64,000 nucleotides of DNA from Patescibacteria group bacterium (lineage in GTDB: Bacteria > Omnitrophota > Gorgyraeia > Gygaellales > Profunditerraquicolaceae), in contig DATJPV010000025.1 of NCBI GenBank assembly GCA_035506195.1, positions 22,494 to 86,493 of the forward strand, read 5' to 3'. Of the stretch, positions 1 through 64,000 are shown one piece after another. Position 1 is the stretch's first letter. Every line of letters starts with the position of its first letter. The notes beneath the pieces are model-generated. The model saw only the letters and a list, made by a program, of their open reading frames with translations, did not search any database and was not told the origin of the DNA. The position numbers and the translations under genes were made by a program.

Positions 1-847
1 ATTTCTTCTTTTTCCTGAATTGATAGCGGATGATTATCGCTACCAGGTTCATGCACAGCACCAGCACCAGCAATACCAATGCCGTGCCGTAACGCATCTT
101 CTCGTCCACATTAGGAACCTGAGTGGAGATCACATACAGGTGGTACGGCAAGGCCATGGCCTGGTCAAAAAGCGAATCGGGAAGCTGCGGCAGATAGAAA
201 GCCGCTACCGTGAATAAAATAGGCGCGGTCTCTCCGGCTGCCCTGCCTAACCCAAGGATCGTACCGGTCAATATCCCCGGGATGGCATTGGGCAAAACGA
301 TATTCCGGATGGTCTGCCATTTGCTGGCGCCTAACGAATAGCTTACTTCGCGGAAAGAATACGGCACGCTTTCCAAAGCCTCGCGCGAAGCCGTGATAAT
401 GATGGGCAGGATCATGATCCCCAAGGTAAGCGAACCGGATAAAATCGAAGCGCCGAATTTAAAAAAGACTACGAACAACGCAAGGCCGAAAAGCCCGTAG
501 ACCACCGAAGGCACGCCGGCCAGATTGACGATGGCCAGCTTAACCATGCGGTTCAGGAAGTTGTCCCGGGAATATTCGCTTAAGTAGATAGCCGCCAGCA
601 AGCCGATCGGCAGCGCAAAACTGATCGCACCCAAAACCAGGTATATCGTCCCGACGATGGCGGGAAAGATCCCTCCGCTGCGCATGCCCTGGCGCGGGAT
701 GTCCGTCAGGAACTGCCAGCTTATCGCAGGCAGGCCCTTTACGATAATAATAACCACGATCAAGCCTACCGGCACCGCGATCAAAAGGGTCGCCAGGAAC
801 AGGAAGGAAAACGCGATCTTTTGTGCCCTTCGGGGATTCTTCATTAT
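1..847 (-). CDS. pstA: phosphate ABC transporter permease PstA (C-terminal end runs off window start)
   Basis: Minus-strand frame starting at ATG 847 (MKNPRRAQKIAFSFLFLATLLIAV...). Multi-pass permease with an ABC EAA-like loop (LGRAAGETAPIL). No stop codon lies inside the window, so the ORF track omits it. It overlaps the pstC stop by 4 nt, and the gene order pstS-pstC-pstA matches the canonical operon. Confidence 0.8.
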   Translation of the reverse strand, partial: MMKNPRRAQKIAFSFLFLATLLIAVPVGLIVVIIIVKGLPAISWQFLTDIPRQGMRSGGIFPAIVGTIYLVLGAISFALPIGLLAAIYLSEYSRDNFLNRMVKLAIVNLAGVPSVVYGLFGLALFVVFFKFGASILSGSLTLGIMILPIIITASREALESVPYSFREVSYSLGASKWQTIRNIVLPNAIPGILTGTILGLGRAAGETAPILFTVAAFYLPQLPDSLFDQAMALPYHLYVISTQVPNVDEKMRYGTALVLLVLVLCMNLVAIIIRYQFRKKKK

Positions 848-1707
848 CTTTTCTTATGCAGGAACAGGTCCGCAGTTACGTTGATCGCAAAACTGATAAT
901 AAATAGAACTATGCCAACGGCAAAGAGCGCAAAGTAATGCTCGCTGCCTACCACCGCCTCGCCCATTTCCGCGGCAATGGTCGCGGTAAGCGTGCGCACC
1001 GGCTGCAGGATGCTATGCGGGATAACCGCGGCATTGCCGGTAATCATCATCACCGCCATGGTCTCTCCGATGACCCGGCCCAGCCCCAGCATCACTGCTG
1101 CCAGGATCCCGGATGAAGCCGCAGGCAGCATTACCCGCCAGATCGCCTGCCAATGCGTAGCGCCCAGGGCCAGGGCGCCTTCCTTATAGGTCTTCGGTAT
1201 GGAATACAAGGCATCTTCGGCAATGGAAACTATCGTAGGCATGGCCATGAAGGCAAGCATGATCGAACCGGATAAAGCGGTAAGCCCGGTAGGCAGCCTG
1301 AAAACGGTCTTTACCAAAGGTACCAGGGTTACCATGCCGATAAAACCCAGCACGACGCTGGGTATCGCGGCCAGCAGTTCAATGCTTGCCTTGAGTATTT
1401 CCTTGGTTTTTGCGGGAGCCACTTCGGCGATGTAGATCGCACAGGCTACTCCGATGGGGATCGAGATAAGCGCGGCACCCAGAGTCACCAGGACCGACCC
1501 CAGGATCAAAGGCAGGATCCCCAACTGCGCCGGCTCGGAAATGGGATACCAGCTTTTGCCGAAAAGGAACTGAGACGGGGTGACCGTGCCGAATAACGCC
1601 AGGCCTTCTTTGAGCAGGAACAGGAAGATGAGGATAACGAAGAAGATCGAAGCCAAACCGCAGACGAGGATCAGCTTCTCGATAATGAATTCTTTAAGCT
1701 TGCGCAT
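844..1707 (-). CDS. pstC: phosphate ABC transporter permease PstC
   Basis: 287-aa ORF with 6 TM segments and a conserved ABC permease loop (LGRVIGETMAVMMITGN). It lies between pstS and pstA with overlapping stop/start codons. Confidence 0.9.
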   Translation of the reverse strand: MRKLKEFIIEKLILVCGLASIFFVILIFLFLLKEGLALFGTVTPSQFLFGKSWYPISEPAQLGILPLILGSVLVTLGAALISIPIGVACAIYIAEVAPAKTKEILKASIELLAAIPSVVLGFIGMVTLVPLVKTVFRLPTGLTALSGSIMLAFMAMPTIVSIAEDALYSIPKTYKEGALALGATHWQAIWRVMLPAASSGILAAVMLGLGRVIGETMAVMMITGNAAVIPHSILQPVRTLTATIAAEMGEAVVGSEHYFALFAVGIVLFIISFAINVTADLFLHKKR

Positions 1708-2561
1708 TACTTGGCAATAGGCACAAAGTCGGTTTTCAACACGATATCCTGCCCTTCGCGGGAAAGCACGAAATCTACCAGTTTCTTCACCAGGCCTTGC
1801 GGCTGGCCGTTGGTATACAGGAACAAAGGCCTGGATATCGGATACTTCCCGTTGACCACATTCTCTATGGTCGGGGCTTCGTATTCCGATTTTTCGTCTT
1901 TTGCTACCAGGATGGCTTTCTGCTTAGGAGAGATATACCCCATTCCGTAATAACCGACGGCGGCGGTATTGCCGGCGACCTCATCGGCAATAGCCTGGGA
2001 AGAAGACAGCATAAGGGCAGAGGCGGCGAATTCCTCCTTTGAATTCGGGTCGTTCTTCCTTAAGATGTGCTCTTTGAAATAGACGTGCGTGCCGGAATTG
2101 ACCTCGCGGGAAAGGATGACGATCTTTTTATCCTCTCCCCCCAGCTCTTTCCAATTAACGACCCTGCCGGTGAAGATCTGTGCAAGCTGTTCCGTGGTCA
2201 ATTTACTTACCGGATTTTTCGGATTGACCACGACAGCCAGGCCGTCAAGGGCAACCTTGACCTCGTAGGGATTAACCCCCTTACCCTTCGCCAGGGCGAT
2301 CTCTTTCTCCTTGATGTTGCGCGAGCTCATGGCTATATCGCAGGTGCCGCTGATAAGGCTGGAAAGGCCCGTACCCGAGCCTCCCCCCGTAACTGCGACA
2401 AATTCCCCGGGATTGGCCGCCATATACTTTTCTGCCCAGGCCTGGCCTAGATTCACCATGGTATCTGAGCCTTTTATTTGTATGGAATTCTTTCCTCCCG
2501 AAGCGTACGCAAAAGATGAAACCGTCAGCACCGCCACGATTAACGCTATTGTTCTACGCAT
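1707..2561 (-). CDS. pstS: phosphate ABC transporter substrate-binding protein PstS
   Basis: ORF 1707..2630. The likely true start is the internal Met at 2561 (MRRTIALIVAVLTVSSFAYA signal peptide). A periplasmic binding-protein type-2 fold follows (VAVTGGGSGTG...SREVNSGT). Confidence 0.85.
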   Translation of the reverse strand: MRRTIALIVAVLTVSSFAYASGGKNSIQIKGSDTMVNLGQAWAEKYMAANPGEFVAVTGGGSGTGLSSLISGTCDIAMSSRNIKEKEIALAKGKGVNPYEVKVALDGLAVVVNPKNPVSKLTTEQLAQIFTGRVVNWKELGGEDKKIVILSREVNSGTHVYFKEHILRKNDPNSKEEFAASALMLSSSQAIADEVAGNTAAVGYYGMGYISPKQKAILVAKDEKSEYEAPTIENVVNGKYPISRPLFLYTNGQPQGLVKKLVDFVLSREGQDIVLKTDFVPIAK

Positions 2562-2602
2562 AATGCCTCCTTTAACTAACGGTAATTTTTTGTGGGAAGG
2601 AA

Positions 2603-3859
2603 TTAAAACCTGCGCTGCCGGTGGCGCCATTGTCTGGGGCCGGCCTTTGCCTGCTTATGCGCAGGCGCCTTCTCTAGCGGCGAGAACTGCTCCAGGGAGA
2701 TCCCCGGATGCCTGGCAATCGGCAAAGAAACCCGGATGACCTTTTCGATATCCCGGACATCGCGGCTCTGATCAGGGGTCGCAAAAGAGACCGCATGCCC
2801 GCCTGCCCCGGCCCGCGCGGTGCGGCCGATACGGTGCACATAGTTTTGCGCATCGTCGGGAAGGTCGTAATTGATGACCAGCTCGATCCCGGTGACATCG
2901 ATACCCCTGGCGGCGATATCGGTGGCGACTAATACCTTGTATTTGCCGGATTTGAAACCGTCGAGCGCTTCGCGGCGTTGAGGCAGGGAACGGTTGGAAT
3001 GTATCTCGGCGGCGCTGTAACCCATATCCCTGATCGACCGCGCGATCTTACGCGCGCTATGCTTGGTGCGGGAAAACAAAAGCACCGCTCCCCGGTACTG
3101 CGCAAGCAGCCTGCTCAAGAGCTTGTCCTTGGCGTCTTTTTTGACGATGAACAGCTCCTGGGTAACGCGCTCCGCCATGGTCCCGGAAGGGGCGATCTCC
3201 ACGGACACGGGCAGCTTCATATGCTTGGCGGCTATGGCCATAACCTCTTTGGGAATGGTCGCGGAGAACAACATCGTCTGCCTTTCCTTCGGCAGGAAAC
3301 GCAGGATCTTGTCGACCTGAGGAGCAAACCCCATATCCAGCATGCGGTCTGCTTCGTCAAGCACCAGCATCACCACCTCATCCGGTATGACGTTCCACTG
3401 CCCCATGTGGTCAAGGAGCCTGCCGGGAGTAGCGATCAGGATGCGGGGACTCCTGCGTAACGCCTCTACCTGATCCTCCATCGGAGCCCCGCCGATAAGG
3501 CAGGCCGTCCTCATCCCGAAGGAGTGCGCAATCCCCTGAAAAGCCTCGTCGATCTGGATGGCTAATTCACGGGTAGGCGCAAGAACCAGCCCTGTGCCCT
3601 TTTTCTGCGCCAACAGCTGCACCATCGGGATAGCAAACGAATGGGTCTTGCCGGTGCCGGTCTGCGCGATACCGATAATGTCTTTGCCCTGAATTGCCAG
3701 GGGGATCGCTTTGAACTGGATCGGGGTCGGCACTTTGAACTTGATACGTTCAAGTATATCGAGGATCTTCGGCGCAATCCCCAGGCCGTAGAAGCTCGGC
3801 GCGGAATGATTGGCCTCGTGCGGGAATAAAGGTGCGTTGGTTGTCTTGTGTGTCATCAT
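2603..3859 (-). CDS. DEAD-box ATP-dependent RNA helicase
   Basis: Q motif PTPIQ, Walker A AQTGTGKT, DEAD box (VLDEADRML), SAT, HRIGRTARAG, and an Arg-rich C-terminal tail. The start is probably MMTHKTT at 3859 rather than the ORF start at 3904, which would overlap the upstream terminator hairpin. Confidence 0.9.
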   Translation of the reverse strand: MMTHKTTNAPLFPHEANHSAPSFYGLGIAPKILDILERIKFKVPTPIQFKAIPLAIQGKDIIGIAQTGTGKTHSFAIPMVQLLAQKKGTGLVLAPTRELAIQIDEAFQGIAHSFGMRTACLIGGAPMEDQVEALRRSPRILIATPGRLLDHMGQWNVIPDEVVMLVLDEADRMLDMGFAPQVDKILRFLPKERQTMLFSATIPKEVMAIAAKHMKLPVSVEIAPSGTMAERVTQELFIVKKDAKDKLLSRLLAQYRGAVLLFSRTKHSARKIARSIRDMGYSAAEIHSNRSLPQRREALDGFKSGKYKVLVATDIAARGIDVTGIELVINYDLPDDAQNYVHRIGRTARAGAGGHAVSFATPDQSRDVRDIEKVIRVSLPIARHPGISLEQFSPLEKAPAHKQAKAGPRQWRHRQRRF

Positions 3860-3888
3860 AATTATCTTTGCGGGTGGTGCATAAAAAA

Positions 3889-3925
3889 CCGTAAAGGTTA
3901 GCAACCCTACCTTTACGGCCCAGAT
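3889..3925 (-). terminator. rho-independent terminator-like hairpin downstream of the radical SAM gene
   Basis: On the minus strand: a 10-bp perfect stem CCGTAAAGGT / ACCTTTACGG with a 10-nt loop, followed by TTTTTTAT. Confidence 0.5.
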
Positions 3926-3990
3926 TCTCTAATCTTTACTATTTGAGTATAGCATCTTTTTCGATTTTGGCAATAGAATTCCTTAAGGAA

Positions 3991-5115
3991 TTAGAACGTT
4001 ACGTAGCGTTCGGCTTTCTCAAGCAGGCGGACCTGCTTTCCCAGGACATCGAGAGACCGGATCTTTGTCCCGTTCAGGCGGAATGCGAGTATCCGTTCAA
4101 CCATTACCTGGCCTAGACCGGGAACGCGCAGCAGGCGCCAGGCGTCATCTTTATTGATGTCCACCGGAAAAAAGTCGGGATGCAATAATGCCCAGAGCTC
4201 TTTCGGGTCAGTGGCGATAGAGAGGTTCCCCTGAGGGTCAAGAGGGATCTCCTCGGCTTTAAAACCGTATTTGCGAATGAGCCAATCCGCCTGATACAGC
4301 CGGTGCTCGCGCGTCAAAAGCTCGCCGTTAGTCAGCCGCGAGCGTTCTCCGGGCAACTGGGGGGAACCTGCGCCGCGCTGGTAGGCGCTGAAATATACGC
4401 GGTTCAAGCCCAGCTCTTTATACAGTTTCCAGGAACAATCGATGATCTCTTTGTCCGTCTCTTGGGCGGCGCCGACCACGAACTGCGTAGTGTGCTTAAT
4501 CCCGCGGTAATCGGAACCTTTTGCGGTAAGGCGGCTGATCAGTTGTATCGGCCTTAGGATATCGCGAAGATAGTTTTTGGTGGTGCTCAGATACTTGAAG
4601 TTTTTTTCTCCGGCAGTTTCGATGTTCAGGGACACCGCGCTTGCCAAGGCAAGGCTCTGCCGGATGGCGGCATCGGATGCGCCGGGAATGATCTTCAAAT
4701 GGATGTAGCCTCTGAAGTGTGCCCTGCGTAAGCCAAGCGCCACGCGGTTAATGCGCTCCATGGTGTCATCGGGATTACGCATGACGGCGCTGCTTAAGAA
4801 AAGGCCGCTTACTCTGCGGGCTTTATAATAGGCAAGGAAAACCTTGGCCAGTTCCTCCGGCGTAAGCGTACAGCGGCTGGCAGCGAAACCGGTCCTGAGC
4901 GGACAGTATGCGCAGTTATTGACGCACTCGTTGGACAAAAGCGTCTTAAAAAGGAACGTGGTGCCGCCGTTAGGCAGGACGACAGGGTATATCCATTTGT
5001 CTTGCGGGGAGCGCCGGCGGTGCTCATCGTCTCTTGTGGCGCAGGCGCAGGCAAGGTCATACCGAGAATCCTGCGACAGGATAGCAAGCTTTGCGGCGAT
5101 ATCGGGATTTTTCAC
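3991..5115 (-). CDS. radical SAM protein, putative DNA modification/repair family with C-terminal helix-hairpin-helix
   Basis: CxxxCxxC cluster motif (CVNNCAYC) in the N-terminal half. The C-terminal segment LLRVPGLGQVMVERILAFR is a typical HhH GLG motif. The overall layout matches the family that is usually paired with a family-4 uracil-DNA-glycosylase-like gene, which is absent here. Confidence 0.65.
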   Translation of the reverse strand: MKNPDIAAKLAILSQDSRYDLACACATRDDEHRRRSPQDKWIYPVVLPNGGTTFLFKTLLSNECVNNCAYCPLRTGFAASRCTLTPEELAKVFLAYYKARRVSGLFLSSAVMRNPDDTMERINRVALGLRRAHFRGYIHLKIIPGASDAAIRQSLALASAVSLNIETAGEKNFKYLSTTKNYLRDILRPIQLISRLTAKGSDYRGIKHTTQFVVGAAQETDKEIIDCSWKLYKELGLNRVYFSAYQRGAGSPQLPGERSRLTNGELLTREHRLYQADWLIRKYGFKAEEIPLDPQGNLSIATDPKELWALLHPDFFPVDINKDDAWRLLRVPGLGQVMVERILAFRLNGTKIRSLDVLGKQVRLLEKAERYVTF

Positions 5116-5116
5116 G

Positions 5117-6958
5117 CTAGAATTCTGCCTTCAGCCCTCCGGTAAAAGAGAAGCCCGGCATGGGGTAATCCTGAATGACATTATACTTCTTCGCCAAAAG
5201 GTTGTCTACTGCCGCAAAATACGTAATCCCGGATTTACATTTTTTTGACACATTGAAGCCAACCGTATAGAACCTTTTTACTTCGATGGTATTGGCGGCG
5301 TCGTGGAATCTGGTGCCCGTGAATTGCCCTTTAAGCTCACAGGCAAGGCCGCGCGGGTCTCTGTATTTCAAGGAACAGTCGGCCTTATGCCTGGGCTGAT
5401 AAATAAGATACTTATGCGTATCCGCATCTTTTGCGTTCAGGTAGGTATAGCCCGTATCCAGGCTCCATCTGTCCGCGATTTTTATCTTGTTCTCAAGCTC
5501 TATCCCGTCTATCACCGCGGAGTTGACGTTCATCGGCTGCCACACCCCGGCCTCTTCTGCCCAATTGATAAGATTGTCGTAATCGCTGCGGTAATACGTC
5601 AATCCGAAACCGAAGCGCTTGTGCGGGGCGACCTGAACGCCTATCTCTTTGGTTACGCCTTTCTCGGGCTTTAAGAGGGGGTTTCCTTTGGCCCAGCCTT
5701 CATCCGGCCAGTAAAGGTCGTTGAAAGTGGGCGCGCGGAAAGAACGGCTGATAGAACCGCGCAGCTTCAGGGCGTCGCCGGCGGAATACAGAAAATTAAA
5801 AGAGGGGTTGATCTCGGCGCCGAGGTTCGAATAATCATCGAGCCTGGCGCCAAAATTCAACTTAAGCGAGCCGAACAGGTCGATCTTATTCTCCAGGTAA
5901 CCCGCACGGACGGTATAGTGGTGCTTCGCCGATGAGGTGCTGTCGTTGAAATTGCCGACATAGTTGAACCCGCATATCCCCTGGTAGCTTTCCGAAAACC
6001 GCCTGCTGAACTGCGCGTCATAGCCCCGCACGACAGTGATATGGACGTCTTTTTTGCCGGCAACGTCAAAGATAGACCCCGCGGTATTCTCGTCGAATTC
6101 CAGGCGATCGTAATTCTGGTATGCCTTGATCGAGGCGGCCGTGGCGTCATCGGGCCTGAAACCCCAGCTTGCGTCGATAAACTTTTTTGTGTTCTTCTGC
6201 GTATCGTCGAAATCCGGAGAAACAATGCTGCCGGGAGAACCCAGCCTGCTGCGGTAAAACCCGGAATTTAAAGTTATGTCGTTGGAGTCGTTGAATTTAT
6301 AGGTAAGCTTGGTATTGGCATCCTTGGCTTCGAGCTTCGTATTCGCACGGAAACCGGCGGAACTTTGATAGCCGCTGGTGACCAGATAACCGAATCCGGA
6401 TACCCTGGCGCCGTGCGAGAGCCGTTCGGTGTACGTCCGGAAGGTGCCGAAACTGGAGTAGAGCTCGGTTTTCTGTTTTTCCCCGGGCGGATTCCTCGTA
6501 ATGATATTCACCGTCCCGCCCATAGGGCCTGACCCGTAGAGGCTTGAGCCGGGCCCGTGCACGATCTCGACCCTCTCGATATTGTCTAACGGGATGGCGC
6601 TCAGATCCGCCTGGCCGTCGCGGGGGCTATTGATCGGCCTGCCGTCCACTAAAACCAGCACCTGGCTGGAAGTTGAGCCGCGCATCCTGACCGTTTTGGA
6701 CGCGCCCAGGCCGCCGTAATCGCTTACGTTGACGGAGGTAAAATCGGTCAAGAGCCCGGAGAGGTCCTGTGCCTGGCTCCTTTCAATGTCTCTTCTGGTG
6801 ACCACGTCGACATTCCGGGCGACGCCGGAGCTGTCTTCTTCCACGCGGGAAGCGGTAATGACAATCCGGTCCAATTCAACGTCCTGCGCAGAGACGCTCG
6901 ACCAGACGGCCAACGCCAATGCTGCCGGAAGGAATAGTTTTCCGATAGGTGCCTTCAT
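5117..6958 (-). CDS. btuB: TonB-dependent outer-membrane receptor, BtuB-like corrinoid importer
   Basis: ORF 5117..7096. The real start is probably Met at 6958 (signal peptide MKAPIGKLFLPAALALAVWSSVSAQD). TonB box DRIVITAS, a plug domain, a long beta-barrel and a terminal aromatic residue (F). It is the last gene of the riboswitch-led B12 operon. Its ATG overlaps the stop of the upstream gene (ATGA). Confidence 0.8.
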   Translation of the reverse strand: MKAPIGKLFLPAALALAVWSSVSAQDVELDRIVITASRVEEDSSGVARNVDVVTRRDIERSQAQDLSGLLTDFTSVNVSDYGGLGASKTVRMRGSTSSQVLVLVDGRPINSPRDGQADLSAIPLDNIERVEIVHGPGSSLYGSGPMGGTVNIITRNPPGEKQKTELYSSFGTFRTYTERLSHGARVSGFGYLVTSGYQSSAGFRANTKLEAKDANTKLTYKFNDSNDITLNSGFYRSRLGSPGSIVSPDFDDTQKNTKKFIDASWGFRPDDATAASIKAYQNYDRLEFDENTAGSIFDVAGKKDVHITVVRGYDAQFSRRFSESYQGICGFNYVGNFNDSTSSAKHHYTVRAGYLENKIDLFGSLKLNFGARLDDYSNLGAEINPSFNFLYSAGDALKLRGSISRSFRAPTFNDLYWPDEGWAKGNPLLKPEKGVTKEIGVQVAPHKRFGFGLTYYRSDYDNLINWAEEAGVWQPMNVNSAVIDGIELENKIKIADRWSLDTGYTYLNAKDADTHKYLIYQPRHKADCSLKYRDPRGLACELKGQFTGTRFHDAANTIEVKRFYTVGFNVSKKCKSGITYFAAVDNLLAKKYNVIQDYPMPGFSFTGGLKAEF

Positions 6959-7629
6959 GCGTACCTTTTGATATCCAAAAACCAGTGCTTCCAGAAACTT
7001 TCCTTGATGACGGCCTCGGCCTCGATTATTTCGATCGGCTTCCTGAATATCGGGCCGTCGACCACCAGGGTATGAAACTCCCCTTTCTCTCCGCACGGGC
7101 AGATGCCCCTTTGCTTAAGTTCTCTGACCAGGTCCCTGTCTACGGTCCGGCCGAGGAACTCTTTGCCCATGATGTCTGCCTTGCAACTGACGATAACCGC
7201 CTTGAACCCAAGGCTGACGAATTCATCAATGATCTTCTCCGGAAGGTTATTCCAGAGCGGCTCCAGGGCATGGATCTTAAGGTCCCCGCAGACGCGCTCG
7301 ATCCAGCTTTCGTGTTCCGCAAGATAGATGTCCCCAAAGACCATCGTACCGATACCCCTGCCCCTGAACTCGGTGACCGCAGCTTTGAACTCCTCTTCGT
7401 ATTTCTCCATATCGGAGCTGACTTCCTTTTGCACCAACGGTATGCCGATCAGGTCCGCCTGGAATTTCAGGAGCCTGCCTTCAAGGCCGTGAAAACATCC
7501 TCGCCTCGATTCCCGGGAAATGAAATTCAGAAGGTATTTTACGTCATACCCCTGCTGCCTTGCCTTATAACAAGCCAGGCAGCTGTCCTTACCGCCGCTC
7601 CAGGAAGATATTGCCGCCGAATTATCCAT
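6955..7629 (-). CDS. DUF71/COG2102 PP-loop ATP pyrophosphatase (diphthine-ammonia-ligase-like), B12-operon-embedded
   Basis: N-terminal PP-loop SWSGGKDS. The whole 224-aa protein matches the MJ0570/Dph6 N-domain (adenine nucleotide alpha-hydrolase). It is flanked by cobS and btuB with overlapping codons. Confidence 0.7.
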   Translation of the reverse strand: MDNSAAISSWSGGKDSCLACYKARQQGYDVKYLLNFISRESRRGCFHGLEGRLLKFQADLIGIPLVQKEVSSDMEKYEEEFKAAVTEFRGRGIGTMVFGDIYLAEHESWIERVCGDLKIHALEPLWNNLPEKIIDEFVSLGFKAVIVSCKADIMGKEFLGRTVDRDLVRELKQRGICPCGEKGEFHTLVVDGPIFRKPIEIIEAEAVIKESFWKHWFLDIKRYA

Positions 7630-7641
7630 CGTTGTCCTTTT

Positions 7642-8394
7642 TTAGCCGAGGCAGACCATACAGAGAGCCAGGGTTTCCGTTAATTCAATGACCGCCCCCA
7701 GGGTATCTCCGGTTATCCCGCCGATCCTGTTGGCGATAAACCTGCCGCTTGCACAGGTAAAGCCGGCGATGACCGTAAAGGCAAGCAAGCCTTTTAAGCC
7801 CCAGGCGGCAACCGAGAATATGAGCGCTGTGAAAGAAGCAAACAGGACGATCCCCGGTTCCATGCCCTCCATAAAAACTTTGGCTTTGCCCTCTTGACGG
7901 GCGTAGGGAAACAAAAACATCGCCAAAACCGCAGACCAGCGGCTTAAGACGCAGGAAAGAAGCAGGCCGGTCGTCCTTGCGGGCGCAAGACCCAGGCCGA
8001 CAAGCAAGCTCACCTTCAATAGCATCAGGCTTATCAGGCTTACGACGCCCATTACGCCGACGTGAGGATCCCGCATGATCTTAAGCATTTCCTCTTTTGG
8101 CCTCGCGCTCAAAAAGGCGTCGGCAGTATCCGCAAGGCCGTCTAAGTGCATCCCCCCGGTGATACCGACCCAAGCAACTACCAGAATGACGCCGGATGCC
8201 AGCGCAGGGAAATTCAACATCCCAAGCAGCGCCCCTATCCCGGCCAAGGCCAGGCCCAGCAACAACCCCACGAAAGGAAAGTATGCCGCAGCGCCCGCCA
8301 GATGCTTTTCGTCCGCCTCTTTCATGCCAAGCGGCACAATGGTCAAGAACTGCAGGCTCAATAAGAAGCTACTCATTTTTCTTCTCCGAAACAT
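7642..8394 (-). CDS. cobS: adenosylcobinamide-GDP ribazoletransferase (cobalamin-5'-phosphate synthase)
   Basis: 250-aa polytopic membrane protein with conserved CobS blocks (FLTIVPLG, GGMHLDGLADTADA, GGITGDTLGA). The start could be M at 8394 or MSSFLL at 8376. Confidence 0.85.
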   Translation of the reverse strand: MFRRRKMSSFLLSLQFLTIVPLGMKEADEKHLAGAAAYFPFVGLLLGLALAGIGALLGMLNFPALASGVILVVAWVGITGGMHLDGLADTADAFLSARPKEEMLKIMRDPHVGVMGVVSLISLMLLKVSLLVGLGLAPARTTGLLLSCVLSRWSAVLAMFLFPYARQEGKAKVFMEGMEPGIVLFASFTALIFSVAAWGLKGLLAFTVIAGFTCASGRFIANRIGGITGDTLGAVIELTETLALCMVCLG

Positions 8395-9430
8395 TGGCGC
8401 TTTGAAAGGTTGCCATCTGCGTCAGGATCTTAACCGCCGCATCGGCCAGCCCCATTGCCAATGCCGCGCCCGTGCCTTCGCCAAGCCTCAACTGCAGGTT
8501 CAAGAGGGGTTTCAATCCGATGTGCGCCAAAATATGCGCATGGCCTCCTTCGACCGACTCATGCGCGGCGATCATGTAATTTTTTACTTTCGGCTCGATC
8601 CGGTATGCCGTCAATGCCGCAGCCGAAGAGATGAACCCGTCAACGACTACGGGGACTTTTCTTGCGGCGGCAGCCAGGATGATACCGGCCAGGCCCGCGA
8701 TCTCGAATCCGCCTACTTTTGACAAGACATCAATCGGGTCAGAGGCATCGGGCCTGTTCACCAGAAGCGCCTTTTTAAGCACTTCAATCTTGCGCGCCAG
8801 CCCCTTATCATCGAGGCCGGCGCCCCGGCCGGTGATGTCTTCAAGGGGCCTTCCGGTAAAGCAGGCGGTAATGGCGCTGGCGGAGGTCGTATTGCCTATG
8901 CCCATCTCGCCCGTGCCGATAATATCTGCGCCGCGGCGCAATTCCCGCTCGAATACCTCGCAGCCGGCACAGACCGCGCTGACTGCCTCCTGCCTGGTCA
9001 TAGCCGGTCCCGCAGCCATATTTTTGGTGCCGTAGGCGATCTTCTTGACGGTAAGCCGAGGGTCGGGCTTGAGGTCACAGGCAACACCCATATCGACTAT
9101 CGCAACCCGGGCGCCTACATGCTGCGCCAGGACGTTTATACCGGCGCCTCCCGCAAGAAAATTGTAAACCATCTGGGCGGTTACTTCCTGAGGATAGGCG
9201 CTTACCCCTTCCGCGGTTACTCCGTGGTCGGCGGCCAGCGTAAAGATCACTTTATTGCCCAGGGCAGGGCTTTCTTTCCCGGTGATCCCGCAGACCTGCG
9301 CGGCAAGCTCCTCAAGCCTGCCCAAGCTTCCTAAAGGCTTGGTCAGGTTATCCAGCCTCCTGCGGGTCTTTTTGATAAGCTCGGTATCGAGTTCGGAAAT
9401 CTCCTGCGTCACTTTTTTTATTCTTTCCAT
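8369..9430 (-). CDS. cobT: nicotinate-nucleotide--dimethylbenzimidazole phosphoribosyltransferase
   Basis: 353 aa with the CobT signature (GEMGIGNTTSASAI, LGEGTGAALA). Confidence 0.9.
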   Translation of the reverse strand: MERIKKVTQEISELDTELIKKTRRRLDNLTKPLGSLGRLEELAAQVCGITGKESPALGNKVIFTLAADHGVTAEGVSAYPQEVTAQMVYNFLAGGAGINVLAQHVGARVAIVDMGVACDLKPDPRLTVKKIAYGTKNMAAGPAMTRQEAVSAVCAGCEVFERELRRGADIIGTGEMGIGNTTSASAITACFTGRPLEDITGRGAGLDDKGLARKIEVLKKALLVNRPDASDPIDVLSKVGGFEIAGLAGIILAAAARKVPVVVDGFISSAAALTAYRIEPKVKNYMIAAHESVEGGHAHILAHIGLKPLLNLQLRLGEGTGAALAMGLADAAVKILTQMATFQSANVSEKKNE

Positions 9431-9954
9431 CGTGCCCCCGGTTTAATTTCGACCGGTATACCGGAAACGGTAACACATACACGGTCTGCTTCTTTTGCTG
9501 CCAACTGGTTCACCTTACCGGCGATATCGCGAAAATCCCTGCCCAGCCTGTTGGCCGGCACCAGCCCCAGGCCCACCTCGTTAGAAACCAGGATCGCCGT
9601 AGCTTTCTTTTTTCTAAGCTGCGCAAACGCATCCTCGATCTCTTTAAGGATCGATCGTTCCTTACGCCCGGCCAGAATAAGATTCGAAACCAGCAGCGTC
9701 AGGCAGTCGACAACGATACAATCGAAGCCGCTGCCTATCTTGCCCAATACGCCCGCAAGGTCTCTTGGCTCCTCAAGAGTCTCCCAGTGCCGGGGCCTGG
9801 CCTGGCGGTGCGCGCGGATGCGCTCCCGCATCTCCTTATCCAGGCCCTGGCAGGTTGCGACAAAAACTACTTTTTTATGCTTTTTTGCCAACTGCAATGC
9901 GTAGGCGCTCTTTCCGCTGCGGGCGCCCCCCAAGATCAAAACTATCTTATTCAT
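9418..9954 (-). CDS. cobU: bifunctional adenosylcobinamide kinase / adenosylcobinamide-phosphate guanylyltransferase
   Basis: 178 aa with a P-loop (GGARSGKS) at the N-terminus and CobU/CobP-family length and order (VFVATCQ...DCLT). Confidence 0.85.
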   Translation of the reverse strand: MNKIVLILGGARSGKSAYALQLAKKHKKVVFVATCQGLDKEMRERIRAHRQARPRHWETLEEPRDLAGVLGKIGSGFDCIVVDCLTLLVSNLILAGRKERSILKEIEDAFAQLRKKKATAILVSNEVGLGLVPANRLGRDFRDIAGKVNQLAAKEADRVCVTVSGIPVEIKPGARWKE

Positions 9955-10553
9955 GGCTGCTCCAGGTGGGCTATGTCGTTAAACTTCTTTATCCGAGGCG
10001 CGGCCTTTCTGTATTCGACTACCGTAACGCTGGTTGCCTGGGGCACATAACGCCAGAAGTCTCTCGTTTTCAATACACTGCTGACGAATATGCCGATGGC
10101 TCCCCCGTGGCAGACTACGGCTACGGTCTTGCCGGGGTTGCTGGAGGCGATCTTGCGTATGGTGCGGCATATCCTTTTCTTGAACGCCCGCATCGGCTCC
10201 GCCTTAGGGATACGATTCTTATAGGGGTCCTTGATCCAGCTTTCATAAAGCCGGCCGTAGGTAGCCGCGATCTCTTCGTGGCGCAGGCCTTCAAGCACCC
10301 CAAAATTTATTTCCCGCAACCCGGCGACCTTGGTGAATCGCGCCCTGCCAAAAATGATACGGCAGGTCTGCACGGCGCGCCTTTTGCTGCTGCAGTATAT
10401 CTTGTCGAAAGAAACCTTCTCCAGTTTCCTGCGCAGCTTCGCCGCCTGCTGCCTGCCTTCGCGGCTTAAGCCCACGTCGAGACGGCCGCAATAGCGCCTT
10501 TGCTTATTCCAGGCGGTTATGCCGTGCCTGATCAAGAAGATCTGCGTGGTCAT
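9951..10553 (-). CDS. cobC: alpha-ribazole-5'-phosphate phosphatase (histidine phosphatase superfamily)
   Basis: RHG motif at the N-terminus (LIRHGITAWN) and a second catalytic His (VCHGGAI). It sits between cobU and btuD. Confidence 0.7.
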   Translation of the reverse strand: MTTQIFLIRHGITAWNKQRRYCGRLDVGLSREGRQQAAKLRRKLEKVSFDKIYCSSKRRAVQTCRIIFGRARFTKVAGLREINFGVLEGLRHEEIAATYGRLYESWIKDPYKNRIPKAEPMRAFKKRICRTIRKIASSNPGKTVAVVCHGGAIGIFVSSVLKTRDFWRYVPQATSVTVVEYRKAAPRIKKFNDIAHLEQP

Positions 10554-11341
10554 GATCCTCCTGCCGGCACCAGCACGACGTTCGGCCTTTTAGTGAGCTG
10601 GTTCGTATTCACCAGCACTATGGTTTTATACACTGCCTCGATGTTCTGATACGTAAGGACCTCCTCAGGGCTGCCCTCTTTGAAGATCGCCCCTTTGTCC
10701 AGCAACGCAATGCGGTTACAGTAAGCGCTGGCCAGGTTCAGATCGTGGAGGATCATGACAATGGTAAGGCTGTTCTTACGGTTAAGCCTTTTCAGCAGGT
10801 CCAACACCTGTATCTGGTGGCCGATATCAAGGTGTGAGGTCGGTTCGTCCAGGAATAGAAGCGCCGGCTCCTGGGCCAGGGCCCGGGCGATGATCACCCG
10901 CTGCCGCTCCCCTGCGCTTAACTCATCGATACGCTTATCTCTTAGGGCAAGCGTATCGGTCAGGGAAAGCGCCTGTTCCGCAATCTCGATATCTCGCTTC
11001 GTCTCAAACTGCATGCGTTTCAAATGGGGAATCCTGCCCATTAGCACGATCTCGATGACCGTGAAGGAAAAACTGCTTAAGATATCCTGCCCCACAAAAG
11101 CCACCCGGCGGCAAAACTCCTTTACTTCCATACGGAAAATATCCCGATCCCCCAAAAGCACCCTCCCCCTGGCAGGCACAAGCACCCGGGTGGCAAAACG
11201 CAGGAGCGTAGTCTTACCCGAACCGTTCGGGCCGATGATGCCCATGCAATCACCCTGATGTATATCAAGGCTGATACCCTTGATCACCTCTTCCTGATAA
11301 TAGCCGCCGGATAGGTTTTTTATTTGTAAAAGCGGTCCCAT
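10550..11341 (-). CDS. btuD: ABC transporter ATP-binding protein, BtuD/FecE-type
   Basis: Walker A GPNGSGKTT, ABC signature LSAGERQR, Walker B LLFLDEP, H-loop. Confidence 0.8.
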   Translation of the reverse strand: MGPLLQIKNLSGGYYQEEVIKGISLDIHQGDCMGIIGPNGSGKTTLLRFATRVLVPARGRVLLGDRDIFRMEVKEFCRRVAFVGQDILSSFSFTVIEIVLMGRIPHLKRMQFETKRDIEIAEQALSLTDTLALRDKRIDELSAGERQRVIIARALAQEPALLFLDEPTSHLDIGHQIQVLDLLKRLNRKNSLTIVMILHDLNLASAYCNRIALLDKGAIFKEGSPEEVLTYQNIEAVYKTIVLVNTNQLTKRPNVVLVPAGGS

Positions 11342-12300
11342 CAGAACCTCCTGCCCTTCTTTAAGATGATCATGAATGCGGGAGCCCCTATTATTGCCGT
11401 AATGACGCCGATGGGTATCTCCATCGGCGCAAAGAGCGTCCGGGAAAGCAGGTCACAGGCGACCATGAATACCGCGGCAGCCAGGCAGGTAGCGGGGATA
11501 AGCGTCTTATGGTTGGGGCCGCAGACCAGGCGCATCATATGGGGTACGATCAGGCCCACGAAACCGATGATCCCGCAGATACAGATGAGGCTGGCAGTGA
11601 TCAAAGCGGTAACAAGAATGAGTATCTTTTTTATGTTCTGCGCATCTATGCCTACGTGCATGGCTTCTTCTTCCCCCATGCTGATGGCATTCAAATCCTG
11701 CGAAAATATATATACCGTGCAGATCCCCAGGATAACCGGTATGGCTACCAACACGACCAGCTTATAATCATACACCTGCATGCTTCCCCATAACCACCAA
11801 TTCATCTCGTGCATGGCAAGGTTGCCGAAAAGGGAAACCAGGAATACGATGATCGAAGAGAATGCCACCGAGACGATCACGCCGGAAAGTATCAGCGAGG
11901 TATCAAGGATCTTGCCTCTGTCCCGGGCCAGGTTATAGACCAGAATGATGCTGGCCAATGCCCCCAGGAATGCGGCCAGCGGCATATAGATGCGCGAAAC
12001 CCCTAAGATAACGGCGATGACCGCAGCCAGGCCCGCGCCGCTTGAGGTACCCAGCAGGTACGGCTCAGCCAAGGGGTTGCGCAGGATCGCCTGCAGGGCT
12101 ATGCCCGAAACCGCCAGGCCGCTGCCGGCGAGGATCGCGACCAACACCCTTAAAAGCCTCAAGTGGAAGATGGCCTGGTTTTTTTCAAGTAAAAGCTCAG
12201 CCGGCGGAATGCGTACTGCGCCCTTCACCAGCGCGTAGATCGCTACGGCGCACAACAGCAAAAATAATACCGGCAATCTTTTGCGTAAAGGCTCGTTCAT
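11341..12300 (-). CDS. btuC: FecCD-family ABC permease, BtuC-like
   Basis: 319 aa, ~9 TM helices, FecCD-type permease blocks (LLGTSSGAGLAAV, GIIGFVGLIVPHMMR). Confidence 0.8.
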   Translation of the reverse strand: MNEPLRKRLPVLFLLLCAVAIYALVKGAVRIPPAELLLEKNQAIFHLRLLRVLVAILAGSGLAVSGIALQAILRNPLAEPYLLGTSSGAGLAAVIAVILGVSRIYMPLAAFLGALASIILVYNLARDRGKILDTSLILSGVIVSVAFSSIIVFLVSLFGNLAMHEMNWWLWGSMQVYDYKLVVLVAIPVILGICTVYIFSQDLNAISMGEEEAMHVGIDAQNIKKILILVTALITASLICICGIIGFVGLIVPHMMRLVCGPNHKTLIPATCLAAAVFMVACDLLSRTLFAPMEIPIGVITAIIGAPAFMIILKKGRRF

Positions 12301-13127
12301 TGTCCGGGGTAGAGTTTTTTATACAATTCTTTTAAGCCTTCGGTTATCCTGGGCCCGGGCCTGAGCAAAAGATCCGGGTCGATATCGTTAAATACCCGTT
12401 TATTTTTCACCGCTTCGATGCCCGCCCAGCCAAAACGGCCCTCGACCAGCCTCAGGGGCGGCTCTTTATCCATGTAGGCCAGGATGATGACCTGAGGATT
12501 CAAACTGACCACCTTCTCAGCGCTGAAAATCGAATAGGGCCTGTTTACTTGATGCCCCACGTTGATCCCGCCGGCCAGGGTGATCATCTCATCAATAAAG
12601 GAGCCTCGCCCGGCAGTCATGAGCGGCTCATGCCAGATCTCGACAAAGATCCTTGTTCTTCTGTCTTGCGGAATGAGCTTCACCTTTGCACTGACTGCCC
12701 TGATGTCATCGCGCATCCTGGCGATCAGGGCTTGAGCCTCTTTTTCCCTGGCGGTGATCTTTCCGATGTCCCGAATGGAAGAAAACAGTTCCTCGATGTT
12801 CGCAGGGTCGGCGATGTAGACATTCAACTTGAGGCGCTTTAGCTCGGCAATCGTCCCTGCCTGCTCAAGGCCGGTGCAAAAAACGTAATCGGGCCTGGCG
12901 GCAACGATCTGCTCCATGTTGGGGTGGCTGAAATCTCCGACGCGGGGCTTATGCGCGGCCTCGGCAGGATAGTTACAGTATGCGCTCACTCCCGCAACGG
13001 ATTCGCCTAACCCCAGGGCAAAAAGGATCTCCGTGGTCGAAGGCGCAAGGGAAATGTAGCTGGGTGCAGCCACGGCATTGCCGCAGATCAAAGAAAAAAA
13101 GACGAAAAGTAAAATTGTCTTGTTCAT
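12297..13127 (-). CDS. btuF: periplasmic corrinoid/siderophore-type substrate-binding protein, BtuF-like
   Basis: Signal peptide followed by a class-III SBP fold. It is the first gene after the cobalamin riboswitch. Confidence 0.75.
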   Translation of the reverse strand: MNKTILLFVFFSLICGNAVAAPSYISLAPSTTEILFALGLGESVAGVSAYCNYPAEAAHKPRVGDFSHPNMEQIVAARPDYVFCTGLEQAGTIAELKRLKLNVYIADPANIEELFSSIRDIGKITAREKEAQALIARMRDDIRAVSAKVKLIPQDRRTRIFVEIWHEPLMTAGRGSFIDEMITLAGGINVGHQVNRPYSIFSAEKVVSLNPQVIILAYMDKEPPLRLVEGRFGWAGIEAVKNKRVFNDIDPDLLLRPGPRITEGLKELYKKLYPGQ

Positions 13128-13136
13128 ATAAACACG

Positions 13137-13165
13137 AAACCCGCCACGAGATTCTGGCGGGTTGC
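13137..13165 (-). terminator. riboswitch expression-platform hairpin (attenuator) immediately upstream of the btuF ATG
   Basis: Minus strand: AACCCGCCAGAATCTCGTGGCGGGTT (10-bp stem) followed by TCGTGTTTAT and then ATG. This placement is typical of a riboswitch terminator or RBS-sequestering helix. Confidence 0.5.
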
Positions 13166-13169
13166 ACCC

Positions 13170-13372
13170 AAATAGTTACTTGGCCCTGTCCACGAGGCGT
13201 TGCTTTAATATAGGCAGGTCTTCTGGCTCGGGTATCATTCTAGTTGCTGCGTCTTCCCATCCCGGGTTCTTGAGGGACAGTGACTATTGCAGCTTTCGTC
13301 CACCCTTACAGCGGCGGGACCGCACTCGCTTTCACGAGTTTCCCTTGTCCTATATTACCGTATTGTCGCTTC
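13170..13372 (-). promoter_or_regulatory. cobalamin (AdoCbl) riboswitch aptamer
   Basis: The minus-strand sequence contains the hallmark core GGACAAGGGAAACTCGTGAAAGCGAGTGCGGTCCCGCCGCTGTAAGGGTGGACGAAAGC. This is the AAGGGAA / GTGAAA element plus the B12 box GTCCCGCCGCTGTA. It sits 5' of a btu/cob operon. Confidence 0.85.
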
Positions 13373-13373
13373 T

Positions 13374-13402
13374 AATCTATCAGCCGCAGGCTCGTTTGTC
13401 AA
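13374..13402 (-). promoter_or_regulatory. sigma70-type promoter of the B12 operon (TTGACA-N17-TAGATT)
   Basis: Minus strand: TTGACAaacgagcctgcggctgaTAGATT, immediately 5' of the riboswitch. Confidence 0.45.
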
Positions 13403-13410
13403 ACAATATT

Positions 13411-16092
13411 TTAGGGAGCCTGTGTGCTAAAATATGCCTGCAGTATCGCGTTAGCGATATTGGCGGCTAAAAGCCTGTAGCCTTTGTCCGTACAATGATC
13501 GTCAAAATCGATAAGATACTCTCCGTAGCCTTCGCGCGCTATGGCCTCCTTGAACGCCTTCTCATTATCTACGAATACTATCCCGGCCTGTCCTTCGAAT
13601 ATATCCTTCAACGGTGTGACGCTAGCCGTAGGGGTCTGCACGCAGATCAAGGGTATGTTTCTTTTATCGAGGACCTCCTTGATCTTGCGGTAGTTGCCGG
13701 CGGTCACAGGGTCATAACGGAAATGCGCGTTGTCTTCTTTTTTACTTTCTTTTTTCAAAGCGGCCAACATGCGGCTCTCCCTGTCTTTGGTGCCGGAAAA
13801 ACGCATGATTTTCTTGAGGGTTTCTTCTGCCTGAGCAAGCTTGCCTTCCTTCAGATAAGTCCCTCCCAGATCGATATACGCTTGCTCATTCCCGGGATTA
13901 AGCTCTATGGCTTTCCCGAATGCCTCTTCCGCCCGGATGAGCTTCCCTTCTTTCAGGCGGAGCCAGCCGAGGTCGAAATACACACGATCGCTTCGGGGGC
14001 TAAGCTCTATGGCTTTCTGGAACGATTCTTCTGCCGGGCCGAATTTGCCCTGTTGCGAGTATACTGCTCCTAACAGGCGGTACGGCCAGTCGCTTGCGGG
14101 ATTGCACGCGATAGCTTTTCGGGCGACGTCTTGCGCCTGAAGAAGCTTATCCTGCTTCATGTAAAGCTGCCCCAGTTCGCAATACGCCTGCTCATTCCCA
14201 GAGTCAAGCGCTATGGCTCTACCGTAAAACTGTTCTGCCTGGGCAAATTGGGCCTGCCTTGCGCAGGACTGCCCCAGGCCGCGATATCCCTGCGGATTCC
14301 GCCCGTTAAGCGCGATGGCCTTTTGGAACATTTCTTCTGCCAAGCCGAAATTATCCTGCCCCAAGCAGCTCCACCCCAGGTTAAGATAACTATTCTCGTT
14401 CTGAGGGTTAAGCGCGATACCCTTTTTAAGCGTTTCTTCCGCCTGGGAAAGTTTATGCTGCTGCAAATACGCCAGCCCCAGGTCAAAATAACCCTGCTCA
14501 TCTTGAGGGTCGAGCGTGATGGCCTTTTGGAACGATTCTTCTGCCCGGGGAAAATTATCCTGCTGCAGGTAAGCCCGGCCGAGTAAAAGGTGTGCCTGAC
14601 CATTGCCGGGATCGACTACGATGACCTTCTGATACATTTCTTCTGCCTGGGCAAATTTGCCTTCCAGTAAATAGCTGCCTCCCAGGTCAAAATAGCTTTG
14701 TGCTTTCCGGGGGTCAACTGCGATGGCCCTTTGGAACACTTCTTCTGCCCGGGGAAAGTTGCCCTGCTGCAGGTAGCGCTGCCCTAAATCGCAATAATAG
14801 GGGTATACTTGTGCGCTTTGAGGGCTGGCCCTTACCGCTTGCGCGAATGCCTGCTCTGCCTCGGGAAGCTTACCCTGCCTTAGGCAGGCTTGGCCCAGAA
14901 AAAGATACGCCCGGTCATCGCCGGGATTGACCCTTACTGCCTGCGCGAATGCCTGCTCTGCCTTAAGAAATGCGCGCTGTTGCAGGTAACCGCCTCCTAA
15001 GTCAAAATAGCCTTGTTCTTGCTGGGGGTCAAGCGCGATGGCCTTGTGGAACGCTTCTTCTGCGCGGGGGAAGTTGCCCTGCTGCAGGTAGCGCCGTCCT
15101 AATTCGCAATAATCAAAATACACGGATGCAAACCCGGGATTAAGCGCGATGGCCTTCATGAACAACGTCTCTGCCTGAGGAAGCCTATTCTGCCGCAGGT
15201 AAAGCTGCCCCAGCCCTTGATAGCCGTGTTCATTGCGGGGGTTGAGCGTGATAACCTTGTTCAGGGCCTCTTCGGCCCGGGCGCATTTGTCCTGCTTCAA
15301 GTAAACCCGGCTTAACAGCAGATACGCTTCGTCGCTGGCAGGCTTAAGCGCCAGGACGGTCTTGAATGCCTCTTCGGCCTGGGCGCATTTGTCCTGCTTC
15401 AAGTAAACCCGGCCCAGGGAAAGCAGGGAATCGACGTTACCGGGATCGGCCAGTACGGCCTTCTTAAGCGCGCCTTCTTGACGGACAAGCTGGGCCTGCT
15501 TTAGCTGGTCAGGGGCTGGCGCGGTCTTGCCGGGGGCCTGCGGCGCCGAAGGGGATATAACCTGACGGGGCTTTACCGCTATGCTTTTTTTAAGCGGCCT
15601 GCCGATGAAGAGCCCTCGTGCCGGAGTAAGGATAGCCCGCCAAACGGTCATGGCCAGCTTATAGGTCCGCAGGGATTCTACCCATGCATGCGCCCGGGGC
15701 GACGGGTGGGCATAATAGTTCTCTGTCCTGCCAAGCATGGTGACAACCAGCTGAGGCTTATACGTAACAAGGTAACGCTCCAGCTGGCTTAAAACGAAGA
15801 AAGAATCGGAGCCCGGTACGACCTTGTCGATCACGCTGAAGCGCACCCCCGGATGGCACCGATTTAAGATCTTTTCCAGATGGCGGGGGTAGCCTCCCGT
15901 AGTGGAATCCCCCACGCAGAGGATGCGATAACTGCCCTGTGTGCGGAAAGAAGCCTTATTCTTGTATTCCTGCAAAAGGAAGTAGGCGCCTCCGGCCAGC
16001 CGCAAACTCAGCTCCAGCGCCGCCAGCAATAGAAGCGTTCTGACTAGAGCAAAGATTATCTTCTTATGCAAAATCCCCTCCCTAAAACGCAA
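13411..16092 (-). CDS. membrane-anchored SGNH/DltD-like hydrolase whose catalytic blocks are separated by a ~650-aa TPR array
   Basis: An N-terminal TM helix is followed by SGNH block I (ILCVGDSTTGGYP). About 19 TPR units follow (aa ~200-730), with internal triplications. The C-terminal region carries SGNH block V (DFDDHCTDKGYRLLAANIANAI, DxxH). It is the last gene of the Dlt-like operon. Confidence 0.7.
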   Translation of the reverse strand: MRFREGILHKKIIFALVRTLLLLAALELSLRLAGGAYFLLQEYKNKASFRTQGSYRILCVGDSTTGGYPRHLEKILNRCHPGVRFSVIDKVVPGSDSFFVLSQLERYLVTYKPQLVVTMLGRTENYYAHPSPRAHAWVESLRTYKLAMTVWRAILTPARGLFIGRPLKKSIAVKPRQVISPSAPQAPGKTAPAPDQLKQAQLVRQEGALKKAVLADPGNVDSLLSLGRVYLKQDKCAQAEEAFKTVLALKPASDEAYLLLSRVYLKQDKCARAEEALNKVITLNPRNEHGYQGLGQLYLRQNRLPQAETLFMKAIALNPGFASVYFDYCELGRRYLQQGNFPRAEEAFHKAIALDPQQEQGYFDLGGGYLQQRAFLKAEQAFAQAVRVNPGDDRAYLFLGQACLRQGKLPEAEQAFAQAVRASPQSAQVYPYYCDLGQRYLQQGNFPRAEEVFQRAIAVDPRKAQSYFDLGGSYLLEGKFAQAEEMYQKVIVVDPGNGQAHLLLGRAYLQQDNFPRAEESFQKAITLDPQDEQGYFDLGLAYLQQHKLSQAEETLKKGIALNPQNENSYLNLGWSCLGQDNFGLAEEMFQKAIALNGRNPQGYRGLGQSCARQAQFAQAEQFYGRAIALDSGNEQAYCELGQLYMKQDKLLQAQDVARKAIACNPASDWPYRLLGAVYSQQGKFGPAEESFQKAIELSPRSDRVYFDLGWLRLKEGKLIRAEEAFGKAIELNPGNEQAYIDLGGTYLKEGKLAQAEETLKKIMRFSGTKDRESRMLAALKKESKKEDNAHFRYDPVTAGNYRKIKEVLDKRNIPLICVQTPTASVTPLKDIFEGQAGIVFVDNEKAFKEAIAREGYGEYLIDFDDHCTDKGYRLLAANIANAILQAYFSTQAP
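13900..15490. repeat. in-frame tandem TPR-coding repeats (102-bp and ~306-bp periodicity)
   Basis: Near-identical peptide blocks recur, e.g. CELGRRYLQQGNFPRAEEAFHKAIALDP and CDLGQRYLQQGNFPRAEEVFQRAIAVDP. Mirror-image antisense ORFs (13495..14073 and 14131..14586) reflect the same DNA periodicity. Confidence 0.7.
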
Positions 16093-17536
16093 CGTACAGG
16101 AACTGCTTTCCGATATGCTGGCCCAACATCAGCAGCAGGACCAGCAATACCACATAAAATATATCCCTGGCGAGGAAATGCCAGCGCAAGACGATCAAAA
16201 GATCATTTTTGATGTATTGCATGATCTCCAGGGCTACGAGTATCGAAACAAAGAACAAGATGCCTGCCGCTATCTCCAGGGAATCGCGCGAAATGGCGAA
16301 TCCAAAGACCAGCCTGTGCATGAAATCCCCTATCTGAGGAGCGGATTGAGCCATAAAGAGAAGCTCTCCGAAAACAAAAAGATGGAAGGTCAGGATTATT
16401 TTGAGCGCATCTACCAGGGCGCGCCTTCTTCCCGTAAAGGAAAAACCGAATTTCCCCCAGAGCGGGCGCGCAAGGACCTGCACGCTCATCAGGACGCCGT
16501 GGTATAACCCCCATAAGACAAAAGGCCATGCCGCCCCGTGCCAGAGCCCCATCACTGCCATGGTCGCCAGGATCGCCCCTGGCGCCCCCTCCGCGCGCGT
16601 AGCCCCCAGCCTGATCCGTAGCCGATTAAAGTAATAAAAAACATAGTCCCTGCACCAGCTCGACAAGCTGATATGCCACCGGCGCCAGATCTCCAGGGGG
16701 CTCTTGGCAAAAAAAGGAAGATTGAAATTCAACATTGTCTTGAATCCCAGGCAACCCGCCGTTCCGATCGCGATATCCGAGTATCCCGAGAAATCCGCAT
16801 ACAGCTGAAAGGTAAACGCGTAGGCGGCCAAAAGGATCTGGAAGCCGGAACCGGCATTGTCTGCGGAAACAAGGTTTGCCACGACCAGCGCCAGGTTGTC
16901 GGCGATGAAAAACTTCTTGAACACCCCCCAGAAGATCAAGTAGAGGTTTTCGCCGAAAGCAGCCCACTCAAACCGCCTTGAGCCGGCAACCTGCGGCATA
17001 AAATGCACTGCCCGCTCGATGGGGCCGGCCAGGAAGTGCGGGAAAAAAGACAAATACAGCGCATAGTCCCCCAGGTTTCTGACCGGCCGGGTGATGACGC
17101 ACCTATACACGTCTATGGTGTAGCTCATGGATTTAAAGAGGTAATAGGAGATCCCGACAGGCAAGATGATATTCAGATGCAGCGGCGCGACATTCCTGAT
17201 CCCTGCGGCGCCTAACACCGCCGTGAGATTCTGCACGAAGAAATCAAAATACTTAAAAAACCCCAGGAGGCAAAGGTCCGAGGCGATACTAATCCACAGG
17301 AAGAACGTTTTTCTCTTTTTCGTCTCTGCCCGAAAGATCCGTATACCGCAGGCGTAATCGACAACGGTGGGGACCAGTATCAGCAGGGGAAAGCGCCAGT
17401 TCAGGCATAGATAAAACGCATAACTTGCCGCTAAAAGAAGGACGTTCTGTTTGCGCCAATCCAGGCGCCAGTAGATCAAAAGGAAAGGCAGGAGGAATAA
17501 AAGCTTAAACGGGGCAAAGATCATGAATGAGGACAT
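16082..17536 (-). CDS. MBOAT-family membrane O-acyltransferase (DltB/AlgI-like)
   Basis: 484 aa, ~11 TM helices, with a conserved MBOAT His-containing C-terminal region (RRWHISLSSWCRDYVFY). Confidence 0.85.
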   Translation of the reverse strand: MSSFMIFAPFKLLFLLPFLLIYWRLDWRKQNVLLLAASYAFYLCLNWRFPLLILVPTVVDYACGIRIFRAETKKRKTFFLWISIASDLCLLGFFKYFDFFVQNLTAVLGAAGIRNVAPLHLNIILPVGISYYLFKSMSYTIDVYRCVITRPVRNLGDYALYLSFFPHFLAGPIERAVHFMPQVAGSRRFEWAAFGENLYLIFWGVFKKFFIADNLALVVANLVSADNAGSGFQILLAAYAFTFQLYADFSGYSDIAIGTAGCLGFKTMLNFNLPFFAKSPLEIWRRWHISLSSWCRDYVFYYFNRLRIRLGATRAEGAPGAILATMAVMGLWHGAAWPFVLWGLYHGVLMSVQVLARPLWGKFGFSFTGRRRALVDALKIILTFHLFVFGELLFMAQSAPQIGDFMHRLVFGFAISRDSLEIAAGILFFVSILVALEIMQYIKNDLLIVLRWHFLARDIFYVVLLVLLLMLGQHIGKQFLYVAF

Positions 17537-17539
17537 GAC

Positions 17540-18820
17540 TTAATCGAATTCTCCTGCGGCATGGCTCCGGCGGATCACGGAGGCGCGCGCGCCGTCGACA
17601 AGCAATTCAAGCGGCGTTTCGTGGGATAAAAACAGTATGGGGCTTGCGGTATAGGTATACGCGCCGGAAGTCAAGACCGCGATATACTGGCCGGCCTGCG
17701 GTTTCTTAAGGAGCAGGTCCTCCGCGATTATATCAAGGGAAGCGCACAGGGGCCCGACGAGCGTTACCCGCTCCGCCGCAATCCTGCCCGTGCAAGAAAT
17801 ATTGACGACCCGCAGATTCCGGCGGATAAAATTACCCAACCGGCCGCTGGCTGCCAAATGATGATTGATGCCGCCGTCTAAGACGCAGAACTTCTTTCCC
17901 CTGGACTCCTTGACGTCCACGATGCGCGCGACATAGATCCCCGCCTGCGCAACCAGGTAGCGGCCCAGCTCCAGTATCCCCGTACAGCCGGAAAGGCCTG
18001 TCTTGCGCTTGAACCGCCCAAACTGACTCGATATGCCGGAACAAACCCGCCTGACGTCGATTTCGCTCTGCCCTTCGTAATAGGGGACGCCGAACCCTCC
18101 CCCGAAGTTGACGGATCTTATTTCCAGGCGAGTTGCTGCGTAGACCTCTTCGGCGATATTTAACGTAGAGACGGCGTTATCCAGAAGCGTTGCCTCATCC
18201 AGGCACTGCGTGCCCGAGTACACATGGATACCGACAAAACGGCACCGGCGCATGCCTTCGAGGAGACGGAAAAAACCGCCCCATTTCTCTTGGTCGATGC
18301 CGAAAGGCGACGCCAGGCCTCCCATTTTGACCGGGAACTTTCTTTGCGGCCTTGCTGGATTTATCCGTATCGAGACAGCGGCCTTTCGCTTTTGCGCTGC
18401 AGCGATCCTGTCTATCCTGACCAGCTCGGTAAGCGACTCTACGCTGAGCGAGCCGATCCTCCGGGAAACGGCCAATGACAGCTCCTCCTCCGTTTTTCCC
18501 GGCCCGGCAAAGCTTATGCGCGAGGGACAACAACCTGCCTTTAAGGCCCGTGTAAGCTCCCCGCCGGAGGCAACATCAACCCCGTCTACCAAAGGCAGCA
18601 TGCGCTTAAGAAGCCCGAGGTTAGGGTTGGCCTTTATCGCGTAATACAGTTTTATATCGTCGCTTAAGCCCTCGCGCACCGCCCGGATCTTTTGCGCGAT
18701 ACACTGCCAGTCATATATAAAAAAGGGGGTATCGTACTTTTGGAGATTGACGCCCCTTAGGTAGGTGCGGCCGTTACGGACCTTAAGCCCTAATCCGGTC
18801 ACTGTGCTTTTCTTATGCAT
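17540..18820 (-). CDS. fold-type III PLP-dependent decarboxylase (Orn/DAP/Arg decarboxylase family)
   Basis: PLP-lysine motif YAIKANPN, glycine-rich FGGGFGVPY, and a C-terminal beta-barrel domain. The length and order match diaminopimelate decarboxylase-like enzymes. Confidence 0.75.
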   Translation of the reverse strand: MHKKSTVTGLGLKVRNGRTYLRGVNLQKYDTPFFIYDWQCIAQKIRAVREGLSDDIKLYYAIKANPNLGLLKRMLPLVDGVDVASGGELTRALKAGCCPSRISFAGPGKTEEELSLAVSRRIGSLSVESLTELVRIDRIAAAQKRKAAVSIRINPARPQRKFPVKMGGLASPFGIDQEKWGGFFRLLEGMRRCRFVGIHVYSGTQCLDEATLLDNAVSTLNIAEEVYAATRLEIRSVNFGGGFGVPYYEGQSEIDVRRVCSGISSQFGRFKRKTGLSGCTGILELGRYLVAQAGIYVARIVDVKESRGKKFCVLDGGINHHLAASGRLGNFIRRNLRVVNISCTGRIAAERVTLVGPLCASLDIIAEDLLLKKPQAGQYIAVLTSGAYTYTASPILFLSHETPLELLVDGARASVIRRSHAAGEFD

Positions 18821-19076
18821 CCGATGCTTTTATCTCCGTTATAAGAGAGGCCATGCCCTGAATAGAGCGGAACCGCTGATCAAAGAAATGCTCCTCCTGG
18901 AAGGTGACGCCGAAGGTCTCTTCAAGGAATGTTGCCAGTTCAAACGCCCCCATAGAGTCAATGACGCCGGTTTCAAAAAGATTCTGCCCGTCGCTTAAGT
19001 CTTTTTCGCTGGCCCGTAGCCTGCGGACCAGATACGCCTTTATCTTCTGCCTGATATCATTCTCGCTTACACGCAT
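18813..19076 (-). CDS. acyl/peptidyl carrier protein (DltC-like)
   Basis: 87 aa with a 4'-phosphopantetheine attachment motif (GVIDSMGAFEL). Confidence 0.8.
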   Translation of the reverse strand: MRVSENDIRQKIKAYLVRRLRASEKDLSDGQNLFETGVIDSMGAFELATFLEETFGVTFQEEHFFDQRFRSIQGMASLITEIKASDA

Positions 19077-20527
19077 ACGTATCCTGCCGCCTTTTTCGCC
19101 CTAAGCCGGTCGATCTTTCCCGCGGCTGTCTTCGGCATGGCATCCACGAACACTATTTCCCGGGGCATCATGAATTCGGGAAGATGCTCTTTGCAGGCAT
19201 CCAGGATATCCTGCGCGCAGGTTCCTTTTGCTTTCTCGTGCAGAGAAATGACGGCCTTGATCTTATGGCCGCGCAGGTCATCCTCAACTCCGAAGACAAC
19301 CGCCTCCCTGACCTGCGCAACCCTGCAGAGAGCGTCTTCGATCTCCTGCGGACTGATCCGGTGGCCGAGGCATTTTATCATTTCATCATTCCTGCCGATG
19401 AAATACAAAAATCCCTCTTCGTCTTTTTTCACGATGTCGCCGGACCATACCGCCATCTCTTCGCCGCCAGGAGCCGGCCTTAAAATCTTCTTTGTCTCCT
19501 GCGGATCATTCCAATACCCCTGGAAAACGACCCCCCCGCAATGAAGCAGAACCCCCTCTTCCCCGGGCAGGCACTCCTTGCCTTCTTTATTGATAACCAG
19601 TATGCGTACCCCGGGGATGGGTTTACCGATAGAGCCCGGCCGGCGCGCAAGCTCATCGGGAGGCAGGTACGTCGAACGAAAAGCCTCGGTCAAACCGTAC
19701 ATCAGATAGATCTGCGTGCGCGTCAGCACTTTTCTTAACTCGTCGAGATATCTGCCGGGGATGGCCCCTCCGGAATTGGTGACGTAGCGCAGGTCCGGAA
19801 AGGACATTTTTTTAAAAGACGAAATATCCTGCAGGAGCATGACCCATACGGTCGGTATCCCGGCAAAGCCGGTGATGCGCCTGGCCAGGAGGGTCTTGCA
19901 GATATCGTTGGGGAACATCGATCTTTGCAGGACCAGTGTCCCGGCCGCAAGGCAGGCGGTTAACAGCTGGCTCAGGCCGTAATCAAAACTAAACGGCAAT
20001 ACGCCAAGGATGACATCCTCATCCGTATTGCCTAAATACCCTGCCACCACCCGCGCCCCTAAAACCAGGTTCCCGTGGCTAAGGACAACTCCCTTGGGAT
20101 AACCGGTGGAACCAGAGGTGTATATGATGGCAGCCGTATCGTTTTCGGTCAATGCCGGCATCGCCAGGCAGGCCCCGGCATCCCCTTTGCACAAAGAATC
20201 AAACTCCGAGGCATCGATAATACAGCGCATGCCGCAATTCTCGGCGCGATAAGAGACCTGGCTGCGGGTAAGCGTCGGGCCGATATCGACAAAGATCCCT
20301 CCTGCCTTGGAGATACCCCAGATAGAAATGACCTCTTCGATGCTCTTCTCCAGCACAATGCCGACCCGGTCCCCCTTTTTTATGCCCCTGGAAATCAAAG
20401 AACAGGCCAGGGCGTCGGAACGGATCTCCAGCTCCTTATATGAGATGCCCCGGTCATTTTCTAGGACGGCAGGCTTTTCGGGGAAAAGCGCGGCGCTCTG
20501 GCGCAATATATCAGGGAGTATACGCAT
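19067..20527 (-). CDS. AMP-dependent synthetase/ligase, carrier-protein-loading adenylation enzyme (DltA-like)
   Basis: AMP-binding motifs (TSGSTGYPKGV, YGLTE, conserved C-terminal K). The ORF extends to 20638, but the likely start is MRILPDILRQ at 20527, 11 nt downstream of an extended -10. Confidence 0.8.
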   Translation of the reverse strand: MRILPDILRQSAALFPEKPAVLENDRGISYKELEIRSDALACSLISRGIKKGDRVGIVLEKSIEEVISIWGISKAGGIFVDIGPTLTRSQVSYRAENCGMRCIIDASEFDSLCKGDAGACLAMPALTENDTAAIIYTSGSTGYPKGVVLSHGNLVLGARVVAGYLGNTDEDVILGVLPFSFDYGLSQLLTACLAAGTLVLQRSMFPNDICKTLLARRITGFAGIPTVWVMLLQDISSFKKMSFPDLRYVTNSGGAIPGRYLDELRKVLTRTQIYLMYGLTEAFRSTYLPPDELARRPGSIGKPIPGVRILVINKEGKECLPGEEGVLLHCGGVVFQGYWNDPQETKKILRPAPGGEEMAVWSGDIVKKDEEGFLYFIGRNDEMIKCLGHRISPQEIEDALCRVAQVREAVVFGVEDDLRGHKIKAVISLHEKAKGTCAQDILDACKEHLPEFMMPREIVFVDAMPKTAAGKIDRLRAKKAAGYVCV

Positions 20528-20538
20528 ACGTGCGTATA

Positions 20539-20547
20539 TTATAGCAT
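20539..20547 (-). promoter_or_regulatory. extended -10 element (TGcTATAAT) for the Dlt-like operon
   Basis: Minus strand: GTTATGCTATAATATACGCACGT-ATG. The -10 ends 11 nt before the start codon, which implies a leaderless or very short-leader mRNA. Confidence 0.4.
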
Positions 20548-20609
20548 AACTGCCGTGCGCGTGCGATAGGCGAAGTTTGTTCTTTATTGCCGGGAGAAAA
20601 TGGGCTACA

Positions 20610-22205
20610 ATGATGCGTATGAAGATAGCCTGCATCACGATAAACTCTCTGGATAATTATGCCGGGATCCCGAAATGGAGATATTCCCTGCCATTTGCCT
20701 ACCTGCAAAGCTACTATACGCTGTCGAAATTCCATAGCCGCACGCAGTTCGTCGACATCGTCAAGGACGTCAACGCGGATGAGCCCGAATTGCTGGATGC
20801 CATAGAAAAAGAGTCTCCGGACGTGGCGGCTTTTTCCTGCTACGTCTGGAACACGCAAAAAGTATGCAGGCTCCTGCCCAAAATACGAAAGCGCCTCAGG
20901 CAGACCCGGATCGTAGTCGGCGGCCCCGAGTGCACCCCTGATTTCATGGGGCTGCTGGAGCCCGGCTCTTATTTCGATGTCCTCGTAAAAGGCGAAGGGG
21001 AAACGGTATTCCGTCAGCTCATCGACACTCTGCATGAAACCGGCGGGATCGCGCACGATATCCCGGGGACCATCTGTTATGCAAAGGCAGCGCGCCGCTT
21101 CATCGAAAACCCCGATGCCCAGCCGCTTAGGGATATCAATGCCATACCTTCTCCATACCTAAACGGCATCATCGATGTCAAAGGGCTGGCAAGCTCGGTG
21201 ATCGGGATAGAGACCCAGAGAGGCTGCGCCTATCACTGCGGCTATTGCAGCTATCCTAAAGGCGCCAAGACGATACGCTATTTCGATATGCAGCGGATCC
21301 TTCGGGAACTGGACCTTATTCTGGCGGCAGGACCCCGGCAGCTGTATCTGATGGACCCGATGTTCAATTCCGACCGGAACCGGGCAGGGCAGATACTGCG
21401 GCACATCGGCAAAAAAAATACCGCGCCCAAAACCGTCATCAACACCGAGATCCTTATCGATACCATGGATGAAACATTGTTTGCGCTTGCGCGCAAGGCG
21501 GGAGTCAAAACGATCGAGGTGGGGATCCAAAGTTTCAATCCTGTTGCGATAAAAAACCTCCACCGGCACCGCAACGAAAAGAAGCTCCTGGCGAACATGC
21601 GCACAGGCTTAAAATACGGACTCAACCTGATCCCGCAGATCATCTACGGGCTTCCGGGGGATACGCTCGGCGATTTCTTCGATTCTTTCGACAGGATGTA
21701 CGCGTTTAAGGTAAAAGAACTTGACCTGTTCCGGCTCTTGATCCTGCCGGGCACCGAATTCAGGAAAAAAGCGCTGTTGTACGGCATGACCTATGATGCC
21801 GCGCCGCCCTATGAGATAAGGTCGAACGGACAACTCTCGGTAAAAGAAGCCGACTATCTGGATCTGTTCAGAAAGGTGGTTCTGTGCACCGTCTGGTACA
21901 AAGAAGTTATCATGCAGATCTGCCGGAAGGCCCATTTGCCATACCACCAGCTCTTTAACGGGTTTGTGGCAGCGCGGAGAAGATCCCTGGAAAATACCAT
22001 CTTCGACTGGCCGATACACTCGAAGGAAGACAAGGACAGCGCCATGCGCATAGTCAGGCGCTTCAGCGATTATTTAGGAAAAACGGCGGGGCGCTCGAAA
22101 GGAACGTACGAGCCGATCCGGCGCAAGATCGCGCAAGCCGAAGCCTATACCAAGAAGGTCCTGCTTTTTAGATACTTAAGCGTCCGCAGCACTAGGCCTG
22201 TTTAA
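20610..22205 (+). CDS. cobalamin-binding (class B) radical SAM enzyme
   Basis: An N-terminal Rossmann-type B12-binding domain (RIVVGGPECTP) followed by a radical SAM CxxxCxxC (CAYHCGYC). Alternative starts exist at 20613 and 20619 (MKIACIT). TACAAT at 20606-20611 would make the 20619 start leaderless. Confidence 0.8.
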   Translation: MMRMKIACITINSLDNYAGIPKWRYSLPFAYLQSYYTLSKFHSRTQFVDIVKDVNADEPELLDAIEKESPDVAAFSCYVWNTQKVCRLLPKIRKRLRQTRIVVGGPECTPDFMGLLEPGSYFDVLVKGEGETVFRQLIDTLHETGGIAHDIPGTICYAKAARRFIENPDAQPLRDINAIPSPYLNGIIDVKGLASSVIGIETQRGCAYHCGYCSYPKGAKTIRYFDMQRILRELDLILAAGPRQLYLMDPMFNSDRNRAGQILRHIGKKNTAPKTVINTEILIDTMDETLFALARKAGVKTIEVGIQSFNPVAIKNLHRHRNEKKLLANMRTGLKYGLNLIPQIIYGLPGDTLGDFFDSFDRMYAFKVKELDLFRLLILPGTEFRKKALLYGMTYDAAPPYEIRSNGQLSVKEADYLDLFRKVVLCTVWYKEVIMQICRKAHLPYHQLFNGFVAARRRSLENTIFDWPIHSKEDKDSAMRIVRRFSDYLGKTAGRSKGTYEPIRRKIAQAEAYTKKVLLFRYLSVRSTRPV

Positions 22206-24388
22206 GGCTGCCGGTATGGCGCCAGCGCCTCTTGCAGCTTGGCATTTTTCAAACCGCACTCACTTGCTTTATCGCAATACTCAATAGCCAGCTTGTACTG
22301 TTTCTGCTTAAAATAATACTTAGATAAATTATCATAGGCTCTGGCATGCTTCGGATCGGCCTCTATCGCCTTCTTGAAGAATGCGACGGCTTCGCCTTCC
22401 CTGCCGAGCTTGTAGTACACCGAGCCGATATTGTTAAGCACTCTTGCATACTTTGGCGCAAGCGCAAACGCCTTGTGGTAAACCGCCAAGGCATCCTGAT
22501 ATTTCTGCATCCTCTCATACACCACGCCTAAATTATAATAGGCGTCTACGTAGGCGGGGTCTATCGCGACGGCCTTAAGGTATGCCTTCTCTGCTTCCGG
22601 GAACTCTTTCTGGTGCGTATAGGCGTTGCCCAGATTATAGTAAGCCTTGGCGTAATCCGGCTCGCATTGTATCGCCTTCATGTATAAGGCCATTGCCTCC
22701 CGGACCTTTCCTTGCTTTTCATACACCGAGCCGAGGTTATTATAGGCGACCTCCTCGTCAGGATTCAGCGATATGGCTTTCTTGTACAAGGCGATCGCCT
22801 CTTCGGTTTTTCCCATCTGCTCATAAATGACGCCGAGGTTATTGTACGGCGTCACATAGTTGGGATTTGCCTTGATCGATTCCTTGTAGAGGGCTATCGC
22901 GGTGTCAAAATGACCCGCCTTTTCGTTCATGACCCCCAGGTTATTATAGGGGATAGCCGCCGAGGATTCCGTCTGCAGGGGCTTCTTGAACAGCGCCATA
23001 GCCTCCTGATACAGGCCAAGCCTTTCATATATCGTCCCCAGGTTATTGAGCGCCCGTGCGTTGTGCGGCTCAAGCGCCAGGAGCCTTTTCAGCAGATCTA
23101 TGGCCTTGTCTAATTCCCCTTGCTCCTTATAGATGTTGCTTAAGTTCAGCAGGGCAATGGTACTGTGGGGATTATATTTGAGCAACCTGGTATAGGTTTC
23201 CTGCGGATTCCTCCAGAACTTATTCTGCGCCATACTGAGCGCTGAATACGCCAGTACCAGGCAGGCTGCCAGGGCCGTGGCGCAATATGCGCATTTCTTG
23301 ATCCTGGATAAGCGCGAAAAACCCGCTGCCAGAAGAAGGCATACCCCCAGGGAAGGCAGGTATAAAAAATGCTCTGCCATATAAGAAAACAACGGATAGA
23401 TGTTGGAGACGGGCGCCAGAGAAATCAGAAACCAGGATATGCAGAAAAATACCAGGGGGCTGCCCCTCTTGGACCTGAAGATATACAGGAAGGCATACAC
23501 TAAAAAAGCGGCTACCAGGCCCATGCCGAGCAGCGCCTGGGGATGGCTGAACTTAAAAAGGGGCCGGCCGTAATCGATGTGCAGATTATACGGCAGGACC
23601 ATCAGGCGGATATAATTTGTGATAGCCACAAAAAGCCCGGGCACCCTTTCAAGGGCGCTATGCGCGACGCCTGCCTTGAGGCTGGCTACTTTAAAAAGGA
23701 ACGAACGCGCAAAAAGATACGCACCGGCCATGCCGCACAACAGGACAAAAACGCTTACACGCGCCGGCTTCCGGAAGCAGGCGTGATAGAGCGCCAGCAG
23801 CGCGGGAAACACGATGCCGTTTTCCTTAAGCAGGAGTATCGCCGCAAAACACAGCACCAGCAGCGCCGTATTGCGCAAAACCCTCTTATCCTCCAGCTGC
23901 TTTACATAAAAGATCAGGCCCAGCAGTATGCACAAAACAACCAGCAGGTCGGCGCGGTCGGAGATATAGGCTACCGACTCAACCTGCACGGGGTGCGCGA
24001 CAAAAAACAGGGCCGTCAACAGCGCCAGGAGCTTTTCTTGAAAAAGTATAAGGATGAGCCAGTAGACGGCCAGCGCAACCAGAATATGCAAAATGGTATT
24101 GGTGAGATGGTAGGTGGAGCTGTTCAATTTCCCGAAGGTGTAGCTGATCCTGAAGGAAAACGTCGTCAGGGGGCGGTAAAATCCGAAGCGCGCCTTGCCT
24201 CCGGGAGAAAAATCATCGTTGATGACCTTCGATAGCGTAAGGCCGCTTTTGATGCGGGGGTTCTGTTCGATCACGAATTGATCATCCAGAACAAACTTGC
24301 CGTGCAACGAATTCGCGTAAATCGCGCATCCTAAAACCGCTATCAAAAACAAAGGTACGAATGATCGTAAGAAAACGGATCTGGTCAT
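22202..24388 (-). CDS. TMTC-like protein: N-terminal GT-C/PMT-like polytopic membrane domain fused to ~13 C-terminal TPRs
   Basis: ORF 22202..24592; the likely start is MTRSVFL at 24388. About 11 TM helices with a DUF1736/PMT_2-like conserved region (HLTNTILHILVALAVYW...VAHPVQVESVAYIS). The C-terminal half is canonical TPR (AYNNLG, AYYNLG repeats). Confidence 0.7.
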   Translation of the reverse strand: MTRSVFLRSFVPLFLIAVLGCAIYANSLHGKFVLDDQFVIEQNPRIKSGLTLSKVINDDFSPGGKARFGFYRPLTTFSFRISYTFGKLNSSTYHLTNTILHILVALAVYWLILILFQEKLLALLTALFFVAHPVQVESVAYISDRADLLVVLCILLGLIFYVKQLEDKRVLRNTALLVLCFAAILLLKENGIVFPALLALYHACFRKPARVSVFVLLCGMAGAYLFARSFLFKVASLKAGVAHSALERVPGLFVAITNYIRLMVLPYNLHIDYGRPLFKFSHPQALLGMGLVAAFLVYAFLYIFRSKRGSPLVFFCISWFLISLAPVSNIYPLFSYMAEHFLYLPSLGVCLLLAAGFSRLSRIKKCAYCATALAACLVLAYSALSMAQNKFWRNPQETYTRLLKYNPHSTIALLNLSNIYKEQGELDKAIDLLKRLLALEPHNARALNNLGTIYERLGLYQEAMALFKKPLQTESSAAIPYNNLGVMNEKAGHFDTAIALYKESIKANPNYVTPYNNLGVIYEQMGKTEEAIALYKKAISLNPDEEVAYNNLGSVYEKQGKVREAMALYMKAIQCEPDYAKAYYNLGNAYTHQKEFPEAEKAYLKAVAIDPAYVDAYYNLGVVYERMQKYQDALAVYHKAFALAPKYARVLNNIGSVYYKLGREGEAVAFFKKAIEADPKHARAYDNLSKYYFKQKQYKLAIEYCDKASECGLKNAKLQEALAPYRQP

Positions 24389-25467
24389 CGGGCGGCCTTT
24401 GCGTTGTGAATAAAAAAGTTCAGCAGTTTTTTTGCGGGCGTCAGGCATGCCATGGAAGTCTTTACGTCCCGCAGGTCGATATTCTCCACCGTCGGCCAGC
24501 TGACGATCTTTACTTCCAGCTTCTTTGCCGCCCCGGCTCCTACCCCTGAAGCGGGGATAAACTTTTTCTCCTTGATGCGGCCCCGGAGGCAAAAGATGAC
24601 GCTGCGGCCCAGGCGGGATCTTAGAAAATCGGTTTTCAGCTGCTGCCTGTCGATATGCGCCTGTCTTGCAAACAGATCGAACAGCTCGGAAAATGCATAG
24701 CCGGCGGGCGCGCTTTTCGCAAGGCCCCTTGCCGGCACACAGCTGCGGAAACGGATCTGGGAGATAAAATGGGTTCGGCGCATGGCAAACATAAGCAGAT
24801 CATTGAGTTCCCGGTCATTCAAGCCGCGATACACCGTAACAGAGAGAATAGTCGCCACGCGCTGGCGCGCAAGATTCAGGAGGGCCTTCTTTTTTGCCGC
24901 CAGGATATTCCGGTTGCCGGAAAGCTTCTCATAGAAGGCGCTCTTTAAGCTGTCGAAAGAAAAAAGTACCTGACCCAGGCCTGCTCTTTTCAGGCTCCTC
25001 ACATATCGTTCATCCGCAAGCCTCAGGCCGTTGGTTTCCAGGACCGCTTGTTTTCCGGAAGCCTTGACCGCCCTGATAATCCGGGGCAGGTCTTGGCGCA
25101 ACGTAGGTTCTCCGCCGGAAAGCTCTACCGACTCCCCTTTAAAATCCTTCACGGCCTGCCGTATTTCGTCAAAGGCCGTATCCGACGTACGGGAGGAACC
25201 GGTAAAACAATATGCGCAACGCACATTGCATCTATGCGTTACCGGCAAAAACATGATCGTAAAATGCAGGGGCTTGCGTAGCGGTATGCCGGCAAACCAC
25301 CGGTAGAACACGGGGTCTTTTTCTACCAGGCCAACAGACGTTCCGTGCCGGGGGCAGGCCTTACGGATAAGGACCCTGCCGCCTTCTTCATAGATACGTG
25401 CAGGGGCCTTGCGGCAGCATACATTGCAAAGGCCCGTGGTCTTGCGGTTTAGCGCATGCATAATCAA
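24385..25467 (-). CDS. radical SAM enzyme with N-terminal Cys4 zinc-ribbon/rubredoxin-like motif
   Basis: N-terminus CNVCC...(19 aa)...CPRHG, then a radical SAM CxxxCxxC (CNVRCAYC) and a glycine-rich SAM motif (ELSGGEPTL). Confidence 0.7.
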   Translation of the reverse strand: MIMHALNRKTTGLCNVCCRKAPARIYEEGGRVLIRKACPRHGTSVGLVEKDPVFYRWFAGIPLRKPLHFTIMFLPVTHRCNVRCAYCFTGSSRTSDTAFDEIRQAVKDFKGESVELSGGEPTLRQDLPRIIRAVKASGKQAVLETNGLRLADERYVRSLKRAGLGQVLFSFDSLKSAFYEKLSGNRNILAAKKKALLNLARQRVATILSVTVYRGLNDRELNDLLMFAMRRTHFISQIRFRSCVPARGLAKSAPAGYAFSELFDLFARQAHIDRQQLKTDFLRSRLGRSVIFCLRGRIKEKKFIPASGVGAGAAKKLEVKIVSWPTVENIDLRDVKTSMACLTPAKKLLNFFIHNAKAAR

Positions 25468-25514
25468 TTTATTTTAGTGAATAGGGCTACCTCTGTCAAG
25501 CGGTTGTTTCCTCC

Positions 25515-25543
25515 TTGAAAGCGCCTGGCGCATAAGGTATAAT
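25515..25543 (+). promoter_or_regulatory. sigma70 consensus-like promoter (TTGAAA-N17-TATAAT)
   Basis: TTGAAAgcgcctggcgcataaggTATAAT ends 9 nt before ATG 25553, giving a leaderless or short-leader transcript. The spacer contains the small palindrome GCGCCTGGCGC. Confidence 0.5.
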
Positions 25544-25552
25544 GAACTTCCT

Positions 25553-27031
25553 ATGAGCAGGAAAGTTATTCTCTTTTATCCACGCCATACGAAAGGCTGG
25601 GAAGTCCAGCCCTGGTGCGACGCCCCCCTGGGCCTTTTGTGCGTCGCAACGCCTTTAGTGCATGCCGGTTATACGGTCAAGATCATCGACCAGCGGATCG
25701 AACCGGCATGGCGCCGGATACTCCAGGATGAGCTAAAAGGCGCCCCGATCTGCGTAGGCATGTCTTCTACTACCGGCCCTCAGCTGCAATATGCCCTCCA
25801 GGTATCCCGGCTCATCAAAGAATACGCGGATGTGCCGGTAGTCTGGGGAGGGGTACACCCAAGCCTCCTGCCGCAGCAAACTTTGCAGGAAGACGATGTC
25901 GATGTGGTCGTCCAGGGAGAAGGCGAAGCGACCTTCCTGGAGCTGGTCAGGGCCCTGGAAGAAAAGAAGCCTCTTAACAGCGTCAAGGGCATCTGGTACA
26001 AGGACAACGCCGCCATCTGCCGCACCGAAAGCCGTCCCTTCATAAACCTTAACGAACAGCCCCCTCTTGCCTGGGACACCATCGAACCGAGGCGCTACAT
26101 CCGCACTGTCTTCGGCGTCGAGCGTTTGAGCTTTTTTACCAGCCGCGGATGCCCCTACGGCTGCGCGTTCTGCTATAACGCCGCATTCAATAAGAGGCGC
26201 TGGCGTTGCCTGGAGCCGGAATTGGCGGTCCGGCGGATAAAAGAACTGGTAGAGACATACAAGGTCAAAGGGATCTTTCTTACCGATTCGAATTCCTTCG
26301 TGGACATGAACTGGGCAAGGCAGTTCTTGAAAGCCTTGATACGCGAAAGGCTGGATATGGTGATCACCCGCATGCACATCTGCTTTGATTCTCTAGTGAA
26401 CATGAATGCGGATGACTTTGCGCTCCTGGAAAAGGCGGGCTGCCGATGCCTGGCTATCGGAATCGAATCCGGCTCAGAGAGAATCCGCAACCTCCTGAAC
26501 AAGCCCATCGACGTATCCGCCCTTCTGAAGATGAACCGGCAATTCGGCGCATACTCTTTTTTCCCTCTCTATTTCTTCATGATCGGCTTTCCGACCGAAA
26601 CAAAGGAAGAAATGAAGGAAACGGTTTCTCTGTTTTCAAGGCTCGTCGAAGAAAACCCCAGGGCCTCCAAGTCCGTGAACATCTATACGCCTTTTCCGGG
26701 CACGGAGCTCTTTAACCTGGCGGTTTCATGCGGGATGAAGCCGCCGCAACGCACCAAAGACTGGGTGGATTTGAATTACCGCAGCGTCAGCCGTTTTTCC
26801 GGCTTCCTTTCGGATGAGATGAGGAGTATCGTGGAAATGCTGGATTTCTGCGCGTTCTTTGTCGGCCGCAGGTCATACCGTTCCCCCTACAAAAAGACCA
26901 ACAAATTCATCGTCTTCTTAAGCAACCTCTACGCCCCCATTGCCAGGAAGCGGATAAGGAACCTGTATTACCGCTTCCCCTTCGAGATCAAACTCGCCAA
27001 GCTCCTGAGGCTCTACGCCAAACAGAGCTAA
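25553..27031 (+). CDS. cobalamin-binding (class B) radical SAM enzyme, paralogue A
   Basis: B12-domain signature VVWGGVHPS, then CPYGCAFC. 492 aa. Near-identical length and collinear sequence to the convergent paralogue 27035..28513. Confidence 0.85.
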   Translation: MSRKVILFYPRHTKGWEVQPWCDAPLGLLCVATPLVHAGYTVKIIDQRIEPAWRRILQDELKGAPICVGMSSTTGPQLQYALQVSRLIKEYADVPVVWGGVHPSLLPQQTLQEDDVDVVVQGEGEATFLELVRALEEKKPLNSVKGIWYKDNAAICRTESRPFINLNEQPPLAWDTIEPRRYIRTVFGVERLSFFTSRGCPYGCAFCYNAAFNKRRWRCLEPELAVRRIKELVETYKVKGIFLTDSNSFVDMNWARQFLKALIRERLDMVITRMHICFDSLVNMNADDFALLEKAGCRCLAIGIESGSERIRNLLNKPIDVSALLKMNRQFGAYSFFPLYFFMIGFPTETKEEMKETVSLFSRLVEENPRASKSVNIYTPFPGTELFNLAVSCGMKPPQRTKDWVDLNYRSVSRFSGFLSDEMRSIVEMLDFCAFFVGRRSYRSPYKKTNKFIVFLSNLYAPIARKRIRNLYYRFPFEIKLAKLLRLYAKQS

Positions 27032-27034
27032 CCG

Positions 27035-28513
27035 TTATTCCTGCTTCGCATAAAGCCGCAAGAATTTGGCAAGCTTTATTTCCAACGGGAACTGATACCA
27101 GAAATGCTTTATCCTTTGGCGTGCCAGGGGTGCGTATGTTTTACAGAGGAACGAAGCCAGGGGGCTGGTTTGCCGGTAGGGCCGCAGGAACTCCTGCTCG
27201 CCGATAAGGTTGAGGCAGAAGTCCATCATCTCTACAAGGCGGCGCATCTTTTTCGACAGCCACGGCGCCCCTTGCGTAAGATTGCGGTAATGGAAAGGGA
27301 ACCACTCTTCTATGCGCTCGGGGAAACGCAGGCCGCTGTTTACCGCAATATCGAAGAGCTCGGTTCCGGGATAGGGGGTATAGATATTGAACACGGCGTC
27401 CGACTTGGCGTTTTCCTTAAGAAGCCTTGAGGCAAGGGAAACGGAAGCCGCAAGGTCCTCTTCGGTTTCTGTCGGGAAACCCATCATAAAAGCGTAATGC
27501 GGGGACATATCGAACTTTTTAAGAAACTTATTCATCTGGAGAAGCTGCTCTACGTCAACCGGCTTTCTAATCAGATCCTGGATCCTTTTGGAACCGGATT
27601 CAACCGCGATGGGAAGCCATCGGCAATTGGCTTTTTGGAGCAGCTCAAAGATCCTTGCATCCATCTTTAACAAAGTGAAAATGTCGAAGTTGATCTTGGA
27701 AATAATGACGCCGGAGTTGTCTTCAATCATCCCTTCCAGGATCTTACGGCCGCGCGGGATATCGAAAAAGAAGTTGGAGTCATTGAAGTAGAGGCCCTTC
27801 ACATGATATTCGCGCACGAAATCCTTGAGCCTTTTAATCACCAGGTCTGCATCCATAGGCCGCCACTTCCTTTTGTGAAAAGCGACATTGTAGCAGAAGG
27901 CACACTGATGCGGGCAGCCGCGGCTGGTAAAGAACTCCATATTCTCGATGCCGAATATTATCCGGGCATGCTTTTTGAGATCGATGAGATGGTAGGGCAG
28001 CGGCGGCTGCCTGTTCAGGTCTGCGAACGGACGAAAGCCGGTGTTTACGAGGCGGCCGTTATCCTTATACCATATCCCCCTGACCGTGCTCAAAGGCCGC
28101 TTGCCTTCAAGGGCCGCAAGGAGCTCCGGAAAGGTCTCTTCGCCTTCTCCTTCGACAACGATATCGATGTTATCGTTACGCAGGCTCTGTTCCGGAAGGA
28201 GGCTGACATGCGTACCGCCCCATACGACGGGAGTGTTGTTATACGCCTTAACCGCCCGGGAGATCTCCAGGGCATAACGCAGCTGCGGCCCGGTCATGGA
28301 TGAGACGCCTACGCAGACAGGGTCTTTTCGGAGCTCCTCTTCCAGCATGGGCTTCCAGTCGGGTTCGACCCGCTGGTCGATGACCTTGACATCGTATCCT
28401 GCCTCCAGGGCAGGAGCGGCGATGCTCAACAGGCTGATCGGGATCCCCACCCTGGGCCGGGCCTGCCAGCCTTTGATGATGTTTGGATATACAAGGACAA
28501 CGCGCTTTTTCAT
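27035..28513 (-). CDS. cobalamin-binding (class B) radical SAM enzyme, paralogue B
   Basis: VVWGGTHVS, then CPHQCAFC. 492 aa. The C-terminus FPLEIKLAKFLRLYAKQE matches FPFEIKLAKLLRLYAKQS of paralogue A. Confidence 0.85.
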   Translation of the reverse strand: MKKRVVLVYPNIIKGWQARPRVGIPISLLSIAAPALEAGYDVKVIDQRVEPDWKPMLEEELRKDPVCVGVSSMTGPQLRYALEISRAVKAYNNTPVVWGGTHVSLLPEQSLRNDNIDIVVEGEGEETFPELLAALEGKRPLSTVRGIWYKDNGRLVNTGFRPFADLNRQPPLPYHLIDLKKHARIIFGIENMEFFTSRGCPHQCAFCYNVAFHKRKWRPMDADLVIKRLKDFVREYHVKGLYFNDSNFFFDIPRGRKILEGMIEDNSGVIISKINFDIFTLLKMDARIFELLQKANCRWLPIAVESGSKRIQDLIRKPVDVEQLLQMNKFLKKFDMSPHYAFMMGFPTETEEDLAASVSLASRLLKENAKSDAVFNIYTPYPGTELFDIAVNSGLRFPERIEEWFPFHYRNLTQGAPWLSKKMRRLVEMMDFCLNLIGEQEFLRPYRQTSPLASFLCKTYAPLARQRIKHFWYQFPLEIKLAKFLRLYAKQE

Positions 28514-28598
28514 GACCTAGCCTTTCGCGGCTGTTTTCGTGTATGCCACATTATAACCCGGATCCGGGAATTATCAAGTAAATCAAGCGGCATTGTGC

Positions 28599-28627
28599 TT
28601 GACAATCTCCGCCGGTTGACATAGAAT
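28599..28627 (+). promoter_or_regulatory. sigma70 consensus promoter (TTGACA-N17-TAGAAT)
   Basis: TTGACAatctccgccggttgacaTAGAAT ends 10 nt upstream of ATG 28638. It sits in a 124-bp divergent intergenic region. Confidence 0.5.
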
Positions 28628-28637
28628 TCATAGCAGA

Positions 28638-29933
28638 ATGCGTATCGCTACGGTATTAAAAATCATCAAGACACAGCTGGCCCGGCACATCAGCCTGGTC
28701 CTGGCTGCCAACATGTCTGCCGCGGCCCTGGGGTTCATATCGCTGCTGCTGGTCGCCCGGGGCTTAAGCGTCGCCGACTTCGGGCTTTTTAACGTCGCCA
28801 TCTCGCTGATCCTCGTCATCCAGGTTTTTACGGCATTCGGCATAGACACAAGCATGGTAACGCATGTGTCTTCTTATCTTGGCAAGGAAAAGCCCGCGCA
28901 GGCCAAAGAAGTAGTCAGCGCCGGTTTTATCTTTATCATCATAAATACCTGCGCCGTCGGCCTGTGCATATATGCCGCCGCTCCATATATCGCAAAGAAT
29001 ATATTCCACCTGCCGCAGCTGGTCTCCCTGCTGCGCCTGGCCTCCCTGGGGATCGCCTGCGTGTCGCTTTTTAATTATACCAAAACCACATTCTACGCTT
29101 ACAAGCAATTCAAGCAGTATGCCTTTATTCTGCTGCTGGTCGACACCCTCAAACTTGCCGTCATCTTCACCCTGGCCCGTTCATCCAGGATAAGCGCCTC
29201 CTCTGCCGTAGCGGCCTTCGGCTTAAGCCCCCTGCTGGGAGCAATCCTGGGGACCTGGGTCTTACGGGACAAGTTCTCCTTATCGGCCAGGCAGGTAAAA
29301 AAGGCAATGTTGGGCCTGCTTGATTTTACGAAGTGGATATTTGTGAGCGATATGGCCAAACAGATATTCCCTTACGTAGGCACCTTCATGCTGGCAAAGC
29401 TGCTGGACAGCAAAGCGGCGGGGATGTACGGGCTGGCGCTTAATCTGACTTACGCATTCCCTATCCTGATCAATTCCTTCAACTCCGTCCTTCTGCCGGA
29501 GCTTTCCCGTTTTAAGCAGATATCGCAGTTTGAAAATTACCTGAAAACTTCTTTTAGGATATTATCATACCTGGTTGCCGCAGCTATCCCCTGCACTTTC
29601 TTCTCGGCTAGATTCATTATCTTCTTTTTCGGCAGCCGCTATGTGAATTCTATCGTCGTGTTGAACTGGCTCATTTTCAACTACTTGGTCACCGCAGTCA
29701 ACTCAACCCTGCTAAACCTGACGCTCTATTCCCTGAAGAAACCCCGCATTGTCGCGGTAAGCGATATCGCAAGGCTGACGGCCATGTTCCTGGGCTGCTT
29801 TTTCCTGATACCCCGCCTGGGAATAGTATGCCCGGCCGTCATTGCGCTGCTCATTAATACTTCTGCCGCAATATTCCTGGCCTCCTACGTCTTCAATCAC
29901 ATCAAGCTGGTCAAGTCGTTGTCGCCGGCTTAG
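28638..29933 (+). CDS. MOP-superfamily polysaccharide/oligosaccharide flippase (Wzx-like)
   Basis: 431 aa, 12-14 TM helices, with a polysaccharide-biosynthesis-protein-like N-terminus. Confidence 0.7.
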   Translation: MRIATVLKIIKTQLARHISLVLAANMSAAALGFISLLLVARGLSVADFGLFNVAISLILVIQVFTAFGIDTSMVTHVSSYLGKEKPAQAKEVVSAGFIFIIINTCAVGLCIYAAAPYIAKNIFHLPQLVSLLRLASLGIACVSLFNYTKTTFYAYKQFKQYAFILLLVDTLKLAVIFTLARSSRISASSAVAAFGLSPLLGAILGTWVLRDKFSLSARQVKKAMLGLLDFTKWIFVSDMAKQIFPYVGTFMLAKLLDSKAAGMYGLALNLTYAFPILINSFNSVLLPELSRFKQISQFENYLKTSFRILSYLVAAAIPCTFFSARFIIFFFGSRYVNSIVVLNWLIFNYLVTAVNSTLLNLTLYSLKKPRIVAVSDIARLTAMFLGCFFLIPRLGIVCPAVIALLINTSAAIFLASYVFNHIKLVKSLSPA

Positions 29934-30729
29934 TTGCCTTCACGCAGGTAAAATAACCCGACAGGTACTTCAGGGGGCTTTTCTCCAGCCGTTCGCATAT
30001 GCCCAAGAGCTTCAAAAAACATCCCGTGGCCGTGTTGCTGCGCAGCAAAGCCACAAGAGAGCCTATCCAGATCGCAAAAAACCTCGGACAATGCACGATA
30101 GCACCGGTATACCTGACCTTAAACCCCTGTCCTTCCAGGACGCGTATTAATTCCGATCTTGAAAGAGTAGCCCCCATGTAAAACGGGATAATGCCGGCGG
30201 ACTTAAGCAGGCCGTAGGGCAGCGCATTCCTGAGCCGGATCACCGGGTTCAAGGGATTATCGAGCGTCAGGATCAGTTCTCCTTTGGGTTTCAAAACCCG
30301 GAATAATTCCTTGATGCCGGCGACGATGTCATCTTTGGAGGGGAAGTGGTCAAGCGTAGAATTGGAAATAACCGTATCAAAGGAATTGTCTTCGAAGGAA
30401 AGCTTGCGGATGTCCGTCACCACGATCCCCTGCAGGGCGATCTTCTGCCGGGTGAGCCTCTGGCGGGCATGGCCGGCGACCGCAGGCGAACAATCCATAC
30501 CCACCAGGGAAAGCCGCTGCGGGCTCAGGAGGGAAAACAGGCTGTGGTCGGTTATGGTCTCGTCATACAGGTCGGTTTTAAGCCACAGCTTCCCCGGGGC
30601 GTTATTCCCATCGAAGATCATCCTCCGGTAGATCTCTTTTAAATGGATCCTCCAGACATCCTCTCTTGCGCTCTTGAGGTTCCGGTCGGCGATCGCATCC
30701 CAATACTCGCTATTGGCCTTTACGCTCAT
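29911..30729 (-). CDS. class I SAM-dependent methyltransferase
   Basis: Motif I (LVGMDCSPAVAG), acidic post-I (VTDI), motif II/III (FDTVISNSTLDHF...LKPKGELILT). Confidence 0.75.
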   Translation of the reverse strand: MSVKANSEYWDAIADRNLKSAREDVWRIHLKEIYRRMIFDGNNAPGKLWLKTDLYDETITDHSLFSLLSPQRLSLVGMDCSPAVAGHARQRLTRQKIALQGIVVTDIRKLSFEDNSFDTVISNSTLDHFPSKDDIVAGIKELFRVLKPKGELILTLDNPLNPVIRLRNALPYGLLKSAGIIPFYMGATLSRSELIRVLEGQGFKVRYTGAIVHCPRFFAIWIGSLVALLRSNTATGCFLKLLGICERLEKSPLKYLSGYFTCVKATKPATTT

Positions 30730-30733
30730 CGGT

Positions 30734-31954
30734 TCAAAATCGCCCCTGCATCCTTTTCGTAAAGTATTCTGCCGAAGCGCTCTTCACCAGGGGCCGAGGC
30801 AGCAGTCCGTTACGATACAAACTCATGCCTGACAAAAACAGCATCCCGCGCAATGACTTCTTTTCCGACGAGGCCTTTACGCGGCCAAAACGCTCCAGCG
30901 CTACTTCTTGGAGCGCCGCCAGGGGCCTTTTCCCCGCGCCGAAAGTATCCCGGATAAGATCCGATACCTGCGCGAAGAATACCGTCCCGATATCCCTGTC
31001 TATCTCTTGAGGCCGAAAGCCGGCAAACTCCATCGTCCCGCCGAGGATGCCTCCGCAATTAGCAATGAAGTGCGGGATGCAAATCACGCCTTTTTGAAAA
31101 AGGATGTCTTCTGCCTCGGTGGTGAGGGGAAGGTTTGCGCCGGGCGAGATCAATCCGGCCCTGATCCGGGAAACGTTGCCCTTATGAATACTGCTGCCTA
31201 TGGCGCAGGGGAAAAGCGCATCCACATCCAGCTCGACAAGGGCTCCCGGCTCCAGCCTCTGTGCGCGAAAGTCTGCGCTGCGTTCGACGATCCTGCTGCC
31301 CAGCTCCTGCCGTAATTTCAACAAAGCAGGGATATCCAGCCCCTCTTTTGCAAAAAGGGTTCCCCTGCTCGTAGACACCGCCACGACCCTGCTGCCCAAC
31401 CGATACAGGTTTTCGGCTACGGCAGAACCTACGCTGCCGAAGCCCTCTACGGCAACGGTCGCTCCCGCCAGATCCATGCGCGCAAACTGTGCCCCTGCCT
31501 TTGCGCAGGCAATCACCGTTAAGCTTGTATACCATCCGCCCCTTTCCGTTACCAGGGCCCTTGCGGGAACCGGCCTTCCCAGGGTTTTCAGTGCAGCAGT
31601 AATGCAGTCGCGGTCTGTGCCCACATCCGGATAAGGCTCATACACCACCTCCCCCAGGATTGCCTGCGCCTTCTTGAGGAACTTCTGCAGAAGAAAAACC
31701 TTTTTTTCCTTAGGGGCCTCGTCATCGCAAGAGATACCGGCCTTTGCCCCGCCGTGCGGCAGGCCCAGGAACCCGAATTTCAGGGTCATGGCTTCTGCCA
31801 GGCCTGCCATCTCCTGCGCATCGATACCTTGCCGTATCCGTAAGCCCCCGCAACAACGGTTATTGATCAGGGAGTCTACCGCCAGCCACCCCTGCAGGCC
31901 GCAGGCATCATCGGTGACCGGGAAAACCTGCGGCAGCTTAACGGTCCGGCTCAT
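30734..31954 (-). CDS. Glu/Leu/Phe/Val-dehydrogenase-family amino acid dehydrogenase
   Basis: Substrate-domain signature CCGGLRI...MTLKFGFLGLPHGGAKAGI (compare GGxR...MTYK...GGGK). NAD(P) Rossmann motif VAVEGFGSVGSAV. Confidence 0.65.
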   Translation of the reverse strand: MSRTVKLPQVFPVTDDACGLQGWLAVDSLINNRCCGGLRIRQGIDAQEMAGLAEAMTLKFGFLGLPHGGAKAGISCDDEAPKEKKVFLLQKFLKKAQAILGEVVYEPYPDVGTDRDCITAALKTLGRPVPARALVTERGGWYTSLTVIACAKAGAQFARMDLAGATVAVEGFGSVGSAVAENLYRLGSRVVAVSTSRGTLFAKEGLDIPALLKLRQELGSRIVERSADFRAQRLEPGALVELDVDALFPCAIGSSIHKGNVSRIRAGLISPGANLPLTTEAEDILFQKGVICIPHFIANCGGILGGTMEFAGFRPQEIDRDIGTVFFAQVSDLIRDTFGAGKRPLAALQEVALERFGRVKASSEKKSLRGMLFLSGMSLYRNGLLPRPLVKSASAEYFTKRMQGRF

Positions 31955-32939
31955 GAGGCCTCCTGATGGATAAAAACGTTATACAACAGGCAAAAACGAA
32001 AGAGCTGTAAAAAAGATAGAACCAGTGGAACGGTATTGCCCGGACGGTGAAGAAAAAACCTTTTGTGCGCAGGAAAAATGCATACAGGTCCCGGTTCAAA
32101 TAAACCAGGCCCCCGGACAGCGCAAAAAACATAAAGGCAAGAAAAGGAAAGCACCACGCAAAAATCACGGATAAAAATAGGAGCAGGGAAAACGCGCCGC
32201 TTAGCCTATCGGAGAGCTTGAAATTCAGGTCATACGGCAGCCCTCTTTTTGCCGCAAGCCTGGTCCAGGGGATGGTCCGGTGCAGTATGTCGGATCTGAT
32301 CAGGCTGATAAAACCCCATTTTTTCAAGTGCGTAACCTGAATATCCTTAACCAGTTTTATCTTATTGCCCCCTGCGGCCAAATCATACCCTAATGCCACA
32401 TCTTCAATCTCCGGATTAAGGTATTTTTCCAAGAACCCCCCTGCCTTCAAAAAAACATCCCTGCGGACCGCCCCGCAGCCCGCCCAAAATGTCTTTGCCT
32501 GGACGCTGGCATGCTGATGCACAAAATAGTGGTGAAGGTTCTTGTATTGCGAAAAGAAATTCGCAGCCGCCGGGGCAGCATCATAGGAGCCAAAGATCGC
32601 GGCAGCCTCTTTATCCTCTTGGAAGGCCGCGGCTACTTTTGAGACCGTATCCGCGGCAACCCTGACATCGGCATCTACGAAGAAAAGGACCTGGCCCCTG
32701 CTCTTCTGGACGCCAAGATTACGCGCCCTGGCCGGGCCGGCCCTGTTTTCAAGCACAACGACCGTATCGGCCCAGGGGCGCGCAAGTGCCGCGGTCCCGT
32801 CGCTTGAGGCATCATCCACGACGATAAGTTCAAAAGACGGGTAATCCGACCGGCGCAGCGCCTGCAGGCATGCGGTCACATAATCCTTGGCATTGTGGGC
32901 GGGAACGATAATGGAAACCAGAGTGCGGTTAGCGGGCAT
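31938..32939 (-). CDS. family 2 glycosyltransferase with C-terminal TM helices
   Basis: GT-A N-terminus (VSIIVPAHNAKDYV...VVDDASSDGT, DxD FFVDADV), then 2-3 TM helices. Confidence 0.8.
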   Translation of the reverse strand: MPANRTLVSIIVPAHNAKDYVTACLQALRRSDYPSFELIVVDDASSDGTAALARPWADTVVVLENRAGPARARNLGVQKSRGQVLFFVDADVRVAADTVSKVAAAFQEDKEAAAIFGSYDAAPAAANFFSQYKNLHHYFVHQHASVQAKTFWAGCGAVRRDVFLKAGGFLEKYLNPEIEDVALGYDLAAGGNKIKLVKDIQVTHLKKWGFISLIRSDILHRTIPWTRLAAKRGLPYDLNFKLSDRLSGAFSLLLFLSVIFAWCFPFLAFMFFALSGGLVYLNRDLYAFFLRTKGFFFTVRAIPFHWFYLFYSSFVFACCITFLSIRRPHEPDR

Positions 32940-34428
32940 TAATCTTTAAGTATAATCCTTTTTCCGTATAATCTTTCCTCTCATCGCAGCTGAACATTTC
33001 TCTGCGGTTATTTTCGTCATCCAGGGCCCGGGCAGCCAGGAACCCTTCTTCAAGGGCGGCGTCCATATTAAGGTAACGGAACCGGCCCTGCCTGCCGGCG
33101 ATCACAAGAGGATCGAAGCCCTGCAGATACGCGTAAATTTTGCGCAGGCGCTCCTTGTAATCCAGCAGGTACACCGGATACGCGTGCGGCGCATAGGTGG
33201 AAAAATAACCCAGTATCTTATTTTCTACGGCGATGCCCATCTTGGCAAGGTCATGCACGCAGAACTTAAGCAGGTCCGCATCGGGCATCCTCCAGAGCCT
33301 GCCTCCCTCCTCGCAGGCAACCTCAAGGGTAAGCGCTGTTTTTCCGGGAGGGCAGTTGGCCGGGTGCCAATTGCATACTTCCTGTATGCGAAAGAAAATG
33401 AACTTTCTTTCCGGCACATAGATCCAGGTATTCGAGGTGATCTGCGATGTATCAAGCATGACGTTCAGGAAGCGCACGGAACGCAAATGCAGGCCCCTTG
33501 CGGCATCCAGCACATCAGCCGGCGGCAGGGGTCGAAAGGAAAAAATGAATTCGTTCAAGGGGATAGTAGAGATAACTTTGTCGGCCAGGATCTTTCTCGG
33601 AGTTCCGTCCCGGGAAACAACGGTGAGCAAAAAACCCTGCGCCTGAGGGCAAATCTCCGCCAGGCGATGACCGGTAAGGATGCGCGCGCCGGCGGCGCTG
33701 GCATGCTCGGCGATGCGGCGGGGGATCTGGCCGATGCCTCCTTGGGGATATACGAATTGGCGCGCATACGTTTTGATGTGCTTGTCCTTTTTAAAGAGCA
33801 GGTTCCTTAACGCCAGGCCCATATTCGGCACGGAGATACGCTGCGATGCCCATTCCGCGGAGATCCCCGAAGTCTTTCTCCCCCAGAGCTTATAGGAATA
33901 AGGCCCAAAGTAGATATCGTAGAGGGTCGGCCCAAAACGGCGCATCATCCAGTCTTTCAGGGAGATTTCCGCGGGCAATCTGAACAGATGGCTGGTTAAC
34001 CGGAAATAGAGGCTGTCTATGCCGCTCTTCAGGCAGGTAATCGGCCCCAGGTTCTTAAGGATATCCGCGAACTCCGGCGGGTAAGCCAGGAACTTGCCCT
34101 TAAGGTAGATCTGGCTGAGCCTGTCCCTTAACGCAAGTTCTCCGGGGACAGGGAATAAAGAACTGACATAGTCTGCGGTCTGCTGGTTATGCGGCAGGAA
34201 CCTGTGCCCGCCCAGATCGAAGATAAAGCCATCCTGCGCAAGACTGCGGCACATCCCTCCGACCGAGTTTTCTTTCTCGATGACCATGACGCCTGCGCCC
34301 TGGCTGGCAAGCTTATCTGCCGCTGCCAGGCCGGCTAAGCCTGCGCCTAAGACGACGATTTCCGTCTTTTGCTGGTCTTCTTTCATGCCGTTATCTCCTA
34401 TCAATAGAAAAGGCGCTCTCTGGTACAC
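32929..34428 (-). CDS. FAD-dependent oxidoreductase (amine-oxidase / protoporphyrinogen-oxidase-like fold)
   Basis: Dinucleotide-binding motif VVLGAGLAGLAAA...VIEKENSVGGMCRS. The start is possibly MKEDQQ at 34386. Confidence 0.7.
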   Translation of the reverse strand: MYQRAPFLLIGDNGMKEDQQKTEIVVLGAGLAGLAAADKLASQGAGVMVIEKENSVGGMCRSLAQDGFIFDLGGHRFLPHNQQTADYVSSLFPVPGELALRDRLSQIYLKGKFLAYPPEFADILKNLGPITCLKSGIDSLYFRLTSHLFRLPAEISLKDWMMRRFGPTLYDIYFGPYSYKLWGRKTSGISAEWASQRISVPNMGLALRNLLFKKDKHIKTYARQFVYPQGGIGQIPRRIAEHASAAGARILTGHRLAEICPQAQGFLLTVVSRDGTPRKILADKVISTIPLNEFIFSFRPLPPADVLDAARGLHLRSVRFLNVMLDTSQITSNTWIYVPERKFIFFRIQEVCNWHPANCPPGKTALTLEVACEEGGRLWRMPDADLLKFCVHDLAKMGIAVENKILGYFSTYAPHAYPVYLLDYKERLRKIYAYLQGFDPLVIAGRQGRFRYLNMDAALEEGFLAARALDDENNRREMFSCDERKDYTEKGLYLKINAR

Positions 34429-34479
34429 CTACCGAGCGCCTTTTCTGTATCGTAAATAAAGAACCTTGGCTGCCTTTAA

Positions 34480-37400
34480 TTAGGGTCCGGGTCCGCTAAA
34501 GAGCCAGGGATCATAGTCAACGCTGTCCGGGCCGCCGATCTGACCGTTGATGTAGGGGTCGCTATCCTGGCCCCACCAGTTATTCTCCGCCAGGAGCCCG
34601 TCTATCCCGGAGTCATTCCTCAAATCATAGTTGCTATTACCATAGAGACCATTATACATAATGTTGACACCCGCTACATCGCCGCCATAGTTGTCGAACG
34701 CAATTCCGTCATTGCCGTTGTTGATGATACTGTTATTGAGAATAGTAACGTAATCTCCCGGGAAATCATCGCCCAGAGTAGAGAACGTGCCGTTAGCGAA
34801 GTACACGCCGGTGCCGCTATTGTCAGAGACGGCGTTATCGTTGATGACCAGGCGCGAGACGGTTGAATCATTATAGTTCTCGACGCGAATACCATCGCCG
34901 GAGTTTCCGGTGATCTCATTGCTCAGGATGCCATACTGATCCGCAGCCGAGTAATCATCGTTATAGATTTTGATACCGGTACCGATGTTGTCGGAGATGG
35001 TGTTTCCTGCGATGGTAACGCGCGTAGAGGTTGAGAACGAGTAGTTGTCGATATAGATACCGTCTCCGGAGTTGCCGACGATATCGTTGTTGGCGATCGC
35101 GAAATTATCCAGAGTAGAGACATCCTCATTGTAAATAGCGATGCCGTCGCCGCCATTGCCGCCGTATTCTTCGCCGTTAGCGCCGATGGTGTTGCCTATG
35201 ATATTGACATCCGACATGGCTGAAGACTCGTAGTTGTCCAGATCGATGCCGGTGCCGGAGTTGTCGGAGATGGTATTGTTCAGGATATTAAGGTTGCTCA
35301 TATCCGCGCCATACCAGTTATCGACAGCGATACCTTCGTCGGAATTATTGGTAATAGTATTGCCCTCGATGGTGAAGTAATCTTCGGGAACATTATTGCC
35401 GACTTGCCCGCCATTGTAATTGCCCAGGTATATGCCGGTGCCGGTGTTGTCGGAGATGGTGTTATCTTTGATGTCGAAACGCGAAAGGGTCGAGGTACCT
35501 GAAGTGCCGTCGTTCTCGATGTGGATGCCATCGCCGTTATTGCCAATGATGGTATTGTCGGAGATGGTAAAGTTATCCATCGAAGAGTTTTCATGGTTGT
35601 AGATATCGATACCGTCACCGTTGTTGCCTTCGCCTTCTTCGCTTCCGCCGATGGTGTTGCCGGAGATGGTCACATCCGACATATCGGCTTTGTTATAGTT
35701 GTTTAAAACAATACCGTTGGCAACGCCGGTGGCCTCGTTTCCTTGAATGGTATTATCCTGGATATTAAGATTAGCTATATCCGCACCATCTTCGTTCTCA
35801 ACGTGAATGCCGTTATTGCTGTTGTTGGAGATGGTGTTGTTGGAGATGGTGAAGTAGTCGTCGATAACGTAATTGCCGATCTGCGCATCGTTGTAATTGC
35901 CTACAAAGATGCCGCTTCCGGTGTTATCGGTAATGGTATTGTCATCGCCGATCTTGAAGCGCGAGATGGTTGAGTCATTAAAGTTCTCGATATGGATACC
36001 GTCGCCGGAGTTTCCGATGATCTGGTTACTGGAAATCTCGAACTGATCGATATTGGAGTAATCATCATTGTAGATATCGATACCCGGGCCGCTGTTGCCT
36101 AGGCCTGCTTCGATTCCGCCGATGGTGTTGCCGGAGATGGTGATTTCCGACATGACGGAGTGATCATAGTTGTCGATGTAAATACCGGATTTTTCGGCGG
36201 CGTTTCCGGTAATGGTATTATCCCGGATATTGACGTTGTTCATGGTAGCGCCATACCAGTTATCGATCCCGATGCCGTCAGAGTTGTTACCGGTGATCTC
36301 GTTATTGTTGATGTTGAAGTAGTCGCCGTCAGTCCAATTGCCGACTTGCCCGCCATAGTAATTGCCCAGGTATACGCCGGTGCCGGTATTGTCGGAGACG
36401 GTGTTATCTTTGATGTCAACGTTGGAAAGGGTCCCGCCATACCAGTTCTCGATATGGATACCGTCGCCGGAGTTTCCGATAATATCGTTGTTGGAAATCT
36501 CCAAATCATAAAGGAGGGAATCGTCGTTGTAAATGTAAATACCGTCACCGGTATTGGCTTCGCCTTCGCCGGTGCCGCCGATGGTGTTGCCGGAGATGGT
36601 AACATCCGACATGACAGAGCCATTCGTATTCTGCACATAGATCCCATCGCCTTTATTGCCGGTAATGACGTTATCGGCAATAAGCAGGCCAGACATGAAG
36701 GAGTTATTATTATTTTCGATGTGGATACCGCTGACCAAACCGGTATTGCCGGTAATAGTGTTATTGGTGATCTCAATGCCGCCGGTTGAAAGCGCATTCG
36801 TATTCACAATGCGTATACCTTCGCCGTTTTCGGTAATGTAGTTATCGTGGATGGTGGCGTTGGTTATATCTTTGCCGTATATACCGTATCCGCCGTGCTG
36901 GAGTTTGAGCCCCTGTATGGTATTGTGATCAGACATACCGATGACATATTCGCCGCTGTCTGCGTCAACTACCGGATAATCGGTAACGGGTAAGCCCTTG
37001 AAACCGCCCGTGGTCGCGCTTCCCCAAAGTACGGTAGTATCGGCCAGATCGAAGTCTCCCACGTAGCTGTCTCCCGTACCTCTGAAAACATATATATATT
37101 TCACTGTCCCGCCCTGGCCTACATAGCGCGGGTCGGAAAGCGCCTCTGCCATGGTGGGCCAAGGATGCGCCAGGGTTCCGTCTTTGGTGCCGGTGTTGCT
37201 GTTGTCGACATAAATAATATCCATATCCGGTACGGACTGTATGGGAGAGGTGCCGTTGGAGATAACCCGAATATCCGTATCCCTGACCACTCTTTCAAAC
37301 AATCTTTCCTTAATATAGGAATCGTTGGGCATAGAGGAAGACTTAAACGGATTCCGCATATCCCTGACCTTGCCTAATGCGAAGGGGACGGTAACCCGTA

Positions 37401-38184
37401 CGCCTCCGATGAATTCGCTTTCGCCGGCATTCCTCTCATTGAAATTCAAGTCTATTGCCAGCCATTTGTTCAGGTCGGTTTCCGATCTTACCTTCCAGCC
37501 GTTCACATCCTTTCCGTATCTTGAATTAAAGAAGAACCCGCCGAAATAAATGCGGGATCTGAGCTCCTTGGGGATAAGGGGAACGCCGAATTCGAAATCA
37601 TACCCTCTCAACGGCTCTTCAACATTGTATACACGCAGGAGAGAAGAAGGGCCGAGTTTGTAACTATCTGTGGCTTCAAGGGCTTTTGCCTTTGTTTGAG
37701 GATCATAGAAGTTAAAACGGAAATCGAAAGGCTGTGATAAGAATTCAACGCCTGTTCCTACCTGGCTATACCATTTGTCGTTCTCGGAAAGCTTCCTGTC
37801 AAAGAAGACGTTCAGGCCCAGGATATAGTTATCGGAGAATATATGCCGGATACCCGCGCCCATATTTGATTCCGAGCCGGCCGGGACAAAGGCATCCTCT
37901 TTGGTATTCATGAAAAGGAGGGTGTCTCGATCTTTACTATAGTAAAGCGGCAGGAGATAATCGGCGTAGAATATCCCCCTTCCTTCGGTAGAGCCTGCGG
38001 CAGAGAGGCGGATCTTACCGGGCCAATAGTTGCTATCATCTTTGGTGGTTCCGCTGGTTTGCGCGAAACTAATGCCGTAGCCCGGGGCTACCAGTAAGGT
38101 AATCGCCATCAATAAAGCCACTATTCTTTTTACCATCTCTCCCCCTTTTTTTAACTTCTTTATCATGATCAGGTTAGGATACAA
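34480..38184 (-). CDS. inverse-autotransporter-type outer-membrane adhesin with parallel beta-helix (PbH1) repeat passenger
   Basis: Signal peptide, then an N-terminal ~300-aa region resembling the intimin/invasin beta-barrel domain (GKIRLSAAGSTEGRGIFYADYLLPLYY...GAGIRH...LGLNVFFD). About 750 aa of NxTIxGN-type beta-helix coils follow, organised as four ~155-aa tandem units. Confidence 0.65.
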   Translation of the reverse strand: MYPNLIMIKKLKKGGEMVKRIVALLMAITLLVAPGYGISFAQTSGTTKDDSNYWPGKIRLSAAGSTEGRGIFYADYLLPLYYSKDRDTLLFMNTKEDAFVPAGSESNMGAGIRHIFSDNYILGLNVFFDRKLSENDKWYSQVGTGVEFLSQPFDFRFNFYDPQTKAKALEATDSYKLGPSSLLRVYNVEEPLRGYDFEFGVPLIPKELRSRIYFGGFFFNSRYGKDVNGWKVRSETDLNKWLAIDLNFNERNAGESEFIGGVRVTVPFALGKVRDMRNPFKSSSMPNDSYIKERLFERVVRDTDIRVISNGTSPIQSVPDMDIIYVDNSNTGTKDGTLAHPWPTMAEALSDPRYVGQGGTVKYIYVFRGTGDSYVGDFDLADTTVLWGSATTGGFKGLPVTDYPVVDADSGEYVIGMSDHNTIQGLKLQHGGYGIYGKDITNATIHDNYITENGEGIRIVNTNALSTGGIEITNNTITGNTGLVSGIHIENNNNSFMSGLLIADNVITGNKGDGIYVQNTNGSVMSDVTISGNTIGGTGEGEANTGDGIYIYNDDSLLYDLEISNNDIIGNSGDGIHIENWYGGTLSNVDIKDNTVSDNTGTGVYLGNYYGGQVGNWTDGDYFNINNNEITGNNSDGIGIDNWYGATMNNVNIRDNTITGNAAEKSGIYIDNYDHSVMSEITISGNTIGGIEAGLGNSGPGIDIYNDDYSNIDQFEISSNQIIGNSGDGIHIENFNDSTISRFKIGDDNTITDNTGSGIFVGNYNDAQIGNYVIDDYFTISNNTISNNSNNGIHVENEDGADIANLNIQDNTIQGNEATGVANGIVLNNYNKADMSDVTISGNTIGGSEEGEGNNGDGIDIYNHENSSMDNFTISDNTIIGNNGDGIHIENDGTSGTSTLSRFDIKDNTISDNTGTGIYLGNYNGGQVGNNVPEDYFTIEGNTITNNSDEGIAVDNWYGADMSNLNILNNTISDNSGTGIDLDNYESSAMSDVNIIGNTIGANGEEYGGNGGDGIAIYNEDVSTLDNFAIANNDIVGNSGDGIYIDNYSFSTSTRVTIAGNTISDNIGTGIKIYNDDYSAADQYGILSNEITGNSGDGIRVENYNDSTVSRLVINDNAVSDNSGTGVYFANGTFSTLGDDFPGDYVTILNNSIINNGNDGIAFDNYGGDVAGVNIMYNGLYGNSNYDLRNDSGIDGLLAENNWWGQDSDPYINGQIGGPDSVDYDPWLFSGPGP
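34735..36606. repeat. four in-frame tandem repeats of ~465 bp inside the adhesin gene
   Basis: Repeat heads are MSDVTISGNTIGG, MSEITISGNTIGG, MSDVTISGNTIGG and MSDVNIIGNTIGA, at aa 527, 682, 839 and 993. The repetition produces many spurious ORFs on both strands in this interval. Confidence 0.75.
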
Positions 38185-38232
38185 TATATAAAAGCAGTAT
38201 ATTAATAATGCCGGGATCTGTCAAGTATTTTT

Positions 38233-38706
38233 TCAGCGATTTTGATCGGCGCCTTTTTTCTTTTCTCGCTGGTCATGAAGCCGCTCTTTTCTGATCTCTT
38301 GCTGCTTTTCCGCGATCTGCTGAAATTTGGCAAACTGTTCAGGCGTCAGGAGTTCCTTCAGGGTAAAAATGCGGCTTATCCTGCCGTCGATCAGTTGCGC
38401 CTGCAGGGATTTGAGGCTGCTGACGAGCGGATCGACCGAGGCGCGAGTCACCTCGGGGCTCTTCAGGGCCTTTTGTAATTCCACCTCTTTTTCCTTGATC
38501 GCCGTAAGCAGCTTGACGAGTTCGTCACGCTGTGTCTTGCGGTTTTCCTCCAGCTTTTTCTGCTGTTCCGCAGTCAAGTTAAGCTCTTTGGCAAGGCGGC
38601 TTTTCTCGACGGCAGCGTGCTGAGATGCCTCGTCCGTTGTCTGGGCGCACACCGTTGCTGAGCTTAAGAAAATTACGGCCAATCCAATGCCTAATGTCCT
38701 CTTCAT
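38233..38706 (-). CDS. Spy/CpxP-family periplasmic chaperone-like protein
   Basis: Signal peptide, then two LTxxQ motifs (LTAEQQKKL and LTPEQFAKF) in a helical, Lys/Glu-rich 157-aa protein. Confidence 0.6.
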   Translation of the reverse strand: MKRTLGIGLAVIFLSSATVCAQTTDEASQHAAVEKSRLAKELNLTAEQQKKLEENRKTQRDELVKLLTAIKEKEVELQKALKSPEVTRASVDPLVSSLKSLQAQLIDGRISRIFTLKELLTPEQFAKFQQIAEKQQEIRKERLHDQREKKKGADQNR

Positions 38707-38793
38707 CCTCGTGCCTCCTTTTAAGTGGACATGAACAAGTATAGCGTTGTGTAATCCGATATTATATGGAGAACGCCTCGTTATTACAAGAAT

Positions 38794-39174
38794 TTATTTT
38801 CCGATGTTTTTTTCGGCAATATCCCCGGCTACCGGCAGCTTGAATGTATCTCCCTGATAGGCCTTGACCATCAGGATAATCCACAAGATCACCGCCACCA
38901 GCCAAAGCAGTTTGGTTATCAGAACGAAGAATTGGAACATGAAATATAAATGTATCATTATGAAAATCTGGAAAAAGAGCGAAAGGGCAAAACCTAGAAC
39001 CGAAAGCGCGCCAAAGACGATGATCGACTGCAGGGCATGGAAACGGACAAATTTGTTATCTTTTTCGATAAGAAACATGATCAATCCGCTGACCCATCCT
39101 GCCGCGTAGGCGACCAGCCCCGCTACGTTGGCTTGCATTCCCGTAGAAGTTTTTCCCAGGTCTTTCGTCTCCAT
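38794..39174 (-). CDS. DUF4870-like small membrane protein
   Basis: 126 aa, three TM helices, with a conserved FHALQS block. Confidence 0.45.
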   Translation of the reverse strand: METKDLGKTSTGMQANVAGLVAYAAGWVSGLIMFLIEKDNKFVRFHALQSIIVFGALSVLGFALSLFFQIFIMIHLYFMFQFFVLITKLLWLVAVILWIILMVKAYQGDTFKLPVAGDIAEKNIGK

Positions 39175-39191
39175 GCCTCCTCCTTTTTTAT

Positions 39192-42100
39192 CTATGGTTT
39201 AGGAGCGATCTTGAAGCTTAAGGATTTTTTGACTGCCGCGCCGCCTGTATCGGTAACGGTATATTCGACCTTATAGTCCCCTGCATTCGGGTACGCATGG
39301 GTGATGCTCTTGGATACCGTGCCTTGTCCAGAATCGGTTTGACCGTCGCCGAAGGAAAGCGTCCAATTCGCAATGGGATACGAACCCTCTTGCGCCTTTA
39401 TCGTAAAACTAAAACCCCCTTTGACTGAAGCTTTCGCAAGCGTCAGCTTGGGGGACAGAGCCAAGACCGTAATAGTAGTATTGATCGCCTCCGCAGGCGC
39501 GCAGGTTTGGCCCGCCTTAAGAGTTGCGGCCAGGTTCACCTGATACGTGCCGGCAGCCGCATACGTATGCGTAAGCATAACATCTGCATCCGCCTCGCTC
39601 TTTTTGCCGTCACCCCAATCCAACACACAGGAAGCCGCGACCTTTACCCCCTTCTGTGTCTGCGCAACGGGCTTGAGAGAAATTTCCTTGTTCGCATAGG
39701 CAACCGAAGGCTTACCTACGAGCTTGAGCACGGCCTTTTGAGCGGCGGTACTCTGGCTCTCGCCGGCTTGCGCCTGTTGCGTGTGCGCCTGGCCAGCCTG
39801 CGTGGCTGCGTTTGCCTGCAGCGAAACCGTCGCAGCAAGCGCCAGGACGGTATTATCCGCGGCAACGGCGCTAAAAGTAACCTGTTTCGGCGAAGTTGAA
39901 GAATAATTAGTAAGCGCGTAGCTGGTTGTGTTTATATCGGCGATTTCCACGGGTGGCTGCGTGCCGACCTTGATGGTATATTTCCCGAATTTTTCCGGAT
40001 AGGGGAATTTCGTCCAGCTGAAAGTAACCGCAGATTGCGTCTGAGCAGCCTTAAAATCCCAGAGGCTGCCTCCGAAAAGCTGGTACTCTTTCACTTCGCC
40101 CTCTCCGACATTATTCCATTTGTCTTTTGCCTTAACTTTGATCCTGTAGGTGCCGGGCTTAAGGCCGGAGCCCTGAATAAGCACGAGATGATCGGAGACC
40201 CCGCTGCCCGGAGAAGACATCCCCTCTTTAAAGGGCGTATTCTTGATCTGGCCCTGAGGGTCTTGATATTCAACGGAGCTTTTCCCTTTTTCGTCATCAA
40301 GCTTGAACTTTACCTGCAGGGCGCCTTGCCCGGCCTGGGTTATCTCGATCTGCGACGGGACAGGCCCCTTCTTATCCGCAGGGCAGGTGACGGTAACATT
40401 GCGGGTCGAGGCGCTTTCTATGGAAACGAAATCCTGCGCCGGAAGGATATTTTCCGTAGCGGTTGCGGCAGGCGTAACGGAGATGGTAAAGATATGCTCG
40501 TTGTCGTCATTGAACGTCCCGGCCTTGGCTGCCTTGCCCTGCATATCCGTAGTAAGCTGGGCAATGGTCGCGCCTCCCTCCTGAACCAGGACCGAGGCTC
40601 CTTTGACTGCCTTATTCGCCTGGTCCTTCACCGCGATATTCAGAGCGTAATTACGTTTGACCAGCGTTACCGGAAGGCCGATGAAACGGCCGCAGGAATT
40701 GACGGTAATGCCTACGGTAGCCGTTTTATAAGTGTCCTTGCTTACCGTAAAGGTATAGATACCGGGATTCAAGCCCGAGCTGATCACCCAGGCGCCGCTG
40801 ACGGTGGTAGTGGTACTTATAGGAGCGCCTGCGGAATTTTTTCCGCAAACTGTTGCGCCGGGAATGCCGTTACCCTGGCTGTCCAGCGCATACCCTGCGC
40901 GCGCAGGGACCTTCTCGACATTGATGACCGCCTCTGCCAAGGGCCCCTGGGCGGTATTGGAAACGGCCAGCTCTGTCGAGCCGGGTTGATAACAGGCATT
41001 TCCTTCCGTCTGGAGGGTATACGTGGTCCCCCGGTCGACGATAACGTCGTTGCTGGTGCCGCTGGGACCTGAGCTTACCGACACCTTGAAATCTATATCC
41101 GTATTCTTGGTCAGGATGATGGGCATATCCGGTATGGACCTATTTCCCTCGGAAGGAGAACATACGCGTATCTTTACCGTAGGCGGCGGGCTTCCCGGCA
41201 GCGTAGTAACGGTGCCCGTATAGCCAACCGCATCCTGCGGGTTACCCGTCTCATCGTTATTAGTAAAGGTCCAGGAACGCAAGTTGTAATAATATTTCGT
41301 ATTCGGCTCCAGGCCCGTAAGCCTTAAGCCGTGGCTGGTCTCAAACTGCCGCGGCCCCTCCCGCGTTACCCAGCCCTGAGTCACGACATCGCCGACCTTT
41401 TTGACCGCCATCACGTAGTTAAGGGAAAGGTCCGGCGAAGGAGAGAACATGACTTCCGTCGAGGAAAGCTGATTAGTGGTCCATGCGAAATCCACGTAAT
41501 CCGGCCCCGCGATTGCGCTGGGAGCACTTAAGGTAAGCGCATTGCATGTTTGCCTCTCAACGCGCTCAGGGCATGTGCCGGCGACGGTGGTAGCGGTTAT
41601 CTCTTTTCCCGGGATAGCCTCGCCGCTTTGGTTGACGCAGTCAACGGTAAAACGATACGCGCTACCCTGGGCCAGATTAGGCACGATCACGTTATGCGCT
41701 GTTTTAAAGGTGCTTTCGATGACGGTAGCCACGAGCGTATTGCCGTTATATGCCTTAACCGTGCCCTTAAGAGGCACGCAAGGGCTTGCCCAGTTAACGG
41801 ATACGGAGGTGCACCCGGGGTTGGCCCGTAAACTCTGCACCAGGGAATCGGATTGCCGGATAGGCACTTCGATCTTGAACGGATCCCCGGTCGCATCCAG
41901 TACTGCGCTGGTATAGGTAACGGTCTTCTCTACGTTATCCAGGTCAAGAGGTATTACCGATATCTGAACGCTGGCGGTCAGGCCCTGCACGAGCCTGAAT
42001 TCGTACGCGATATCTTCTACCGAAATGGTCAGGTTATCGCCCGGTACGATAAAAGGGGTGATGTCCCGGAAAGTGACCGTCTGGAACTGATTCATGTTAT

Positions 42101-42980
42101 TGAAATAGAGCGTATAAAGGCCGCTGCCTTTGCCCCCCGGGATGTAGACGCGCAGGTTGACCCGCAGCCGTACCCCTTCCAGCTTGAAATAGGGGTCCCC
42201 TTTCAAGGTCAGCGTCGGGGCATCGTATAAGACGCTAAGCGCCTTCTCGGTATAATCCTGAAGCTTGGCCATCGCCTCGGAATCCGAACAGAACGTTGCA
42301 AGCTTTATCAAGCGCATGGCATTGGTCCTGGCGCTTTCGGGGATCTTGCCCAGGATATCCGGGGCCAGGTCCTCTACCTTATATTTGGAGATCTCCACGG
42401 TAATGAGGTCCCGTTGATTATGGTAGGAGTCTGTCTTACCCAGAGGAAGCGCGCCTTGCGTGGAGGTGTTGACGCCGATATTACTGACGGCGCTGGCAAC
42501 CGAATCCCCTACTTTGGGGATCTTGGCGACCAATTCCCAAAAATCCATGGGCACGTCAAACCAGGGAAGGTCTATAGGGACTCCGCTTACCCCCACAAAA
42601 CCAAGCTGTATCTTATTCGGAAAGGAAATGCCGAAAGCGGACTGAAAGGTGTTGTACCCGGCGGCTGCGGGCTCTGCCTTGACCCCGAAGACGAAATCCT
42701 CTCCTGAGCGCGCGGCATCCGGGTCATACCGGAAGGTAAGCCTCACCGGCGTCTTGATGGTGATCGTGCCATCCGAGATCAAAAACCCCAATTTACAGCG
42801 AAAACCGACTTGCGCCAGAGGAAGCCAGGGCGACCAGTGCGTCTCCGGCACCGGTTTTCCCTGAAAGCTCCACTCCAGGGGGCCGTACTCATGCGAAACT
42901 TCCGTTGCCGCAGCGTACGCATAAAAGAGCGCGATAAGAAAGAAAACAGAAATCCCGACAGCCTTCATTCTGTTCTTCAT
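39192..42980 (-). CDS. large secreted/surface protein with Ig-like, carboxypeptidase-regulatory-like and two C-terminal PKD domains
   Basis: Signal peptide. Two PKD signatures (LDWGDGK...HTYAAAGTYQV and WTLSFGDGQT...HAYPNAGDYKV). A CarbopepD_reg-like segment (PGATVCGKN...GIYTFTVSKDTYKT). Thr/Ser/Gly-rich throughout. Confidence 0.7.
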   Translation of the reverse strand: MKNRMKAVGISVFFLIALFYAYAAATEVSHEYGPLEWSFQGKPVPETHWSPWLPLAQVGFRCKLGFLISDGTITIKTPVRLTFRYDPDAARSGEDFVFGVKAEPAAAGYNTFQSAFGISFPNKIQLGFVGVSGVPIDLPWFDVPMDFWELVAKIPKVGDSVASAVSNIGVNTSTQGALPLGKTDSYHNQRDLITVEISKYKVEDLAPDILGKIPESARTNAMRLIKLATFCSDSEAMAKLQDYTEKALSVLYDAPTLTLKGDPYFKLEGVRLRVNLRVYIPGGKGSGLYTLYFNNMNQFQTVTFRDITPFIVPGDNLTISVEDIAYEFRLVQGLTASVQISVIPLDLDNVEKTVTYTSAVLDATGDPFKIEVPIRQSDSLVQSLRANPGCTSVSVNWASPCVPLKGTVKAYNGNTLVATVIESTFKTAHNVIVPNLAQGSAYRFTVDCVNQSGEAIPGKEITATTVAGTCPERVERQTCNALTLSAPSAIAGPDYVDFAWTTNQLSSTEVMFSPSPDLSLNYVMAVKKVGDVVTQGWVTREGPRQFETSHGLRLTGLEPNTKYYYNLRSWTFTNNDETGNPQDAVGYTGTVTTLPGSPPPTVKIRVCSPSEGNRSIPDMPIILTKNTDIDFKVSVSSGPSGTSNDVIVDRGTTYTLQTEGNACYQPGSTELAVSNTAQGPLAEAVINVEKVPARAGYALDSQGNGIPGATVCGKNSAGAPISTTTTVSGAWVISSGLNPGIYTFTVSKDTYKTATVGITVNSCGRFIGLPVTLVKRNYALNIAVKDQANKAVKGASVLVQEGGATIAQLTTDMQGKAAKAGTFNDDNEHIFTISVTPAATATENILPAQDFVSIESASTRNVTVTCPADKKGPVPSQIEITQAGQGALQVKFKLDDEKGKSSVEYQDPQGQIKNTPFKEGMSSPGSGVSDHLVLIQGSGLKPGTYRIKVKAKDKWNNVGEGEVKEYQLFGGSLWDFKAAQTQSAVTFSWTKFPYPEKFGKYTIKVGTQPPVEIADINTTSYALTNYSSTSPKQVTFSAVAADNTVLALAATVSLQANAATQAGQAHTQQAQAGESQSTAAQKAVLKLVGKPSVAYANKEISLKPVAQTQKGVKVAASCVLDWGDGKKSEADADVMLTHTYAAAGTYQVNLAATLKAGQTCAPAEAINTTITVLALSPKLTLAKASVKGGFSFTIKAQEGSYPIANWTLSFGDGQTDSGQGTVSKSITHAYPNAGDYKVEYTVTDTGGAAVKKSLSFKIAPKP

Positions 42981-42995
42981 TTTTCTCTCCTTATC

Positions 42996-43592
42996 TTACA
43001 TCAGGCGATCGTACTTGGAGCCCAGCCGGTATGACTCTACGACTATCTGCTGTTTCCTGGTGTCCACATTTATCACCAACGAATAAGACCTCAGGGAAGT
43101 GCTCTTGAACAACGACATCCCTGCGCCACCGCTCCATATCGTAGGCTTACTTCCCAGCCGCGGGCTTGTACTGAAATGCGCGGCGCGCAGTGCGGCATGC
43201 AGGGATTCCCCGTCCTGAGGCGCAAGGTATTTCCTGACCACATAGGTAAACCGGTTCTCCACCACCTCTCCGTCTCTCTTGGTCTCGGGCCTTGCCGACT
43301 CCGAAACGATCCGGGCGTCCCCGAAAAGCCTTTTCAATACCGGCCGTATCGCGCTATCCAGGTCCCTGACTTCGGCTGCCTGGGCTTGCGTATCTTTTGC
43401 GCTGTTGAATGCGCGGTTATCGGAAGCGTTCCCGGAAGCCCTGGACTGGCCTGCCGCAGCCTGTTGCGTAAGCTTTTCCAAGCCTGCCTGTGATTTGTAT
43501 TTGGTCGGCTCCTCTCCTTCCTTCTTACTACAGCCGTTACCCGCCGTCACCGCAATACATGCCGCTAAAAACAGATACGCTAATCTGTACAT
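42996..43592 (-). CDS. putative lipoprotein
   Basis: Signal peptide with a lipobox-like LAACIAVTAGNGC. No recognisable domain. Confidence 0.45.
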   Translation of the reverse strand: MYRLAYLFLAACIAVTAGNGCSKKEGEEPTKYKSQAGLEKLTQQAAAGQSRASGNASDNRAFNSAKDTQAQAAEVRDLDSAIRPVLKRLFGDARIVSESARPETKRDGEVVENRFTYVVRKYLAPQDGESLHAALRAAHFSTSPRLGSKPTIWSGGAGMSLFKSTSLRSYSLVINVDTRKQQIVVESYRLGSKYDRLM

Positions 43593-43608
43593 AGGCGCCT
43601 CCCGAAGG

Positions 43609-44265
43609 TTAAAACCGCATGCCGTAAATATAGAACGGTATATCTTTGCCTAAAAAATACCGGAAATAAGACCTTCTCCCCTGAAACAACAATTGAAAAT
43701 TCTGCTTTCTGAAGAACAGGCCTGCCGCATCGGACATGGTTGCCAGATGCACTCCCTTTACTGCCTGTTTTTTCAGGTAATCCAGATAAGCGCTGATAAG
43801 CTTTGTGCCGGTCCCCTCTGCGCGGCACCCCTTGCGGATATTGATATGCAATACCGCCGGATAATCCCGGGAGAAAACCGGAGCCCTGAATTCCCCCTTC
43901 AGGAAGCTCAAGAAGACATGGAAGAGGAACGCGGCGTTCTTTCTGCGAAAAAGCGTGCCCTGTCGCAGCGACTTCATACACAGGGGCAGCGTGATCCTGG
44001 AAGCAGAAATGCTGTCCATGCGCCCTGAGTCTTTTGCGCCCAGCAGATACCCGACTACGTCATGTGCGCGCTCGGCCACAAAACAAGACTGCGGTTCGTA
44101 ATCGGTAAAATATGCCGTCAATGCGTCGGCAAATACCTCGTCGCCGTCAAAAAAAGCGTCGCTCGGCTCGCCCATCAACGCGGTCTCGCAGCATATGCGG
44201 CGGACTGCCTGCCTGTCTTGCGGGGCGTATTTCCTGATCACGATGCTGCCGGGGTCATTTTGCAT
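43609..44265 (-). CDS. GNAT-family N-acetyltransferase
   Basis: 218-aa acyl-CoA N-acyltransferase-like pattern (VVGYLLG ... R/QxxGxG/A-like GCRAEGTGTKLI). Confidence 0.55.
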   Translation of the reverse strand: MQNDPGSIVIRKYAPQDRQAVRRICCETALMGEPSDAFFDGDEVFADALTAYFTDYEPQSCFVAERAHDVVGYLLGAKDSGRMDSISASRITLPLCMKSLRQGTLFRRKNAAFLFHVFLSFLKGEFRAPVFSRDYPAVLHINIRKGCRAEGTGTKLISAYLDYLKKQAVKGVHLATMSDAAGLFFRKQNFQLLFQGRRSYFRYFLGKDIPFYIYGMRF

Positions 44266-44692
44266 GAAGGCGTTTACTTTTCCAATGTCTGGCGACTATC
44301 AGCGTGATAACGTACAGGACCATTGCACAAAACAGCCCCAGCATGACGCTGCCTATTAACAGGGGATGATAGAACGCGCTTATCGTCGAAATTTTGAAGT
44401 TGCGTATATATTCCCAGGAGAGGGGCGGATAGTTTTTGTGCGGCAGGAGGAAACGGCCGATATCGTATGCCGTCCAGGTAATGGTTGCCACGGTCGGAGG
44501 CAAAGAGACATTGGTCCCCAGCAGTATTGCCAGTTTATTGGCTTTCGGTACCGCGACCGCCGCCATCACGCAAAGCGCGGTATGGAAACCGTACAGGGGA
44601 AGGATCGCGATGAAAGAGCCTATGGCCACGCCCAGGGCGATCTCATGCGGCGCGCTATGTGCTTTGAGAATCCTTATGAAAGCTGCGATCAT
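44255..44692 (-). CDS. DUF2062-domain membrane protein
   Basis: 145 aa with a conserved PHEIALGVAIGSFIAILPLYGFHT block and 3 TM helices. Confidence 0.6.
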   Translation of the reverse strand: MIAAFIRILKAHSAPHEIALGVAIGSFIAILPLYGFHTALCVMAAVAVPKANKLAILLGTNVSLPPTVATITWTAYDIGRFLLPHKNYPPLSWEYIRNFKISTISAFYHPLLIGSVMLGLFCAMVLYVITLIVARHWKSKRLHAK

Positions 44693-44748
44693 TATTGATA
44701 CCGTTGCCGCGCTCCGGGGCTAGAGGTCGCCTGGCTGGACGCGGGAGG

Positions 44749-45027
44749 TTATGCCGCGATCTTGTCGAATTCCTCGATGGTGACCGCGGGGAAACTGGTG
44801 AAAGAGATATGTGTCATCTTATGCAGGGCGATCGAAGCCTTCATTACTTCCGCGACTCCGGGGAAATCCGCGATAAGCACGACGTCGTATTTGCCCAGCA
44901 GCGCATACATCGAATTCACCTTGCCGCCGGCCTTGGCTACGAGGTCCATCGCCTTCCTGGTCCTGTCGGCCGAGATGCCTTCTATGGCCCCTTGCGAATA
45001 TTTTCCGTACATGAAAAATGTAGCCAT
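44749..45027 (-). CDS. GYD-domain protein
   Basis: 92 aa with a GKYD motif (LLGKYDVVLIADFP). Confidence 0.65.
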   Translation of the reverse strand: MATFFMYGKYSQGAIEGISADRTRKAMDLVAKAGGKVNSMYALLGKYDVVLIADFPGVAEVMKASIALHKMTHISFTSFPAVTIEEFDKIAA

Positions 45028-45055
45028 CCTGCCGCCTCCTCTCTTTTTGTGCTCC

Positions 45056-46129
45056 TTAAGCCCGGACTTCTACCAACTCGTAATCAAGGCTGCCCAACCC
45101 TATTTCCTGAGCGTACATAAGCTGTTTGACGCCGTCCTTGTCGGGATGGGCTGCCTTGAAAATATCCTTTTTGCAGTCCCTGGCCACCATGTCGAGGCTG
45201 GCCTTATCGATGCTGACAGGGTCAGAAGACGCCAATATCCCGACATCCGGCCCTATCCGCGGGTTCTCCAAATTCCAACAGTCGCATTCCCGGCTGATCT
45301 TGACCGCAAAATTCAAGAACCCTGCCTTACCCTTCTTATCCTTGAGCACTGCCAGGCTATACTCGGCTACCTTCTGCTGCACCTGGTCGGTCGCGCCGAA
45401 GTCGATGAACATCGCCATGGTCGGGCAGGCTGCCAGGCAGCTTGCGCAGCCGATACATTTTTTGCTGTCGACGACGGATTTCTTGTTTTTGATCGTGATC
45501 GCCTTTACCGGACAGACTATGGAGCATTCCGCGCAGCCGGTGCACCTGTCTACGTAGACGACGGGAGAAACATCGCAATGCTGCGCAAGCTTGCCTTCCC
45601 TGGTGGCGCAACCCATGCCGATGTTCTTCAGCGTGCCTCCGAAGCCGGTCAAAATATGCCCCTTGAAATGGCTGACCGCAACTAAACCGTCCGCATCGAT
45701 AAAGAGGCGGGCAAGCTTTGCCTTTTTGATGGCCTTTTGGTTGATCTCTACGTCGGTTATCTGGTCTTTTTGATTATCGTCGGGGATGACGACATCGGCA
45801 CCGGTGGCGGTTTTGGTAAAACCGTGTTCGTAGGCAAGCTGCAGGTGGTCTTGGGAGTTCAGGCGCCTGCCGCGGTACAGCGTGTTGGCGTCCGAGAGGA
45901 CCGGTTTGGCGCCCCGGGAGACGACCCCGTCGCAGACAACGCGCACATGCTCGGGCCTGACGAAGTTGCCGTTGCCTGCCTCGCCGAAATGGAGCTTTAT
46001 GGCGATGTTCGAGTCCTTGCGGATGAAATCAAGGACTTTGCTTTCCTGAAGGAGCTTGTTGAGCCGGTTGTTGACGGTCCAGATATCGCTTGCATCCTTT
46101 ACCTCTATAAAATATACCTTGCTTTTCAT
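45056..46129 (-). CDS. DUF362-domain protein with two embedded 4Fe-4S ferredoxin motifs
   Basis: CTGCAECSIVCP and CIGCASCLAACP (2 x CxxCxxCxxxCP) lie inside a DUF362-like scaffold. Confidence 0.55.
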   Translation of the reverse strand: MKSKVYFIEVKDASDIWTVNNRLNKLLQESKVLDFIRKDSNIAIKLHFGEAGNGNFVRPEHVRVVCDGVVSRGAKPVLSDANTLYRGRRLNSQDHLQLAYEHGFTKTATGADVVIPDDNQKDQITDVEINQKAIKKAKLARLFIDADGLVAVSHFKGHILTGFGGTLKNIGMGCATREGKLAQHCDVSPVVYVDRCTGCAECSIVCPVKAITIKNKKSVVDSKKCIGCASCLAACPTMAMFIDFGATDQVQQKVAEYSLAVLKDKKGKAGFLNFAVKISRECDCWNLENPRIGPDVGILASSDPVSIDKASLDMVARDCKKDIFKAAHPDKDGVKQLMYAQEIGLGSLDYELVEVRA

Positions 46130-46202
46130 ATAACCCTCCGCAACGTGATCATATTATTGTAATGCTTTGCAAGGGGCAAGTCAAGACGAAACAAAGGGCC
46201 GG

Positions 46203-48185
46203 CTAGACCCGGATAGGCAGGATGACGAAGGGGATGCCTTGCCGGTATAATAACTTCTGCAAGGCGAATACCGTGTAGTTATGGAACAGGGGCGACAAAA
46301 GCGATTCTTTTTCAAAAACGAGCTGGCCTCCGAAAAAAACGGAATTCGAAAAACGCCGCATGATCTCGGGAGTGATCGCGACCACCCCGTCAACCACGTC
46401 TACTCCGAGCGCAGAGACTCCTTCGGCATAATACCCCTGCCGCTGCATAAAGCTTACGTAATGGCCCAGGTCCCGCTGCACGTGGCTCTTCAGGTTCTCG
46501 ATCTCCTCTGCCCCCTTAAAATTACCGGCATCGATCATGCCTATTTCCAGAAAGACGAAATTCTTGAAGGAGCCTCCGAACAGCCTTATAACGCCGAAAA
46601 GCGTATGCAGCCCCATTCCGTTAAAGCCGCTTACCAGCAGCACGGCGGTCTTCCCTTTGGGGTCGAACTCCGCGGGCTTCTGCGGCCCCTTAAAGGCGGT
46701 CTCCTGGGACTCCGTAGTTTTGACGAGGCCGCCCAGCCGGCGTAATTGTTTTGCGATCTTGTAGTAGTGCCGCTTGGTCAGGATAGCCAGGACGACCAGT
46801 GTCGCGGTGATGAAGAGCGTGATCCAGCCGCCTTCGTGGAATTTCATGACCACCATCGAAATGAGTATGAAAGAGCTTAAAAGCAGCCCCACCCCGTTGA
46901 TGCATATCTTCCTGGCCCATTTTTTTATTTTACCCCGGGACTCCCACCAATGGCGTACCATGCCGGCCTGAGACAACACGAACGTAATGAACACGTTGAT
47001 ACTGTAGAGGACGACGAGAAACCGTACCGAGGCGCGGCTTAAGATCATCAACAGCGCCGACAGGCCTCCCATGATCAATATCCCCTTCTGGATCACCAGC
47101 CTGTCGCTTAAGCTGGAAAATCCGACCGGGAACCACCGGTCTACCGCCATGTTCGCCAACACCCTCGGCCCGTCAAGGAATCCGGTCTGCGCAGCCACAA
47201 AAAGAAGCGTCGCTTCCGAAATGAGCGTCACCAGGATGAAGGCGGAGCCGAACTTTCCCCAGCCCTGCGCCACCTGTTCAAGGAGGGTCGCGTTGAGCGT
47301 CTTTCCCGGCTGCGCGCCTACCGCATAGAATATGTAGGCGACCATCAGGCCCATGACGACAAAAGACAGAGAAACGGCCATATAACGCATGGTGCGCTTG
47401 GCTGTCTCTACCTTCGGCTCCCTCAACACCGGGATACCGTTACTGACAGCCTCCAGGCCCGTATAGGTCCCGGCGCCCATACTGTAAGAACGCAGCAACA
47501 GGAAGAGCATACCGACGACGCCAACCTGAGAGACGGTCCCCCGTATATCGGCTTTCGTCGCGGCGGCTATGTCCGGCAAACTGGGTATGTGCCCGAAAAA
47601 AGCGAAACAGATTACAAGGAAGTGCGTCAGCAGAAAAATGAGGAAGATCGGCACCAAGGGCAGCACCGACTCCCTGACGCCTCTCATGTTCAATACGATG
47701 AGGACCAGCACCACCAGCACGGCAAACGCAAGCCGGTAAGGATACCAGTGCGCGGGGAGGAAGCTGAATATGGCGTCTGCGCCGCTGGCAATAGAAACGG
47801 TAATGGTCAATACGTAATCAATGAGCAGCGCGCAACCCGATATCATCCCCACGGTAGGCGACAGCAATTTGCTGGCAACAAGATAGCCTCCTCCTCCGTG
47901 CGGGAAAAGCTCGACGATCTGCGAATAGCTGGCGCTGATGATAAAAATCGTAATGACGGCGCCCAGCGCGACAAAGAGGCTTAAGTAAATATGGGTGCCC
48001 AAGGCCAGAAAGGCCTCTTGAGGGCCGTAGCAGGAAGAGGACAGGCCGTCGGAACCCAGGCCGATCCAGGCAAAAAATGCTATCAGGGACAACTTATGGA
48101 AGATGTGCTTGTCTGCCGGATCGCGGGGCTTGCCGATGACCAGGCCTTTGAACCGCCGGGATAAGGAAGGGCCTCTACTCTTCAT
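46203..48185 (-). CDS. APC-superfamily amino acid/polyamine permease with extended C-terminal domain
   Basis: ORF to 48236; the start is more likely MKSRGP at 48185. 12 TM helices followed by a ~200-aa soluble C-terminal region. Confidence 0.65.
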   Translation of the reverse strand: MKSRGPSLSRRFKGLVIGKPRDPADKHIFHKLSLIAFFAWIGLGSDGLSSSCYGPQEAFLALGTHIYLSLFVALGAVITIFIISASYSQIVELFPHGGGGYLVASKLLSPTVGMISGCALLIDYVLTITVSIASGADAIFSFLPAHWYPYRLAFAVLVVLVLIVLNMRGVRESVLPLVPIFLIFLLTHFLVICFAFFGHIPSLPDIAAATKADIRGTVSQVGVVGMLFLLLRSYSMGAGTYTGLEAVSNGIPVLREPKVETAKRTMRYMAVSLSFVVMGLMVAYIFYAVGAQPGKTLNATLLEQVAQGWGKFGSAFILVTLISEATLLFVAAQTGFLDGPRVLANMAVDRWFPVGFSSLSDRLVIQKGILIMGGLSALLMILSRASVRFLVVLYSINVFITFVLSQAGMVRHWWESRGKIKKWARKICINGVGLLLSSFILISMVVMKFHEGGWITLFITATLVVLAILTKRHYYKIAKQLRRLGGLVKTTESQETAFKGPQKPAEFDPKGKTAVLLVSGFNGMGLHTLFGVIRLFGGSFKNFVFLEIGMIDAGNFKGAEEIENLKSHVQRDLGHYVSFMQRQGYYAEGVSALGVDVVDGVVAITPEIMRRFSNSVFFGGQLVFEKESLLSPLFHNYTVFALQKLLYRQGIPFVILPIRV

Positions 48186-48582
48186 TAGTCGAGGCCAGAT
48201 TGACGTTCTTGATCCCCAGCTCGTTGAGCGCATCAAGCGCTTCGACTATGTCTTTGAACCTGACGAACTTGTCGGCGCGCAGGATGATGATGAGCGCGGG
48301 GTTATCTCTGTACAGCAGGCGTATCTTGTGTTTCATCTCTTTTCTGGTAACGACTGCGTTGTCCAGATACATGACGCCTTCATTGGTTATGGTGATGGAG
48401 GCCTGAACCACGTCTTCGATGGGCTTAGCGCTCCTTGTTTCGGGAAGGCTGACCCTGATACTGGATTGGAATATCAGGGGCGTGGCGATCATGAATATGG
48501 TCAAAAGCACCAGGATCACGTCGGTAAAAGGCGTTATGTTTATTTCCGCCATTACCCGCTGTTTTCTGTCTCTTCTGTTCAT
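48175..48582 (-). CDS. exbD: ExbD/TolR biopolymer transport protein
   Basis: 135 aa with one N-terminal TM helix (INITPFTDVILVLLTIFMI) and a periplasmic domain. Confidence 0.8.
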   Translation of the reverse strand: MNRRDRKQRVMAEINITPFTDVILVLLTIFMIATPLIFQSSIRVSLPETRSAKPIEDVVQASITITNEGVMYLDNAVVTRKEMKHKIRLLYRDNPALIIILRADKFVRFKDIVEALDALNELGIKNVNLASTNEE

Positions 48583-49208
48583 TTTTGTTTACTCGTTAAG
48601 AGGTCGTTCACCTCGGAGGCGCACAGCTCCATATCGGTGACAAAGTTGTCTATCTTTTTGACGAAGTAGTTATACGCAATGACCGCGGGAACGGCCACAA
48701 GCAGGCCTGCCGCGGTGCAGATCAGGGCTTCGGATATGCCGCTGATAACGATATTGATCCCGGCGGCCCGGTTTACCGAAATATCGCGGAAGGCCCGGAT
48801 GATGCCCAGTACCGTGCCGAAGAGCCCGACGTAGACGGCAGTGCTGCCGATGGTGCCGACGATGCTGGTATACCGCTCAAGCTTGGTGGTCTCGATGGCG
48901 ATTGCCCGCTCCATGGCGTTGGAGATCGCTTTTTCATTCTGGCCGGAATGGATGATCCCCGCAGAAGCCACCGAGGCAAAAGGCGCATCGGTATTCTGGC
49001 ATATCTCGGAGGCCTTTTTGGTATTGCCTTTTTCCAGCTCCTTCTTCAGCTCCTCCAGGAATTCCGCTCTTTTTGCCTTTGCTTTCTTGCGGTAATAAAT
49101 AAACCGCTCCAGAAAAATGGTAAACGAAAAGATCGAACAGATCAAAAGGATATACATAGTAAACCCGCCGGCCTGAACCATCTGCCAAAGCGTTCTTTCG
49201 CTAAGCAT
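48579..49208 (-). CDS. exbB: MotA/TolQ/ExbB proton-channel protein
   Basis: 209 aa, 3 TM helices, with a conserved ExbB C-terminal region (TAVYVGLFGTVLGIIRAF). Confidence 0.8.
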   Translation of the reverse strand: MLSERTLWQMVQAGGFTMYILLICSIFSFTIFLERFIYYRKKAKAKRAEFLEELKKELEKGNTKKASEICQNTDAPFASVASAGIIHSGQNEKAISNAMERAIAIETTKLERYTSIVGTIGSTAVYVGLFGTVLGIIRAFRDISVNRAAGINIVISGISEALICTAAGLLVAVPAVIAYNYFVKKIDNFVTDMELCASEVNDLLTSKQK

Positions 49209-49788
49209 CTTGCGCCTCCCTCTTAGAAAAGGTCCGTGTCAACTTGAAAGCCGCAACGCACAACAACAGAAAACCGATGACCAGCACCGTAGGCTTTGTG
49301 TACTTTACGATGGTAGTCCCGAACATGGCTAACAGATAGATCCTCGGCACAACCCCGATCAGCGTGCAGACGACAAAGGGGACCAGGGGCAGATTGGTGA
49401 TGCCGGCGGCAATGGAAAATACCTTAAAAGGTATGATGGGTAATATCCTGCCGATAAGCACGCCCCAGACGCCGTGTTTCCTGGCAAACGCCTCTGCCTT
49501 GTAAATATGGTGGGGTTTTATCAGTATGAACTTGCCGAACTTCAATATCACCGGCAGCGCCGCATACCTGCCCAGAAAGTAGCCGGCGAGGCCGCCGAGG
49601 GTCGAGCCCAGCGCGCCGAATACGACGATCGAAGCCAAAGGTATGCCGATCGCGCCCGCGCCGACGACGATCACCTCCGAAGGCAAAGGGATGATACTTG
49701 ACTCAAGGAACATGGCCAGGAACACCCCGAAGTCGCCGAACCGCTTAATCGTTTCTATCGCGTCGCTCTGCAGGACCTGTTCAAACAT
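49201..49788 (-). CDS. DedA/SNARE-associated (TVP38) family membrane protein
   Basis: ORF to 49884; the likely start is MFEQVLQ at 49788. DedA motif FLESSIIPLPSE...GALGSTLGGLAGYFLGRY. Confidence 0.75.
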   Translation of the reverse strand: MFEQVLQSDAIETIKRFGDFGVFLAMFLESSIIPLPSEVIVVGAGAIGIPLASIVVFGALGSTLGGLAGYFLGRYAALPVILKFGKFILIKPHHIYKAEAFARKHGVWGVLIGRILPIIPFKVFSIAAGITNLPLVPFVVCTLIGVVPRIYLLAMFGTTIVKYTKPTVLVIGFLLLCVAAFKLTRTFSKREAQDA

Positions 49789-50296
49789 CGGTTTTTGTTG
49801 TCCTCCCCAGGATCGAGCCGATCGCCGCACAGACGGCTCCGGCCGACCTTTCCACTTCCGGAGAAAAACGGCTCCCGAAGGCAAGCGTCTTGGGCTGGAT
49901 GCCGATAATGGTTATCGCGCACCCGATGGATTTAACCAGGTAATCGGCCAATATATTAAGAGGCAGGCTGTGCGTACAGGAAGAAAACCCGTCGATCCGG
50001 TCGGCAGGTATCAGCTTAACCGCGCCCGCCTCTGCGTTCATGTCGGCGGCATCGATGATGATCAACTGGCCCGGCTTGAATTTTTTGATCTGGCCGGTAA
50101 CATTTTCCGGGGCGGTAGCTCCGATAAAGACCTTGAATTTCTGCCGGCCCCTGCTACCGCGGAAATCCGCGGCCAGCCTCTTGGCGACCAGGATCCCGGC
50201 GGCATCGTCCCCGCGCAGCTCGGAACCGACTCCCAAGAGCGCGATCCTCTGCGCCCGGCTAAGCTGTTTCTTTAGGCTTGTCTTCAGGCTTTCCAC
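49781..50296 (-). CDS. hycI: [NiFe]-hydrogenase maturation endopeptidase (HycI/HybD family)
   Basis: ALLGVGSELRGDDAAG and IIDAAD motifs. 171 aa. It overlaps the ferredoxin-subunit gene by 38 nt, so the real start may be a non-ATG codon downstream. Confidence 0.75.
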   Translation of the reverse strand: MESLKTSLKKQLSRAQRIALLGVGSELRGDDAAGILVAKRLAADFRGSRGRQKFKVFIGATAPENVTGQIKKFKPGQLIIIDAADMNAEAGAVKLIPADRIDGFSSCTHSLPLNILADYLVKSIGCAITIIGIQPKTLAFGSRFSPEVERSAGAVCAAIGSILGRTTKTDV

Positions 50297-50639
50297 CGAA
50301 AACCACCTTCAATTGAGTCACATCCGTTTGCGCCAGCTCTACATCCTTAGTAAGCTCAAGGGCCTTCTTGAGGCAGGAGTCCACGCACTGGCCGCAATAG
50401 ATGCACCTTCCCAGGTGTATGACCGCTTCGAACTGCTTTGGGGCCGTTTCGTTGATGGTTATCGCGCCTGCAGGGCAATCCCGCATGCACAGCTTGCAGC
50501 CGATGCATTTCTGCGGGTCGAATACGAGCTTGCCCCTGATCTTTCCCGGCATCTCCAGCTTCTCATAAGGATACATATTCGTCGCCGGTTTCTTAAAAAG
50601 GGAATGCAGCACCTGACTGAGCATCCTGCCGGGGTTCAT
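50259..50639 (-). CDS. energy-converting hydrogenase 2x[4Fe-4S] ferredoxin subunit (NuoI/EchF/MbhN-like)
   Basis: Two CxxCxxCxxxCP motifs (CIGCKLCMRDCP and CIYCGQCVDSC). Confidence 0.8.
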   Translation of the reverse strand: MNPGRMLSQVLHSLFKKPATNMYPYEKLEMPGKIRGKLVFDPQKCIGCKLCMRDCPAGAITINETAPKQFEAVIHLGRCIYCGQCVDSCLKKALELTKDVELAQTDVTQLKVVFGGKPEDKPKETA

Positions 50640-51577
50640 CGCAATACTATCCCTTTCGCAAACAGGTTTATGAGAAGTTGCAGCAGTGCCAGCGGCACCA
50701 TGTATTTCCAGCAGAACCTGATCATCTGGTCGATGCGCAGGCGCGCAAATATCGTACGCAGCAGAGAAATGAGGCTAATGATGAAGAATACTTCCGCGAT
50801 GAAAATGACGAACCTGGCAAGCGGGCCCAGGCCCAAGCCGACCGGCATGAATACCGCCGCCAGCAGAGCAGCCCCGGCGACCATTTCGATGCAGAGCGTC
50901 AATCTGAAGAAGGCCAGGAACCTTCCGCTGTATTCCGTAAAGACGCCGGCAACGACCTCGGTTTCTGCCTCGGGTATATCGAAAGGCACCTTTTCCAACT
51001 TTCCCATAAGCGAGATCAACGAAACCGCAAAACCGATGATATTGAGCAGCCAGAAGAACGGCCTGTTGTTATAAAAAACCGTGATCCCGTACAGCGACCA
51101 GGTATCTGCCAGAAGCGCCGAAGACAGGATCCCCATGAACAGGGGGATCTCGTAAGCGAATAGCTGGGTTATCGCGCGCACGGAGCCGATCCTGGCGAAC
51201 AGCGACGTGGAATACCACCCTCCGATGAAGAACGTCATGGTAGGCAAGGTCAACAGGTACAGCACCACGATGATATCGCCGTTAAAAGAAAACAGCGCCT
51301 CGGTGTTCCAGAGCGGGATATACAAAAAAGCGGTTGCGGCGGAAGCCAGGGCGAATACCGGGGCAAGACAGAACATCGTTGCGTTGGCGTCTTTAGGGAT
51401 AACCTCTTCCTTAGCCAGCAGCTTGATAAAGTCCGCCAGGGGCTGGAACCAGGGAGGGCCGACCCTGTTCTGCAGGCGCGCATGCAATTTTCTGTCGAAA
51501 AAATCCGCAACAAGGCTGAGCGCGCTTACGAAAAGGAAACCCGGAAAGATCAGGATCGAGAATAGCGACTTTACCAT
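50636..51577 (-). CDS. energy-converting hydrogenase membrane subunit (NuoH/EchB/MbhM-like)
   Basis: 313 aa, 8 TM helices, NuoH-family conserved loop (RLQNRVGPPWFQPLADFIKL). Confidence 0.8.
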   Translation of the reverse strand: MVKSLFSILIFPGFLFVSALSLVADFFDRKLHARLQNRVGPPWFQPLADFIKLLAKEEVIPKDANATMFCLAPVFALASAATAFLYIPLWNTEALFSFNGDIIVVLYLLTLPTMTFFIGGWYSTSLFARIGSVRAITQLFAYEIPLFMGILSSALLADTWSLYGITVFYNNRPFFWLLNIIGFAVSLISLMGKLEKVPFDIPEAETEVVAGVFTEYSGRFLAFFRLTLCIEMVAGAALLAAVFMPVGLGLGPLARFVIFIAEVFFIISLISLLRTIFARLRIDQMIRFCWKYMVPLALLQLLINLFAKGIVLR

Positions 51578-51578
51578 C

Positions 51579-52811
51579 TTATCCTATCGCCTTGGACAAC
51601 TTCTTATTCAACGCCGTAAAATCCGTTCCGCGGCTGCGGTGCCACTCTATACTATACTCATGCAGGGCCTGCCAAGTCAAGACCTGATGTGCGTCGTTAT
51701 CCAGCTGTTGTACGGATACCAGCCTGTCGGTACAGGAAAAACAGGGGTCTATCGCAGCGATGACGATGGGCATATCCGCCAGGTACCTGTCCTTAAGCAT
51801 GTGCTTGACCGCCTGCACATTGGCCAGGGTGGGTGCTCTGACCTTGACCCTTTCCGGCTTCTCCGTACCGTTGGATTTTACATAATGCATGTCTTCCCCC
51901 CGGGGGGCCTCATAACGGCTTACCGCCTCTCCGGCGGGGATCTTGCGCGGCGCCTTAACGGCAATGGGGCCGTCAGGCATGTTCTTAAGGCACTGACGGA
52001 CTATCTTATAGGCTTCCATCAGCTCTTTTACCCTCACTACCGTACGGCCATACACGTCGCTGTTGCTGTCCGTGATGACGTCGAAAGCCATCTCCGGGTA
52101 TGCGGCATAGGGGTCATCGCGCCTGGTGTCGCGGTCCACGTCGGAGGCGCGCGCAGTCGGGCCCACCGCGTCCAGCTTCAAGGCGTCCGGGTAATACAGC
52201 TTTCCTACTCCGGAGAGCCTTTTGATGATGCTAGTCTCCTGCGTGGCGACCTCGATATAATACTTGGTCCTCTCTTCGAGGATATCCATCCCCTTCAATA
52301 CCTCTGCGGCCTGTTCTGCGGTGATGTCGCGCCTTACTCCGCCGATGGTATTCATGCCGTAATTAACACGGTTACCCGTCAAAAGCGCCAAGAGGTCCAT
52401 AACGACCTCCCGGTCGCGCCACGTATACATAAGCAGGGTATCGAAGCCTATCTCATGGCCGGCCACGCCCAGCCAGAGCAGGTGGCTGTGCACGCGCTCC
52501 AATTCTGCGATCAGGGTGCGGATGTACAGCGCCCGCTTGGGCACTGCCAGGCCCGCGATCTCTTCGACCGCCTGCACAAAACAGGTAGAATGCGAATGCG
52601 AACAGATGCCGCAGACGCGTTCGATAAGATAGACATCCTGGGTGTAGGTTCTGTCTTCGCAGGCCTTCTCCACTCCGCGGTGGTTATAACCCAAGCGTAT
52701 CTCAACACCCAGAATCTTTTCCCCGCGCAGGGCTACGCTGAAGCTCTCCGGCTCTTTTAAGGCGGGGTGCTGCGGCCCCATGGGTATCTTGAATTTATCG
52801 GAATCATGCAT
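51579..52811 (-). CDS. group-4 [NiFe]-hydrogenase large subunit (NuoD/EchE/MbhL-like)
   Basis: N-terminal Ni-binding RVCGICSHSH and C-terminal DPCFSCTDR motifs are both present, followed by a ~43-aa C-terminal extension. ORF to 52916; the likely start is MHDSDKF at 52811. Confidence 0.85.
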   Translation of the reverse strand: MHDSDKFKIPMGPQHPALKEPESFSVALRGEKILGVEIRLGYNHRGVEKACEDRTYTQDVYLIERVCGICSHSHSTCFVQAVEEIAGLAVPKRALYIRTLIAELERVHSHLLWLGVAGHEIGFDTLLMYTWRDREVVMDLLALLTGNRVNYGMNTIGGVRRDITAEQAAEVLKGMDILEERTKYYIEVATQETSIIKRLSGVGKLYYPDALKLDAVGPTARASDVDRDTRRDDPYAAYPEMAFDVITDSNSDVYGRTVVRVKELMEAYKIVRQCLKNMPDGPIAVKAPRKIPAGEAVSRYEAPRGEDMHYVKSNGTEKPERVKVRAPTLANVQAVKHMLKDRYLADMPIVIAAIDPCFSCTDRLVSVQQLDNDAHQVLTWQALHEYSIEWHRSRGTDFTALNKKLSKAIG

Positions 52812-53259
52812 CGGAATGTCCTCCCTTCCAATCTTTGCGCAAAGGAAACTCCCCCGCCGGCCAGTCGTCGGTGAGAGGATAGCGGTTACCCGCAGGCAGC
52901 CCTTCCACCTTGGCACCGAACAGGTCCACCAGCTCTCTTTCGTAAATCTCCGCGCCGGGGAAATAGCTCATCACGGTTTTTATCACCGGGTTATCCTTGG
53001 GGGCGCTTGTCTTTATGTTCAACATGACCCCCTTTTGCGCCAGGTGATACAGGAAACTTAAATTATCCTGCTCATCGAGCCCGGTTATCGAGATCAAATG
53101 GGAGAATTTTAACTTTTGCACCGCATAGGCGAATACCTCTTCGAAATGCGCCAGGTCTACGTCCAGGAACAGGCGCCTTGGCCTGGCCAGCCGGACCTTG
53201 TTTTCCAGGTAACCGAAATTCTTGACGAGTTCCTGCACTATGTTTTCTTCTGTGGACAT
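52804..53259 (-). CDS. hydrogenase NuoC/30-kDa-subunit-like protein (EchD/MbhK-like)
   Basis: 151 aa, NADH dehydrogenase 30-kDa family-like (ERELVDLFG). Confidence 0.7.
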   Translation of the reverse strand: MSTEENIVQELVKNFGYLENKVRLARPRRLFLDVDLAHFEEVFAYAVQKLKFSHLISITGLDEQDNLSFLYHLAQKGVMLNIKTSAPKDNPVIKTVMSYFPGAEIYERELVDLFGAKVEGLPAGNRYPLTDDWPAGEFPLRKDWKGGHSDA

Positions 53260-53705
53260 TTTTTTCCTCCTCCTGCCGCCTCAAGGCTCGCCAGAAGCTT
53301 TACCGCGCCGTCGATTATCGCCTTGGGACTGGCAGGGCATCCGGGTATATACGCCGATACGGGGATGACCGCATTGATCCCTCCCCGTATATTGTAACAG
53401 CCGTTGAACACCCCGCCCGTGCACGCACAGGTGCCGACGGCAATAACGAACCGCGGCTCCGCCATCTGTTCGTATATCCTCTTGAGCCGGCATTCGATCT
53501 GCCGGGTAACCGGCCCGGAACAGACCAGTATATCCGCATGCCGGGGTGTGCCCTTGAGCTGCACGCCGAACCGCTCCAGGTCATAGCGGGGAGTAAGGGC
53601 AGCGATGATCTCGATATCGCAGGCATTGCATGCGCCGGTATTGAAATGCAGGATCCAGGGTGATTTTATTCTTGACCAGTTTACGATTCTAGTGATTACG
53701 CCCAT
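53238..53705 (-). CDS. group-4 [NiFe]-hydrogenase small subunit (NuoB/EchC/MbhJ-like)
   Basis: Proximal-cluster cysteines (GACNACDIE, GTCACTGG, IPGCPA). Confidence 0.85.
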   Translation of the reverse strand: MGVITRIVNWSRIKSPWILHFNTGACNACDIEIIAALTPRYDLERFGVQLKGTPRHADILVCSGPVTRQIECRLKRIYEQMAEPRFVIAVGTCACTGGVFNGCYNIRGGINAVIPVSAYIPGCPASPKAIIDGAVKLLASLEAAGGGKKCPQKKT

Positions 53706-53711
53706 ACAAAG

Positions 53712-54044
53712 TTAACTCCTCAATAAGACATGCAGGCCGATGACCGCGCCGATGATATACAGGATCGCCAGGATAAACGTCTGGCTGGTTTGCACGGGAA
53801 CGGTATTCATGATCAGGGTGGCAACGTGCGCTATGGTAAAGAAAAAAGCAAAAGGGAAAAACGTGCTGTAGTCAGGCTGCGCCATATGGTCATAGTTGTC
53901 TTCCCCGCAGGCGTAGGACTTGCCTTCTCCCTCGGTATGCTTGCCGGGACGAAAGGAAAGCTTGGCGCACAGGCGCGAAAACAAAAAAGATGCCAGGAGT
54001 ATGATGATAAACGCCACCGGCGGGGAAAGCAGCCAATTCTCCAT
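53712..54044 (-). CDS. NuoA-like small membrane subunit
   Basis: 110 aa, 3 TM helices, with a YACGE motif similar to the NuoA YECGF. Confidence 0.55.
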   Translation of the reverse strand: MENWLLSPPVAFIIILLASFLFSRLCAKLSFRPGKHTEGEGKSYACGEDNYDHMAQPDYSTFFPFAFFFTIAHVATLIMNTVPVQTSQTFILAILYIIGAVIGLHVLLRS

Positions 54045-54054
54045 ATTCTTTCTT

Positions 54055-54375
54055 TTATCCTTTCAGGTTTCGTATTCTTCTGGTATCGAGGGACTCGTTG
54101 TAGCTGCGGATCCCCAGGACAACGCCGACCGCAACCGTCATCACGACGACCTCGATGACGATAAGGGTTATCACCAGCGCCTGCGCCAGCGCCGCATGAT
54201 ACGTTACGTATCCGACGGTAACCAACAGCAGCGTCACCGCCTTGAACAGCAGCTCAAGGCCGATAAGCGCCCGTATCAGGTTGCGCGTGACCAGCACGCA
54301 ATATAAGCCGACCACGGAGAGCATGATAATGAAAAGGCTAAACGGCCACAGTACCCCCAAGACCCCGTTACTCAC
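54055..54375 (-). CDS. MrpC/NuoK-like antiporter subunit
   Basis: The only in-frame ATG (MLSVVGLYCV, 54324) would truncate the N-terminus. A GTG at 54375 overlaps the upstream stop (GTGA) and gives ~106 aa with 3 TM helices, as in MnhC. Confidence 0.6.
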   Translation of the reverse strand: MSNGVLGVLWPFSLFIIMLSVVGLYCVLVTRNLIRALIGLELLFKAVTLLLVTVGYVTYHAALAQALVITLIVIEVVVMTVAVGVVLGIRSYNESLDTRRIRNLKG

Positions 54376-54860
54376 TTCTTCACCCTCTCCTTGAACAGTA
54401 TGACCACGCCGAATACGCCGGTCAAAAGTACGATGATCTGGCCCATGACATCGACCTGCCTTAGGCTCCATAAGACATTGCGCGCCTCTTTTACCGCTTC
54501 GGGGGCAGGCAGGTCTATGGGCGGCTTTATTTTCAGCAGGCTTAAGATAACCCCTAACGCGATGAGTAAGAACGGCAGGAACCAGAACCTGGCACGCCGC
54601 TCTCTCATGTGCGCAAGTATCTCCTTGCGGGTCAGCGGATGCGTAAGGCTGATGGTACTGATGAACAACACCGAGATCAACCCGGTACATACCGACAGCT
54701 CAAAGACCGCCGCCAGAGAGGAATCCAGTCTGATCATGAGTATGGTCAATATCGCGCTGGTGAGGGCAAGCCCTATGGCCGAACGCAATAAGCTTCGCGT
54801 CAACACTGTCCAGAGCGAAGCTGCAAGCAGGCTCAAAAGGATGGCTATATTGACCGACAC
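54372..54860 (-). CDS. MrpB/MnhB-like antiporter subunit
   Basis: 162 aa, 4 TM helices, MnhB-domain-like. Confidence 0.6.
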   Translation of the reverse strand: MSVNIAILLSLLAASLWTVLTRSLLRSAIGLALTSAILTILMIRLDSSLAAVFELSVCTGLISVLFISTISLTHPLTRKEILAHMRERRARFWFLPFLLIALGVILSLLKIKPPIDLPAPEAVKEARNVLWSLRQVDVMGQIIVLLTGVFGVVILFKERVKK

Positions 54861-54861
54861 G

Positions 54862-56286
54862 TTATCCCCCCAGTAAGTTGCCTTTTAAAAGGATGCTCAC
54901 AAAAGGAAAGAGCAACCCTACGCCGACCGTGATCACCGCCAGGATGAGCGCCGGAAGCATCAGGACGGGCCCGGCCTCCTCGATCTCAGCCATGTCCTGG
55001 CCTAGCTTCCCGAAGAAGATCTTTCTTTGCATGGTAAGAAGATACGCAAGCGTCAGGAGGCTTGCCAATACCGCCAACATCGCATACGCATAATGCCCCG
55101 AGGCCCACAGGGCGATGACGATGATCAATTTACTCCAAAAGCCTGCCAGGGGCGGTATCCCTGCGCAGGACAGGCTTGCCAGGACCGAAGTAAAGCCTGT
55201 CACCGGCATTCTTTTCGCCAGGCCCGATAGCTTATCCATCTGCACCGTCCCCGTCTCCAGCTCCACGGCCGCGGAGTCGACGAACAAAAGCGATTTAAAG
55301 ACCGCGTGGTTGAATACATGGAAAATCGCGCCGGCCAGGCCCAGCGGCGTAGCGGCCCCCAGGCCCAGCACGATGTAGCCTACCTGACTTATGCTGGAAT
55401 ACGCAAGCATGCGTTTAAGGTCGCGCTGCCCCAGGGCTGCCAGAGCCCCTGCGATCATCGAAACCGCCCCCAGCGCAAGCAGCAGATGCTGCAGGGAGCG
55501 GTCAAGCACGAATACCGAATTCACTATGCGTATCAGCGTATATACGCCGACGGTCTTTGTCGCAATCCCGGCTAAAAGCACCGATACCGATGTGGGCGCC
55601 GCAGAATAGACGTCGGGAAGCCAGCCGTGAAACGGCATGAGCCCCGCTTTAATGAAACAGGCACACAGGAAAATGCCGACCGCCAGGCTGATCAACAACC
55701 TGTGCGGGGACAGCCTCACGGTGGAGGCGATCGCCGAAAAGCTCGTATCTCCCGCAAGCAGCAGTATTATGGCGATCGACGAAAGCATCAACGCGGTAGC
55801 GATAACCGAAAGGATTATATATTTGAAAGCCGCCTCGAACGCATCCAGGTCCTGGTTGAACCCGATGAGGATAAAAGAGCTGACCGCGGTAATCTCCAGG
55901 AATACGTACAGCGAAAAGATATCCCTGACCATGACAATGCCGTTCATGCCGACCAAAATTATCAGCAGCATGTTCACGAAATTGAATATCCGTTCCTTGT
56001 CGCCGAGGATGGACTTCTGCACCAAGAGCGTCACGCACAGGATAAGGGCTATCGAAAACAAAAGCACGCGGCTGAGGTTATCCGCCGTAAAATCCAATTT
56101 AAAGAGCGTCTTGAAGATGTCGAAAAAGCTGCAGCCGGGAAAAATCGCAGAGAATACGACCAGGCACATCTGCGCAAGCAGCAACACAAGGCAGGCCCAA
56201 AAGGCCGCCTTTTTCATGGTGGTCCTGAACGGCAGATTCAGGATTATCACGCTAAAAAACGGTATCAGGATCAAGTACGCGTACAT
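54862..56286 (-). CDS. NuoL/M/N-family proton-translocating antiporter-like subunit (MrpD-like)
   Basis: 474 aa, 14 TM helices, conserved complex-I antiporter core (MPFHGWLPDVYSAAPT, SQVGYI). Confidence 0.8.
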   Translation of the reverse strand: MYAYLILIPFFSVIILNLPFRTTMKKAAFWACLVLLLAQMCLVVFSAIFPGCSFFDIFKTLFKLDFTADNLSRVLLFSIALILCVTLLVQKSILGDKERIFNFVNMLLIILVGMNGIVMVRDIFSLYVFLEITAVSSFILIGFNQDLDAFEAAFKYIILSVIATALMLSSIAIILLLAGDTSFSAIASTVRLSPHRLLISLAVGIFLCACFIKAGLMPFHGWLPDVYSAAPTSVSVLLAGIATKTVGVYTLIRIVNSVFVLDRSLQHLLLALGAVSMIAGALAALGQRDLKRMLAYSSISQVGYIVLGLGAATPLGLAGAIFHVFNHAVFKSLLFVDSAAVELETGTVQMDKLSGLAKRMPVTGFTSVLASLSCAGIPPLAGFWSKLIIVIALWASGHYAYAMLAVLASLLTLAYLLTMQRKIFFGKLGQDMAEIEEAGPVLMLPALILAVITVGVGLLFPFVSILLKGNLLGG

Positions 56287-56293
56287 TGCGCTC

Positions 56294-58132
56294 CTACCTC
56301 GAACAAATCAAAAAGATCGTGACGACTATCAGCCCGATCAAAGACCAGCTTAAGTAAGTAGAATAATTTCCCGTATGCCATCTGCGGATGCGATGGCTCA
56401 AGGCAGCGGCCAGGTTAACCGTGAATCCGTCATACAGCCAGTCTATCGCCCTGTCGCACCAGAAGACGGCGCCTGCGACGTAGCCTGCTACTTTCAAACC
56501 TATATCATAAGGGTCGAAGAATCTTTTCTCGGCCTTTGCGTAGATCCCGGACAAGACGGGGGCGTAGTGGATATGGTCGGTGGCCTTCAGGGCGCTGCCC
56601 TTCTTTTTGGCCGCCCAAAGATGGCTCGCCAGGGCCGCAGCCAGCACGATCAGGGTGATTACCACAAGCAGCGTATTCTCCGGCAGGCCGGCGAAATCAT
56701 GGCCCTGCAGCCTGTACGGGCCGACGATGGGCTGGATAAGGGCGCGTAAAGGCAGATGATTGTATACGCCGAACAGGATGCATAAAAAGGCAATGCCCAG
56801 CATCGGCAGGAGCATGGAAAACGGTGCTTCTTTGACCTGTTTATTTTTTTCCTCTATTTTTCCCAGGAAGGCCGCATGCCCGAGCTTTAAGAATGATAGC
56901 GCGGTGAAAAACGACCCCAGGGCCGCAGCGCCGTAAAAGACCCAACCCCTCTGCAGCGCGCCGTCATACACAAGCTCTTTCGAGAAAAAGCCGTTTAAGG
57001 GAGGAACCCCGGAGATGGCAACTGCGCTTACGATAAAGCAGGCGAACGTCACCGGCATCCGGCTGCCGATACCGCCCAGCGCTGCCAGCTCGGTCGTGCC
57101 CGCCTGTTTTTCTACGGCGCCGCCGGTAAGGAACAGGCAGCTCTTGTAGAGCGCGTGGTTGATCATGTGGAACAGGCCGCCCACTATCCCCGCCGGGACT
57201 GCCGTGCCGATACCCAGGATCATATACCCCACCTGGCTGACGGCATGGTAAGACAATAACCGCTTATAATCCTTTTGGATCAATGCCATCATGACGGCAA
57301 AGAGTATGGTTACGGCTCCGACGGCCATCAGCAGGATGCTGACCGGCGAATCGGCTCCCAGGGCAAACATGTCCAGAGAGATCCTCGCCAATAGGTATAT
57401 CCCCAGGAGTTTTTCCAGTGCCGCAGGCACCAGGGCCATAAAAGGCAGAGGCGCATCAACCGCAGCGTCGGGGATCCAGCTGTGGAAGGGCATGGCGCCG
57501 GCCTTGGAGATCGCCCCGATCATCAACAGAATGAACCCCAGGCTCCCCCAGCCGTCCAGAGAAAGGTGTATCCGGGACATCTCCAGCGTCCCGGCAAGGC
57601 TGCCCGTCAGCGCCACCCCCAGCATCAGGCACAGGTCGGTAATGCCCACGATAACGAATGCCTTGGTGGCGGTCTTAAACGCAGCCTTGCTGGCGATGGC
57701 GATCATGCCGAAAAGGGCCAGAAGCAGCCCCTCCCAGAAGAAAAGCATCACTACTAAATTATCCGCAAGGACTGCGCCGCTGGTAAAAGAAACGTTCAAT
57801 AATAAATACGCGTAAAATTGCTTAAGGCAGGGCCTCTGCCGCATGAAGACGGTAGAATATAAGGCGATCAGGAACCCGAAGCCGGCAACGGCAAGAATGA
57901 TGAAGGCGCTAAAGTGGTATAACCTAAGCGAAAACTCAAGGCCCCAGCCAAGCCAGGGCAAGGAGAAAACGAGTTCCTTTTTGAACAGCCCGGCGGTCAG
58001 GGCCAGCTGCAACAGGACAGCTGTCAGGGCCAGGCCTTCGGTGATCGCCCGGAACCTCCGGGGAACCAACAGGACCAATACCCCGGCAAAGAAAGGAAGA
58101 AGTATGGGTAAAAGCAAGGTCATATCCGTCAT
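56294..58132 (-). CDS. NuoL-family antiporter-like subunit (MrpA-like)
   Basis: ORF to 58459, but the likely start is MTDMTLLL at 58132, where an ATGA overlap with the upstream stop occurs. 613 aa with MPFHSWIPDAAVDAP and SQVGYM motifs and a long C-terminal extension typical of NuoL/MrpA. Confidence 0.8.
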   Translation of the reverse strand: MTDMTLLLPILLPFFAGVLVLLVPRRFRAITEGLALTAVLLQLALTAGLFKKELVFSLPWLGWGLEFSLRLYHFSAFIILAVAGFGFLIALYSTVFMRQRPCLKQFYAYLLLNVSFTSGAVLADNLVVMLFFWEGLLLALFGMIAIASKAAFKTATKAFVIVGITDLCLMLGVALTGSLAGTLEMSRIHLSLDGWGSLGFILLMIGAISKAGAMPFHSWIPDAAVDAPLPFMALVPAALEKLLGIYLLARISLDMFALGADSPVSILLMAVGAVTILFAVMMALIQKDYKRLLSYHAVSQVGYMILGIGTAVPAGIVGGLFHMINHALYKSCLFLTGGAVEKQAGTTELAALGGIGSRMPVTFACFIVSAVAISGVPPLNGFFSKELVYDGALQRGWVFYGAAALGSFFTALSFLKLGHAAFLGKIEEKNKQVKEAPFSMLLPMLGIAFLCILFGVYNHLPLRALIQPIVGPYRLQGHDFAGLPENTLLVVITLIVLAAALASHLWAAKKKGSALKATDHIHYAPVLSGIYAKAEKRFFDPYDIGLKVAGYVAGAVFWCDRAIDWLYDGFTVNLAAALSHRIRRWHTGNYSTYLSWSLIGLIVVTIFLICSR

Positions 58133-59577
58133 CGAGCCATCCCCAGCATGCCTGCGGTGACTGCCTGAGCAAATCCGGCAGGATAATTGATAAAGATCCC
58201 GCTCAAGAGCGAAAGCAGGGCCAACAGGGCCACGCTTGCCACCATCACGGGGCTGGACTCTTTCGGCCAGGGAGCCTGCGCCTGGCCGAGGAATACCAGA
58301 TTGAATACCCTGAACAGATACAGGATCGTCAAGAACGCGCAGAGCAGGAACGCAAAACTGATCCAGAGCTGCCCTGCTTCGATCGCTCCGGCAAAGACCA
58401 GATATTTGCTGAAGAACCCTCCGAACGGCGGTATCCCCATGACGGAAAACGCACAGCACAAAAACGATACCGCGGTTACCGGCATGGTAGTAATGAGCCC
58501 GCCGAGCTTGGTGATGTCCCTGATCTTGGTGTTCTGCTCGATGATCCCTGCGCAGAGGAACAGCCCTGCCTTGGCGATACCGTGCATGAGTATGTACAAC
58601 AGGCCTCCGGCAACCGCCATGAGGTTACCTACGGCCAAGCCGAAGAAAATGAAACCTATCTGGCTGATCGTAGAATAGGCGATGAGCCGTTTCAAGTCTG
58701 TTTCTACCAGCGCCGCTCCCGCGGAAACGATTGCGCTGGCCAGCGCGATGACCGGCACCGCCGTATGCCAGAAAGCGGCAACCGGGAATGTGACGACAAA
58801 AAGCCGGGCGAACACATACACGCCTATCTTAACCAGGATCGCGGCGTGCAGCAACGCGGTGACCGGAGAAGGCGCCACGCCGGCATCAGGCAGCCAGGTA
58901 TGAAAGGGCAGGGTTGCGGACTTGGAGAATATGCCGACCAGGATCAACAGGACCGTAAGGCCGGTCAGAGAACCTCCCTTAAGGCTTGCCTTTATGGCGG
59001 AAAATTCAAACGAGCCGGCCTGCTGGTAGATAATGATGAACCCGATAAGCATGGCCAGGGCGCCGAAAACGGTGACCAGGAATGCCTTGTCGGCCTTCAA
59101 CACATACTCCTTCTCCCGGAAAAACCCGATCAAGCGCCAGCTGGTTATCGCGGTGATCTCCCAGAATATATACAATAGGATCAGGTGCGCGGCAAAGATC
59201 AGCCCCATCATCGCGCCGATGAACAGGGTTACCATGGAATAATACTCATTCTGGTTTTCGTAATGGCTGATATAGCCGAAGGAATACAGCACGATTATCG
59301 CGCTGATCAAAGAGGAGACGCAGGCCATGAATACCGCAAGGCCGTCCGCAAGGAAGACAAGGCTTATCCCGGGTACAAGCGGTATGTTGACCGGGATCGC
59401 TTCATTGCGCAATACGGGCGCGATCATCCGCAGGGAAGCGGCAAAAGGAACGAGGATAAAGCCTAACGCCAGCGCATTCCTGAGCCGTAAGGAGACCCTG
59501 CCTGCCAGGGGAAGGATACATGCCCCTGCAAGCGGCACGAACACCGCGCTCAACAGCAACAGATCATATCTGACCAT
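58129..59577 (-). CDS. NuoL/M/N-family antiporter-like subunit (MrpD-like), first gene of the hydrogenase operon
   Basis: 482 aa with LPFHTWLPDAGVAPSPV and SQIGFIF motifs. An AAGG Shine-Dalgarno lies 8 nt upstream. Confidence 0.8.
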   Translation of the reverse strand: MVRYDLLLLSAVFVPLAGACILPLAGRVSLRLRNALALGFILVPFAASLRMIAPVLRNEAIPVNIPLVPGISLVFLADGLAVFMACVSSLISAIIVLYSFGYISHYENQNEYYSMVTLFIGAMMGLIFAAHLILLYIFWEITAITSWRLIGFFREKEYVLKADKAFLVTVFGALAMLIGFIIIYQQAGSFEFSAIKASLKGGSLTGLTVLLILVGIFSKSATLPFHTWLPDAGVAPSPVTALLHAAILVKIGVYVFARLFVVTFPVAAFWHTAVPVIALASAIVSAGAALVETDLKRLIAYSTISQIGFIFFGLAVGNLMAVAGGLLYILMHGIAKAGLFLCAGIIEQNTKIRDITKLGGLITTMPVTAVSFLCCAFSVMGIPPFGGFFSKYLVFAGAIEAGQLWISFAFLLCAFLTILYLFRVFNLVFLGQAQAPWPKESSPVMVASVALLALLSLLSGIFINYPAGFAQAVTAGMLGMAR

Positions 59578-59598
59578 CTTTTACCTTAATAAAAAGAA

Positions 59599-59622
59599 AA
59601 CCAGAGAAGTAGTTCTCTGGTT
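59599..59622 (-). terminator. hairpin plus T-run in the leader of the hydrogenase operon (terminator of upstream gene and/or attenuator)
   Basis: Minus strand: AACCAGAGAA-CTAC-TTCTCTGGTT, followed by TTCTTTTTATT. Confidence 0.45.
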
Positions 59623-59650
59623 ACTTCTTCTCATCCATTTTATGTAGGTA

Positions 59651-59678
59651 AATATATCACAAAACGCGCTTTTGTCAA
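59651..59678 (-). promoter_or_regulatory. sigma70-type promoter (TTGACA-N16-TGaTATATT) for the hydrogenase operon
   Basis: Minus strand: ATTTGACAaaagcgcgttttgTGaTATATT. The predicted TSS is near 59644, which places the hairpin/T-run inside a ~65-nt leader. Confidence 0.4.
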
Positions 59679-59685
59679 ATTGTTT

Positions 59686-60978
59686 TCAAGACTTGTTCTC
59701 GCAGGCGCCCTGCCGTGATTGCGCGGGATCCCGGGAGAATATCCAGTCGGAAACCGCGCTGGCCCGCTGCGCCTGTTGAACTGCCTTGATAAACGCCTGG
59801 TCGCGGCGGAACAAGCGGAAAAACGCGGCGGCATAGGAGGCGATCAGGCGGCCCAGGCGAAATACATAACACAGATATATCTTCGGGGAAGAAACCGGCA
59901 CCGGATACATGCGCGCCAGGTTCTCCTTTGAGGGAAAGGCCTTTCTAAAAAAGGCCGAAACCCGGCTTCCGGCCCCTTTCATTTTCTGTATGTTTGAAAG
60001 TTGATTGATCCTCATTACGGCTTGCTGGCCTGATGAACCCACATCAAGGACTTGCCTGAGGGCCTCATCGAGAAAAACAGGCCGGTAATCAGGGGGTTTT
60101 ATTACTTGCAGTATTTCATCCGGCGGCGCCGCTTCCAGCAATTCCCGGACCAACAGCAACACCAGGTACACGCACTTTTGGCCGCCCCAACGCGTGGCCC
60201 GTTCAGCCACGATGCGCCAGTCGATCTTAACTGCGGATGTTCTTATCAATTCGGCCAAGTCGCATAAATGGATCAGGCATAATTCGGTCTCCAGGTGCAC
60301 ACACGCATGGATGCACAAATGCAGGAAGAGGTCCTCCGGTGACAAAGCCAGGGCATCTAACGCGTCTACCTTGATAAGGCGCGCCCTCTCCCAGACTCCG
60401 TCAAGGTCTACTTTTATGGGGCTATCCGTAGTCACGATGTCCCAGTGCAGCTCGATAACCGTCCCCCTCTTATTCGTAAAAAGCGGCAGGTGATGGTAGA
60501 TCTTCCGCGTGCTCTCCCAGGCAGGAAAGTCCTGGCGATAACCGAGATCCAATAATATCCGGCCGGCCTTGACCAGGTCTTCCTCTTTCACTAAAAAATC
60601 CATATCGCACATCGGCCTTAACGCAATATCGCCATAGATGTTTTTTGCCAGACAAAGGCCCTTGAGCGCAATGACCGGCACTTGATTGCCGGCCAGAGAC
60701 GCAAGGATGCCTGCGGCATCGAAAAAAAGGTTCATGTTTATAACCGCGCGGTTGCGGTATTCTTCCTTGAGCCTGTTGCGGACGGCATCCGGGATAAGCC
60801 CGGCCGGAATATTGCGGGACTTTATCTGCCGATAGAACAACCCTGCCACCCTGGAATATTGGGACAGGGCGACCAGGCCCTCCCAATCAACCGGCGATAA
60901 TTCTGCCAGACTTGCGTGCGGTATTTCTCTGCCGGAAAGGAAATTACATAAAAGCCTGCAGGCTTCTCTTTTTTCCAT
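59686..60978 (-). CDS. PF14907-type (NTP_transf_5) nucleotidyltransferase-family protein
   Basis: 430 aa with paired acidic motifs (CDMDFLV and IELHWDI) as in the polymerase-beta-like nucleotidyltransferase superfamily. Confidence 0.55.
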   Translation of the reverse strand: MEKREACRLLCNFLSGREIPHASLAELSPVDWEGLVALSQYSRVAGLFYRQIKSRNIPAGLIPDAVRNRLKEEYRNRAVINMNLFFDAAGILASLAGNQVPVIALKGLCLAKNIYGDIALRPMCDMDFLVKEEDLVKAGRILLDLGYRQDFPAWESTRKIYHHLPLFTNKRGTVIELHWDIVTTDSPIKVDLDGVWERARLIKVDALDALALSPEDLFLHLCIHACVHLETELCLIHLCDLAELIRTSAVKIDWRIVAERATRWGGQKCVYLVLLLVRELLEAAPPDEILQVIKPPDYRPVFLDEALRQVLDVGSSGQQAVMRINQLSNIQKMKGAGSRVSAFFRKAFPSKENLARMYPVPVSSPKIYLCYVFRLGRLIASYAAAFFRLFRRDQAFIKAVQQAQRASAVSDWIFSRDPAQSRQGACENKS

Positions 60979-62122
60979 GGGATATTTTGAACCCTAGCCT
61001 CTTTATGGTTTTTGATGCCGCGGCGGCGGCTAACCGAAAGAACCCTTCCTTACCCCAGTACAACCGCAGGAATTCCATAAATGCGGATATACTCTTTTTT
61101 TTCTTGGCATAGATCAGGTAGCGATAAAAATTGGCCGGCAGCATGCCCGTGATGTCATTGCTGTTGGTTTCCGCCCGCCAGGCCATGCGCTCGATTTCGG
61201 AGACCCGGGCCGCTGCGAACTCCCGGAGCACTTCCTGCGGGACGAGGATACCGACCAACTCATTCAAATAATCCGAGTTGTTTTTTACCGATAAGGAAAA
61301 AGACATCTTTTGGGCGTATCCGATCAGCCGCTGCCAATCGATCGGCGCCCGGATGTCGTTTAACAGCAGGGCCGCGTCAGCTACCCAGCGCAGATCGGCG
61401 CCGCCGTCTCTTCGGCCGCGGCGCATTAATATATACAACAACTGGTCCGTGGGGTTCAGGACGCGTACCGGCAGGCTGTCAAATTGCATTGCCAGGGAAT
61501 CTCTCCAGAAATCATCTTCGGCACCGGCTACGCAATATCCGCGGAACAGGCGCCAATGCAGGTCAAGATCGTGTCCTTGCGCGTCCCGAAAACCGCGCGC
61601 ATCCCGGACGCTCTGGGTGAGCCGGTTAAGCGGCCAATCCTGAAGCGGCTGCCAGCCCGCACCCGAAAGAAGCTCAACGGCACGCGGAAGGTCTGCCTGC
61701 CGGATCATGACATCGAAATCCGTCATCGAACGCAGGCCGCAATCTTTGTAATAAAATAAGGCTAACGGCGCTCCCCCGATGATCATCGTCGCGATCCCGG
61801 TATTCTCCAATAGACACAGCGCCGAATGCATGGCGTGGAACAACATCTGGTTTTTATACCAGGCCTGCCGATAGACCCCTTTAAGCCTTTCTAAGTCCCG
61901 GTCCTGGACGCCGTGAAAAACAAGGTTTTTATAAAGAAGCGGCAATATCCGGAAAGAGTTCCTGTCGATGTTGCCGATATCAACGCGGGACTTGAATTCA
62001 TCCCAGGCCCCCAGCGCCTCTTTGGTCTTCAGGAGGCTGGCGCGTAAAAGCAGTTCCTGGTCCGGGGTGAATGAGGATTTATCGCGGAACAGCGTAGGGG
62101 TTGTTGGTCCCATATTTTTCAT
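60944..62122 (-). CDS. PF14907-type nucleotidyltransferase-family protein, paralogue
   Basis: 392 aa with the same motif pair (TDFDVMI and DLDLHWRLF). Confidence 0.55.
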   Translation of the reverse strand: MKNMGPTTPTLFRDKSSFTPDQELLLRASLLKTKEALGAWDEFKSRVDIGNIDRNSFRILPLLYKNLVFHGVQDRDLERLKGVYRQAWYKNQMLFHAMHSALCLLENTGIATMIIGGAPLALFYYKDCGLRSMTDFDVMIRQADLPRAVELLSGAGWQPLQDWPLNRLTQSVRDARGFRDAQGHDLDLHWRLFRGYCVAGAEDDFWRDSLAMQFDSLPVRVLNPTDQLLYILMRRGRRDGGADLRWVADAALLLNDIRAPIDWQRLIGYAQKMSFSLSVKNNSDYLNELVGILVPQEVLREFAAARVSEIERMAWRAETNSNDITGMLPANFYRYLIYAKKKKSISAFMEFLRLYWGKEGFFRLAAAAASKTIKRLGFKISHGKKRSLQAFM

Positions 62123-63785
62123 TCACGCTGCGAGGCACCAAATGCCCGTCCCTTAACAGGTAGGCGCATTGGGCCTGTTCTAATATCTCCGTATCGTGGC
62201 TGATGACGAGCTTTGCCATGGAGCGGTCAAGCTTGGCGAGATTCCCTAATATCTGCTGGATGATCTCGCGTTCAAGGTGGTTCGTGGGCTCATCGAGGAT
62301 CAGGAATCTTGGTTTACCCAACAATGCCCTGGCAATGGCGATGCGCTGGCGCTGGCCGCCCGAAAGAAGCATCCCGTTTTCGCCCGCATACGTCTCATAC
62401 CCGCGGGGTAATTCCTGAATAAACCCGTGGGCCAACGCCGTTTCTGCGGCCTGCGCAACTTCTTTCAAGCTTGCGCCGGGACAACCGTAGGTGATATTCT
62501 GCAGGATCGTGCCGGGGAAGATAATCGGCTCCTGCCGGACCACCCGCATGACCCTGCGCAGCTGTGCGATATCCAGCTCGTCATAAGAAAAAGCATCCGC
62601 CAGCAGCTGCCCCTTTTGCGGGCGGTAGAACCCAAGGATAAGATTGACGATCGTGCTCTTGCCTGCGCCGCTTGGGCCCGAAAGGACCACGGTCTGGCCC
62701 GAGAGAATTTCGAGATTGACATCCTCGAATAAGGGCCGGCCTTTCTCGTTATACTGGAAGGAAACATGTTCAAGGGCGATCCTTCCCTTGAAATAGATGC
62801 GCTTTTTCCCTGAATAGGGCGTCGGCTCGTTTATTTCGAACCAGGAATGGAGCGTCTCCAGCGACTCCCTGCCCTCGCTGACGAAAGGCGCTGCGGCAAA
62901 TATCATTTGAAGCTGGCCGCGCAAAAGGGCGACCGCGGTGTAAAAAGACAGGAATTCCCCCAGGGACATTTTCTTCGAAACCACCAGGATCCCTCCGCCG
63001 ACCAGGACCACCGCACCGGAACAGGCAACCAAAGTGCTTTGAATGATACTGTACATATTGTTCATCCATTCCTTGTGCTGGCCTGCGTAGCGTAATTTTT
63101 CGATGTATGTCCGCTGCCTCGCCATCTCATCCTGCTCGGCGGATTGGGTCCTTGTCAGATCCATCATCTGCAGCGTAAATAATATGCCTTTGCTGAATGT
63201 TTCGAAAGAGCGGTGAAAAATACGGACACGCCTCTGCACGAGCCTGCCCGCTATCTTACCCGTCAGAAATAATAACGGAACAAAAAGGCTCATCAGGACG
63301 AACAAAAACCAGTTAAAGTGTATCAGGATAACGCTGATGGCTATGCAGACTAAAAAAGCCGGGAGGATCTGGGAAAAAAGCGCCCGGTTCATATTATCGA
63401 GGCGCTCCGTATCCTGCACCACGATAGCGTGCAGCTTGCTGCGGTCCAGATCGCTATAAAAATAACGCGGGAAGATATAGAATTTCTGAAGGATTTCGTT
63501 TCGCAGCCGCTGGATGACTACCTTGGTGATGCTGGTGGTCGCTTTGCGCACGCCCAAGAGGATCGCCGAGCTTACCATATAGAGCAAAATAATGACACAT
63601 CCCACCGCCACCAGGGTGTACAGCCGGCCGGTCGAAGCCGTAGCGTCGAAGGCATAGCGGATCAGAATAAGAACCGCCATGTTCACCAGCGCCTGGGCTC
63701 CCGAAAAAAGCATCGCCAGCGAAAGCCTCGCAGCGCTACCTTTATAGAAGCGATAATAATAACGCCCCAACTGAAGGTTTGTCAT
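62079..63785 (-). CDS. ABC exporter, fused transmembrane and ATP-binding domains (type I exporter, MsbA-like fold)
   Basis: 6 TM helices, then an NBD with Walker A GPSGAGKST, signature LSGGQRQR and Walker B LILDEPT. Confidence 0.85.
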   Translation of the reverse strand: MTNLQLGRYYYRFYKGSAARLSLAMLFSGAQALVNMAVLILIRYAFDATASTGRLYTLVAVGCVIILLYMVSSAILLGVRKATTSITKVVIQRLRNEILQKFYIFPRYFYSDLDRSKLHAIVVQDTERLDNMNRALFSQILPAFLVCIAISVILIHFNWFLFVLMSLFVPLLFLTGKIAGRLVQRRVRIFHRSFETFSKGILFTLQMMDLTRTQSAEQDEMARQRTYIEKLRYAGQHKEWMNNMYSIIQSTLVACSGAVVLVGGGILVVSKKMSLGEFLSFYTAVALLRGQLQMIFAAAPFVSEGRESLETLHSWFEINEPTPYSGKKRIYFKGRIALEHVSFQYNEKGRPLFEDVNLEILSGQTVVLSGPSGAGKSTIVNLILGFYRPQKGQLLADAFSYDELDIAQLRRVMRVVRQEPIIFPGTILQNITYGCPGASLKEVAQAAETALAHGFIQELPRGYETYAGENGMLLSGGQRQRIAIARALLGKPRFLILDEPTNHLEREIIQQILGNLAKLDRSMAKLVISHDTEILEQAQCAYLLRDGHLVPRSVNEKYGTNNPYAVPR

Positions 63786-63786
63786 T

Positions 63787-64000
63787 ACAGGATCCCCTTT
63801 TTTCGTTTTCTATCCAAAGAGGCCTTGATAAATCGGACATATTCACTGCGGTCGTGGCGCTTGATAATGCCCGTATTGGCGTCATGGATGCGCCGCTTTA
63901 CCAGTACGTCAGGCAGCAGGGCGCTCTTCAGACCCGCCTCCTGCGCCTTCATATACCAGTCGATGAACTGGCCGAGCCTGCAGGAAACATCAAAAGTCCC
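63787..64000 (-). CDS. glycosyltransferase family 2 (C-terminal fragment; the gene continues beyond the window end)
   Basis: The minus-strand frame ends in ...DVSCRLGQFIDWYMKAQEAGLKSALLPDVLVKRRIH...KRKKGIL* and resembles the GT2 C-terminal (E/D)D(x)(D/E)(F/L)CLR region. A TAATG junction joins it to the downstream ABC exporter. Confidence 0.5.

Follow-up and report, generated by a model that had tools for sequence, protein, structure and literature searches.

The DUF71-B12 subgroup of PP-loop proteins was described by de Crecy-Lagard et al. in 2012 (Biol Direct 7:32; PMC3541065) using comparative genomics. Its members, such as P. furiosus PF0295 and C. perfringens YP_695745, share a conserved PP-loop and a GExGE[FY]H motif in which histidine replaces the catalytic Glu188 of Dph6. 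Their genes cluster physically with btuFCD and further genes of B12 salvage, and their hosts are mostly bacterial. It was proposed that they replace bacterial CbiZ, either as a pseudo-B12 amidohydrolase or in another pseudo-B12 salvage role (PMC3541065). The only activity demonstrated in the family is that of Dph6, in which carboxylate, ammonia and ATP are converted to amide, AMP and PPi (PMC3541065; references in PMC8305020); diphthamide itself does not occur in bacteria (PMC3541065). The original prediction for the locus described here referred to a comparative genomics proposal of B12 salvage, possibly by an amidation or ligation step. The salvage role is indeed found in the 2012 paper, whereas amidation or ligation was not proposed there. 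Consistent with the earlier statement that no biochemical function is established, a search of the literature available without subscription returned no biochemical work on DUF71-B12 after 2012, and a paper on corrinoid starvation in Dehalobacter does not mention the family. The B12 association is already 14 years old, and this locus is a further instance of it, not a discovery.

The window analysed comprises 64,000 nt of contig DATJPV010000025.1 (assembly GCA_035506195.1, positions 22,494 to 86,493), a metagenome-assembled genome (MAG) of an uncultured Omnitrophota bacterium. It contains a gene cluster in the order btuF-btuC-btuD-cobC-cobU-cobT-cobS-DUF71-btuB under a cobalamin riboswitch, with DUF71 as the eighth gene:

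13374..13402, minus strand: candidate sigma-70-like promoter just upstream of the riboswitch (consensus scan, pattern match only)
13196..13368, minus strand: cobalamin riboswitch aptamer RF00174 (Rfam cmscan, full-length model)
13138..13163, minus strand: terminator-like hairpin and T-run between aptamer and btuF (9-pair stem with 6 GC pairs, tail TCGTGTTTAT)
12297..13127, minus strand: btuF-like periplasmic corrinoid-binding protein (PF01497, E 2.3e-32; best NCBIfam match BtuF, below cut-off)
11341..12300, minus strand: btuC-like ABC permease (PF01032 FecCD, E 8e-85; BtuC models, 222 bits)
10550..11341, minus strand: btuD-like ABC ATPase (PF00005; best NCBIfam match a corrinoid ABC ATPase model)
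9951..10553, minus strand: cobC-like alpha-ribazole phosphatase (PF00300, E 4.7e-53; TIGR03162, 137.6 bits, just under the cut-off of 162.9)
9418..9954, minus strand: cobU, adenosylcobinamide kinase/guanylyltransferase (PF02283, E 4.8e-59; NF004469, 194 bits, above the cut-off of 161)
8369..9430, minus strand: cobT, nicotinate-nucleotide:DMB phosphoribosyltransferase (TIGR03160, 464.8 bits, above the cut-off of 319.3)
7642..8394, minus strand: cobS, cobamide synthase (PF02654, E 2.8e-54; TIGR00317, 136 bits, above the cut-off of 110)
6955..7629, minus strand: DUF71-B12-type PP-loop ATP pyrophosphatase (PF01902, His signature, conserved residues, AF2 model, Foldseek)
5117..6958, minus strand: btuB-like TonB-dependent receptor, 613 aa (Plug and beta-barrel domains; TIGR01779)
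3991..5115, minus strand: radical SAM and helix-hairpin-helix protein (TIGR03916-like, 281 bits, below the cut-off of 343.5)

The promoter candidate reads TTGACA-17-TAGATT, with TG preceding the -10 element. The aptamer scored 91.1 bits (gathering score 31.5, E 2.8e-21), and with our own riboswitch model R1 it scored 130 bits. The terminator-like hairpin that follows is probably the expression platform. The btuB-like receptor carries a plausible signal peptide (MKAPIGKLFLPAALALAVWSSVSAQD); its best NCBIfam match, the B12 receptor family TIGR01779, reached 236.6 bits, far below the cut-off of 599.7, and the B12-type assignment was made because of the riboswitch operon context. The radical SAM gene begins 1 nt past the btuB stop codon and may be co-transcribed with the B12 operon. 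It has no evident B12 role, and is found in the identical contig L002 but not in L001, L088 or L089. No cbiB, cbiP, cobD, cobY or cobA was detected by tblastn in the 64-kb window.

The DUF71 gene had been predicted to lie between cobS and btuB with overlapping codons. This is correct on the btuB side, where the TGA stop (6957..6955) overlaps the btuB ATG (6958..6956), as read from gcATGAagg, but a 12-nt gap separates the gene from cobS. Start and stop codons overlap at most junctions of the operon (btuF/btuC, btuD/cobC and cobC/cobU by 4 nt, btuC/btuD by 1 nt and cobU/cobT by 13 nt), and the ATGA shared by DUF71 and btuB therefore represents ordinary operon packing. The overlap is not kept in the closest relatives, in which the two genes are 148 (L001), 163 (L004), 223 (L005), 358 (L088) and 172 nt (L089) apart; among more distant Omnitrophota loci it is seen again in L008 and L024.

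As anticipated by the original prediction, the ORF encodes a 224-aa protein of the DUF71/COG2102 family. Translation starts at an ATG, and the sole Pfam match is PF01902 (residues 7-223, E 9.1e-59, 199.1 bits; gathering score 23.2). The PP-loop SGGKDS occupies residues 11-16, and a C-terminal GEKGEFHT motif, which includes His186, residues 180-187. A 244-aa ORF on the opposite strand (6949..7683) was discarded as a shadow ORF. The AF2 model was of high quality (pLDDT 97, pTM 0.93), and its Foldseek matches were PP-loop proteins throughout. The Pyrococcus Dph6 structures 3RK1 (PF0828) and 2D13 (PH1257) matched with TM 0.82-0.87 over ~226 columns, thus sharing the two-domain fold at ~29% identity. 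Likeness to the AsnB C-terminal domain, NadE and QueC, distinct families with a common PP-loop chemistry in which ammonia attacks an adenylated carboxylate, was confined to the N-terminal nucleotide-binding domain (Foldseek E 1e-2 and above). All 45 His-type homologues compared share G12, G13, K14, H47 and H186, and conservation of at least 90% is seen at S11, D15, E181, G183, E184 and T187, indicating that the ATP-binding and adenylation apparatus has been retained. Dph6, including yeast YLR143W, shares the ATP-binding residues SGGKD, H47/48 and T187/189. A simple hydrolase would not need such an apparatus.

Domain architecture provided little further guidance. Fusions to DUF4116 or GNAT domains and tandem DUF71 arrangements elsewhere in the family were uninformative as functional clues, and the apparent tandem of L032 is a single frameshifted gene. 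One fusion of DUF71 to the Cys-rich domain PF04071 (P0238), a domain that we take to occur in a precorrin methyltransferase, is suggestive at most.

Source databases, including NCBI, name the window protein diphthine--ammonia ligase. This function would be in line with its fold and with its best NCBIfam match, Dph6_archaeal. However, the archaeal Dph6 equivalog TIGR03679 scored only 152.5 bits, below its cut-off of 197.3, and His186 aligns with the catalytic Glu188 of PF0828 and PH1257. The protein possesses all eight His-type-specific residues (W10, Y77, F98, D100, W109, L125, H186 and G192), at which Dph6 has, in order, Y, E, A, A, R, A, E and M. In Dph6 numbering, E78, R107, A96, A98, A123 and M194 become Y, W, F, D, L and G, and Glu188 becomes His; the residues assigned to EF-2 binding in PMC3541065 differ. 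The gene also lies within a B12 operon controlled by a B12 riboswitch, unlike that of Dph6, and its host is a bacterium. To our knowledge, diphthamide and EF-2, the substrate of Dph6, are absent from bacteria.

Comparison with homologues led to the same result. Among the 150 best cluster representatives at 50% identity, 124 yielded the C-terminal motif, and in each of these it carried His (GExGE[FY]H[TS]); the remaining 26, many of them partial sequences, gave no motif match. These 150 representatives scored 132-288 bits, compared with ~89 bits for the solved Pyrococcus Dph6 proteins. The window protein has EKGEFH where the described subgroup has ENGE[FY]H, the Lys for Asn exchange falling on a second position that varies among homologues. 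In a neighbour-joining tree it was placed inside a riboswitch-linked clade made up of Omnitrophota, Planctomycetales and Lentisphaerales. The outgroup consisted of just two Dph6 sequences, both archaeal (Pyrococcus), and fell outside this clade on a long branch. The window protein thus combines His in place of Glu188, clustering with B12 genes and phylogenetic grouping, three of the features that characterise DUF71-B12. It stands apart from bona fide diphthine-ammonia ligases by His186, the sub-cut-off TIGR03679 score and the His found in 124 of its 150 neighbours; a Dph6 function is effectively refuted. We are highly confident that the protein is a DUF71-B12 member acting in corrinoid salvage.

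The window operon recurs in Omnitrophota loci L001, L004, L088 and L089 and partly in L005. This phylum was outside the 2012 set, and in contrast to the subgroup described there the window gene has cobS and btuB rather than cbiB as neighbours. We then considered 76 loci from different species, picked by their His-motif pattern, using crude ORF calling. In 36 of them, B12-specific genes occurred within 6 ORFs of DUF71, or a riboswitch was present. The neighbour clusters recurring in at least 5 loci were B12 genes without exception, and the share of ORFs labelled B12 dropped from 27.5% at +/-1 to 0% at 10 or more ORFs from DUF71. All 27 riboswitch matches were on the DUF71 strand. With its 10 seed sequences and 20 base pairs, model R1 is crude, and the weak matches in L010, L016 and L040 are tentative. 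The B12 linkage is therefore kept in related genomes, both as the same operon in Omnitrophota and in the 36 of 76 loci across phyla. A minimal module of transporter and DUF71 alone was observed in eight loci (L016, L021, L024, L059, L061, L065, L077 and L080), which locates the enzyme at the pathway's uptake end. An AP_endonuc_2 gene near the operon in L001 and L089 was rejected as a CbiR-like candidate; rpsU lies in between, and the gene is missing from the window.

About half of the surveyed His-type loci lack B12 context, for example those of Chitinophagaceae, Algoriphagus and several methanogens, and some His-type members may do something else. These loci, together with the GNAT and DUF4116 fusions, would suit a protein that acts on a non-corrinoid salvage substrate (a lower-ligand base or a nucleotide by-product), or an unrelated gene that travels with B12 genes. 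We regard this as quite improbable, given that the neighbours are mainly corrinoid transport genes, with lower-ligand genes often missing, that riboswitch control and same-strand embedding extend over many phyla, and that the enrichment of B12 genes fades with distance from DUF71.

A second amide synthetase was encountered in other phyla. In L059, L084, L086 and L087 a stand-alone AsnB-type synthetase domain, with a PP-loop SGGIDS and no glutaminase domain, sits between btuB and DUF71 in a riboswitch-controlled btuB-asnB'-DUF71-btuFCD arrangement. An archaeon (L036) and a Dehalococcoidales genome (L037) carry the same gene beside DUF71 or the B12 cluster. We know of no member of the DUF71 or AsnB-type families that hydrolyses amides; the known ones make amides from adenylated carboxylates. 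This pairing within B12 uptake operons is a new clue in favour of amide synthesis on corrinoids, for which we infer the following substrate and direction of the chemistry.

The DUF71 protein would be cytoplasmic and produced only under B12 scarcity, from a single riboswitch-controlled transcript that would also encode BtuB and BtuFCD for corrinoid uptake and CobU, CobT, CobS and CobC for assembly of the nucleotide loop. Its substrate would be a freshly imported corrinoid and not a diphthamide precursor. ATP bound by the SGGKDS loop would adenylate a corrinoid carboxylate with release of PPi, the target being either a deamidated side chain or a carboxylate of an incomplete corrinoid. Free ammonia would then displace AMP and restore the carboxamide; ammonia is the expected nitrogen donor because the protein lacks a glutaminase domain. 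The new substrate pocket would be formed by His186 and the aromatic-rich set of subgroup-specific residues, and damaged or partly amidated corrinoids would become usable by the downstream Cob enzymes. The net reaction would equal that of CbiP/CobQ and CbiA/CobB, which also spend ATP to convert a corrinoid carboxylate to a carboxamide. Those enzymes are, however, MinD-type ATPases with a fused glutaminase domain that yield ADP and Pi, whereas the window protein has a PP-loop, no such domain and would yield AMP and PPi.

We put forward ATP-dependent re-amidation of an imported corrinoid carboxylate with ammonia tentatively, at somewhat below even probability. It counts against this reading that the window lacks the AsnB-type partner. 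CbiP/CobQ, the de novo side-chain amidase, adjoins DUF71 in five loci, where a re-amidating enzyme would be partly redundant. The published phyletic pattern also counts against re-amidation, because it points to a CbiZ-like role (PMC3541065).

That role would consist of cutting the nucleotide loop off pseudo-B12, another unsuitable cobamide or cobinamide, as performed by CbiZ (PF01955), the adenosylcobinamide/pseudo-B12 amidohydrolase. The adenosylcobyric acid produced would pass to CbiB, after which CobU, CobT and CobS would rebuild the loop with the preferred lower ligand. In bacteria that encode CbiB, CbiZ and DUF71-B12 are strictly anti-correlated and mutually exclusive in distribution, with one or the other being present (PMC3541065). 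In agreement with this, CbiZ was not among the recurrent neighbours in the 76 loci, cbiB adjoins DUF71 or lies close to it in L023, L031, L033 and L037, and the position of cobT and cobS beside DUF71 in the window would fit lower-ligand exchange. On the other hand, CbiZ is an ATP-independent hydrolase of an unrelated fold and family, and the full ATP pyrophosphatase site of the window protein is strictly conserved. Cleavage might proceed by ATP-dependent O-adenylation of the f-side-chain amide, but PP-loop ATP pyrophosphatases are not known as amidohydrolases, according to a reviewer of PMC3541065, and its authors found no hydrolase-specific change. The product would also need CbiB and aminopropanol phosphate, and we found no cbiB or cobD in the window or within 10 kb of the DUF71 gene on five related Omnitrophota contigs. 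Modules of transporter and DUF71 alone, and the AsnB-type partner, suit cleavage poorly. Overall we consider replacement of CbiZ unlikely.

The adenylation chemistry assumed for re-amidation would equally allow an amine other than ammonia, such as aminopropanol, aminopropanol phosphate or ethanolamine phosphate, to be joined to the corrinoid carboxylate. In that case the DUF71 protein would stand in for CbiB or assist it as a soluble enzyme, or would produce a loop variant, and the window operon is indeed complete for the nucleotide-loop steps save the CbiB-type step. However, in several loci DUF71 shares its operon with cbiB and a gene for a cobD-type decarboxylase, excluding substitution there; DUF71-B12 co-occurs with CbiB genome-wide (PMC3541065), and the window lacks genes for aminopropanol-phosphate supply. 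Such a ligase appears improbable to us.

Returning to re-amidation, the wider reading is that DUF71-B12 proteins are ammonia-dependent, AMP-forming corrinoid amide synthetases, in some lineages acting with an AsnB-type partner. They would carry out an unrecognised repair or completion step right after uptake, with His186 adapting the active site to the corrinoid or even ligating it. We hold this possible, if slightly less so than its negation.

The locus had been called a textbook instance and a good model for testing the association. It is a clear further example, but its source, the MAG of an uncultured Omnitrophota bacterium, makes it a poor model for genetics. The window protein could be expressed heterologously.

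The locus extends the DUF71-B12 association to Omnitrophota and establishes no new principle. The survey narrows the options through the retained ATP site, the modules of transporter and DUF71 alone and the pairing with a second amide synthetase. Many microbes lack the ability to make B12 and rely on scavenging, and the corrinoid forms they can use shape microbial communities. DUF71-B12 is among the few widespread riboswitch-regulated B12 genes still without an assigned reaction, and bacterial genome annotations routinely misname it 'diphthine-ammonia ligase'. Knowing its activity would give the salvage map a further step, be it re-amidation repair, remodelling or ligation, and would set right thousands of annotations.

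The ORF at 6955..7629 on the minus strand encodes 224 aa from an ATG start and matches the PP-loop ATP pyrophosphatase family PF01902 from end to end (Pfam, E 9.1e-59), with the SGGKDS PP-loop at residues 11-16, confirming that the predicted DUF71 protein is real. A 244-aa ORF with a GTG start lying antisense to it (6949..7683, plus strand) was rejected as an unsupported shadow ORF. Public databases hold an identical copy of the protein, from a MAG labelled "Patescibacteria group" by NCBI; its source-database name is "diphthine--ammonia ligase", and at least one relative is now called "Dph6-related ATP pyrophosphatase". Since the named relatives at 78-86% identity are Omnitrophota in every case and Omnitrophota contigs show synteny with the operon, the NCBI label "Patescibacteria group bacterium" on the source MAG may be wrong.

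A whole-window Rfam scan returned a single element, a full-length cobalamin riboswitch (13196..13368, minus strand, 91 bits). The operon comprises the following features.

13402..13374, minus strand: promoter-like site upstream of the riboswitch
13163..13138, minus strand: terminator-like hairpin between the aptamer and btuF, the first gene
12297..13127, minus strand: btuF (family-level label)
11341..12300, minus strand: btuC (family-level label)
10550..11341, minus strand: btuD (family-level label)
9951..10553, minus strand: cobC
9418..9954, minus strand: cobU
8369..9430, minus strand: cobT
7642..8394, minus strand: cobS, ending 12 nt upstream of DUF71
6955..7629, minus strand: DUF71 (PF01902)
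5117..6958, minus strand: btuB, a 613-aa TonB-dependent receptor (family-level label)
3991..5115, minus strand: radical SAM/HhH gene, starting 1 nt past the btuB stop

The btuB product carries a typical signal peptide together with Plug and barrel domains; TIGR01779 (B12 receptor) is its top NCBIfam match, yet scores far below the equivalog cut-off. Overlapping codons had been predicted on both sides of DUF71. This holds for btuB, as the 3' end of DUF71 reads gcATGAagg (TGA 6957..6955, btuB ATG 6958..6956), but not for cobS. Because the other operon genes are likewise closely packed and mostly overlapping (by 4 nt at btuF/btuC, btuD/cobC and cobC/cobU), the ATGA overlap is ordinary operon packing. 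It is not kept in the five closest Omnitrophota contigs, where a gap of 148-358 nt separates DUF71 and btuB, and is seen again in the more distant loci L008 and L024. The product of the last gene, combining radical SAM and helix-hairpin-helix domains, resembles TIGR03916 'DNA modification/repair radical SAM' (281 bits, below the 343.5 cut-off). This gene was not found in the related contigs L001, L088 and L089, and may ride on the B12-regulated transcript.

The comparative study alluded to in the original prediction is that of de Crecy-Lagard et al. (2012, PMC3541065), which divides the family into Dph6, with a strictly conserved EGGE/DxE188 motif, and DUF71-B12, with ENGE[FY]H188, the latter clustering with B12 transport genes and cbiB. 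In the window protein the motif reads GEKGEFHT, and a HMMER alignment places His186 opposite Glu188 of PF0828 and PH1257, Dph6 proteins of solved structure. Against the archaeal Dph6 equivalog model (NCBIfam) the window protein scored 152.5 bits, below the cut-off of 197.3. When 1.84 billion cluster representatives were searched exhaustively, 124 of the best 150 matches (132-288 bits) contained the motif, with His each time; no motif was matched in the remaining 26, many of which are partial. Both Pyrococcus Dph6 structures score approximately 89 bits in this comparison. All eight subgroup-specific residues, defined against 119 full-length His-type representatives (those with His opposite Glu188), occur in the window protein: W10, Y77, F98, D100, W109, L125, H186 and G192. 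At these positions Dph6 carries Y, E, A, A, R, A, E and M, whereas the ATP-site residues S11, G12, G13, K14, D15, H47 and T187 are common to both. The AlphaFold model (pLDDT 97) superimposes on 2D13 and 3RK1 with TM 0.82-0.87. The protein thus lacks the two Dph6-defining features tested and displays those of DUF71-B12, which settles the question of its affiliation in favour of the B12-linked group. A true Dph6 function is essentially excluded by His186 in place of Glu188 and by the sub-cut-off score. Judged from motif, scores, residues and model, the enzyme retains the Dph6 fold and ATP site, with a presumably re-tooled substrate site.

The order btuFCD-cobC-cobU-cobT-cobS-DUF71-btuB recurs on the independent Omnitrophota contigs L001, L004, L088 and L089 and partially on L005; in Omnitrophota relatives of the operon cobA often lies just upstream and tonB downstream. 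Species-representative genomes were also surveyed in a single scan, which gave 80 loci for relatives of the His type (37-82% identity). Their hosts are Omnitrophota, Planctomycetales, Lentisphaerales, Chloroflexota, Nitrospirota, Desulfobacterota, Acidobacteriota, Bacteroidota, Bacillota and members of several archaeal groups. That the B12 linkage is conserved is borne out by the syntenic contigs and by the survey, in which 36 of 76 loci have a riboswitch or, no more than six ORFs away, a gene specific to B12. As the His motif was part of the scan pattern, this count addresses linkage among His-type loci alone. The ORFs of the survey loci were labelled by means of profiles built from proteins of the window, and neighbours within six ORFs were clustered. 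Clusters that recurred were BtuD, BtuF/BtuB, CobS, BtuC, CobU, CobT, CobC and CobA, followed (Pfam) by CbiB, CbiP/CobQ, a CobD-type aminotransferase-fold protein, archaeal CobY and CobT, CbiQ and TonB/ExbB. Pfam scans of the ±1 and ±2 neighbours likewise gave top families that were all B12-related. The fraction of B12-labelled ORFs fell from 27.5% adjacent to DUF71 to 0% at a distance of ≥10 ORFs, with counts diluted by spurious ORFs among the heuristic calls. Of 14 loci scanned with Rfam, 8 contained cobalamin riboswitches. A rough custom covariance model built from the survey riboswitches gave 27 matches, one of them in the window and the remaining 26 spread over 20 loci; all lie on the DUF71 strand. 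In a neighbour-joining tree with a Dph6 outgroup of two sequences only, the clade of the window protein comprised three Omnitrophota, one Planctomycetales, one Atribacteria and one Lentisphaerales member, all B12- and riboswitch-linked except the Atribacteria locus.

About half of the survey loci, for example in Chitinophagaceae, Algoriphagus and several methanogens, have no B12 neighbours, so the His type as a whole may not be monofunctional. The same loci speak for a non-corrinoid or unrelated substrate, which we consider improbable.

Several loci showed individual arrangements. At L008, from an Omnitrophota genome, two His-type paralogues (7663-8388 and 10251-10943; 37.5% identical, both SGGKDS) flank btuB, a possible sign of two substrate specificities or of a heteromer. 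DUF71 and btuB are separated by a cobalamin riboswitch at L021:3738-3912 (Nitrospirota) and by a weak match to one at L040:10456-10530 (unclassified bacterial locus); here btuB is under its own control and DUF71 closes the upstream unit. A c-di-GMP-I riboswitch (65.6 bits) was found downstream of the B12 uptake cluster at L047:9507-9594 (Omnitrophota). In four B12 loci (L008, L033, L047 and L055) a CbpB radical SAM/SPASM gene lies between cobS and DUF71 or near DUF71; the copy at L008:6339-7697 matches TIGR04163 'rSAM_cobopep' above cut-off (514 bits). Two Omnitrophota contigs carry, a few genes downstream of the operon, an AP_endonuc_2 gene for a xylose-isomerase-like TIM barrel (L001:13759-14673; L089:12737-13660). 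This superfamily also includes CbiR, an enzyme of cobamide remodelling; the Omnitrophota gene is probably unrelated, as rpsU separates it from the operon and the window has no copy. Fusions among the search representatives included DUF71 with a C-terminal PF04071 'cysteine-rich small domain' (P0238), a domain also found in a precorrin methyltransferase, GNAT-DUF71 (P0191), DUF4116 repeats-DUF71 (P0129, P0199) and tandem DUF71 (P0126).

A connection of DUF71 with B12 salvage was published in 2012, and our searches of the accessible literature found no later experimental assignment. The window locus consequently extends a known uncharacterised subgroup by one member and to a new phylum. The organism is uncultured, so the locus is a weaker test model than predicted where genetics is concerned, and an adequate one for heterologous enzymology.

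In Desulfobacterota a stand-alone AsnB-type synthetase domain gene (asnB') is wedged between btuB and DUF71 with overlapping codons, forming riboswitch-controlled btuB-asnB'-DUF71-btuFCD operons at L059, L084, L086 and L087 (riboswitches 133-139 bits). Its product of approximately 305 aa has an SGGIDS PP-loop and a terminal CxxC...CxxC tail, and no glutaminase domain.

L059:7997-8929: asnB'
L084:7001-7918: asnB'
L086:7001-7921: asnB'
L087:7001-7921: asnB'
L036:727-1685: asnB' homologue directly after DUF71, Nitrososphaerales archaeon
L037:13166-14095, minus strand: asnB' homologue at the end of a B12 salvage cluster, Dehalococcoidales

This pairing is a new observation of the present analysis; no report of it was found in the literature searched. 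To our knowledge, the characterised members of the AsnB-type and DUF71 families make amide bonds from adenylated carboxylates. At L086 and L087 a second cobalamin riboswitch (L086:13000-13189 and L087:13015-13203, both minus strand) controls a divergent exbB-exbD-tonB operon adjoining the asnB' operon.

The most compact module to recur pairs DUF71 with a transporter and has no Cob genes close by: riboswitch-btuFCD-btuB-DUF71 in Pyrinomonadaceae (L061, L077), riboswitch-btuB-DUF71 in Ohtaekwangia (L065), and further examples at L016, L021, L024, L059 and L080. Together with DUF71-btuB adjacency, which occurs in both orders in different phyla, these modules place the enzyme's probable action where imported corrinoid enters the cell. 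The published proposal that DUF71-B12 replaces CbiZ gains from the lack of any CbiZ cluster among recurrent neighbours within six ORFs at the survey loci. However, the product of a CbiZ-like reaction needs CbiB, and cbiB, cobD and cbiP were not found within reach in the window or five related Omnitrophota contigs; moreover, throughout the subgroup the ATP pyrophosphatase site is invariant, a point in favour of adenylation chemistry rather than of plain hydrolysis. We therefore regard this proposal as doubtful. Ligation of an amine other than ammonia to cobyric acid appears unlikely: at L023, L031, L033 and L037 cbiB and a cobD-type gene share the DUF71 operon, so DUF71 is no CbiB substitute there. 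Taken together, the invariant ATP site, the transporter modules, the cbiB pattern and the asnB' pairing lead us to favour, tentatively, a reaction that uses ATP and ammonia to amidate a corrinoid carboxylate, by which DUF71-B12 enzymes would repair or complete scavenged corrinoids.

Follow-up and report, generated by a model that had tools for sequence, protein, structure and literature searches.

What does an operon that resembles the Dlt pathway do with a PLP decarboxylase of its own? The question is raised by five consecutive minus-strand genes in the window, by which we mean the whole 64-kb stretch of DNA analyzed here. They encode, in order, a ligase of 486 aa (19067-20527; start identical to that of NCBI entry HTY45031.1), an 87-aa carrier protein (18813-19076), a fold-III PLP decarboxylase of the BtrK/TIGR03099 type (17540-18820), an MBOAT protein (16082-17536), and an 893-aa membrane-anchored SGNH-like protein (13411-16092). 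All five open reading frames are present in the order given by the first-pass annotation. It had also described every junction as overlapping, which holds for ligase/carrier protein (10 nt), carrier protein/decarboxylase (8 nt) and MBOAT/SGNH (11 nt) but not for decarboxylase/MBOAT, where a 3-nt spacer intervenes; the span it assigned, 16082-20527, stops short of the SGNH gene. A cobalamin riboswitch at 13196-13368 leads the operon that follows, which puts the end of this one at 13411.

The original picture of one Dlt-like operon, in which the ligase charges the carrier protein that serves the MBOAT and SGNH pair, agrees with our results. We put at roughly 0.6 the probability that these genes encode a system for envelope acylation that depends on a carrier protein, assembles its acyl donor there and ends in an MBOAT-SGNH pair. 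Most likely, the operon joins two known pathways into a combination that lacks prior description; consistent with the initial impression, our literature searches found no characterized system with this component set and no paper describing the module.

The ligase, the carrier protein and the predicted substrate

The ligase matches the Pfam profiles AMP-binding and AMP-binding_C and, judged by its sequence, is a stand-alone adenylating enzyme of the ANL superfamily resembling NRPS A domains. Its best NCBIfam match is TIGR03098 (536 bits against a cut-off of 592), and it does not reach the NCBIfam cut-off for DltA. The equivalent of the specificity code reads D-Y-S-A-T-S-M-R-S-K, as mapped by motif alignment to a GrsA sequence (9 of 9 published code positions reproduced) and not by structural alignment. 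Residues D182 (GrsA D235), R284 (GrsA 330) and K471 (GrsA K517) are invariant in all 83 decarboxylase-linked ligases, and the pocket has Tyr at 236 and Ser at 301, to be compared with F231 and S299 of VinN. In VinN, the equivalent Asp binds the amine and K330/R331 bind the carboxylate, and enzymes of this type load Asp or 3-methyl-Asp via the side-chain carboxyl (PMC11253843). Since the pocket of our ligase keeps the carboxylate-binding Arg, its substrate should retain a carboxyl group, and we predict that the enzyme places Asp or Glu, with Asp slightly favored, on the carrier protein via the side-chain carboxyl. A ligase that is 53% identical, from a locus with the same MBOAT clade and no decarboxylase (L147), retains the Arg and has Ser in place of the amine-binding Asp; an amino-dicarboxylate substrate thus appears tied to the presence of the decarboxylase.

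These residues also bear on whether the ligase could be a fatty-acyl-AMP ligase, with the MBOAT placing a fatty acid on a lipid or polymer, an outcome that the first-pass annotation had named as fatal to its proposal. Long-chain-fatty-acid-CoA ligase profiles do match at ~300 bits, each well short of its cut-off, but the enzyme has an FD motif with the invariant Asp at the amine position, the A10 Lys and a pocket Arg that is likewise invariant, and its best solved matches include NRPS A domains and VinN. A PLP decarboxylase, moreover, would have no role on a fatty acyl chain, and we give the lipid scheme hardly any credence.

The carrier protein matches Pfam PP-binding and has its phosphopantetheine site at Ser41, within the motif IDSMG. 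The type II peptidyl carrier proteins PltL and PigG are its closest matches of solved structure; it also matches DltC (E 6e-4), short of the NCBIfam DltC profile cut-off. In a first step suggested by the pocket residues and by precedent, the ligase would adenylate the side-chain carboxyl of Asp or Glu and transfer it as a thioester to the phosphopantetheine on Ser41.

The decarboxylase and precedents for on-carrier chemistry

The decarboxylase carries the motif YAIKANP with Lys63. Its nearest solved relative is BtrK, an enzyme that decarboxylates L-glutamyl-[BtrI ACP], at 263 bits, versus 168 bits for the best LysA. Profile placement agrees, with 421 bits for TIGR03099 (cut-off 478) and 252 bits for lysA (cut-off 298), and NCBI already names the protein (HTY45029.1) an exosortase A system-associated PLP decarboxylase. 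Two motifs that serve LysA at the distal end of DAP are replaced, NDLIRPxxY by NHHLAAS and CE(S/T)GD by CASLD. Both replacements are common to our enzyme and BtrK and absent from LysA, as is HVYSGTQ, which conforms to the BtrK motif HVY(S/T)GTQ. The scores and the lost LysA motifs argue against identity as a diaminopimelate or ornithine decarboxylase; grouping with alanine racemases, a further possibility raised at the outset, does not occur either, the enzyme being a member of the decarboxylase family. Across genomes, 50 of 61 loci place this family next to both a ligase and a carrier protein, and the family ligase lies upstream of the decarboxylase in 50 of the 61. The decarboxylase sequences did not separate by ligase pocket class.

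A decarboxylase acting on a free substrate (meso-DAP to L-lysine, as first proposed for this locus, or ornithine to putrescine), with the product then loaded and exported for lysyl esterification, would accord with membership in the DAP/Orn/Arg decarboxylase superfamily, with the 252-bit lysA match and with the lack of a nearby ligase or carrier protein at the loci of the closest relatives (L143 and L144). That lysA score, however, is below its cut-off and well under the BtrK-type scores; the Arg/Tyr motif of LysA and the Glu after its catalytic Cys are replaced; the ligase invariably has Arg at the position with which VinN binds the carboxylate of its substrate; and the amine-binding Asp is lost precisely at the locus that has no decarboxylase. 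We regard the free-substrate scheme as very unlikely. Decarboxylation of a carrier-tethered substrate, which the first-pass annotation had mentioned as its alternative, is backed by kinship to BtrK, the shared motifs and the ligase pocket. In this second step, which BtrK homology and synteny suggest, the PLP enzyme is predicted to strip the free alpha-carboxyl from the tethered amino acid, and the product would be a short cationic acyl group, as beta-alanyl-S-carrier or 4-aminobutyryl-S-carrier.

Comparable modules operate in the pathways for butirosin (BtrJ/BtrI/BtrK), vicenistatin (VinN/VinL/VinO), fluvirucin (FlvN/L/O) and closthioamide (CtaD/E/F). Both stages, tethering by the side chain and then decarboxylation on the carrier, are established for BtrJ/I/K, CtaD/E/F and FlvN/L/O (PMC11350588) and for VinN/L/O (PMC11284099). 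In each, an acidic amino acid on a stand-alone ACP is alpha-decarboxylated by a DAPDC-like PLP enzyme, yielding GABA, beta-alanine or 3-aminoisobutyrate. The window module resembles BtrK in its decarboxylase and VinN in its ligase pocket, whereas BtrJ is an ATP-grasp enzyme and not an ANL ligase. A further distinction lies in the destination of the product, which in the known modules is a cytoplasmic PKS, NRPS or aminoglycoside acyltransferase and here would be a membrane MBOAT-SGNH export pair. The best profile matches of the ligase and decarboxylase, TIGR03098 and TIGR03099, are 'exosortase A system-associated' models described as 'hypothetical equivalogs' with no assigned chemistry, and the window proteins score under both curated cut-offs. 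The same trio of ligase, carrier protein and decarboxylase occurs in many EPS loci with PEP-CTERM-type glycosyltransferases and amidotransferases, and there the next gene is GNAT-like or FemAB-like, not an MBOAT. No exosortase match was found among the window genes scanned.

The proposed MBOAT-SGNH export pair

The MBOAT protein matches Pfam MBOAT and combines a DltB-like core with a fused C-terminal acyl-shuttle motif. It scores 176 bits against the NCBIfam model LTA_dltB (cut-off 375), and its only sequence matches of solved structure are DltB entries (6bug and 8jem, 107 bits). Conserved with respect to DltB are His288 (RRWHIS) and His333 (GLWHG). The hexapeptide FLYVAF at residues 479-484 (16085-16102, minus strand) matches FxYxxF, a motif found in 115 of 120 MBOAT homologues whose acyl-shuttle role has been demonstrated for DltX and PatA (PMC12148441). 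Tyr481 is accordingly a predicted acyl-Tyr intermediate, and with the shuttle fused to the MBOAT C-terminus, DltX is not needed.

The SGNH-like protein is split into an N-terminal half (GDS, Ser63) and a C-terminal half (DFDDH, His866) by a TPR array of ~590 residues, for which a Pfam search matched TPR families. Its N segment gives weak NonGDSL and DUF459 matches, and homologues of the same architecture (P0121-P0133) have precomputed PF13472 or PF00657 assignments; G61, S63, D862 and H866 are invariant in our alignment of the family (A2). The AF2 model (pLDDT 81) has a TM helix at 4-50, a beta-alpha-beta-alpha-beta pattern at 54-119, TPRs at 194-783 and an alpha-beta-alpha-beta-alpha pattern at 795-887. 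We call the protein SGNH-like on the motifs, weak profile matches, annotations of homologues and modeled secondary-structure pattern only, and predict that it is the final transferase to the acceptor polymer.

Two envelope systems offer models for the pair. As in the Dlt pathway (DltA, DltC, DltB, DltX, DltD), a small, free-standing carrier protein would be charged by an adenylating enzyme, the aminoacyl group would leave the carrier and cross the membrane by way of an MBOAT, and the last transfer would fall to an SGNH protein anchored in the membrane, via an FxYxxF acyl-Tyr shuttle. Unlike that pathway, the window operon has no D-Ala-specific DltA and no DltX gene, contains the inserted PLP decarboxylase and the TPR insertion in its SGNH protein, and encodes proteins that fall below the DltA, DltB and DltC cut-offs. 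PatA/PatB and AlgI/AlgJ pairs likewise comprise an MBOAT of ~480 aa, with FxYxxF fused on extra C-terminal helices, and a membrane-anchored SGNH protein encoded next to it; the homologues of our MBOAT are annotated by JGI as AlgI. Such pairs use acetyl-CoA and are described as having no carrier protein (PMC12148441), whereas here translation of the MBOAT is coupled to that of the ligase, carrier protein and decarboxylase. The window MBOAT clade has also lost an otherwise conserved Arg, which is kept in 95% of other homologues; at its position, 10 of 10 clade members have Ile and DltB has Leu.

By DltB and PatA precedent, a third step would have the MBOAT use His333 to transfer the aminoacyl group through the membrane to its own Tyr481, and in a fourth the group would pass to Ser63 of the SGNH-like protein and then form an ester on an extracytoplasmic glycopolymer. 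The host appears to be a diderm, given the TonB-dependent receptor and TolQ encoded in the window, so teichoic acid cannot be assumed as the acceptor. If correct, this route would produce a cationic ester decoration, a functional analogue of teichoic acid D-alanylation.

Related loci and neighboring genes

A check of neighborhood conservation found the module shared by four loci and kept in L146, L082 and L081. L146 is fully syntenic, with orthologues of 50-58% identity in unchanged order and an SGNH-like protein of identical layout; L081 and L082 have the gene set of the window module, although in L081 the decarboxylase, carrier protein and MBOAT accompany a ligase of a different type, without the D235 and R330 equivalents. 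From the L146 order and the L081/L082 gene set, the arrangement is not chance. The trio itself is widespread and its pairing with an MBOAT rare. A subset of related cassettes follows the logic of vicenistatin, with a glutamate mutase placed between the ligase and the decarboxylase.

The trio and the MBOAT-SGNH pair might also be independent functions housed in one operon, the former supplying an omega-amino acid to a cytoplasmic acyltransferase or natural product, the latter O-acetylating a polysaccharide from acetyl-CoA in the manner of AlgI/PatA. In most genomes the trio precedes GNAT-like or FemAB-like acyltransferases, and an MBOAT is nearby in just 2 of 61 loci; because MBOATs with the fused PatA/AlgI-type motif are normally fed by acyl-CoA with no carrier (PMC12148441), this one could in principle work without the carrier protein. 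Against such a division, the operon contains no further acyltransferase, its genes overlap or are spaced by 3 nt, and the 64-kb window contains no PKS or NRPS. The top-tier MBOAT homologues, a distinct group (50-77% identity), have a carrier protein and ligase as neighbors in all six contexts examined, including loci with different tailoring enzymes, and the Arg lost in this clade is lost in DltB as well. The carrier protein, by sequence comparison, co-varies with the MBOAT clade and not with the decarboxylase, scoring 72-98 bits against its counterparts in top-tier-MBOAT loci and only 20-48 bits against those in GNAT-type trios. Independent functions therefore seem unlikely to us, and we prefer a trio that feeds the MBOAT.

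Divergent from the operon, on the plus strand, lies a gene for a B12-binding radical SAM enzyme (20577-22205; Pfam B12-binding and Radical_SAM) of the KedN5-like C-methyltransferase family (NCBIfam, 130 bits). The B12 radical SAM genes that lie close to the module in L082, L100 and L147 are no orthologues of it (21-26% identity), and an orthologue that is 55% identical occupies the same divergent position in L146. The enzyme is a possible accessory of the module and may methylate the decarboxylated carrier-bound group.

Organization and setting of the operon

The operon comprises five tightly packed ORFs on the minus strand, running from 20527 to 13411. An AMP-binding ligase, identified from the ORF list and a domain search (19067-20527), is followed by an 87-aa PP-binding carrier protein with Ser41 in an IDSMG motif (18813-19076), a PLP enzyme of the Orn/DAP/Arg-decarboxylase fold with Lys63 in YAIKANP (17540-18820), an MBOAT recognized by domain search (16082-17536), and an 893-aa protein from the ORF list (13411-16092). 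The NCBI record for the same contig places the ligase start at the identical position and names the first three products "AMP-binding protein," "acyl carrier protein" and, for the decarboxylase, "exosortase A system-associated." The five genes of the first-pass annotation are thus confirmed, although the SGNH gene at 13411-16092 falls outside the interval it assigned to them. Its statement that all junctions overlap was slightly overstated: three do, by 10, 8 and 11 nt, and a 3-nt spacer separates the decarboxylase and MBOAT genes.

We place the end of the operon at 13411 because a cobalamin riboswitch (RF00174; 13196-13368, minus strand, 91 bits) heads the next operon, btuFCD. Downstream of the riboswitch lie btuF/btuC/btuD-like genes (10550-13127) and, farther on, cobT and cobS (7642-9430) and a TonB-dependent B12-type receptor gene (5117-7096). 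This B12 uptake and salvage block directly adjoins a locus in which B12-dependent radical SAM enzymes are abundant: three B12-binding genes of this type surround the operon (20577-22205 and 25553-27031, plus strand; 27035-28513, minus strand), and a Tes/TrsS-like radical SAM gene with an HMPTM zinc ribbon is found nearby (24385-25467, minus strand). The window also encodes a membrane-plus-TPR protein, a MOP flippase, a GT2 glycosyltransferase and a methyltransferase, a gene context consistent with an envelope polysaccharide locus.

Substrate handling by the decarboxylase and ligase

Among all solved structures, the best match to the decarboxylase is BtrK, the L-glutamyl-[ACP] decarboxylase of butirosin biosynthesis (263 bits, E 3e-77), with the top LysA at 168 bits. 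Its best NCBIfam model is TIGR03099 (420.9 bits, cut-off 478.45), and lysA scores 252 bits (cut-off 298). DAP decarboxylases grip the distal carboxylate of DAP with the Arg and Tyr of an NDLIRPxxY motif. In a residue-level alignment, this position reads NHHLAAS in the window enzyme and MHHHAAS in BtrK; the LysA CE(S/T)GD position reads CASLD in the window, CTPED in BtrK and CTxLD in the family consensus; and HxHxGSQ is replaced by HVYSGTQ and HVYTGTQ, respectively. These changes, taken with the BtrK match, therefore reveal derived features in common with BtrK, the one carrier-substrate decarboxylase in the comparison with characterized biochemistry, and the disappearance of the DAP-handling residues. 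Judged by its sequence, the enzyme is neither a diaminopimelate nor an ornithine decarboxylase and instead shows the marks of the BtrK/VinO type, being a fold-III PLP enzyme nearer to BtrK than to LysA that has lost the distal-substrate residues.

These comparisons bear on how the decarboxylase could serve the pathway. It had been proposed to make a free amino acid that is then loaded onto the carrier, a reading that the BtrK and LysA scores and the loss of the LysA distal motifs do not support; decarboxylation of free DAP is rejected on the same replaced motifs, and an alanine racemase is rejected because the enzyme belongs to the decarboxylase family. The other option raised in the first-pass annotation, action on a carrier-tethered substrate, is supported by the BtrK-type motifs and the adjoining carrier and ligase. 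As in BtrK/VinO-type modules, a stand-alone carrier protein and an adenylating enzyme are adjacent in the window, here encoded by overlapping genes. In the antibiotic pathways, BtrJ, CtaD and FlvN adenylate Glu or Asp, the side-chain carboxyl is ligated to an ACP, and the PLP decarboxylase BtrK, CtaF or FlvO then removes the alpha-carboxyl to yield GABA or beta-alanine (PMC11350588, a 2024 review). Vicenistatin biosynthesis follows a similar course with 3-methylaspartate supplied by glutamate mutase: VinN loads the carrier VinL, and VinO decarboxylates the thioester only (PMC11284099).

The best NCBIfam match of the ligase is TIGR03098 (536.4 bits, below its cut-off of 592.35), and no DltA model appears among its best 25 NCBIfam matches. 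A 307-bit match to LgrA was discounted as a sign of special kinship, since two A domains contribute to it additively (132 + 172 bits). A fatty-acyl ligase system was rejected. Stachelhaus code positions were placed by core motifs rather than by structural alignment, using a GrsA-PheA reference sequence; residue counts along this sequence return the published code residues at 235, 236, 239, 278, 299, 301, 322, 330 and 331. By this motif mapping, the window ligase carries the code D-Y-S-A-T-S-M-R-S-K. DltA is specific for D-alanine; the window code includes a carboxylate-binding Arg.

The same mapping shows the equivalents of D235, R330 and K517 to be invariant in 83 of 83 ligases adjoining a family decarboxylase; the conserved Asp and pocket Arg correspond to D182 and R284 of the window ligase and conform to the VinN mode of binding, in which the alpha-carboxylate is held by a basic residue of the beta13-beta14 loop. 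In VinN, D230 (GrsA D235) holds the amino group, K330/R331 (GrsA 330/331) hold the substrate carboxylate, and F231 and S299, bulkier residues at 236 and 301, impose the beta-amino-acid binding mode (PMC11253843). At 236 and 301, the window ligase has Tyr and Ser, respectively. Three pocket classes were found, DANATTMRSK (32 ligases), DYNATSMRSK (25) and DYNPCTMRSK (10), and the window's DYSATSMRSK is nearest to the second. All 10 DYNPCTMRSK ligases occur in loci with glutamate mutase genes, and this class presumably uses 3-methyl-Asp. Because the window class is only three small substitutions away from DYNPCTMRSK, we slightly favor Asp, which would give a beta-alanyl group, over Glu, which would give GABA. 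The decarboxylase sequences do not separate the two substrates: BtrK scores yield no separation by ligase pocket class, and no alignment columns tell class A- from class B-ligase decarboxylases.

TIGR03098 and TIGR03099 are exosortase A (XrtA/PEP-CTERM) families, and the two window enzymes, for which they are the best matches, both fall below the curated cut-offs. Among the window genes scanned, there was no exosortase match and only generic TPR similarity to PrsT, which sets the window apart from XrtA/PEP-CTERM loci.

The MBOAT and its partners

DltB proteins are the only sequence-level matches to the MBOAT among solved structures (107 bits). Both functional His residues are retained (RRWH288ISLS and GLWH333G), and the protein is approximately 60 residues longer than DltB, with an FxYxxF hexapeptide, FLYVAF, at its end (residues 479-484). 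Of 120 homologues, 115 carry this motif, which, with the catalytic His, typifies PatA/AlgI-type MBOATs. A 2025 study assigns its Tyr the role of an "acyl shuttle" that carries the acyl group from the MBOAT to its SGNH partner; the motif resides on the microprotein DltX in Dlt systems and is fused to the MBOAT C terminus in PatA, AlgI and others, and pathways other than Dlt, which draw on acyl-CoA as the donor, therefore have no carrier protein (PMC12148441). DltB has no fused shuttle, whereas the window MBOAT, which scores 176 bits against LTA_dltB (cut-off 375), does; among ORFs of at least 60 aa in 13411-20527, only the five operon genes are listed, with no separate DltX-like microprotein. 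From the fused FLYVAF and the neighboring carrier and ligase genes, we read the sequence as that of a PatA/AlgI architecture in Dlt-like company.

The closest homologues of the MBOAT form a separate top tier at 50-77% identity, the next being at most 46% identical. All top-tier MBOATs with readable context (the window and loci L081, L082, L146, L147 and L148) lie beside a carrier protein and an AMP-ligase; L149, from the next tier, occupies an ordinary polysaccharide locus in which a GDSL protein is encoded and no carrier protein is annotated. Carriers from top-tier loci score 72-98 bits against the window carrier and those from ligase-carrier-decarboxylase trios of the GNAT type 20-48 bits; thus, the carrier tracks the MBOAT. 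The window carrier reaches only 24.4 and 19.6 bits against DltC models (cut-offs 68 and 52) and, with its DSM site, is nearer to PltL and PigG than to DltC. PatA/AlgI-type systems use acyl-CoA and no carrier, but here a carrier and a ligase show translational coupling and vary in step with the MBOAT clade. Between the top tier and 110 other homologues, 22 strongly conserved columns differ. One is an Arg that is 95% conserved in the others; all 10 top-tier members have Ile there and DltB has Leu, a change that may reflect a lost CoA contact in the top tier.

The 893-aa protein begins with a membrane helix and a block I-like CVGDSTT, followed by a beta-alpha-beta-alpha-beta segment, a TPR array of approximately 590 residues, an alpha-beta-alpha-beta-alpha segment, and DFDDHCT at its end. 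Direct SGNH profile matches are weak (NonGDSL, E 0.0025; DUF459, E 0.049). The dozen closest homologues of the same architecture carry precomputed GDSL/SGNH Pfam matches, residues G61, S63, D862 and H866 are invariant among such homologues, and the L146 orthologue has an identical layout; an SGNH domain interrupted by inserted TPR repeats is likely. As a candidate analogue of DltD, the protein has a TM helix, GDS and D..H elements and a TPR insertion, and no similarity to DltD profiles is detectable in it. A phmmer comparison found no similarity between it and the X proteins encoded downstream in L081 and L082.

Related loci and a proposed pathway

L146 is fully syntenic with the window, with a divergent B12 radical SAM gene (55% identity) followed by the ligase (58%), carrier (55%), decarboxylase (51%), MBOAT (53%) and TPR/SGNH protein (30%). 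It alone has an orthologue of the radical SAM gene at 20577-22205 beside the module; those of L082, L100 and L147 share only 21-26% identity with it. The same gene set occurs in two Omnitrophota genomes (L081 and L082). In a species-level genome sample, the trio is widespread over many phyla: among 61 loci with sufficient flanking sequence, 50 have a family ligase upstream of the decarboxylase and only 2 have an MBOAT nearby. Elsewhere, GNAT-like or FemAB-like genes follow the trio within polysaccharide loci. What is unusual, therefore, is not the donor-building module, which is common, but its pairing with an MBOAT. A metagenome scan with the decarboxylase returned relatives of at most 42% identity and two further MBOAT-linked loci.

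A natural control is provided by L147, where the MBOAT and ligase (each 53% identical to the window's) accompany a similar carrier protein and no decarboxylase. In its ligase code, S-Y-S-A-T-A-M-R-S-K, Ser takes the place of the amine-binding Asp and the Arg is retained. Because the amine contact is lost exactly where the PLP enzyme is absent, this pattern fits the idea that the window ligase and decarboxylase share one amino-dicarboxylate substrate. Two exceptions to the proposed pathway are the L081 ligase, which is of another type lacking D235 and R330, and the close decarboxylase relatives at L143 and L144, which have no ligase or carrier protein nearby.

Four steps, each drawn from homology, pocket residues, synteny and published precedent, make up the most likely mechanism. 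Asp or Glu would be loaded onto the carrier through its side chain, and alpha-decarboxylation on the carrier would yield a beta-alanyl or GABA thioester; the MBOAT would move the acyl group onto its own Tyr481, from which the SGNH protein would pass it to an extracytoplasmic polymer. We put at roughly even odds the broader proposal that Omnitrophota-like bacteria place omega-aminoacyl esters on an outer-envelope glycopolymer in this way (beta-alanyl or 4-aminobutyryl groups, which the conserved B12 radical SAM enzyme might C-methylate), using a carrier-fed MBOAT of PatA/AlgI architecture and an acyl group made by decarboxylation on the carrier, and that this constitutes a previously unrecognized class. 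If so, it would be a diderm counterpart of teichoic-acid D-alanylation and an exception to the published generalization that carrier protein use is confined to Dlt.

MBOAT-SGNH pairs are general bacterial machinery for acylating envelope polymers, and such acylations govern charge, resistance to antimicrobial peptides and lysozyme, and biofilm properties. Current models set Dlt, with its carrier-protein donor and separate DltX shuttle, against all other systems, with an acyl-CoA donor and fused shuttle. The operon would unite two known kinds of pathway, joining a carrier-protein donor with a fused shuttle and adding on-carrier decarboxylation, which to our knowledge has so far been known only from antibiotic biosynthesis. 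The literature searched contained no described system with this component set, in agreement with the first-pass annotation, which knew of no characterized Dlt-type example. Were the model right, it would predict a new cationic polymer decoration, enlist natural-product-style carrier chemistry in envelope remodeling, and assign a chemistry to the widespread uncharacterized "exosortase A-associated" ligase and decarboxylase families.

Variant loci hint at further acyl groups. L147 (3722-9006), which encodes the ligase, carrier, MBOAT and a 539-aa partner, may deliver a non-amino dicarboxylic group such as succinyl from its carrier-fed MBOAT. At L148 (248-9333), a top-tier MBOAT lies beside a carrier, an Aminotran_1_2 enzyme, an HMGL-like protein, NicX, a different ligase and an RraA-like protein. 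Carrier-fed MBOATs may accept acyl groups tailored in various ways. Together, the two loci suggest a family of carrier-fed MBOATs delivering diverse acyl groups. Some trios of Acidobacteriota, Proteobacteria and other lineages have glutamate mutase genes (GlmE, GlmL-like, or a fused B12-binding/Met_asp_mut_E protein) inserted between ligase and decarboxylase, with ligases of pocket class DYNPCTMRSK (L016, L023, L026, L027, L029, L037, L040, L041, L049, L052, L053 and L142). These share the vicenistatin-like 3-methylaspartate logic but sit in polysaccharide loci.

Several other features of the window merit mention. A 796-aa ORF (22202-24592, minus strand) combines an N-terminal half of several helices, unmatched in Pfam, with a TPR array at the C terminus; its long N-terminal extension runs into the radical SAM gene at 24385-25467, and its true start is therefore probably near an internal Met (MTRSVFLRSF...). 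Two large surface-type proteins are encoded on the minus strand, one of 1234 aa with an inverse-autotransporter beta-domain and right-handed beta-helix repeats (34480-38184) and one of 1262 aa with fn3, PKD and CarboxypepD_reg domains (39192-42980). A Glu/Leu/Phe/Val-dehydrogenase-family gene (30734-31954, minus strand), flanked by a methyltransferase (29911-30729) and a GT2 glycosyltransferase (31938-32939), lies within a polysaccharide-type block, an odd place for an amino-acid dehydrogenase. Finally, the source MAG is labeled "Patescibacteria group bacterium" at NCBI (HTY45029.1-HTY45031.1); the closest relatives of the operon proteins are from Candidatus Omnitrophota, the window encodes a TonB-dependent receptor, TolQ/ExbB and Mrp/Nuo-type membrane subunits, and the label looks doubtful.

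Follow-up and report, generated by a model that had tools for sequence, protein, structure and literature searches.

A probable envelope or adhesin glycosylation island with three cobalamin-dependent radical SAM enzymes

The interval from 20610 to 34386 of the window, the whole 64,000-nucleotide stretch of DNA analysed here, is judged to be a real island for glycosylation of the envelope or an adhesin. As originally predicted, gene calls fill it with ten adjacent genes (Table 1). We give an even chance to the reading of the island as a mosaic of two interleaved, recurrent modules: module A, a GT-C glycosylation route, and module B, a reduced small-molecule cassette. The island genes recur across metagenomes beyond chance. 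The original prediction had called for HMM and structure searches and for a neighbourhood survey. The searches upheld the assignments of B12-radical SAM, GT-C and MOP proteins. In the survey, the divergent TesS/B12b pair, B12c and the ELFV, methyltransferase (MT), UGM, GT2 and GT-C/TPR genes recurred together as sub-sets in unrelated metagenomes, but the whole ten-gene set was found intact nowhere.

Table 1. Features of the island and its neighbourhood (window coordinates).
Feature	Position	Strand	Characteristics
Cobalamin riboswitch	13196..13368	-	Rfam RF00174 over its full length, 91.1 bits; outside the island, given for context
893-aa SGNH-like/TPR protein	13411..16092	-	Pfam TPR families; GDS(L)/SGNH-like motif YRILCVGDSTTGG; long TPR array
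MBOAT membrane O-acyltransferase, DltB-like	16082..17536	-	PF03062, 4.2e-21
PLP-dependent Orn/DAP/Arg-type decarboxylase, exosortase-A-associated kind	17540..18820	-	PF02784/PF00278
Acyl/peptidyl carrier protein, 87 aa	18813..19076	-	PF00550, 1.5e-8; gene call in L001
AMP-forming ligase, exosortase-A-associated kind	19067..20506	-	PF00501/PF13193
B12a, cobalamin radical SAM, KedN5/CysS/TokK type	20610..22205	+	PF02310 + PF04055; PDB matches
TMTC-like GT-C glycosyltransferase with C-terminal TPR repeats	22202..24388	-	~10-11 TM segments; DD motif
TesS, 358-aa radical SAM, Tes/HMPTM/TrsS superfamily	24385..25461	-	PF23545 + PF04055
Divergent promoter-like pair, TesS/B12b	25471..25543	minus 25499-25471; plus 25515-25543	both 11/12 consensus positions
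B12b, 492-aa cobalamin radical SAM	25553..27031	+	PF02310 + PF04055; divergent partner of TesS
B12c, 492-aa cobalamin radical SAM, B12b paralogue	27035..28513	-	PF02310 + PF04055; 49% identity to B12b
Divergent promoter-like pair, B12c/MOP	28550..28627	minus 28577-28550; plus 28599-28627	both 11/12 consensus positions
MOP/Wzx-type flippase	28638..29933	+	PF01943, 1.3e-25; PF13440; ~12 TM segments; own promoter-like site
Class-I SAM methyltransferase (MT)	29911..30729	-	PF08241, 2.2e-16; cassette member
ELFV-family amino-acid dehydrogenase	30734..31954	-	PF00208/PF02812; cassette member
Membrane-anchored GT2	31938..32939	-	PF00535, 6.9e-29; two C-terminal TM segments
FAD enzyme, UGM-like	32929..34386	-	PF01593; PDB UGM 4u8l/3ute, 1.6e-27; PRK07208 group
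1234-aa inverse-autotransporter-type beta-helix adhesin	34480..38184	-	PF11924 IAT_beta; PF13229 Beta_helix

The GT-C/TPR protein was correctly foreseen as TMTC-like. An AF2 model of its N-terminal 430 amino acids (pLDDT 91.4) has the GT-C fold, and the DD motif, D35/D36, is invariant across 42 homologues. In TM3 it has LFFVAHPVQVE, a motif similar to the human TMTC3 sequence LLFAVHPIHT given in PMC7801869. Homologues carry PF13231, and some are labelled protein O-mannosyl-transferase by JGI; more distant ones (40%-43% identity) lie among housekeeping genes. The enzyme described originally as FAD amine-oxidase-like matches that Pfam family, but its nearest relatives are eukaryote-type UDP-galactopyranose mutases (UGM). 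It scores below the NCBIfam cut-offs (UGM 55 vs. 304; PRK07208.1-4 337 bits vs. 389). Pfam also agreed with the expected GT2 with TM helices, both of them predicted, and with the Wzx-like flippase. The GT2 was thought to build a lipid-linked sugar; it is membrane-anchored, but has no specific similarity to the polyprenyl-phosphate sugar synthases GtrB, DPMS and ArnC. An initiating phosphoglycosyltransferase was not seen in the window, and the MOP protein is not orthologous to those of other cassette loci.

In another metagenome, a single operon on two contigs (L092/L093) encodes, in this order, a B12-radical SAM enzyme, an autotransporter, a UGM-like protein, two GT2, a GT-C/TPR protein and a SPASM-type radical SAM enzyme. 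Orthologues of the UGM-like protein (59% identity), GT2 (58%) and GT-C/TPR protein (52%) are present, and the autotransporter is rich in Thr and Ser (Ser+Thr 25%). The B12-radical SAM enzyme shares only 24%-27% identity with B12b and B12c and hence is not an orthologue. This is the one other locus in which the operon of adhesin, UGM, GT2 and GT-C was seen. On this comparison, the UGM-like, GT2 and GT-C/TPR proteins appear to constitute a recurrent unit, module A.

The predicted Ser/Thr/Asn/Gly-rich beta-helix adhesin next to the island is real, with an inverse-autotransporter beta domain, beta-helix repeats and a content of these four amino acids of 40.5%. Promoters were sought by consensus matching only, scoring 12 positions. 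Matches of 11/12 lie directly ahead of the genes for TesS, B12b, B12c, the MOP protein and the adhesin. The sole such match for the UGM-GT2-ELFV-MT unit is upstream of the adhesin gene (38196-38224, minus strand), and consensus matching found none between the adhesin and UGM genes. The adhesin gene is probably the first of an adhesin-UGM-GT2-ELFV-MT transcription unit and appears to be co-transcribed with UGM and GT2. Gene overlaps occur in the pairs UGM/GT2, GT2/ELFV and TesS/GT-C, where the GT-C/TPR start overlaps the TesS stop codon. The island has five or more transcription units, which alternate between the two strands.

Three B12-binding radical SAM enzymes were announced in the original prediction, and both Pfam domains score above cut-off in all three. 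The motifs given there, CAYHCGYC, CPYGCAFC and CPHQCAFC, are also present. The VVWGGxH signature is limited to B12b and B12c; B12a has IVVGGPECT. None reaches the NCBIfam cut-off of a known functional clade, in agreement with the expected lack of a match to a characterised pathway. B12a is only 24%-27% identical to B12b and B12c. It matches CysS (1.2e-28) and TokK (2.5e-22) in the PDB and the KedN5 model with 130 bits (cut-off 700), and is likely a C-methyltransferase. B12b belongs to an abundant, unnamed family. Scores of the lipid-related models were far under their cut-offs: HpnR 70-80 vs. 650, HpnJ 105-112 vs. 578 and the ladderane model 86-113 vs. 360. B12b and B12c also weakly match the RiPP methylase models ApyD (112-117 bits, cut-off 750) and rSAM_ocin_1 (69-96 bits).

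B12b and B12c have the ELFV dehydrogenase and the methyltransferase as their tightly conserved partners. Both had been recognised as such, and Pfam confirmed a class-I enzyme for the latter and both ELFV domains for the former. B12c orthologues (66%-81% identity) lie mostly immediately upstream of an ELFV-like gene (B12c-type gene then ELFV in L014, L015, L023 and L057). ELFV homologues (38%-56% identity) occurred in 22-24 loci, and MT homologues (33%-43%) beside B12/ELFV genes in 19-21. Aligned to the glutamate dehydrogenase of T. maritima (1b26), the ELFV enzyme retains the catalytic Lys and Asp, in GGAKAG and PYPDVGT respectively, as well as the Rossmann motif GFGSVG, whereas the residues binding the glutamate side chain (gamma-carboxylate) are replaced. 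Elsewhere the cassette additionally encodes a ThrC-like PLP enzyme (PALP), a homocitrate-synthase-like enzyme (HMGL-like) and a nitroreductase, in the conserved order MT, nitroreductase, PALP, HMGL-like, B12, ELFV. Nineteen metagenome loci of 10 kb or more have a B12 gene with 40% or greater identity to B12b. MT was present in 13 of them, and ELFV, PALP, HMGL-like and nitroreductase family genes were each present in 12. B12b, B12c, the ELFV dehydrogenase and MT thus seem to represent, as module B, a reduced copy of an abundant unnamed cassette. Since nitroreductase, PALP and HMGL-like genes are absent from the window, its version may do something different. The cassette partners point towards chemistry on small molecules (oxo/amino acids) rather than methylation of sugars.

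The slot of a non-B12 radical SAM partner is taken by TesS in the window and by a SPASM enzyme in other loci. The predicted N-terminal Cys4 ribbon of this fourth radical SAM enzyme exists (PF23545), but is Cys3-His, with C12, C15, C36 and H39 invariant. Further motifs are CX3CX2C and a C-terminal WPTVENIDL. Outside ribbon and CX3CX2C, the alignment (A1) contains no conserved cysteines, auxiliary-cluster cysteines included. The AF2 model (pLDDT 88.6) superposes over its full length on GDGT-MAS (7tol; Foldseek TM 0.82, E 6e-27; sequence match 2.1e-33), followed by MoaA at 0.55. Published Tes criteria are E < 1e-50 and a length above 400 aa (PMC8941075). TesS does not qualify by these and reaches 134 bits with the NCBIfam Tes model (cut-off 450); the TrsS model scores higher (155 bits). 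The divergent arrangement with B12b is kept in at least three other lineages, with B12b orthologues in L002 (Phycisphaerales, 64%), L005/L012 (76%) and L013 (62%). In L013 the pair is joined to a nitroreductase-PALP-HMGL-B12 block.

Modules A and B co-locate repeatedly. Of the 13 cassette loci that span 10 kb or more, 9 include GT2, MOP, GT4, UGM-like or GT-C/TPR genes. UGM-like genes lie beside the cassette in L048 and L059 and GT-C/TPR homologues in L037, L041, L078 and L020; L027 and L036 have no glycan genes within reach.

A route through both modules has about equal chances of being right or wrong as a whole. The UGM-like flavoenzyme would supply a nucleotide sugar of an unusual kind, probably in furanose form. 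On the cytoplasmic side of the membrane, GT2 would load this sugar onto a lipid carrier, and the MOP protein would flip it. The GT-C/TPR protein, whose fold, DD motif and architecture were observed, would transfer the sugar in the periplasm. The adhesin, whose gene directly precedes UGM and is apparently co-transcribed, is the most likely candidate for the acceptor. To judge by its partners, the likeliest role of module B is to make or C-methylate a 2-oxo- or amino-acid-type small molecule as a glycan substituent or precursor; direct methylation of the lipid-linked sugar is less likely.

Such direct action was the original proposal, in which a lipid-linked hexose from GT2 would be C-methylated or rearranged by the three B12 enzymes before flippase and GT-C/TPR protein deliver it to the adhesins. 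Its glycosylation skeleton stands with the GT-C fold, the DD motif and the L092/L093 operon. Cobalamin radical SAM C-methylases of sugars exist (GenK, GenD1 and MoeK5). MoeK5 served as the outgroup for Gmm in PMC11214058. Every required part is present and adjacent, and the L092 operon likewise combines a B12-radical SAM and a second radical SAM enzyme with UGM, GT2, GT-C and an autotransporter. However, that B12 enzyme is non-orthologous, and an amino-acid dehydrogenase and ThrC-like, homocitrate-synthase-like and nitroreductase partners have no obvious role on such a sugar. The B12 step is unsupported, and we consider this pathway unlikely. Juxtaposition without a functional unit is quite unlikely. 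Cobalamin radical SAM, TPR and glycan genes are very numerous in such anaerobes, the transcription units alternate in strand, GT-C/TPR paralogues occur in unrelated contexts and the complete set was found in no other locus. Sub-sets recur across distant lineages far above chance, however; 24 ELFV-like genes fell in ~690 kb of B12-anchored loci, where one or two per genome would be expected by our own estimate. The synteny of orthologous adhesin, UGM and GT2 with L092 also argues against chance.

Tailoring of membrane lipids, the second original hypothesis, is very unlikely. TesS would form C-C bonds in, or methylate, lipid tails, with B12b and B12c resembling GDGT ring synthases or methylases and the glycan genes unrelated neighbours. 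Archaea offer a precedent in the clustered non-B12 radical SAM Gms and the B12-radical SAM methylase Gmm, which share a lipid substrate (PMC11214058), and the TesS-B12b pair stands alone in the Phycisphaerales MAG. The sole basis in the window is the likeness of TesS to GDGT-MAS, but TesS falls outside the published Tes limits and lacks further conserved cysteines, and its fold family also includes the pterin methylase HMPTM. In the loci compared, no conserved genes of lipid synthesis accompany TesS or B12b/B12c, and the hopanoid and ladderane scores of the B12 enzymes argue likewise. Modification of the adhesin polypeptide itself by the radical SAM enzymes and MT, in the cytoplasm before export (proteusin-like C-methylation or SPASM-type), with separate glycosylation, is highly improbable. 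SPASM-type radical SAM enzymes often act on peptides; the second radical SAM enzyme of L092 is of this type, and a B12-radical SAM and a second radical SAM gene accompany the adhesin gene there and in the window. The RiPP model matches of B12b and B12c are nevertheless far under cut-off, genes for a precursor peptide or for leader recognition were not seen, and most cassette loci encode small-molecule enzymes and no adhesin.

A riboswitch-controlled corrinoid salvage operon was predicted directly upstream of the island. The operon (7642-13127, minus strand), headed by the riboswitch, is real, but five genes separate it from the island. It encodes btuF/C/D- and cobC/U/T/S-like proteins and a TonB-dependent receptor (Pfam Peripla_BP_2, FecCD, ABC_tran, His_Phos_1, CobU, DBI_PRT and CobS). 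As predicted, no corrin-ring genes are present in the window. The adjacency to B12 salvage was seen in no related locus and is not conserved, and the link to the island enzymes is circumstantial.

The intervening genes make up an acyl-activation operon that is Dlt-like and of the exosortase-associated kind, with the SGNH-like/TPR gene last. NCBIfam scores are 534 bits for the AMP-forming ligase (TIGR03098, cut-off 592), 421 bits for the PLP decarboxylase (TIGR03099, cut-off 478; lysA 252 bits) and 176 bits for the MBOAT (DltB TIGR04091, cut-off 375). Neither this operon nor B12 salvage was found beside the cassette in other loci. The SGNH-like/TPR protein has one predicted N-terminal TM segment and an N-terminal homologue in L091, and is possibly a DltD-like partner of the MBOAT. 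Speculatively, the Dlt-like operon and the KedN5-type B12a may load an acyl or aminoacyl group onto an exported polymer.

The best-supported reading of the ten genes at 20610-34386, here called the island, is a mosaic envelope-glycosylation island. All ten, taken from listed ORFs and from the genes called on the source contig (Logan SRR8879134), are adjacent, as originally predicted, and Pfam upheld the domain assignments made for them. The expected cysteine motifs were seen in the translations of the B12 radical SAM proteins. A VVWGG signature had been claimed for all three; it is present in B12b and B12c and lacking in B12a.

Positions, strands and supporting evidence for the island genes and the cobalamin riboswitch
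Feature	Position	Strand	Evidence
Cobalamin riboswitch	13196-13368	-	91 bits
B12a	20610-22205	+	Pfam B12-binding + radical SAM
GT-C/TPR protein	22202-24388	-	Pfam TPR
TesS, radical SAM with N-terminal ribbon	24385-25461	-	Pfam
B12b	25553-27031	+	Pfam B12-binding + radical SAM
B12c	27035-28513	-	Pfam B12-binding + radical SAM
MOP/Wzx protein	28638-29933	+	Pfam
Class-I methyltransferase (MT)	29911-30729	-	Pfam
ELFV dehydrogenase	30734-31954	-	Pfam
GT2	31938-32939	-	Pfam
Flavin amine-oxidase-fold protein (UGM-like)	32929-34386	-	Pfam

B12a, B12b and B12c are predicted class B cobalamin-dependent radical SAM enzymes. PF02310 and PF04055 scored above cut-off in all three, and a CX3CX2C-type core was read in the translations. 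The B12-binding Rossmann domain and this core are shared with the class B methyltransferases CysS, TokK and KedN5 and with BchE-like and unnamed clades. Among solved enzymes, CysS and TokK are clearly the closest to B12a. B12b and B12c belong to a separate, large unnamed family and are equally distant from all solved B12 enzymes. The latter two are paralogues (49% identity); B12a is only 24-27% identical to either. The B12b/B12c family (about 492 aa) is very large, with more than 2400 matches at E < 1e-20; its automatic labels are 'BchE' or 'YgiQ', and no characterised member was found. None of the three enzymes reached the NCBIfam cut-off of the known clades BchE, HpnR, HpnJ, TIGR04072 (ladderane), PhpK, BzaD, KedN5 and ApyD, in agreement with the original prediction of no match to a characterised pathway. 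The best scores were 145 and 130 bits for BchE (cut-off 481) and 130 for KedN5 (B12a; cut-off 700), followed by 105-112 for HpnJ (cut-off 578) and 86-113 for TIGR04072 (cut-off 360).

The fourth radical SAM protein, TesS, has 358 aa and is a short member of the Tes/HMPTM/TrsS superfamily. It has the N-terminal ribbon and radical SAM core of Tes/GDGT-MAS (PDB:7tol), HMPTM and TrsS and, overall, their fold, C-terminal domain included; the predicted TesS structure (pLDDT 88.6) aligned with 7tol at a Foldseek TM of 0.82 (E 6.4e-27). The GDGT-MAS structure contains further Fe-S cluster ligands beyond the radical SAM motif. In contrast, TesS is about 135 residues shorter, and the family alignment of 15 members has no conserved cysteines outside the Cys3-His ribbon and the radical SAM motif: only C12, C15, C36 and H39 are invariant, C78, C82 and C85 nearly so. 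The phmmer match to 7tol (2.1e-33) is confined to the radical SAM core. TesS scored 134 bits with NF045702 (cut-off 450) and stayed below every NCBIfam family cut-off. Tes proteins were operationally defined by a BLASTP E < 1e-50, an identity > 30% (20% in one figure) and a length > 400 aa (PMC8941075). TesS falls outside this definition and below the NF045702 cut-off. Its genomic partners are B12 radical SAM and glycan or small-molecule genes, not lipid genes. Biomarker surveys should not treat short 'Tes-like' radical SAM genes as evidence of tetraether lipids. The subfamily is not rare, as an exhaustive HMM search yielded 834 representatives at E < 1e-30. This overturned the impression of rarity; when genome contigs were scanned from the TesS alignment, the pattern WPTVENIDL alone served as query, and the two loci returned are a poor gauge of distribution.

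Several TesS relatives had unusual features. One homologue (P0006; L002 10001-11122, Phycisphaerales MAG GCA_003171235.1) reads PITLRPPSRGAPGRSDLPY in place of the CX3CX2C common to all others in the family alignment. The sequence is identical on five contigs: either a local frameshift has recurred or this is a pseudo-enzyme. The ribbon and radical SAM unit of the superfamily was also found fused to a class-I methyltransferase (P0023, 612 aa) and to a signal-peptidase-like S24/S26 domain (P0016, 598 aa).

The membrane half of the GT-C/TPR protein had no sequence match in Pfam (residues 1-410, E <= 1), the PDB or a profile search, and the GT-C fold of the N-terminal region was resolved by structure prediction alone. 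A motif FVLDDQ follows TM1, with D35/D36 invariant in 42 sequences. The C-terminal array comprises eight TPR repeats (TPR_1, 2.8e-67). Many homologues carry PF13231, and some are labelled 'protein O-mannosyl-transferase' by JGI. TMTCs possess a DUF1736 loop between TM7 and TM8 (PMC7801869), which Pfam did not detect here in residues 1-410 at E <= 1. Despite this, the invariant aspartates, the PF13231 homologues and the JGI labels argue for a TMTC-like architecture. The eukaryotic TMTC1-4 are cadherin O-mannosyltransferases of the GT-C/PMT clan. Common to both are an N-terminal multi-TM GT-C domain whose first outward loop bears an acidic DD motif, a similar HP-x-H/Q-x-E motif in TM3, TPR repeats at the C-terminus that face away from the cytoplasm, and a link to adhesion proteins, here by gene neighbourhood. 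In contrast to TMTC1-4, the island protein is bacterial, has neither DUF1736 loop nor PMT_2 domain according to Pfam, and its activity and acceptor are putative. The UGM-like neighbour suggests a donor other than Dol-P-mannose.

Among solved structures, the UGM-like protein is most closely related to UDP-galactopyranose mutases of the eukaryote type (1.6e-27 over 350 residues). It scored just under the cut-offs of the NCBIfam model PRK07208, gave 55 bits with TIGR00031 (cut-off 304), and the Pfam GLF domain was not among its matches. The GT2 has two predicted C-terminal TM segments. It lacks specific similarity to GtrB, ArnC and DPMS: ArnC scored 19 bits (NCBIfam), and none of the three was among its PDB matches. 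The flippase is a clear MOP/Wzx protein (PF01943, 90.8 bits, cut-off 28.2) with about 12 TM segments. Compared to the bacterial lipid-phosphate-sugar systems, that is, GtrA/B/V O-antigen glucosylation, ArnC/ArnT and the actinobacterial Ppm1/PMT, the island has a MOP/Wzx-type instead of a GtrA-type flippase, a GT-C with TPR repeats, and an attached UGM-like mutase and radical SAM enzymes.

The GT-C/TPR protein has its closest homologue (52-55% identity) in an operon on L092/L093, with the order B12 radical SAM, autotransporter, UGM-like, GT2, GT2, GT-C/TPR and rSAM-SPASM. The UGM-like protein and the GT2 share 59% and 58% identity with those of the window, and the autotransporter contains 25% Ser+Thr. 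Synteny in two independent loci ties UGM-like, GT2, MOP and GT-C/TPR to adhesins, and from the genomic association with adhesin genes the GT-C/TPR protein may be proposed as a candidate enzyme for moving a lipid-phosphate sugar onto protein Ser/Thr. Remoter homologues (40-43% identity) occur in unrelated contexts. At L092 15129-21764, a few genes downstream of the operon, come a two-partner-secretion transporter (ShlB/POTRA) and a protein of >1200 aa; large surface proteins abound there, as they do in the window.

The divergent TesS-B12b pair was found in three other places: in a Phycisphaerales MAG (L002/L007; TesS 47%, B12b 64% identity), in L005/L012 (61% and 76%, with a B12c orthologue at 81% in L005) and in L013 (41% and 62%). 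TesS occurs without a B12 partner in L006 and L008. A metagenome scan with the B12b/B12c alignment gave 80 loci, whose ORFs were clustered. A recurring gene cassette was revealed with the order methyltransferase, nitroreductase, ThrC-like PLP enzyme (PALP), homocitrate-synthase-like enzyme (HMGL-like), B12 radical SAM, an optional SPASM radical SAM with a second B12 radical SAM, and an ELFV-like dehydrogenase. Nineteen loci were 10 kb or longer and carried a B12 gene at least 40% identical to B12b; the methyltransferase was present in 13 of them, and ELFV, PALP, HMGL-like and nitroreductase in 12 each. The window MT (33-43% identity) and ELFV (38-56%) belong to the cassette families; the whole 64-kb window has no PALP, HMGL-like or nitroreductase gene. 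In L013, the TesS-B12b pair is directly joined to a nitroreductase-PALP-HMGL-B12 block. The literature searched held no description of the cassette, and nothing relevant on B12 radical SAM genes in polysaccharide loci or on the exosortase-associated ligase set.

Of 13 cassette loci spanning 10 kb or more, nine have glycan genes beside the cassette. These genes encode GT2, MOP, GT4, sulfotransferase, asparagine-synthase-like and Mur-ligase-like proteins. UGM-like genes are found beside the cassette in L048 and L059, and GT-C/TPR homologues in L020, L037, L041 and L078. In several cassette loci (L054 13368-20780, L051 9422-14130, L014 5944-10274) a conserved tail follows the ELFV gene, with two Mur-ligase-like proteins, an rSAM-SPASM protein and the Pfam-less family f17; L054 adds GNAT, weak AMP-binding and asparagine-synthase genes. 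The tail suggests amide ligation of the cassette product. No part of it is present in the window. Two known pathways were considered for the cassette and rejected. For anaerobic benzimidazole (Bza) synthesis, BluB/BzaD matches were far below cut-off and a ThiC-like BzaA/BzaF gene was absent. A phosphonate pathway had been prompted by weak PhpK and Sden_1168 matches, and no PEP mutase was found in the cassette loci scanned.

The ELFV protein retains the family domains (PF00208, 135.8 bits; PF02812, 50.9 bits) and, aligned to 1b26, the catalytic Lys, the Asp and the Rossmann motif. In glutamate dehydrogenase, a Lys and a Ser bind the gamma-carboxylate. At the glutamate side-chain positions of the same alignment, AKGG is changed to CCGG and ...GGVTVS to ...GGILGG. 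With these residues replaced and a best NCBIfam score of 148 (cut-off 620), glutamate dehydrogenase proper was rejected. The protein probably acts as a dehydrogenase on some other amino or oxo acid.

In the mosaic envelope-glycosylation reading, UGM-like, GT2, MOP and GT-C/TPR would follow the logic of known GT2/flippase/GT-C systems. B12b, B12c, TesS, ELFV and MT would be a reduced version of the abundant orphan cassette. The conserved partners of this second module indicate chemistry on a 2-oxo or amino acid, and the repeated placement of the cassette in glycan loci suggests that its product is part of a surface glycan. The folds, motifs, domain memberships and co-occurrence statistics are observations; the substrates, the step order and the acceptor, and any role that the upstream acyl-activation operon and B12a may have, are inferred. 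The GT-C logic is of an already known kind, and the island contains an orphan pathway.

Other readings are possible, if less well supported. The B12 enzymes may methylate a lipid-linked sugar directly; the ELFV, PALP and HMGL-like partners of the cassette point to an amino or oxo acid instead. Tailoring of lipid tails by the radical SAM enzymes would match the fold that TesS shares with GDGT-MAS and is less consistent with its short length and its gene partners. The adhesin polypeptide itself may be modified, given the adhesin genes next to the island and in L092/L093. Finally, unrelated genes may be merely juxtaposed. The scattered contexts of remoter GT-C/TPR homologues would fit this, and the recurrence of gene sub-sets, with the shared synteny of adhesin, UGM-like and GT2 genes in L092, argues for functional ties.

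The mosaic glycosylation reading can be extended to a joint claim, which we consider unlikely: a bacterial TMTC-type counterpart, in which a TPR-bearing GT-C puts a furanose-type sugar on (inverse) autotransporter adhesins and a widespread, previously unrecognised cobalamin-radical-SAM/amino-acid-dehydrogenase/methyltransferase cassette supplies a C-methylated, amino-acid-derived glycan substituent. If true, this would add a new glycan-modification class and a new metabolic pathway in many anaerobic lineages. If the mosaic glycosylation model holds, the island would offer the first genomic entry point to a bacterial TMTC-like route, linked to adhesins, for glycosylating proteins or the envelope. 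The conserved, abundant cassette of 492-aa B12 radical SAM, ELFV, MT, ThrC-like, homocitrate-synthase-like and nitroreductase proteins is exposed as an orphan pathway. In sediment and peat bacteria, a considerable body of cobalamin-dependent chemistry is thereby marked as orphan. The cassette may help to explain the many B12 radical SAM genes in organisms with corrinoid salvage only.

Five sigma-70-like sites with 11/12 consensus matches are located exactly where expected: one each ahead of the adhesin and MOP genes, TesS, B12b and B12c. Between the adhesin stop (34480) and the start of the UGM-like gene (34386), nothing comparable was found. The pairs TesS/GT-C, UGM/GT2 and GT2/ELFV overlap. 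Promoter-like sites, matched by consensus alone, and overlaps together predict as likely transcription units adhesin-UGM-GT2-ELFV-MT, MOP, B12c, B12b, TesS-GT-C and B12a.

The cobalamin riboswitch precedes btuFCD-like and cobC/U/T/S-like genes and a TonB-dependent receptor. De novo corrin-ring synthesis genes are absent from the window, as predicted. The salvage operon had been placed directly upstream of the island; riboswitch and salvage genes are present, and five genes intervene. These form one minus-strand operon for an AMP-ligase (TIGR03098, 534 bits, cut-off 592), a PLP decarboxylase (TIGR03099, 421 bits, cut-off 478), an 87-aa carrier protein, a DltB-like MBOAT protein (176 bits, cut-off 375, NCBIfam) and an 893-aa SGNH-like protein with a GDS(L)-type motif and TPR repeats. 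By its domains the operon reads as a ligase/decarboxylase/ACP set, tied by NCBIfam to exosortase-A EPS loci, with Dlt-like parts. Ligase and decarboxylase score just under the cut-offs of the exosortase-A-associated pair, and the window proteins that were scanned include no exosortase. B12 salvage genes and the Dlt-like module are absent from about 95 related loci, except for one SGNH/TPR homologue in L091. The salvage operon also runs into a diphthamide-synthase-like gene (PF01902; 6955-7629); past the TonB-dependent receptor comes a weak radical SAM/helix-hairpin-helix protein (3991-5115). Neither is standard for corrinoid salvage.

Downstream of the island, a 1234-aa protein (34480-38184) combines an inverse-autotransporter beta domain with beta-helix repeats, and a second large surface protein (PKD/fn3) comes next. 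Two small genes at 38233-39174, between these giant genes, encode an LTXXQ/Metal_resist periplasmic protein and a DUF4870 membrane protein. TonB-dependent receptor, inverse-autotransporter beta domain, ExbB-type protein and complex-I/Mrp-type subunits (5117-7096, 34480-38184, 48579-49208, 50636-59577) indicate a diderm with a respiratory chain. NCBI, where the proteins of the island appear under HTY45034.1, labels the source MAG 'Patescibacteria group bacterium', which is probably an error or at best very loose. For the GT-C/TPR protein, the nearest homologues with a name come from 'Candidatus Omnitrophica'. At 59686-63785, one ORF (60944-62122) separates the gene of an 'uncharacterised nucleotidyltransferase' (PF14907) from that of an ABC exporter whose TM domain is fused. 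This pairing is often a mark of peptide natural-product loci.
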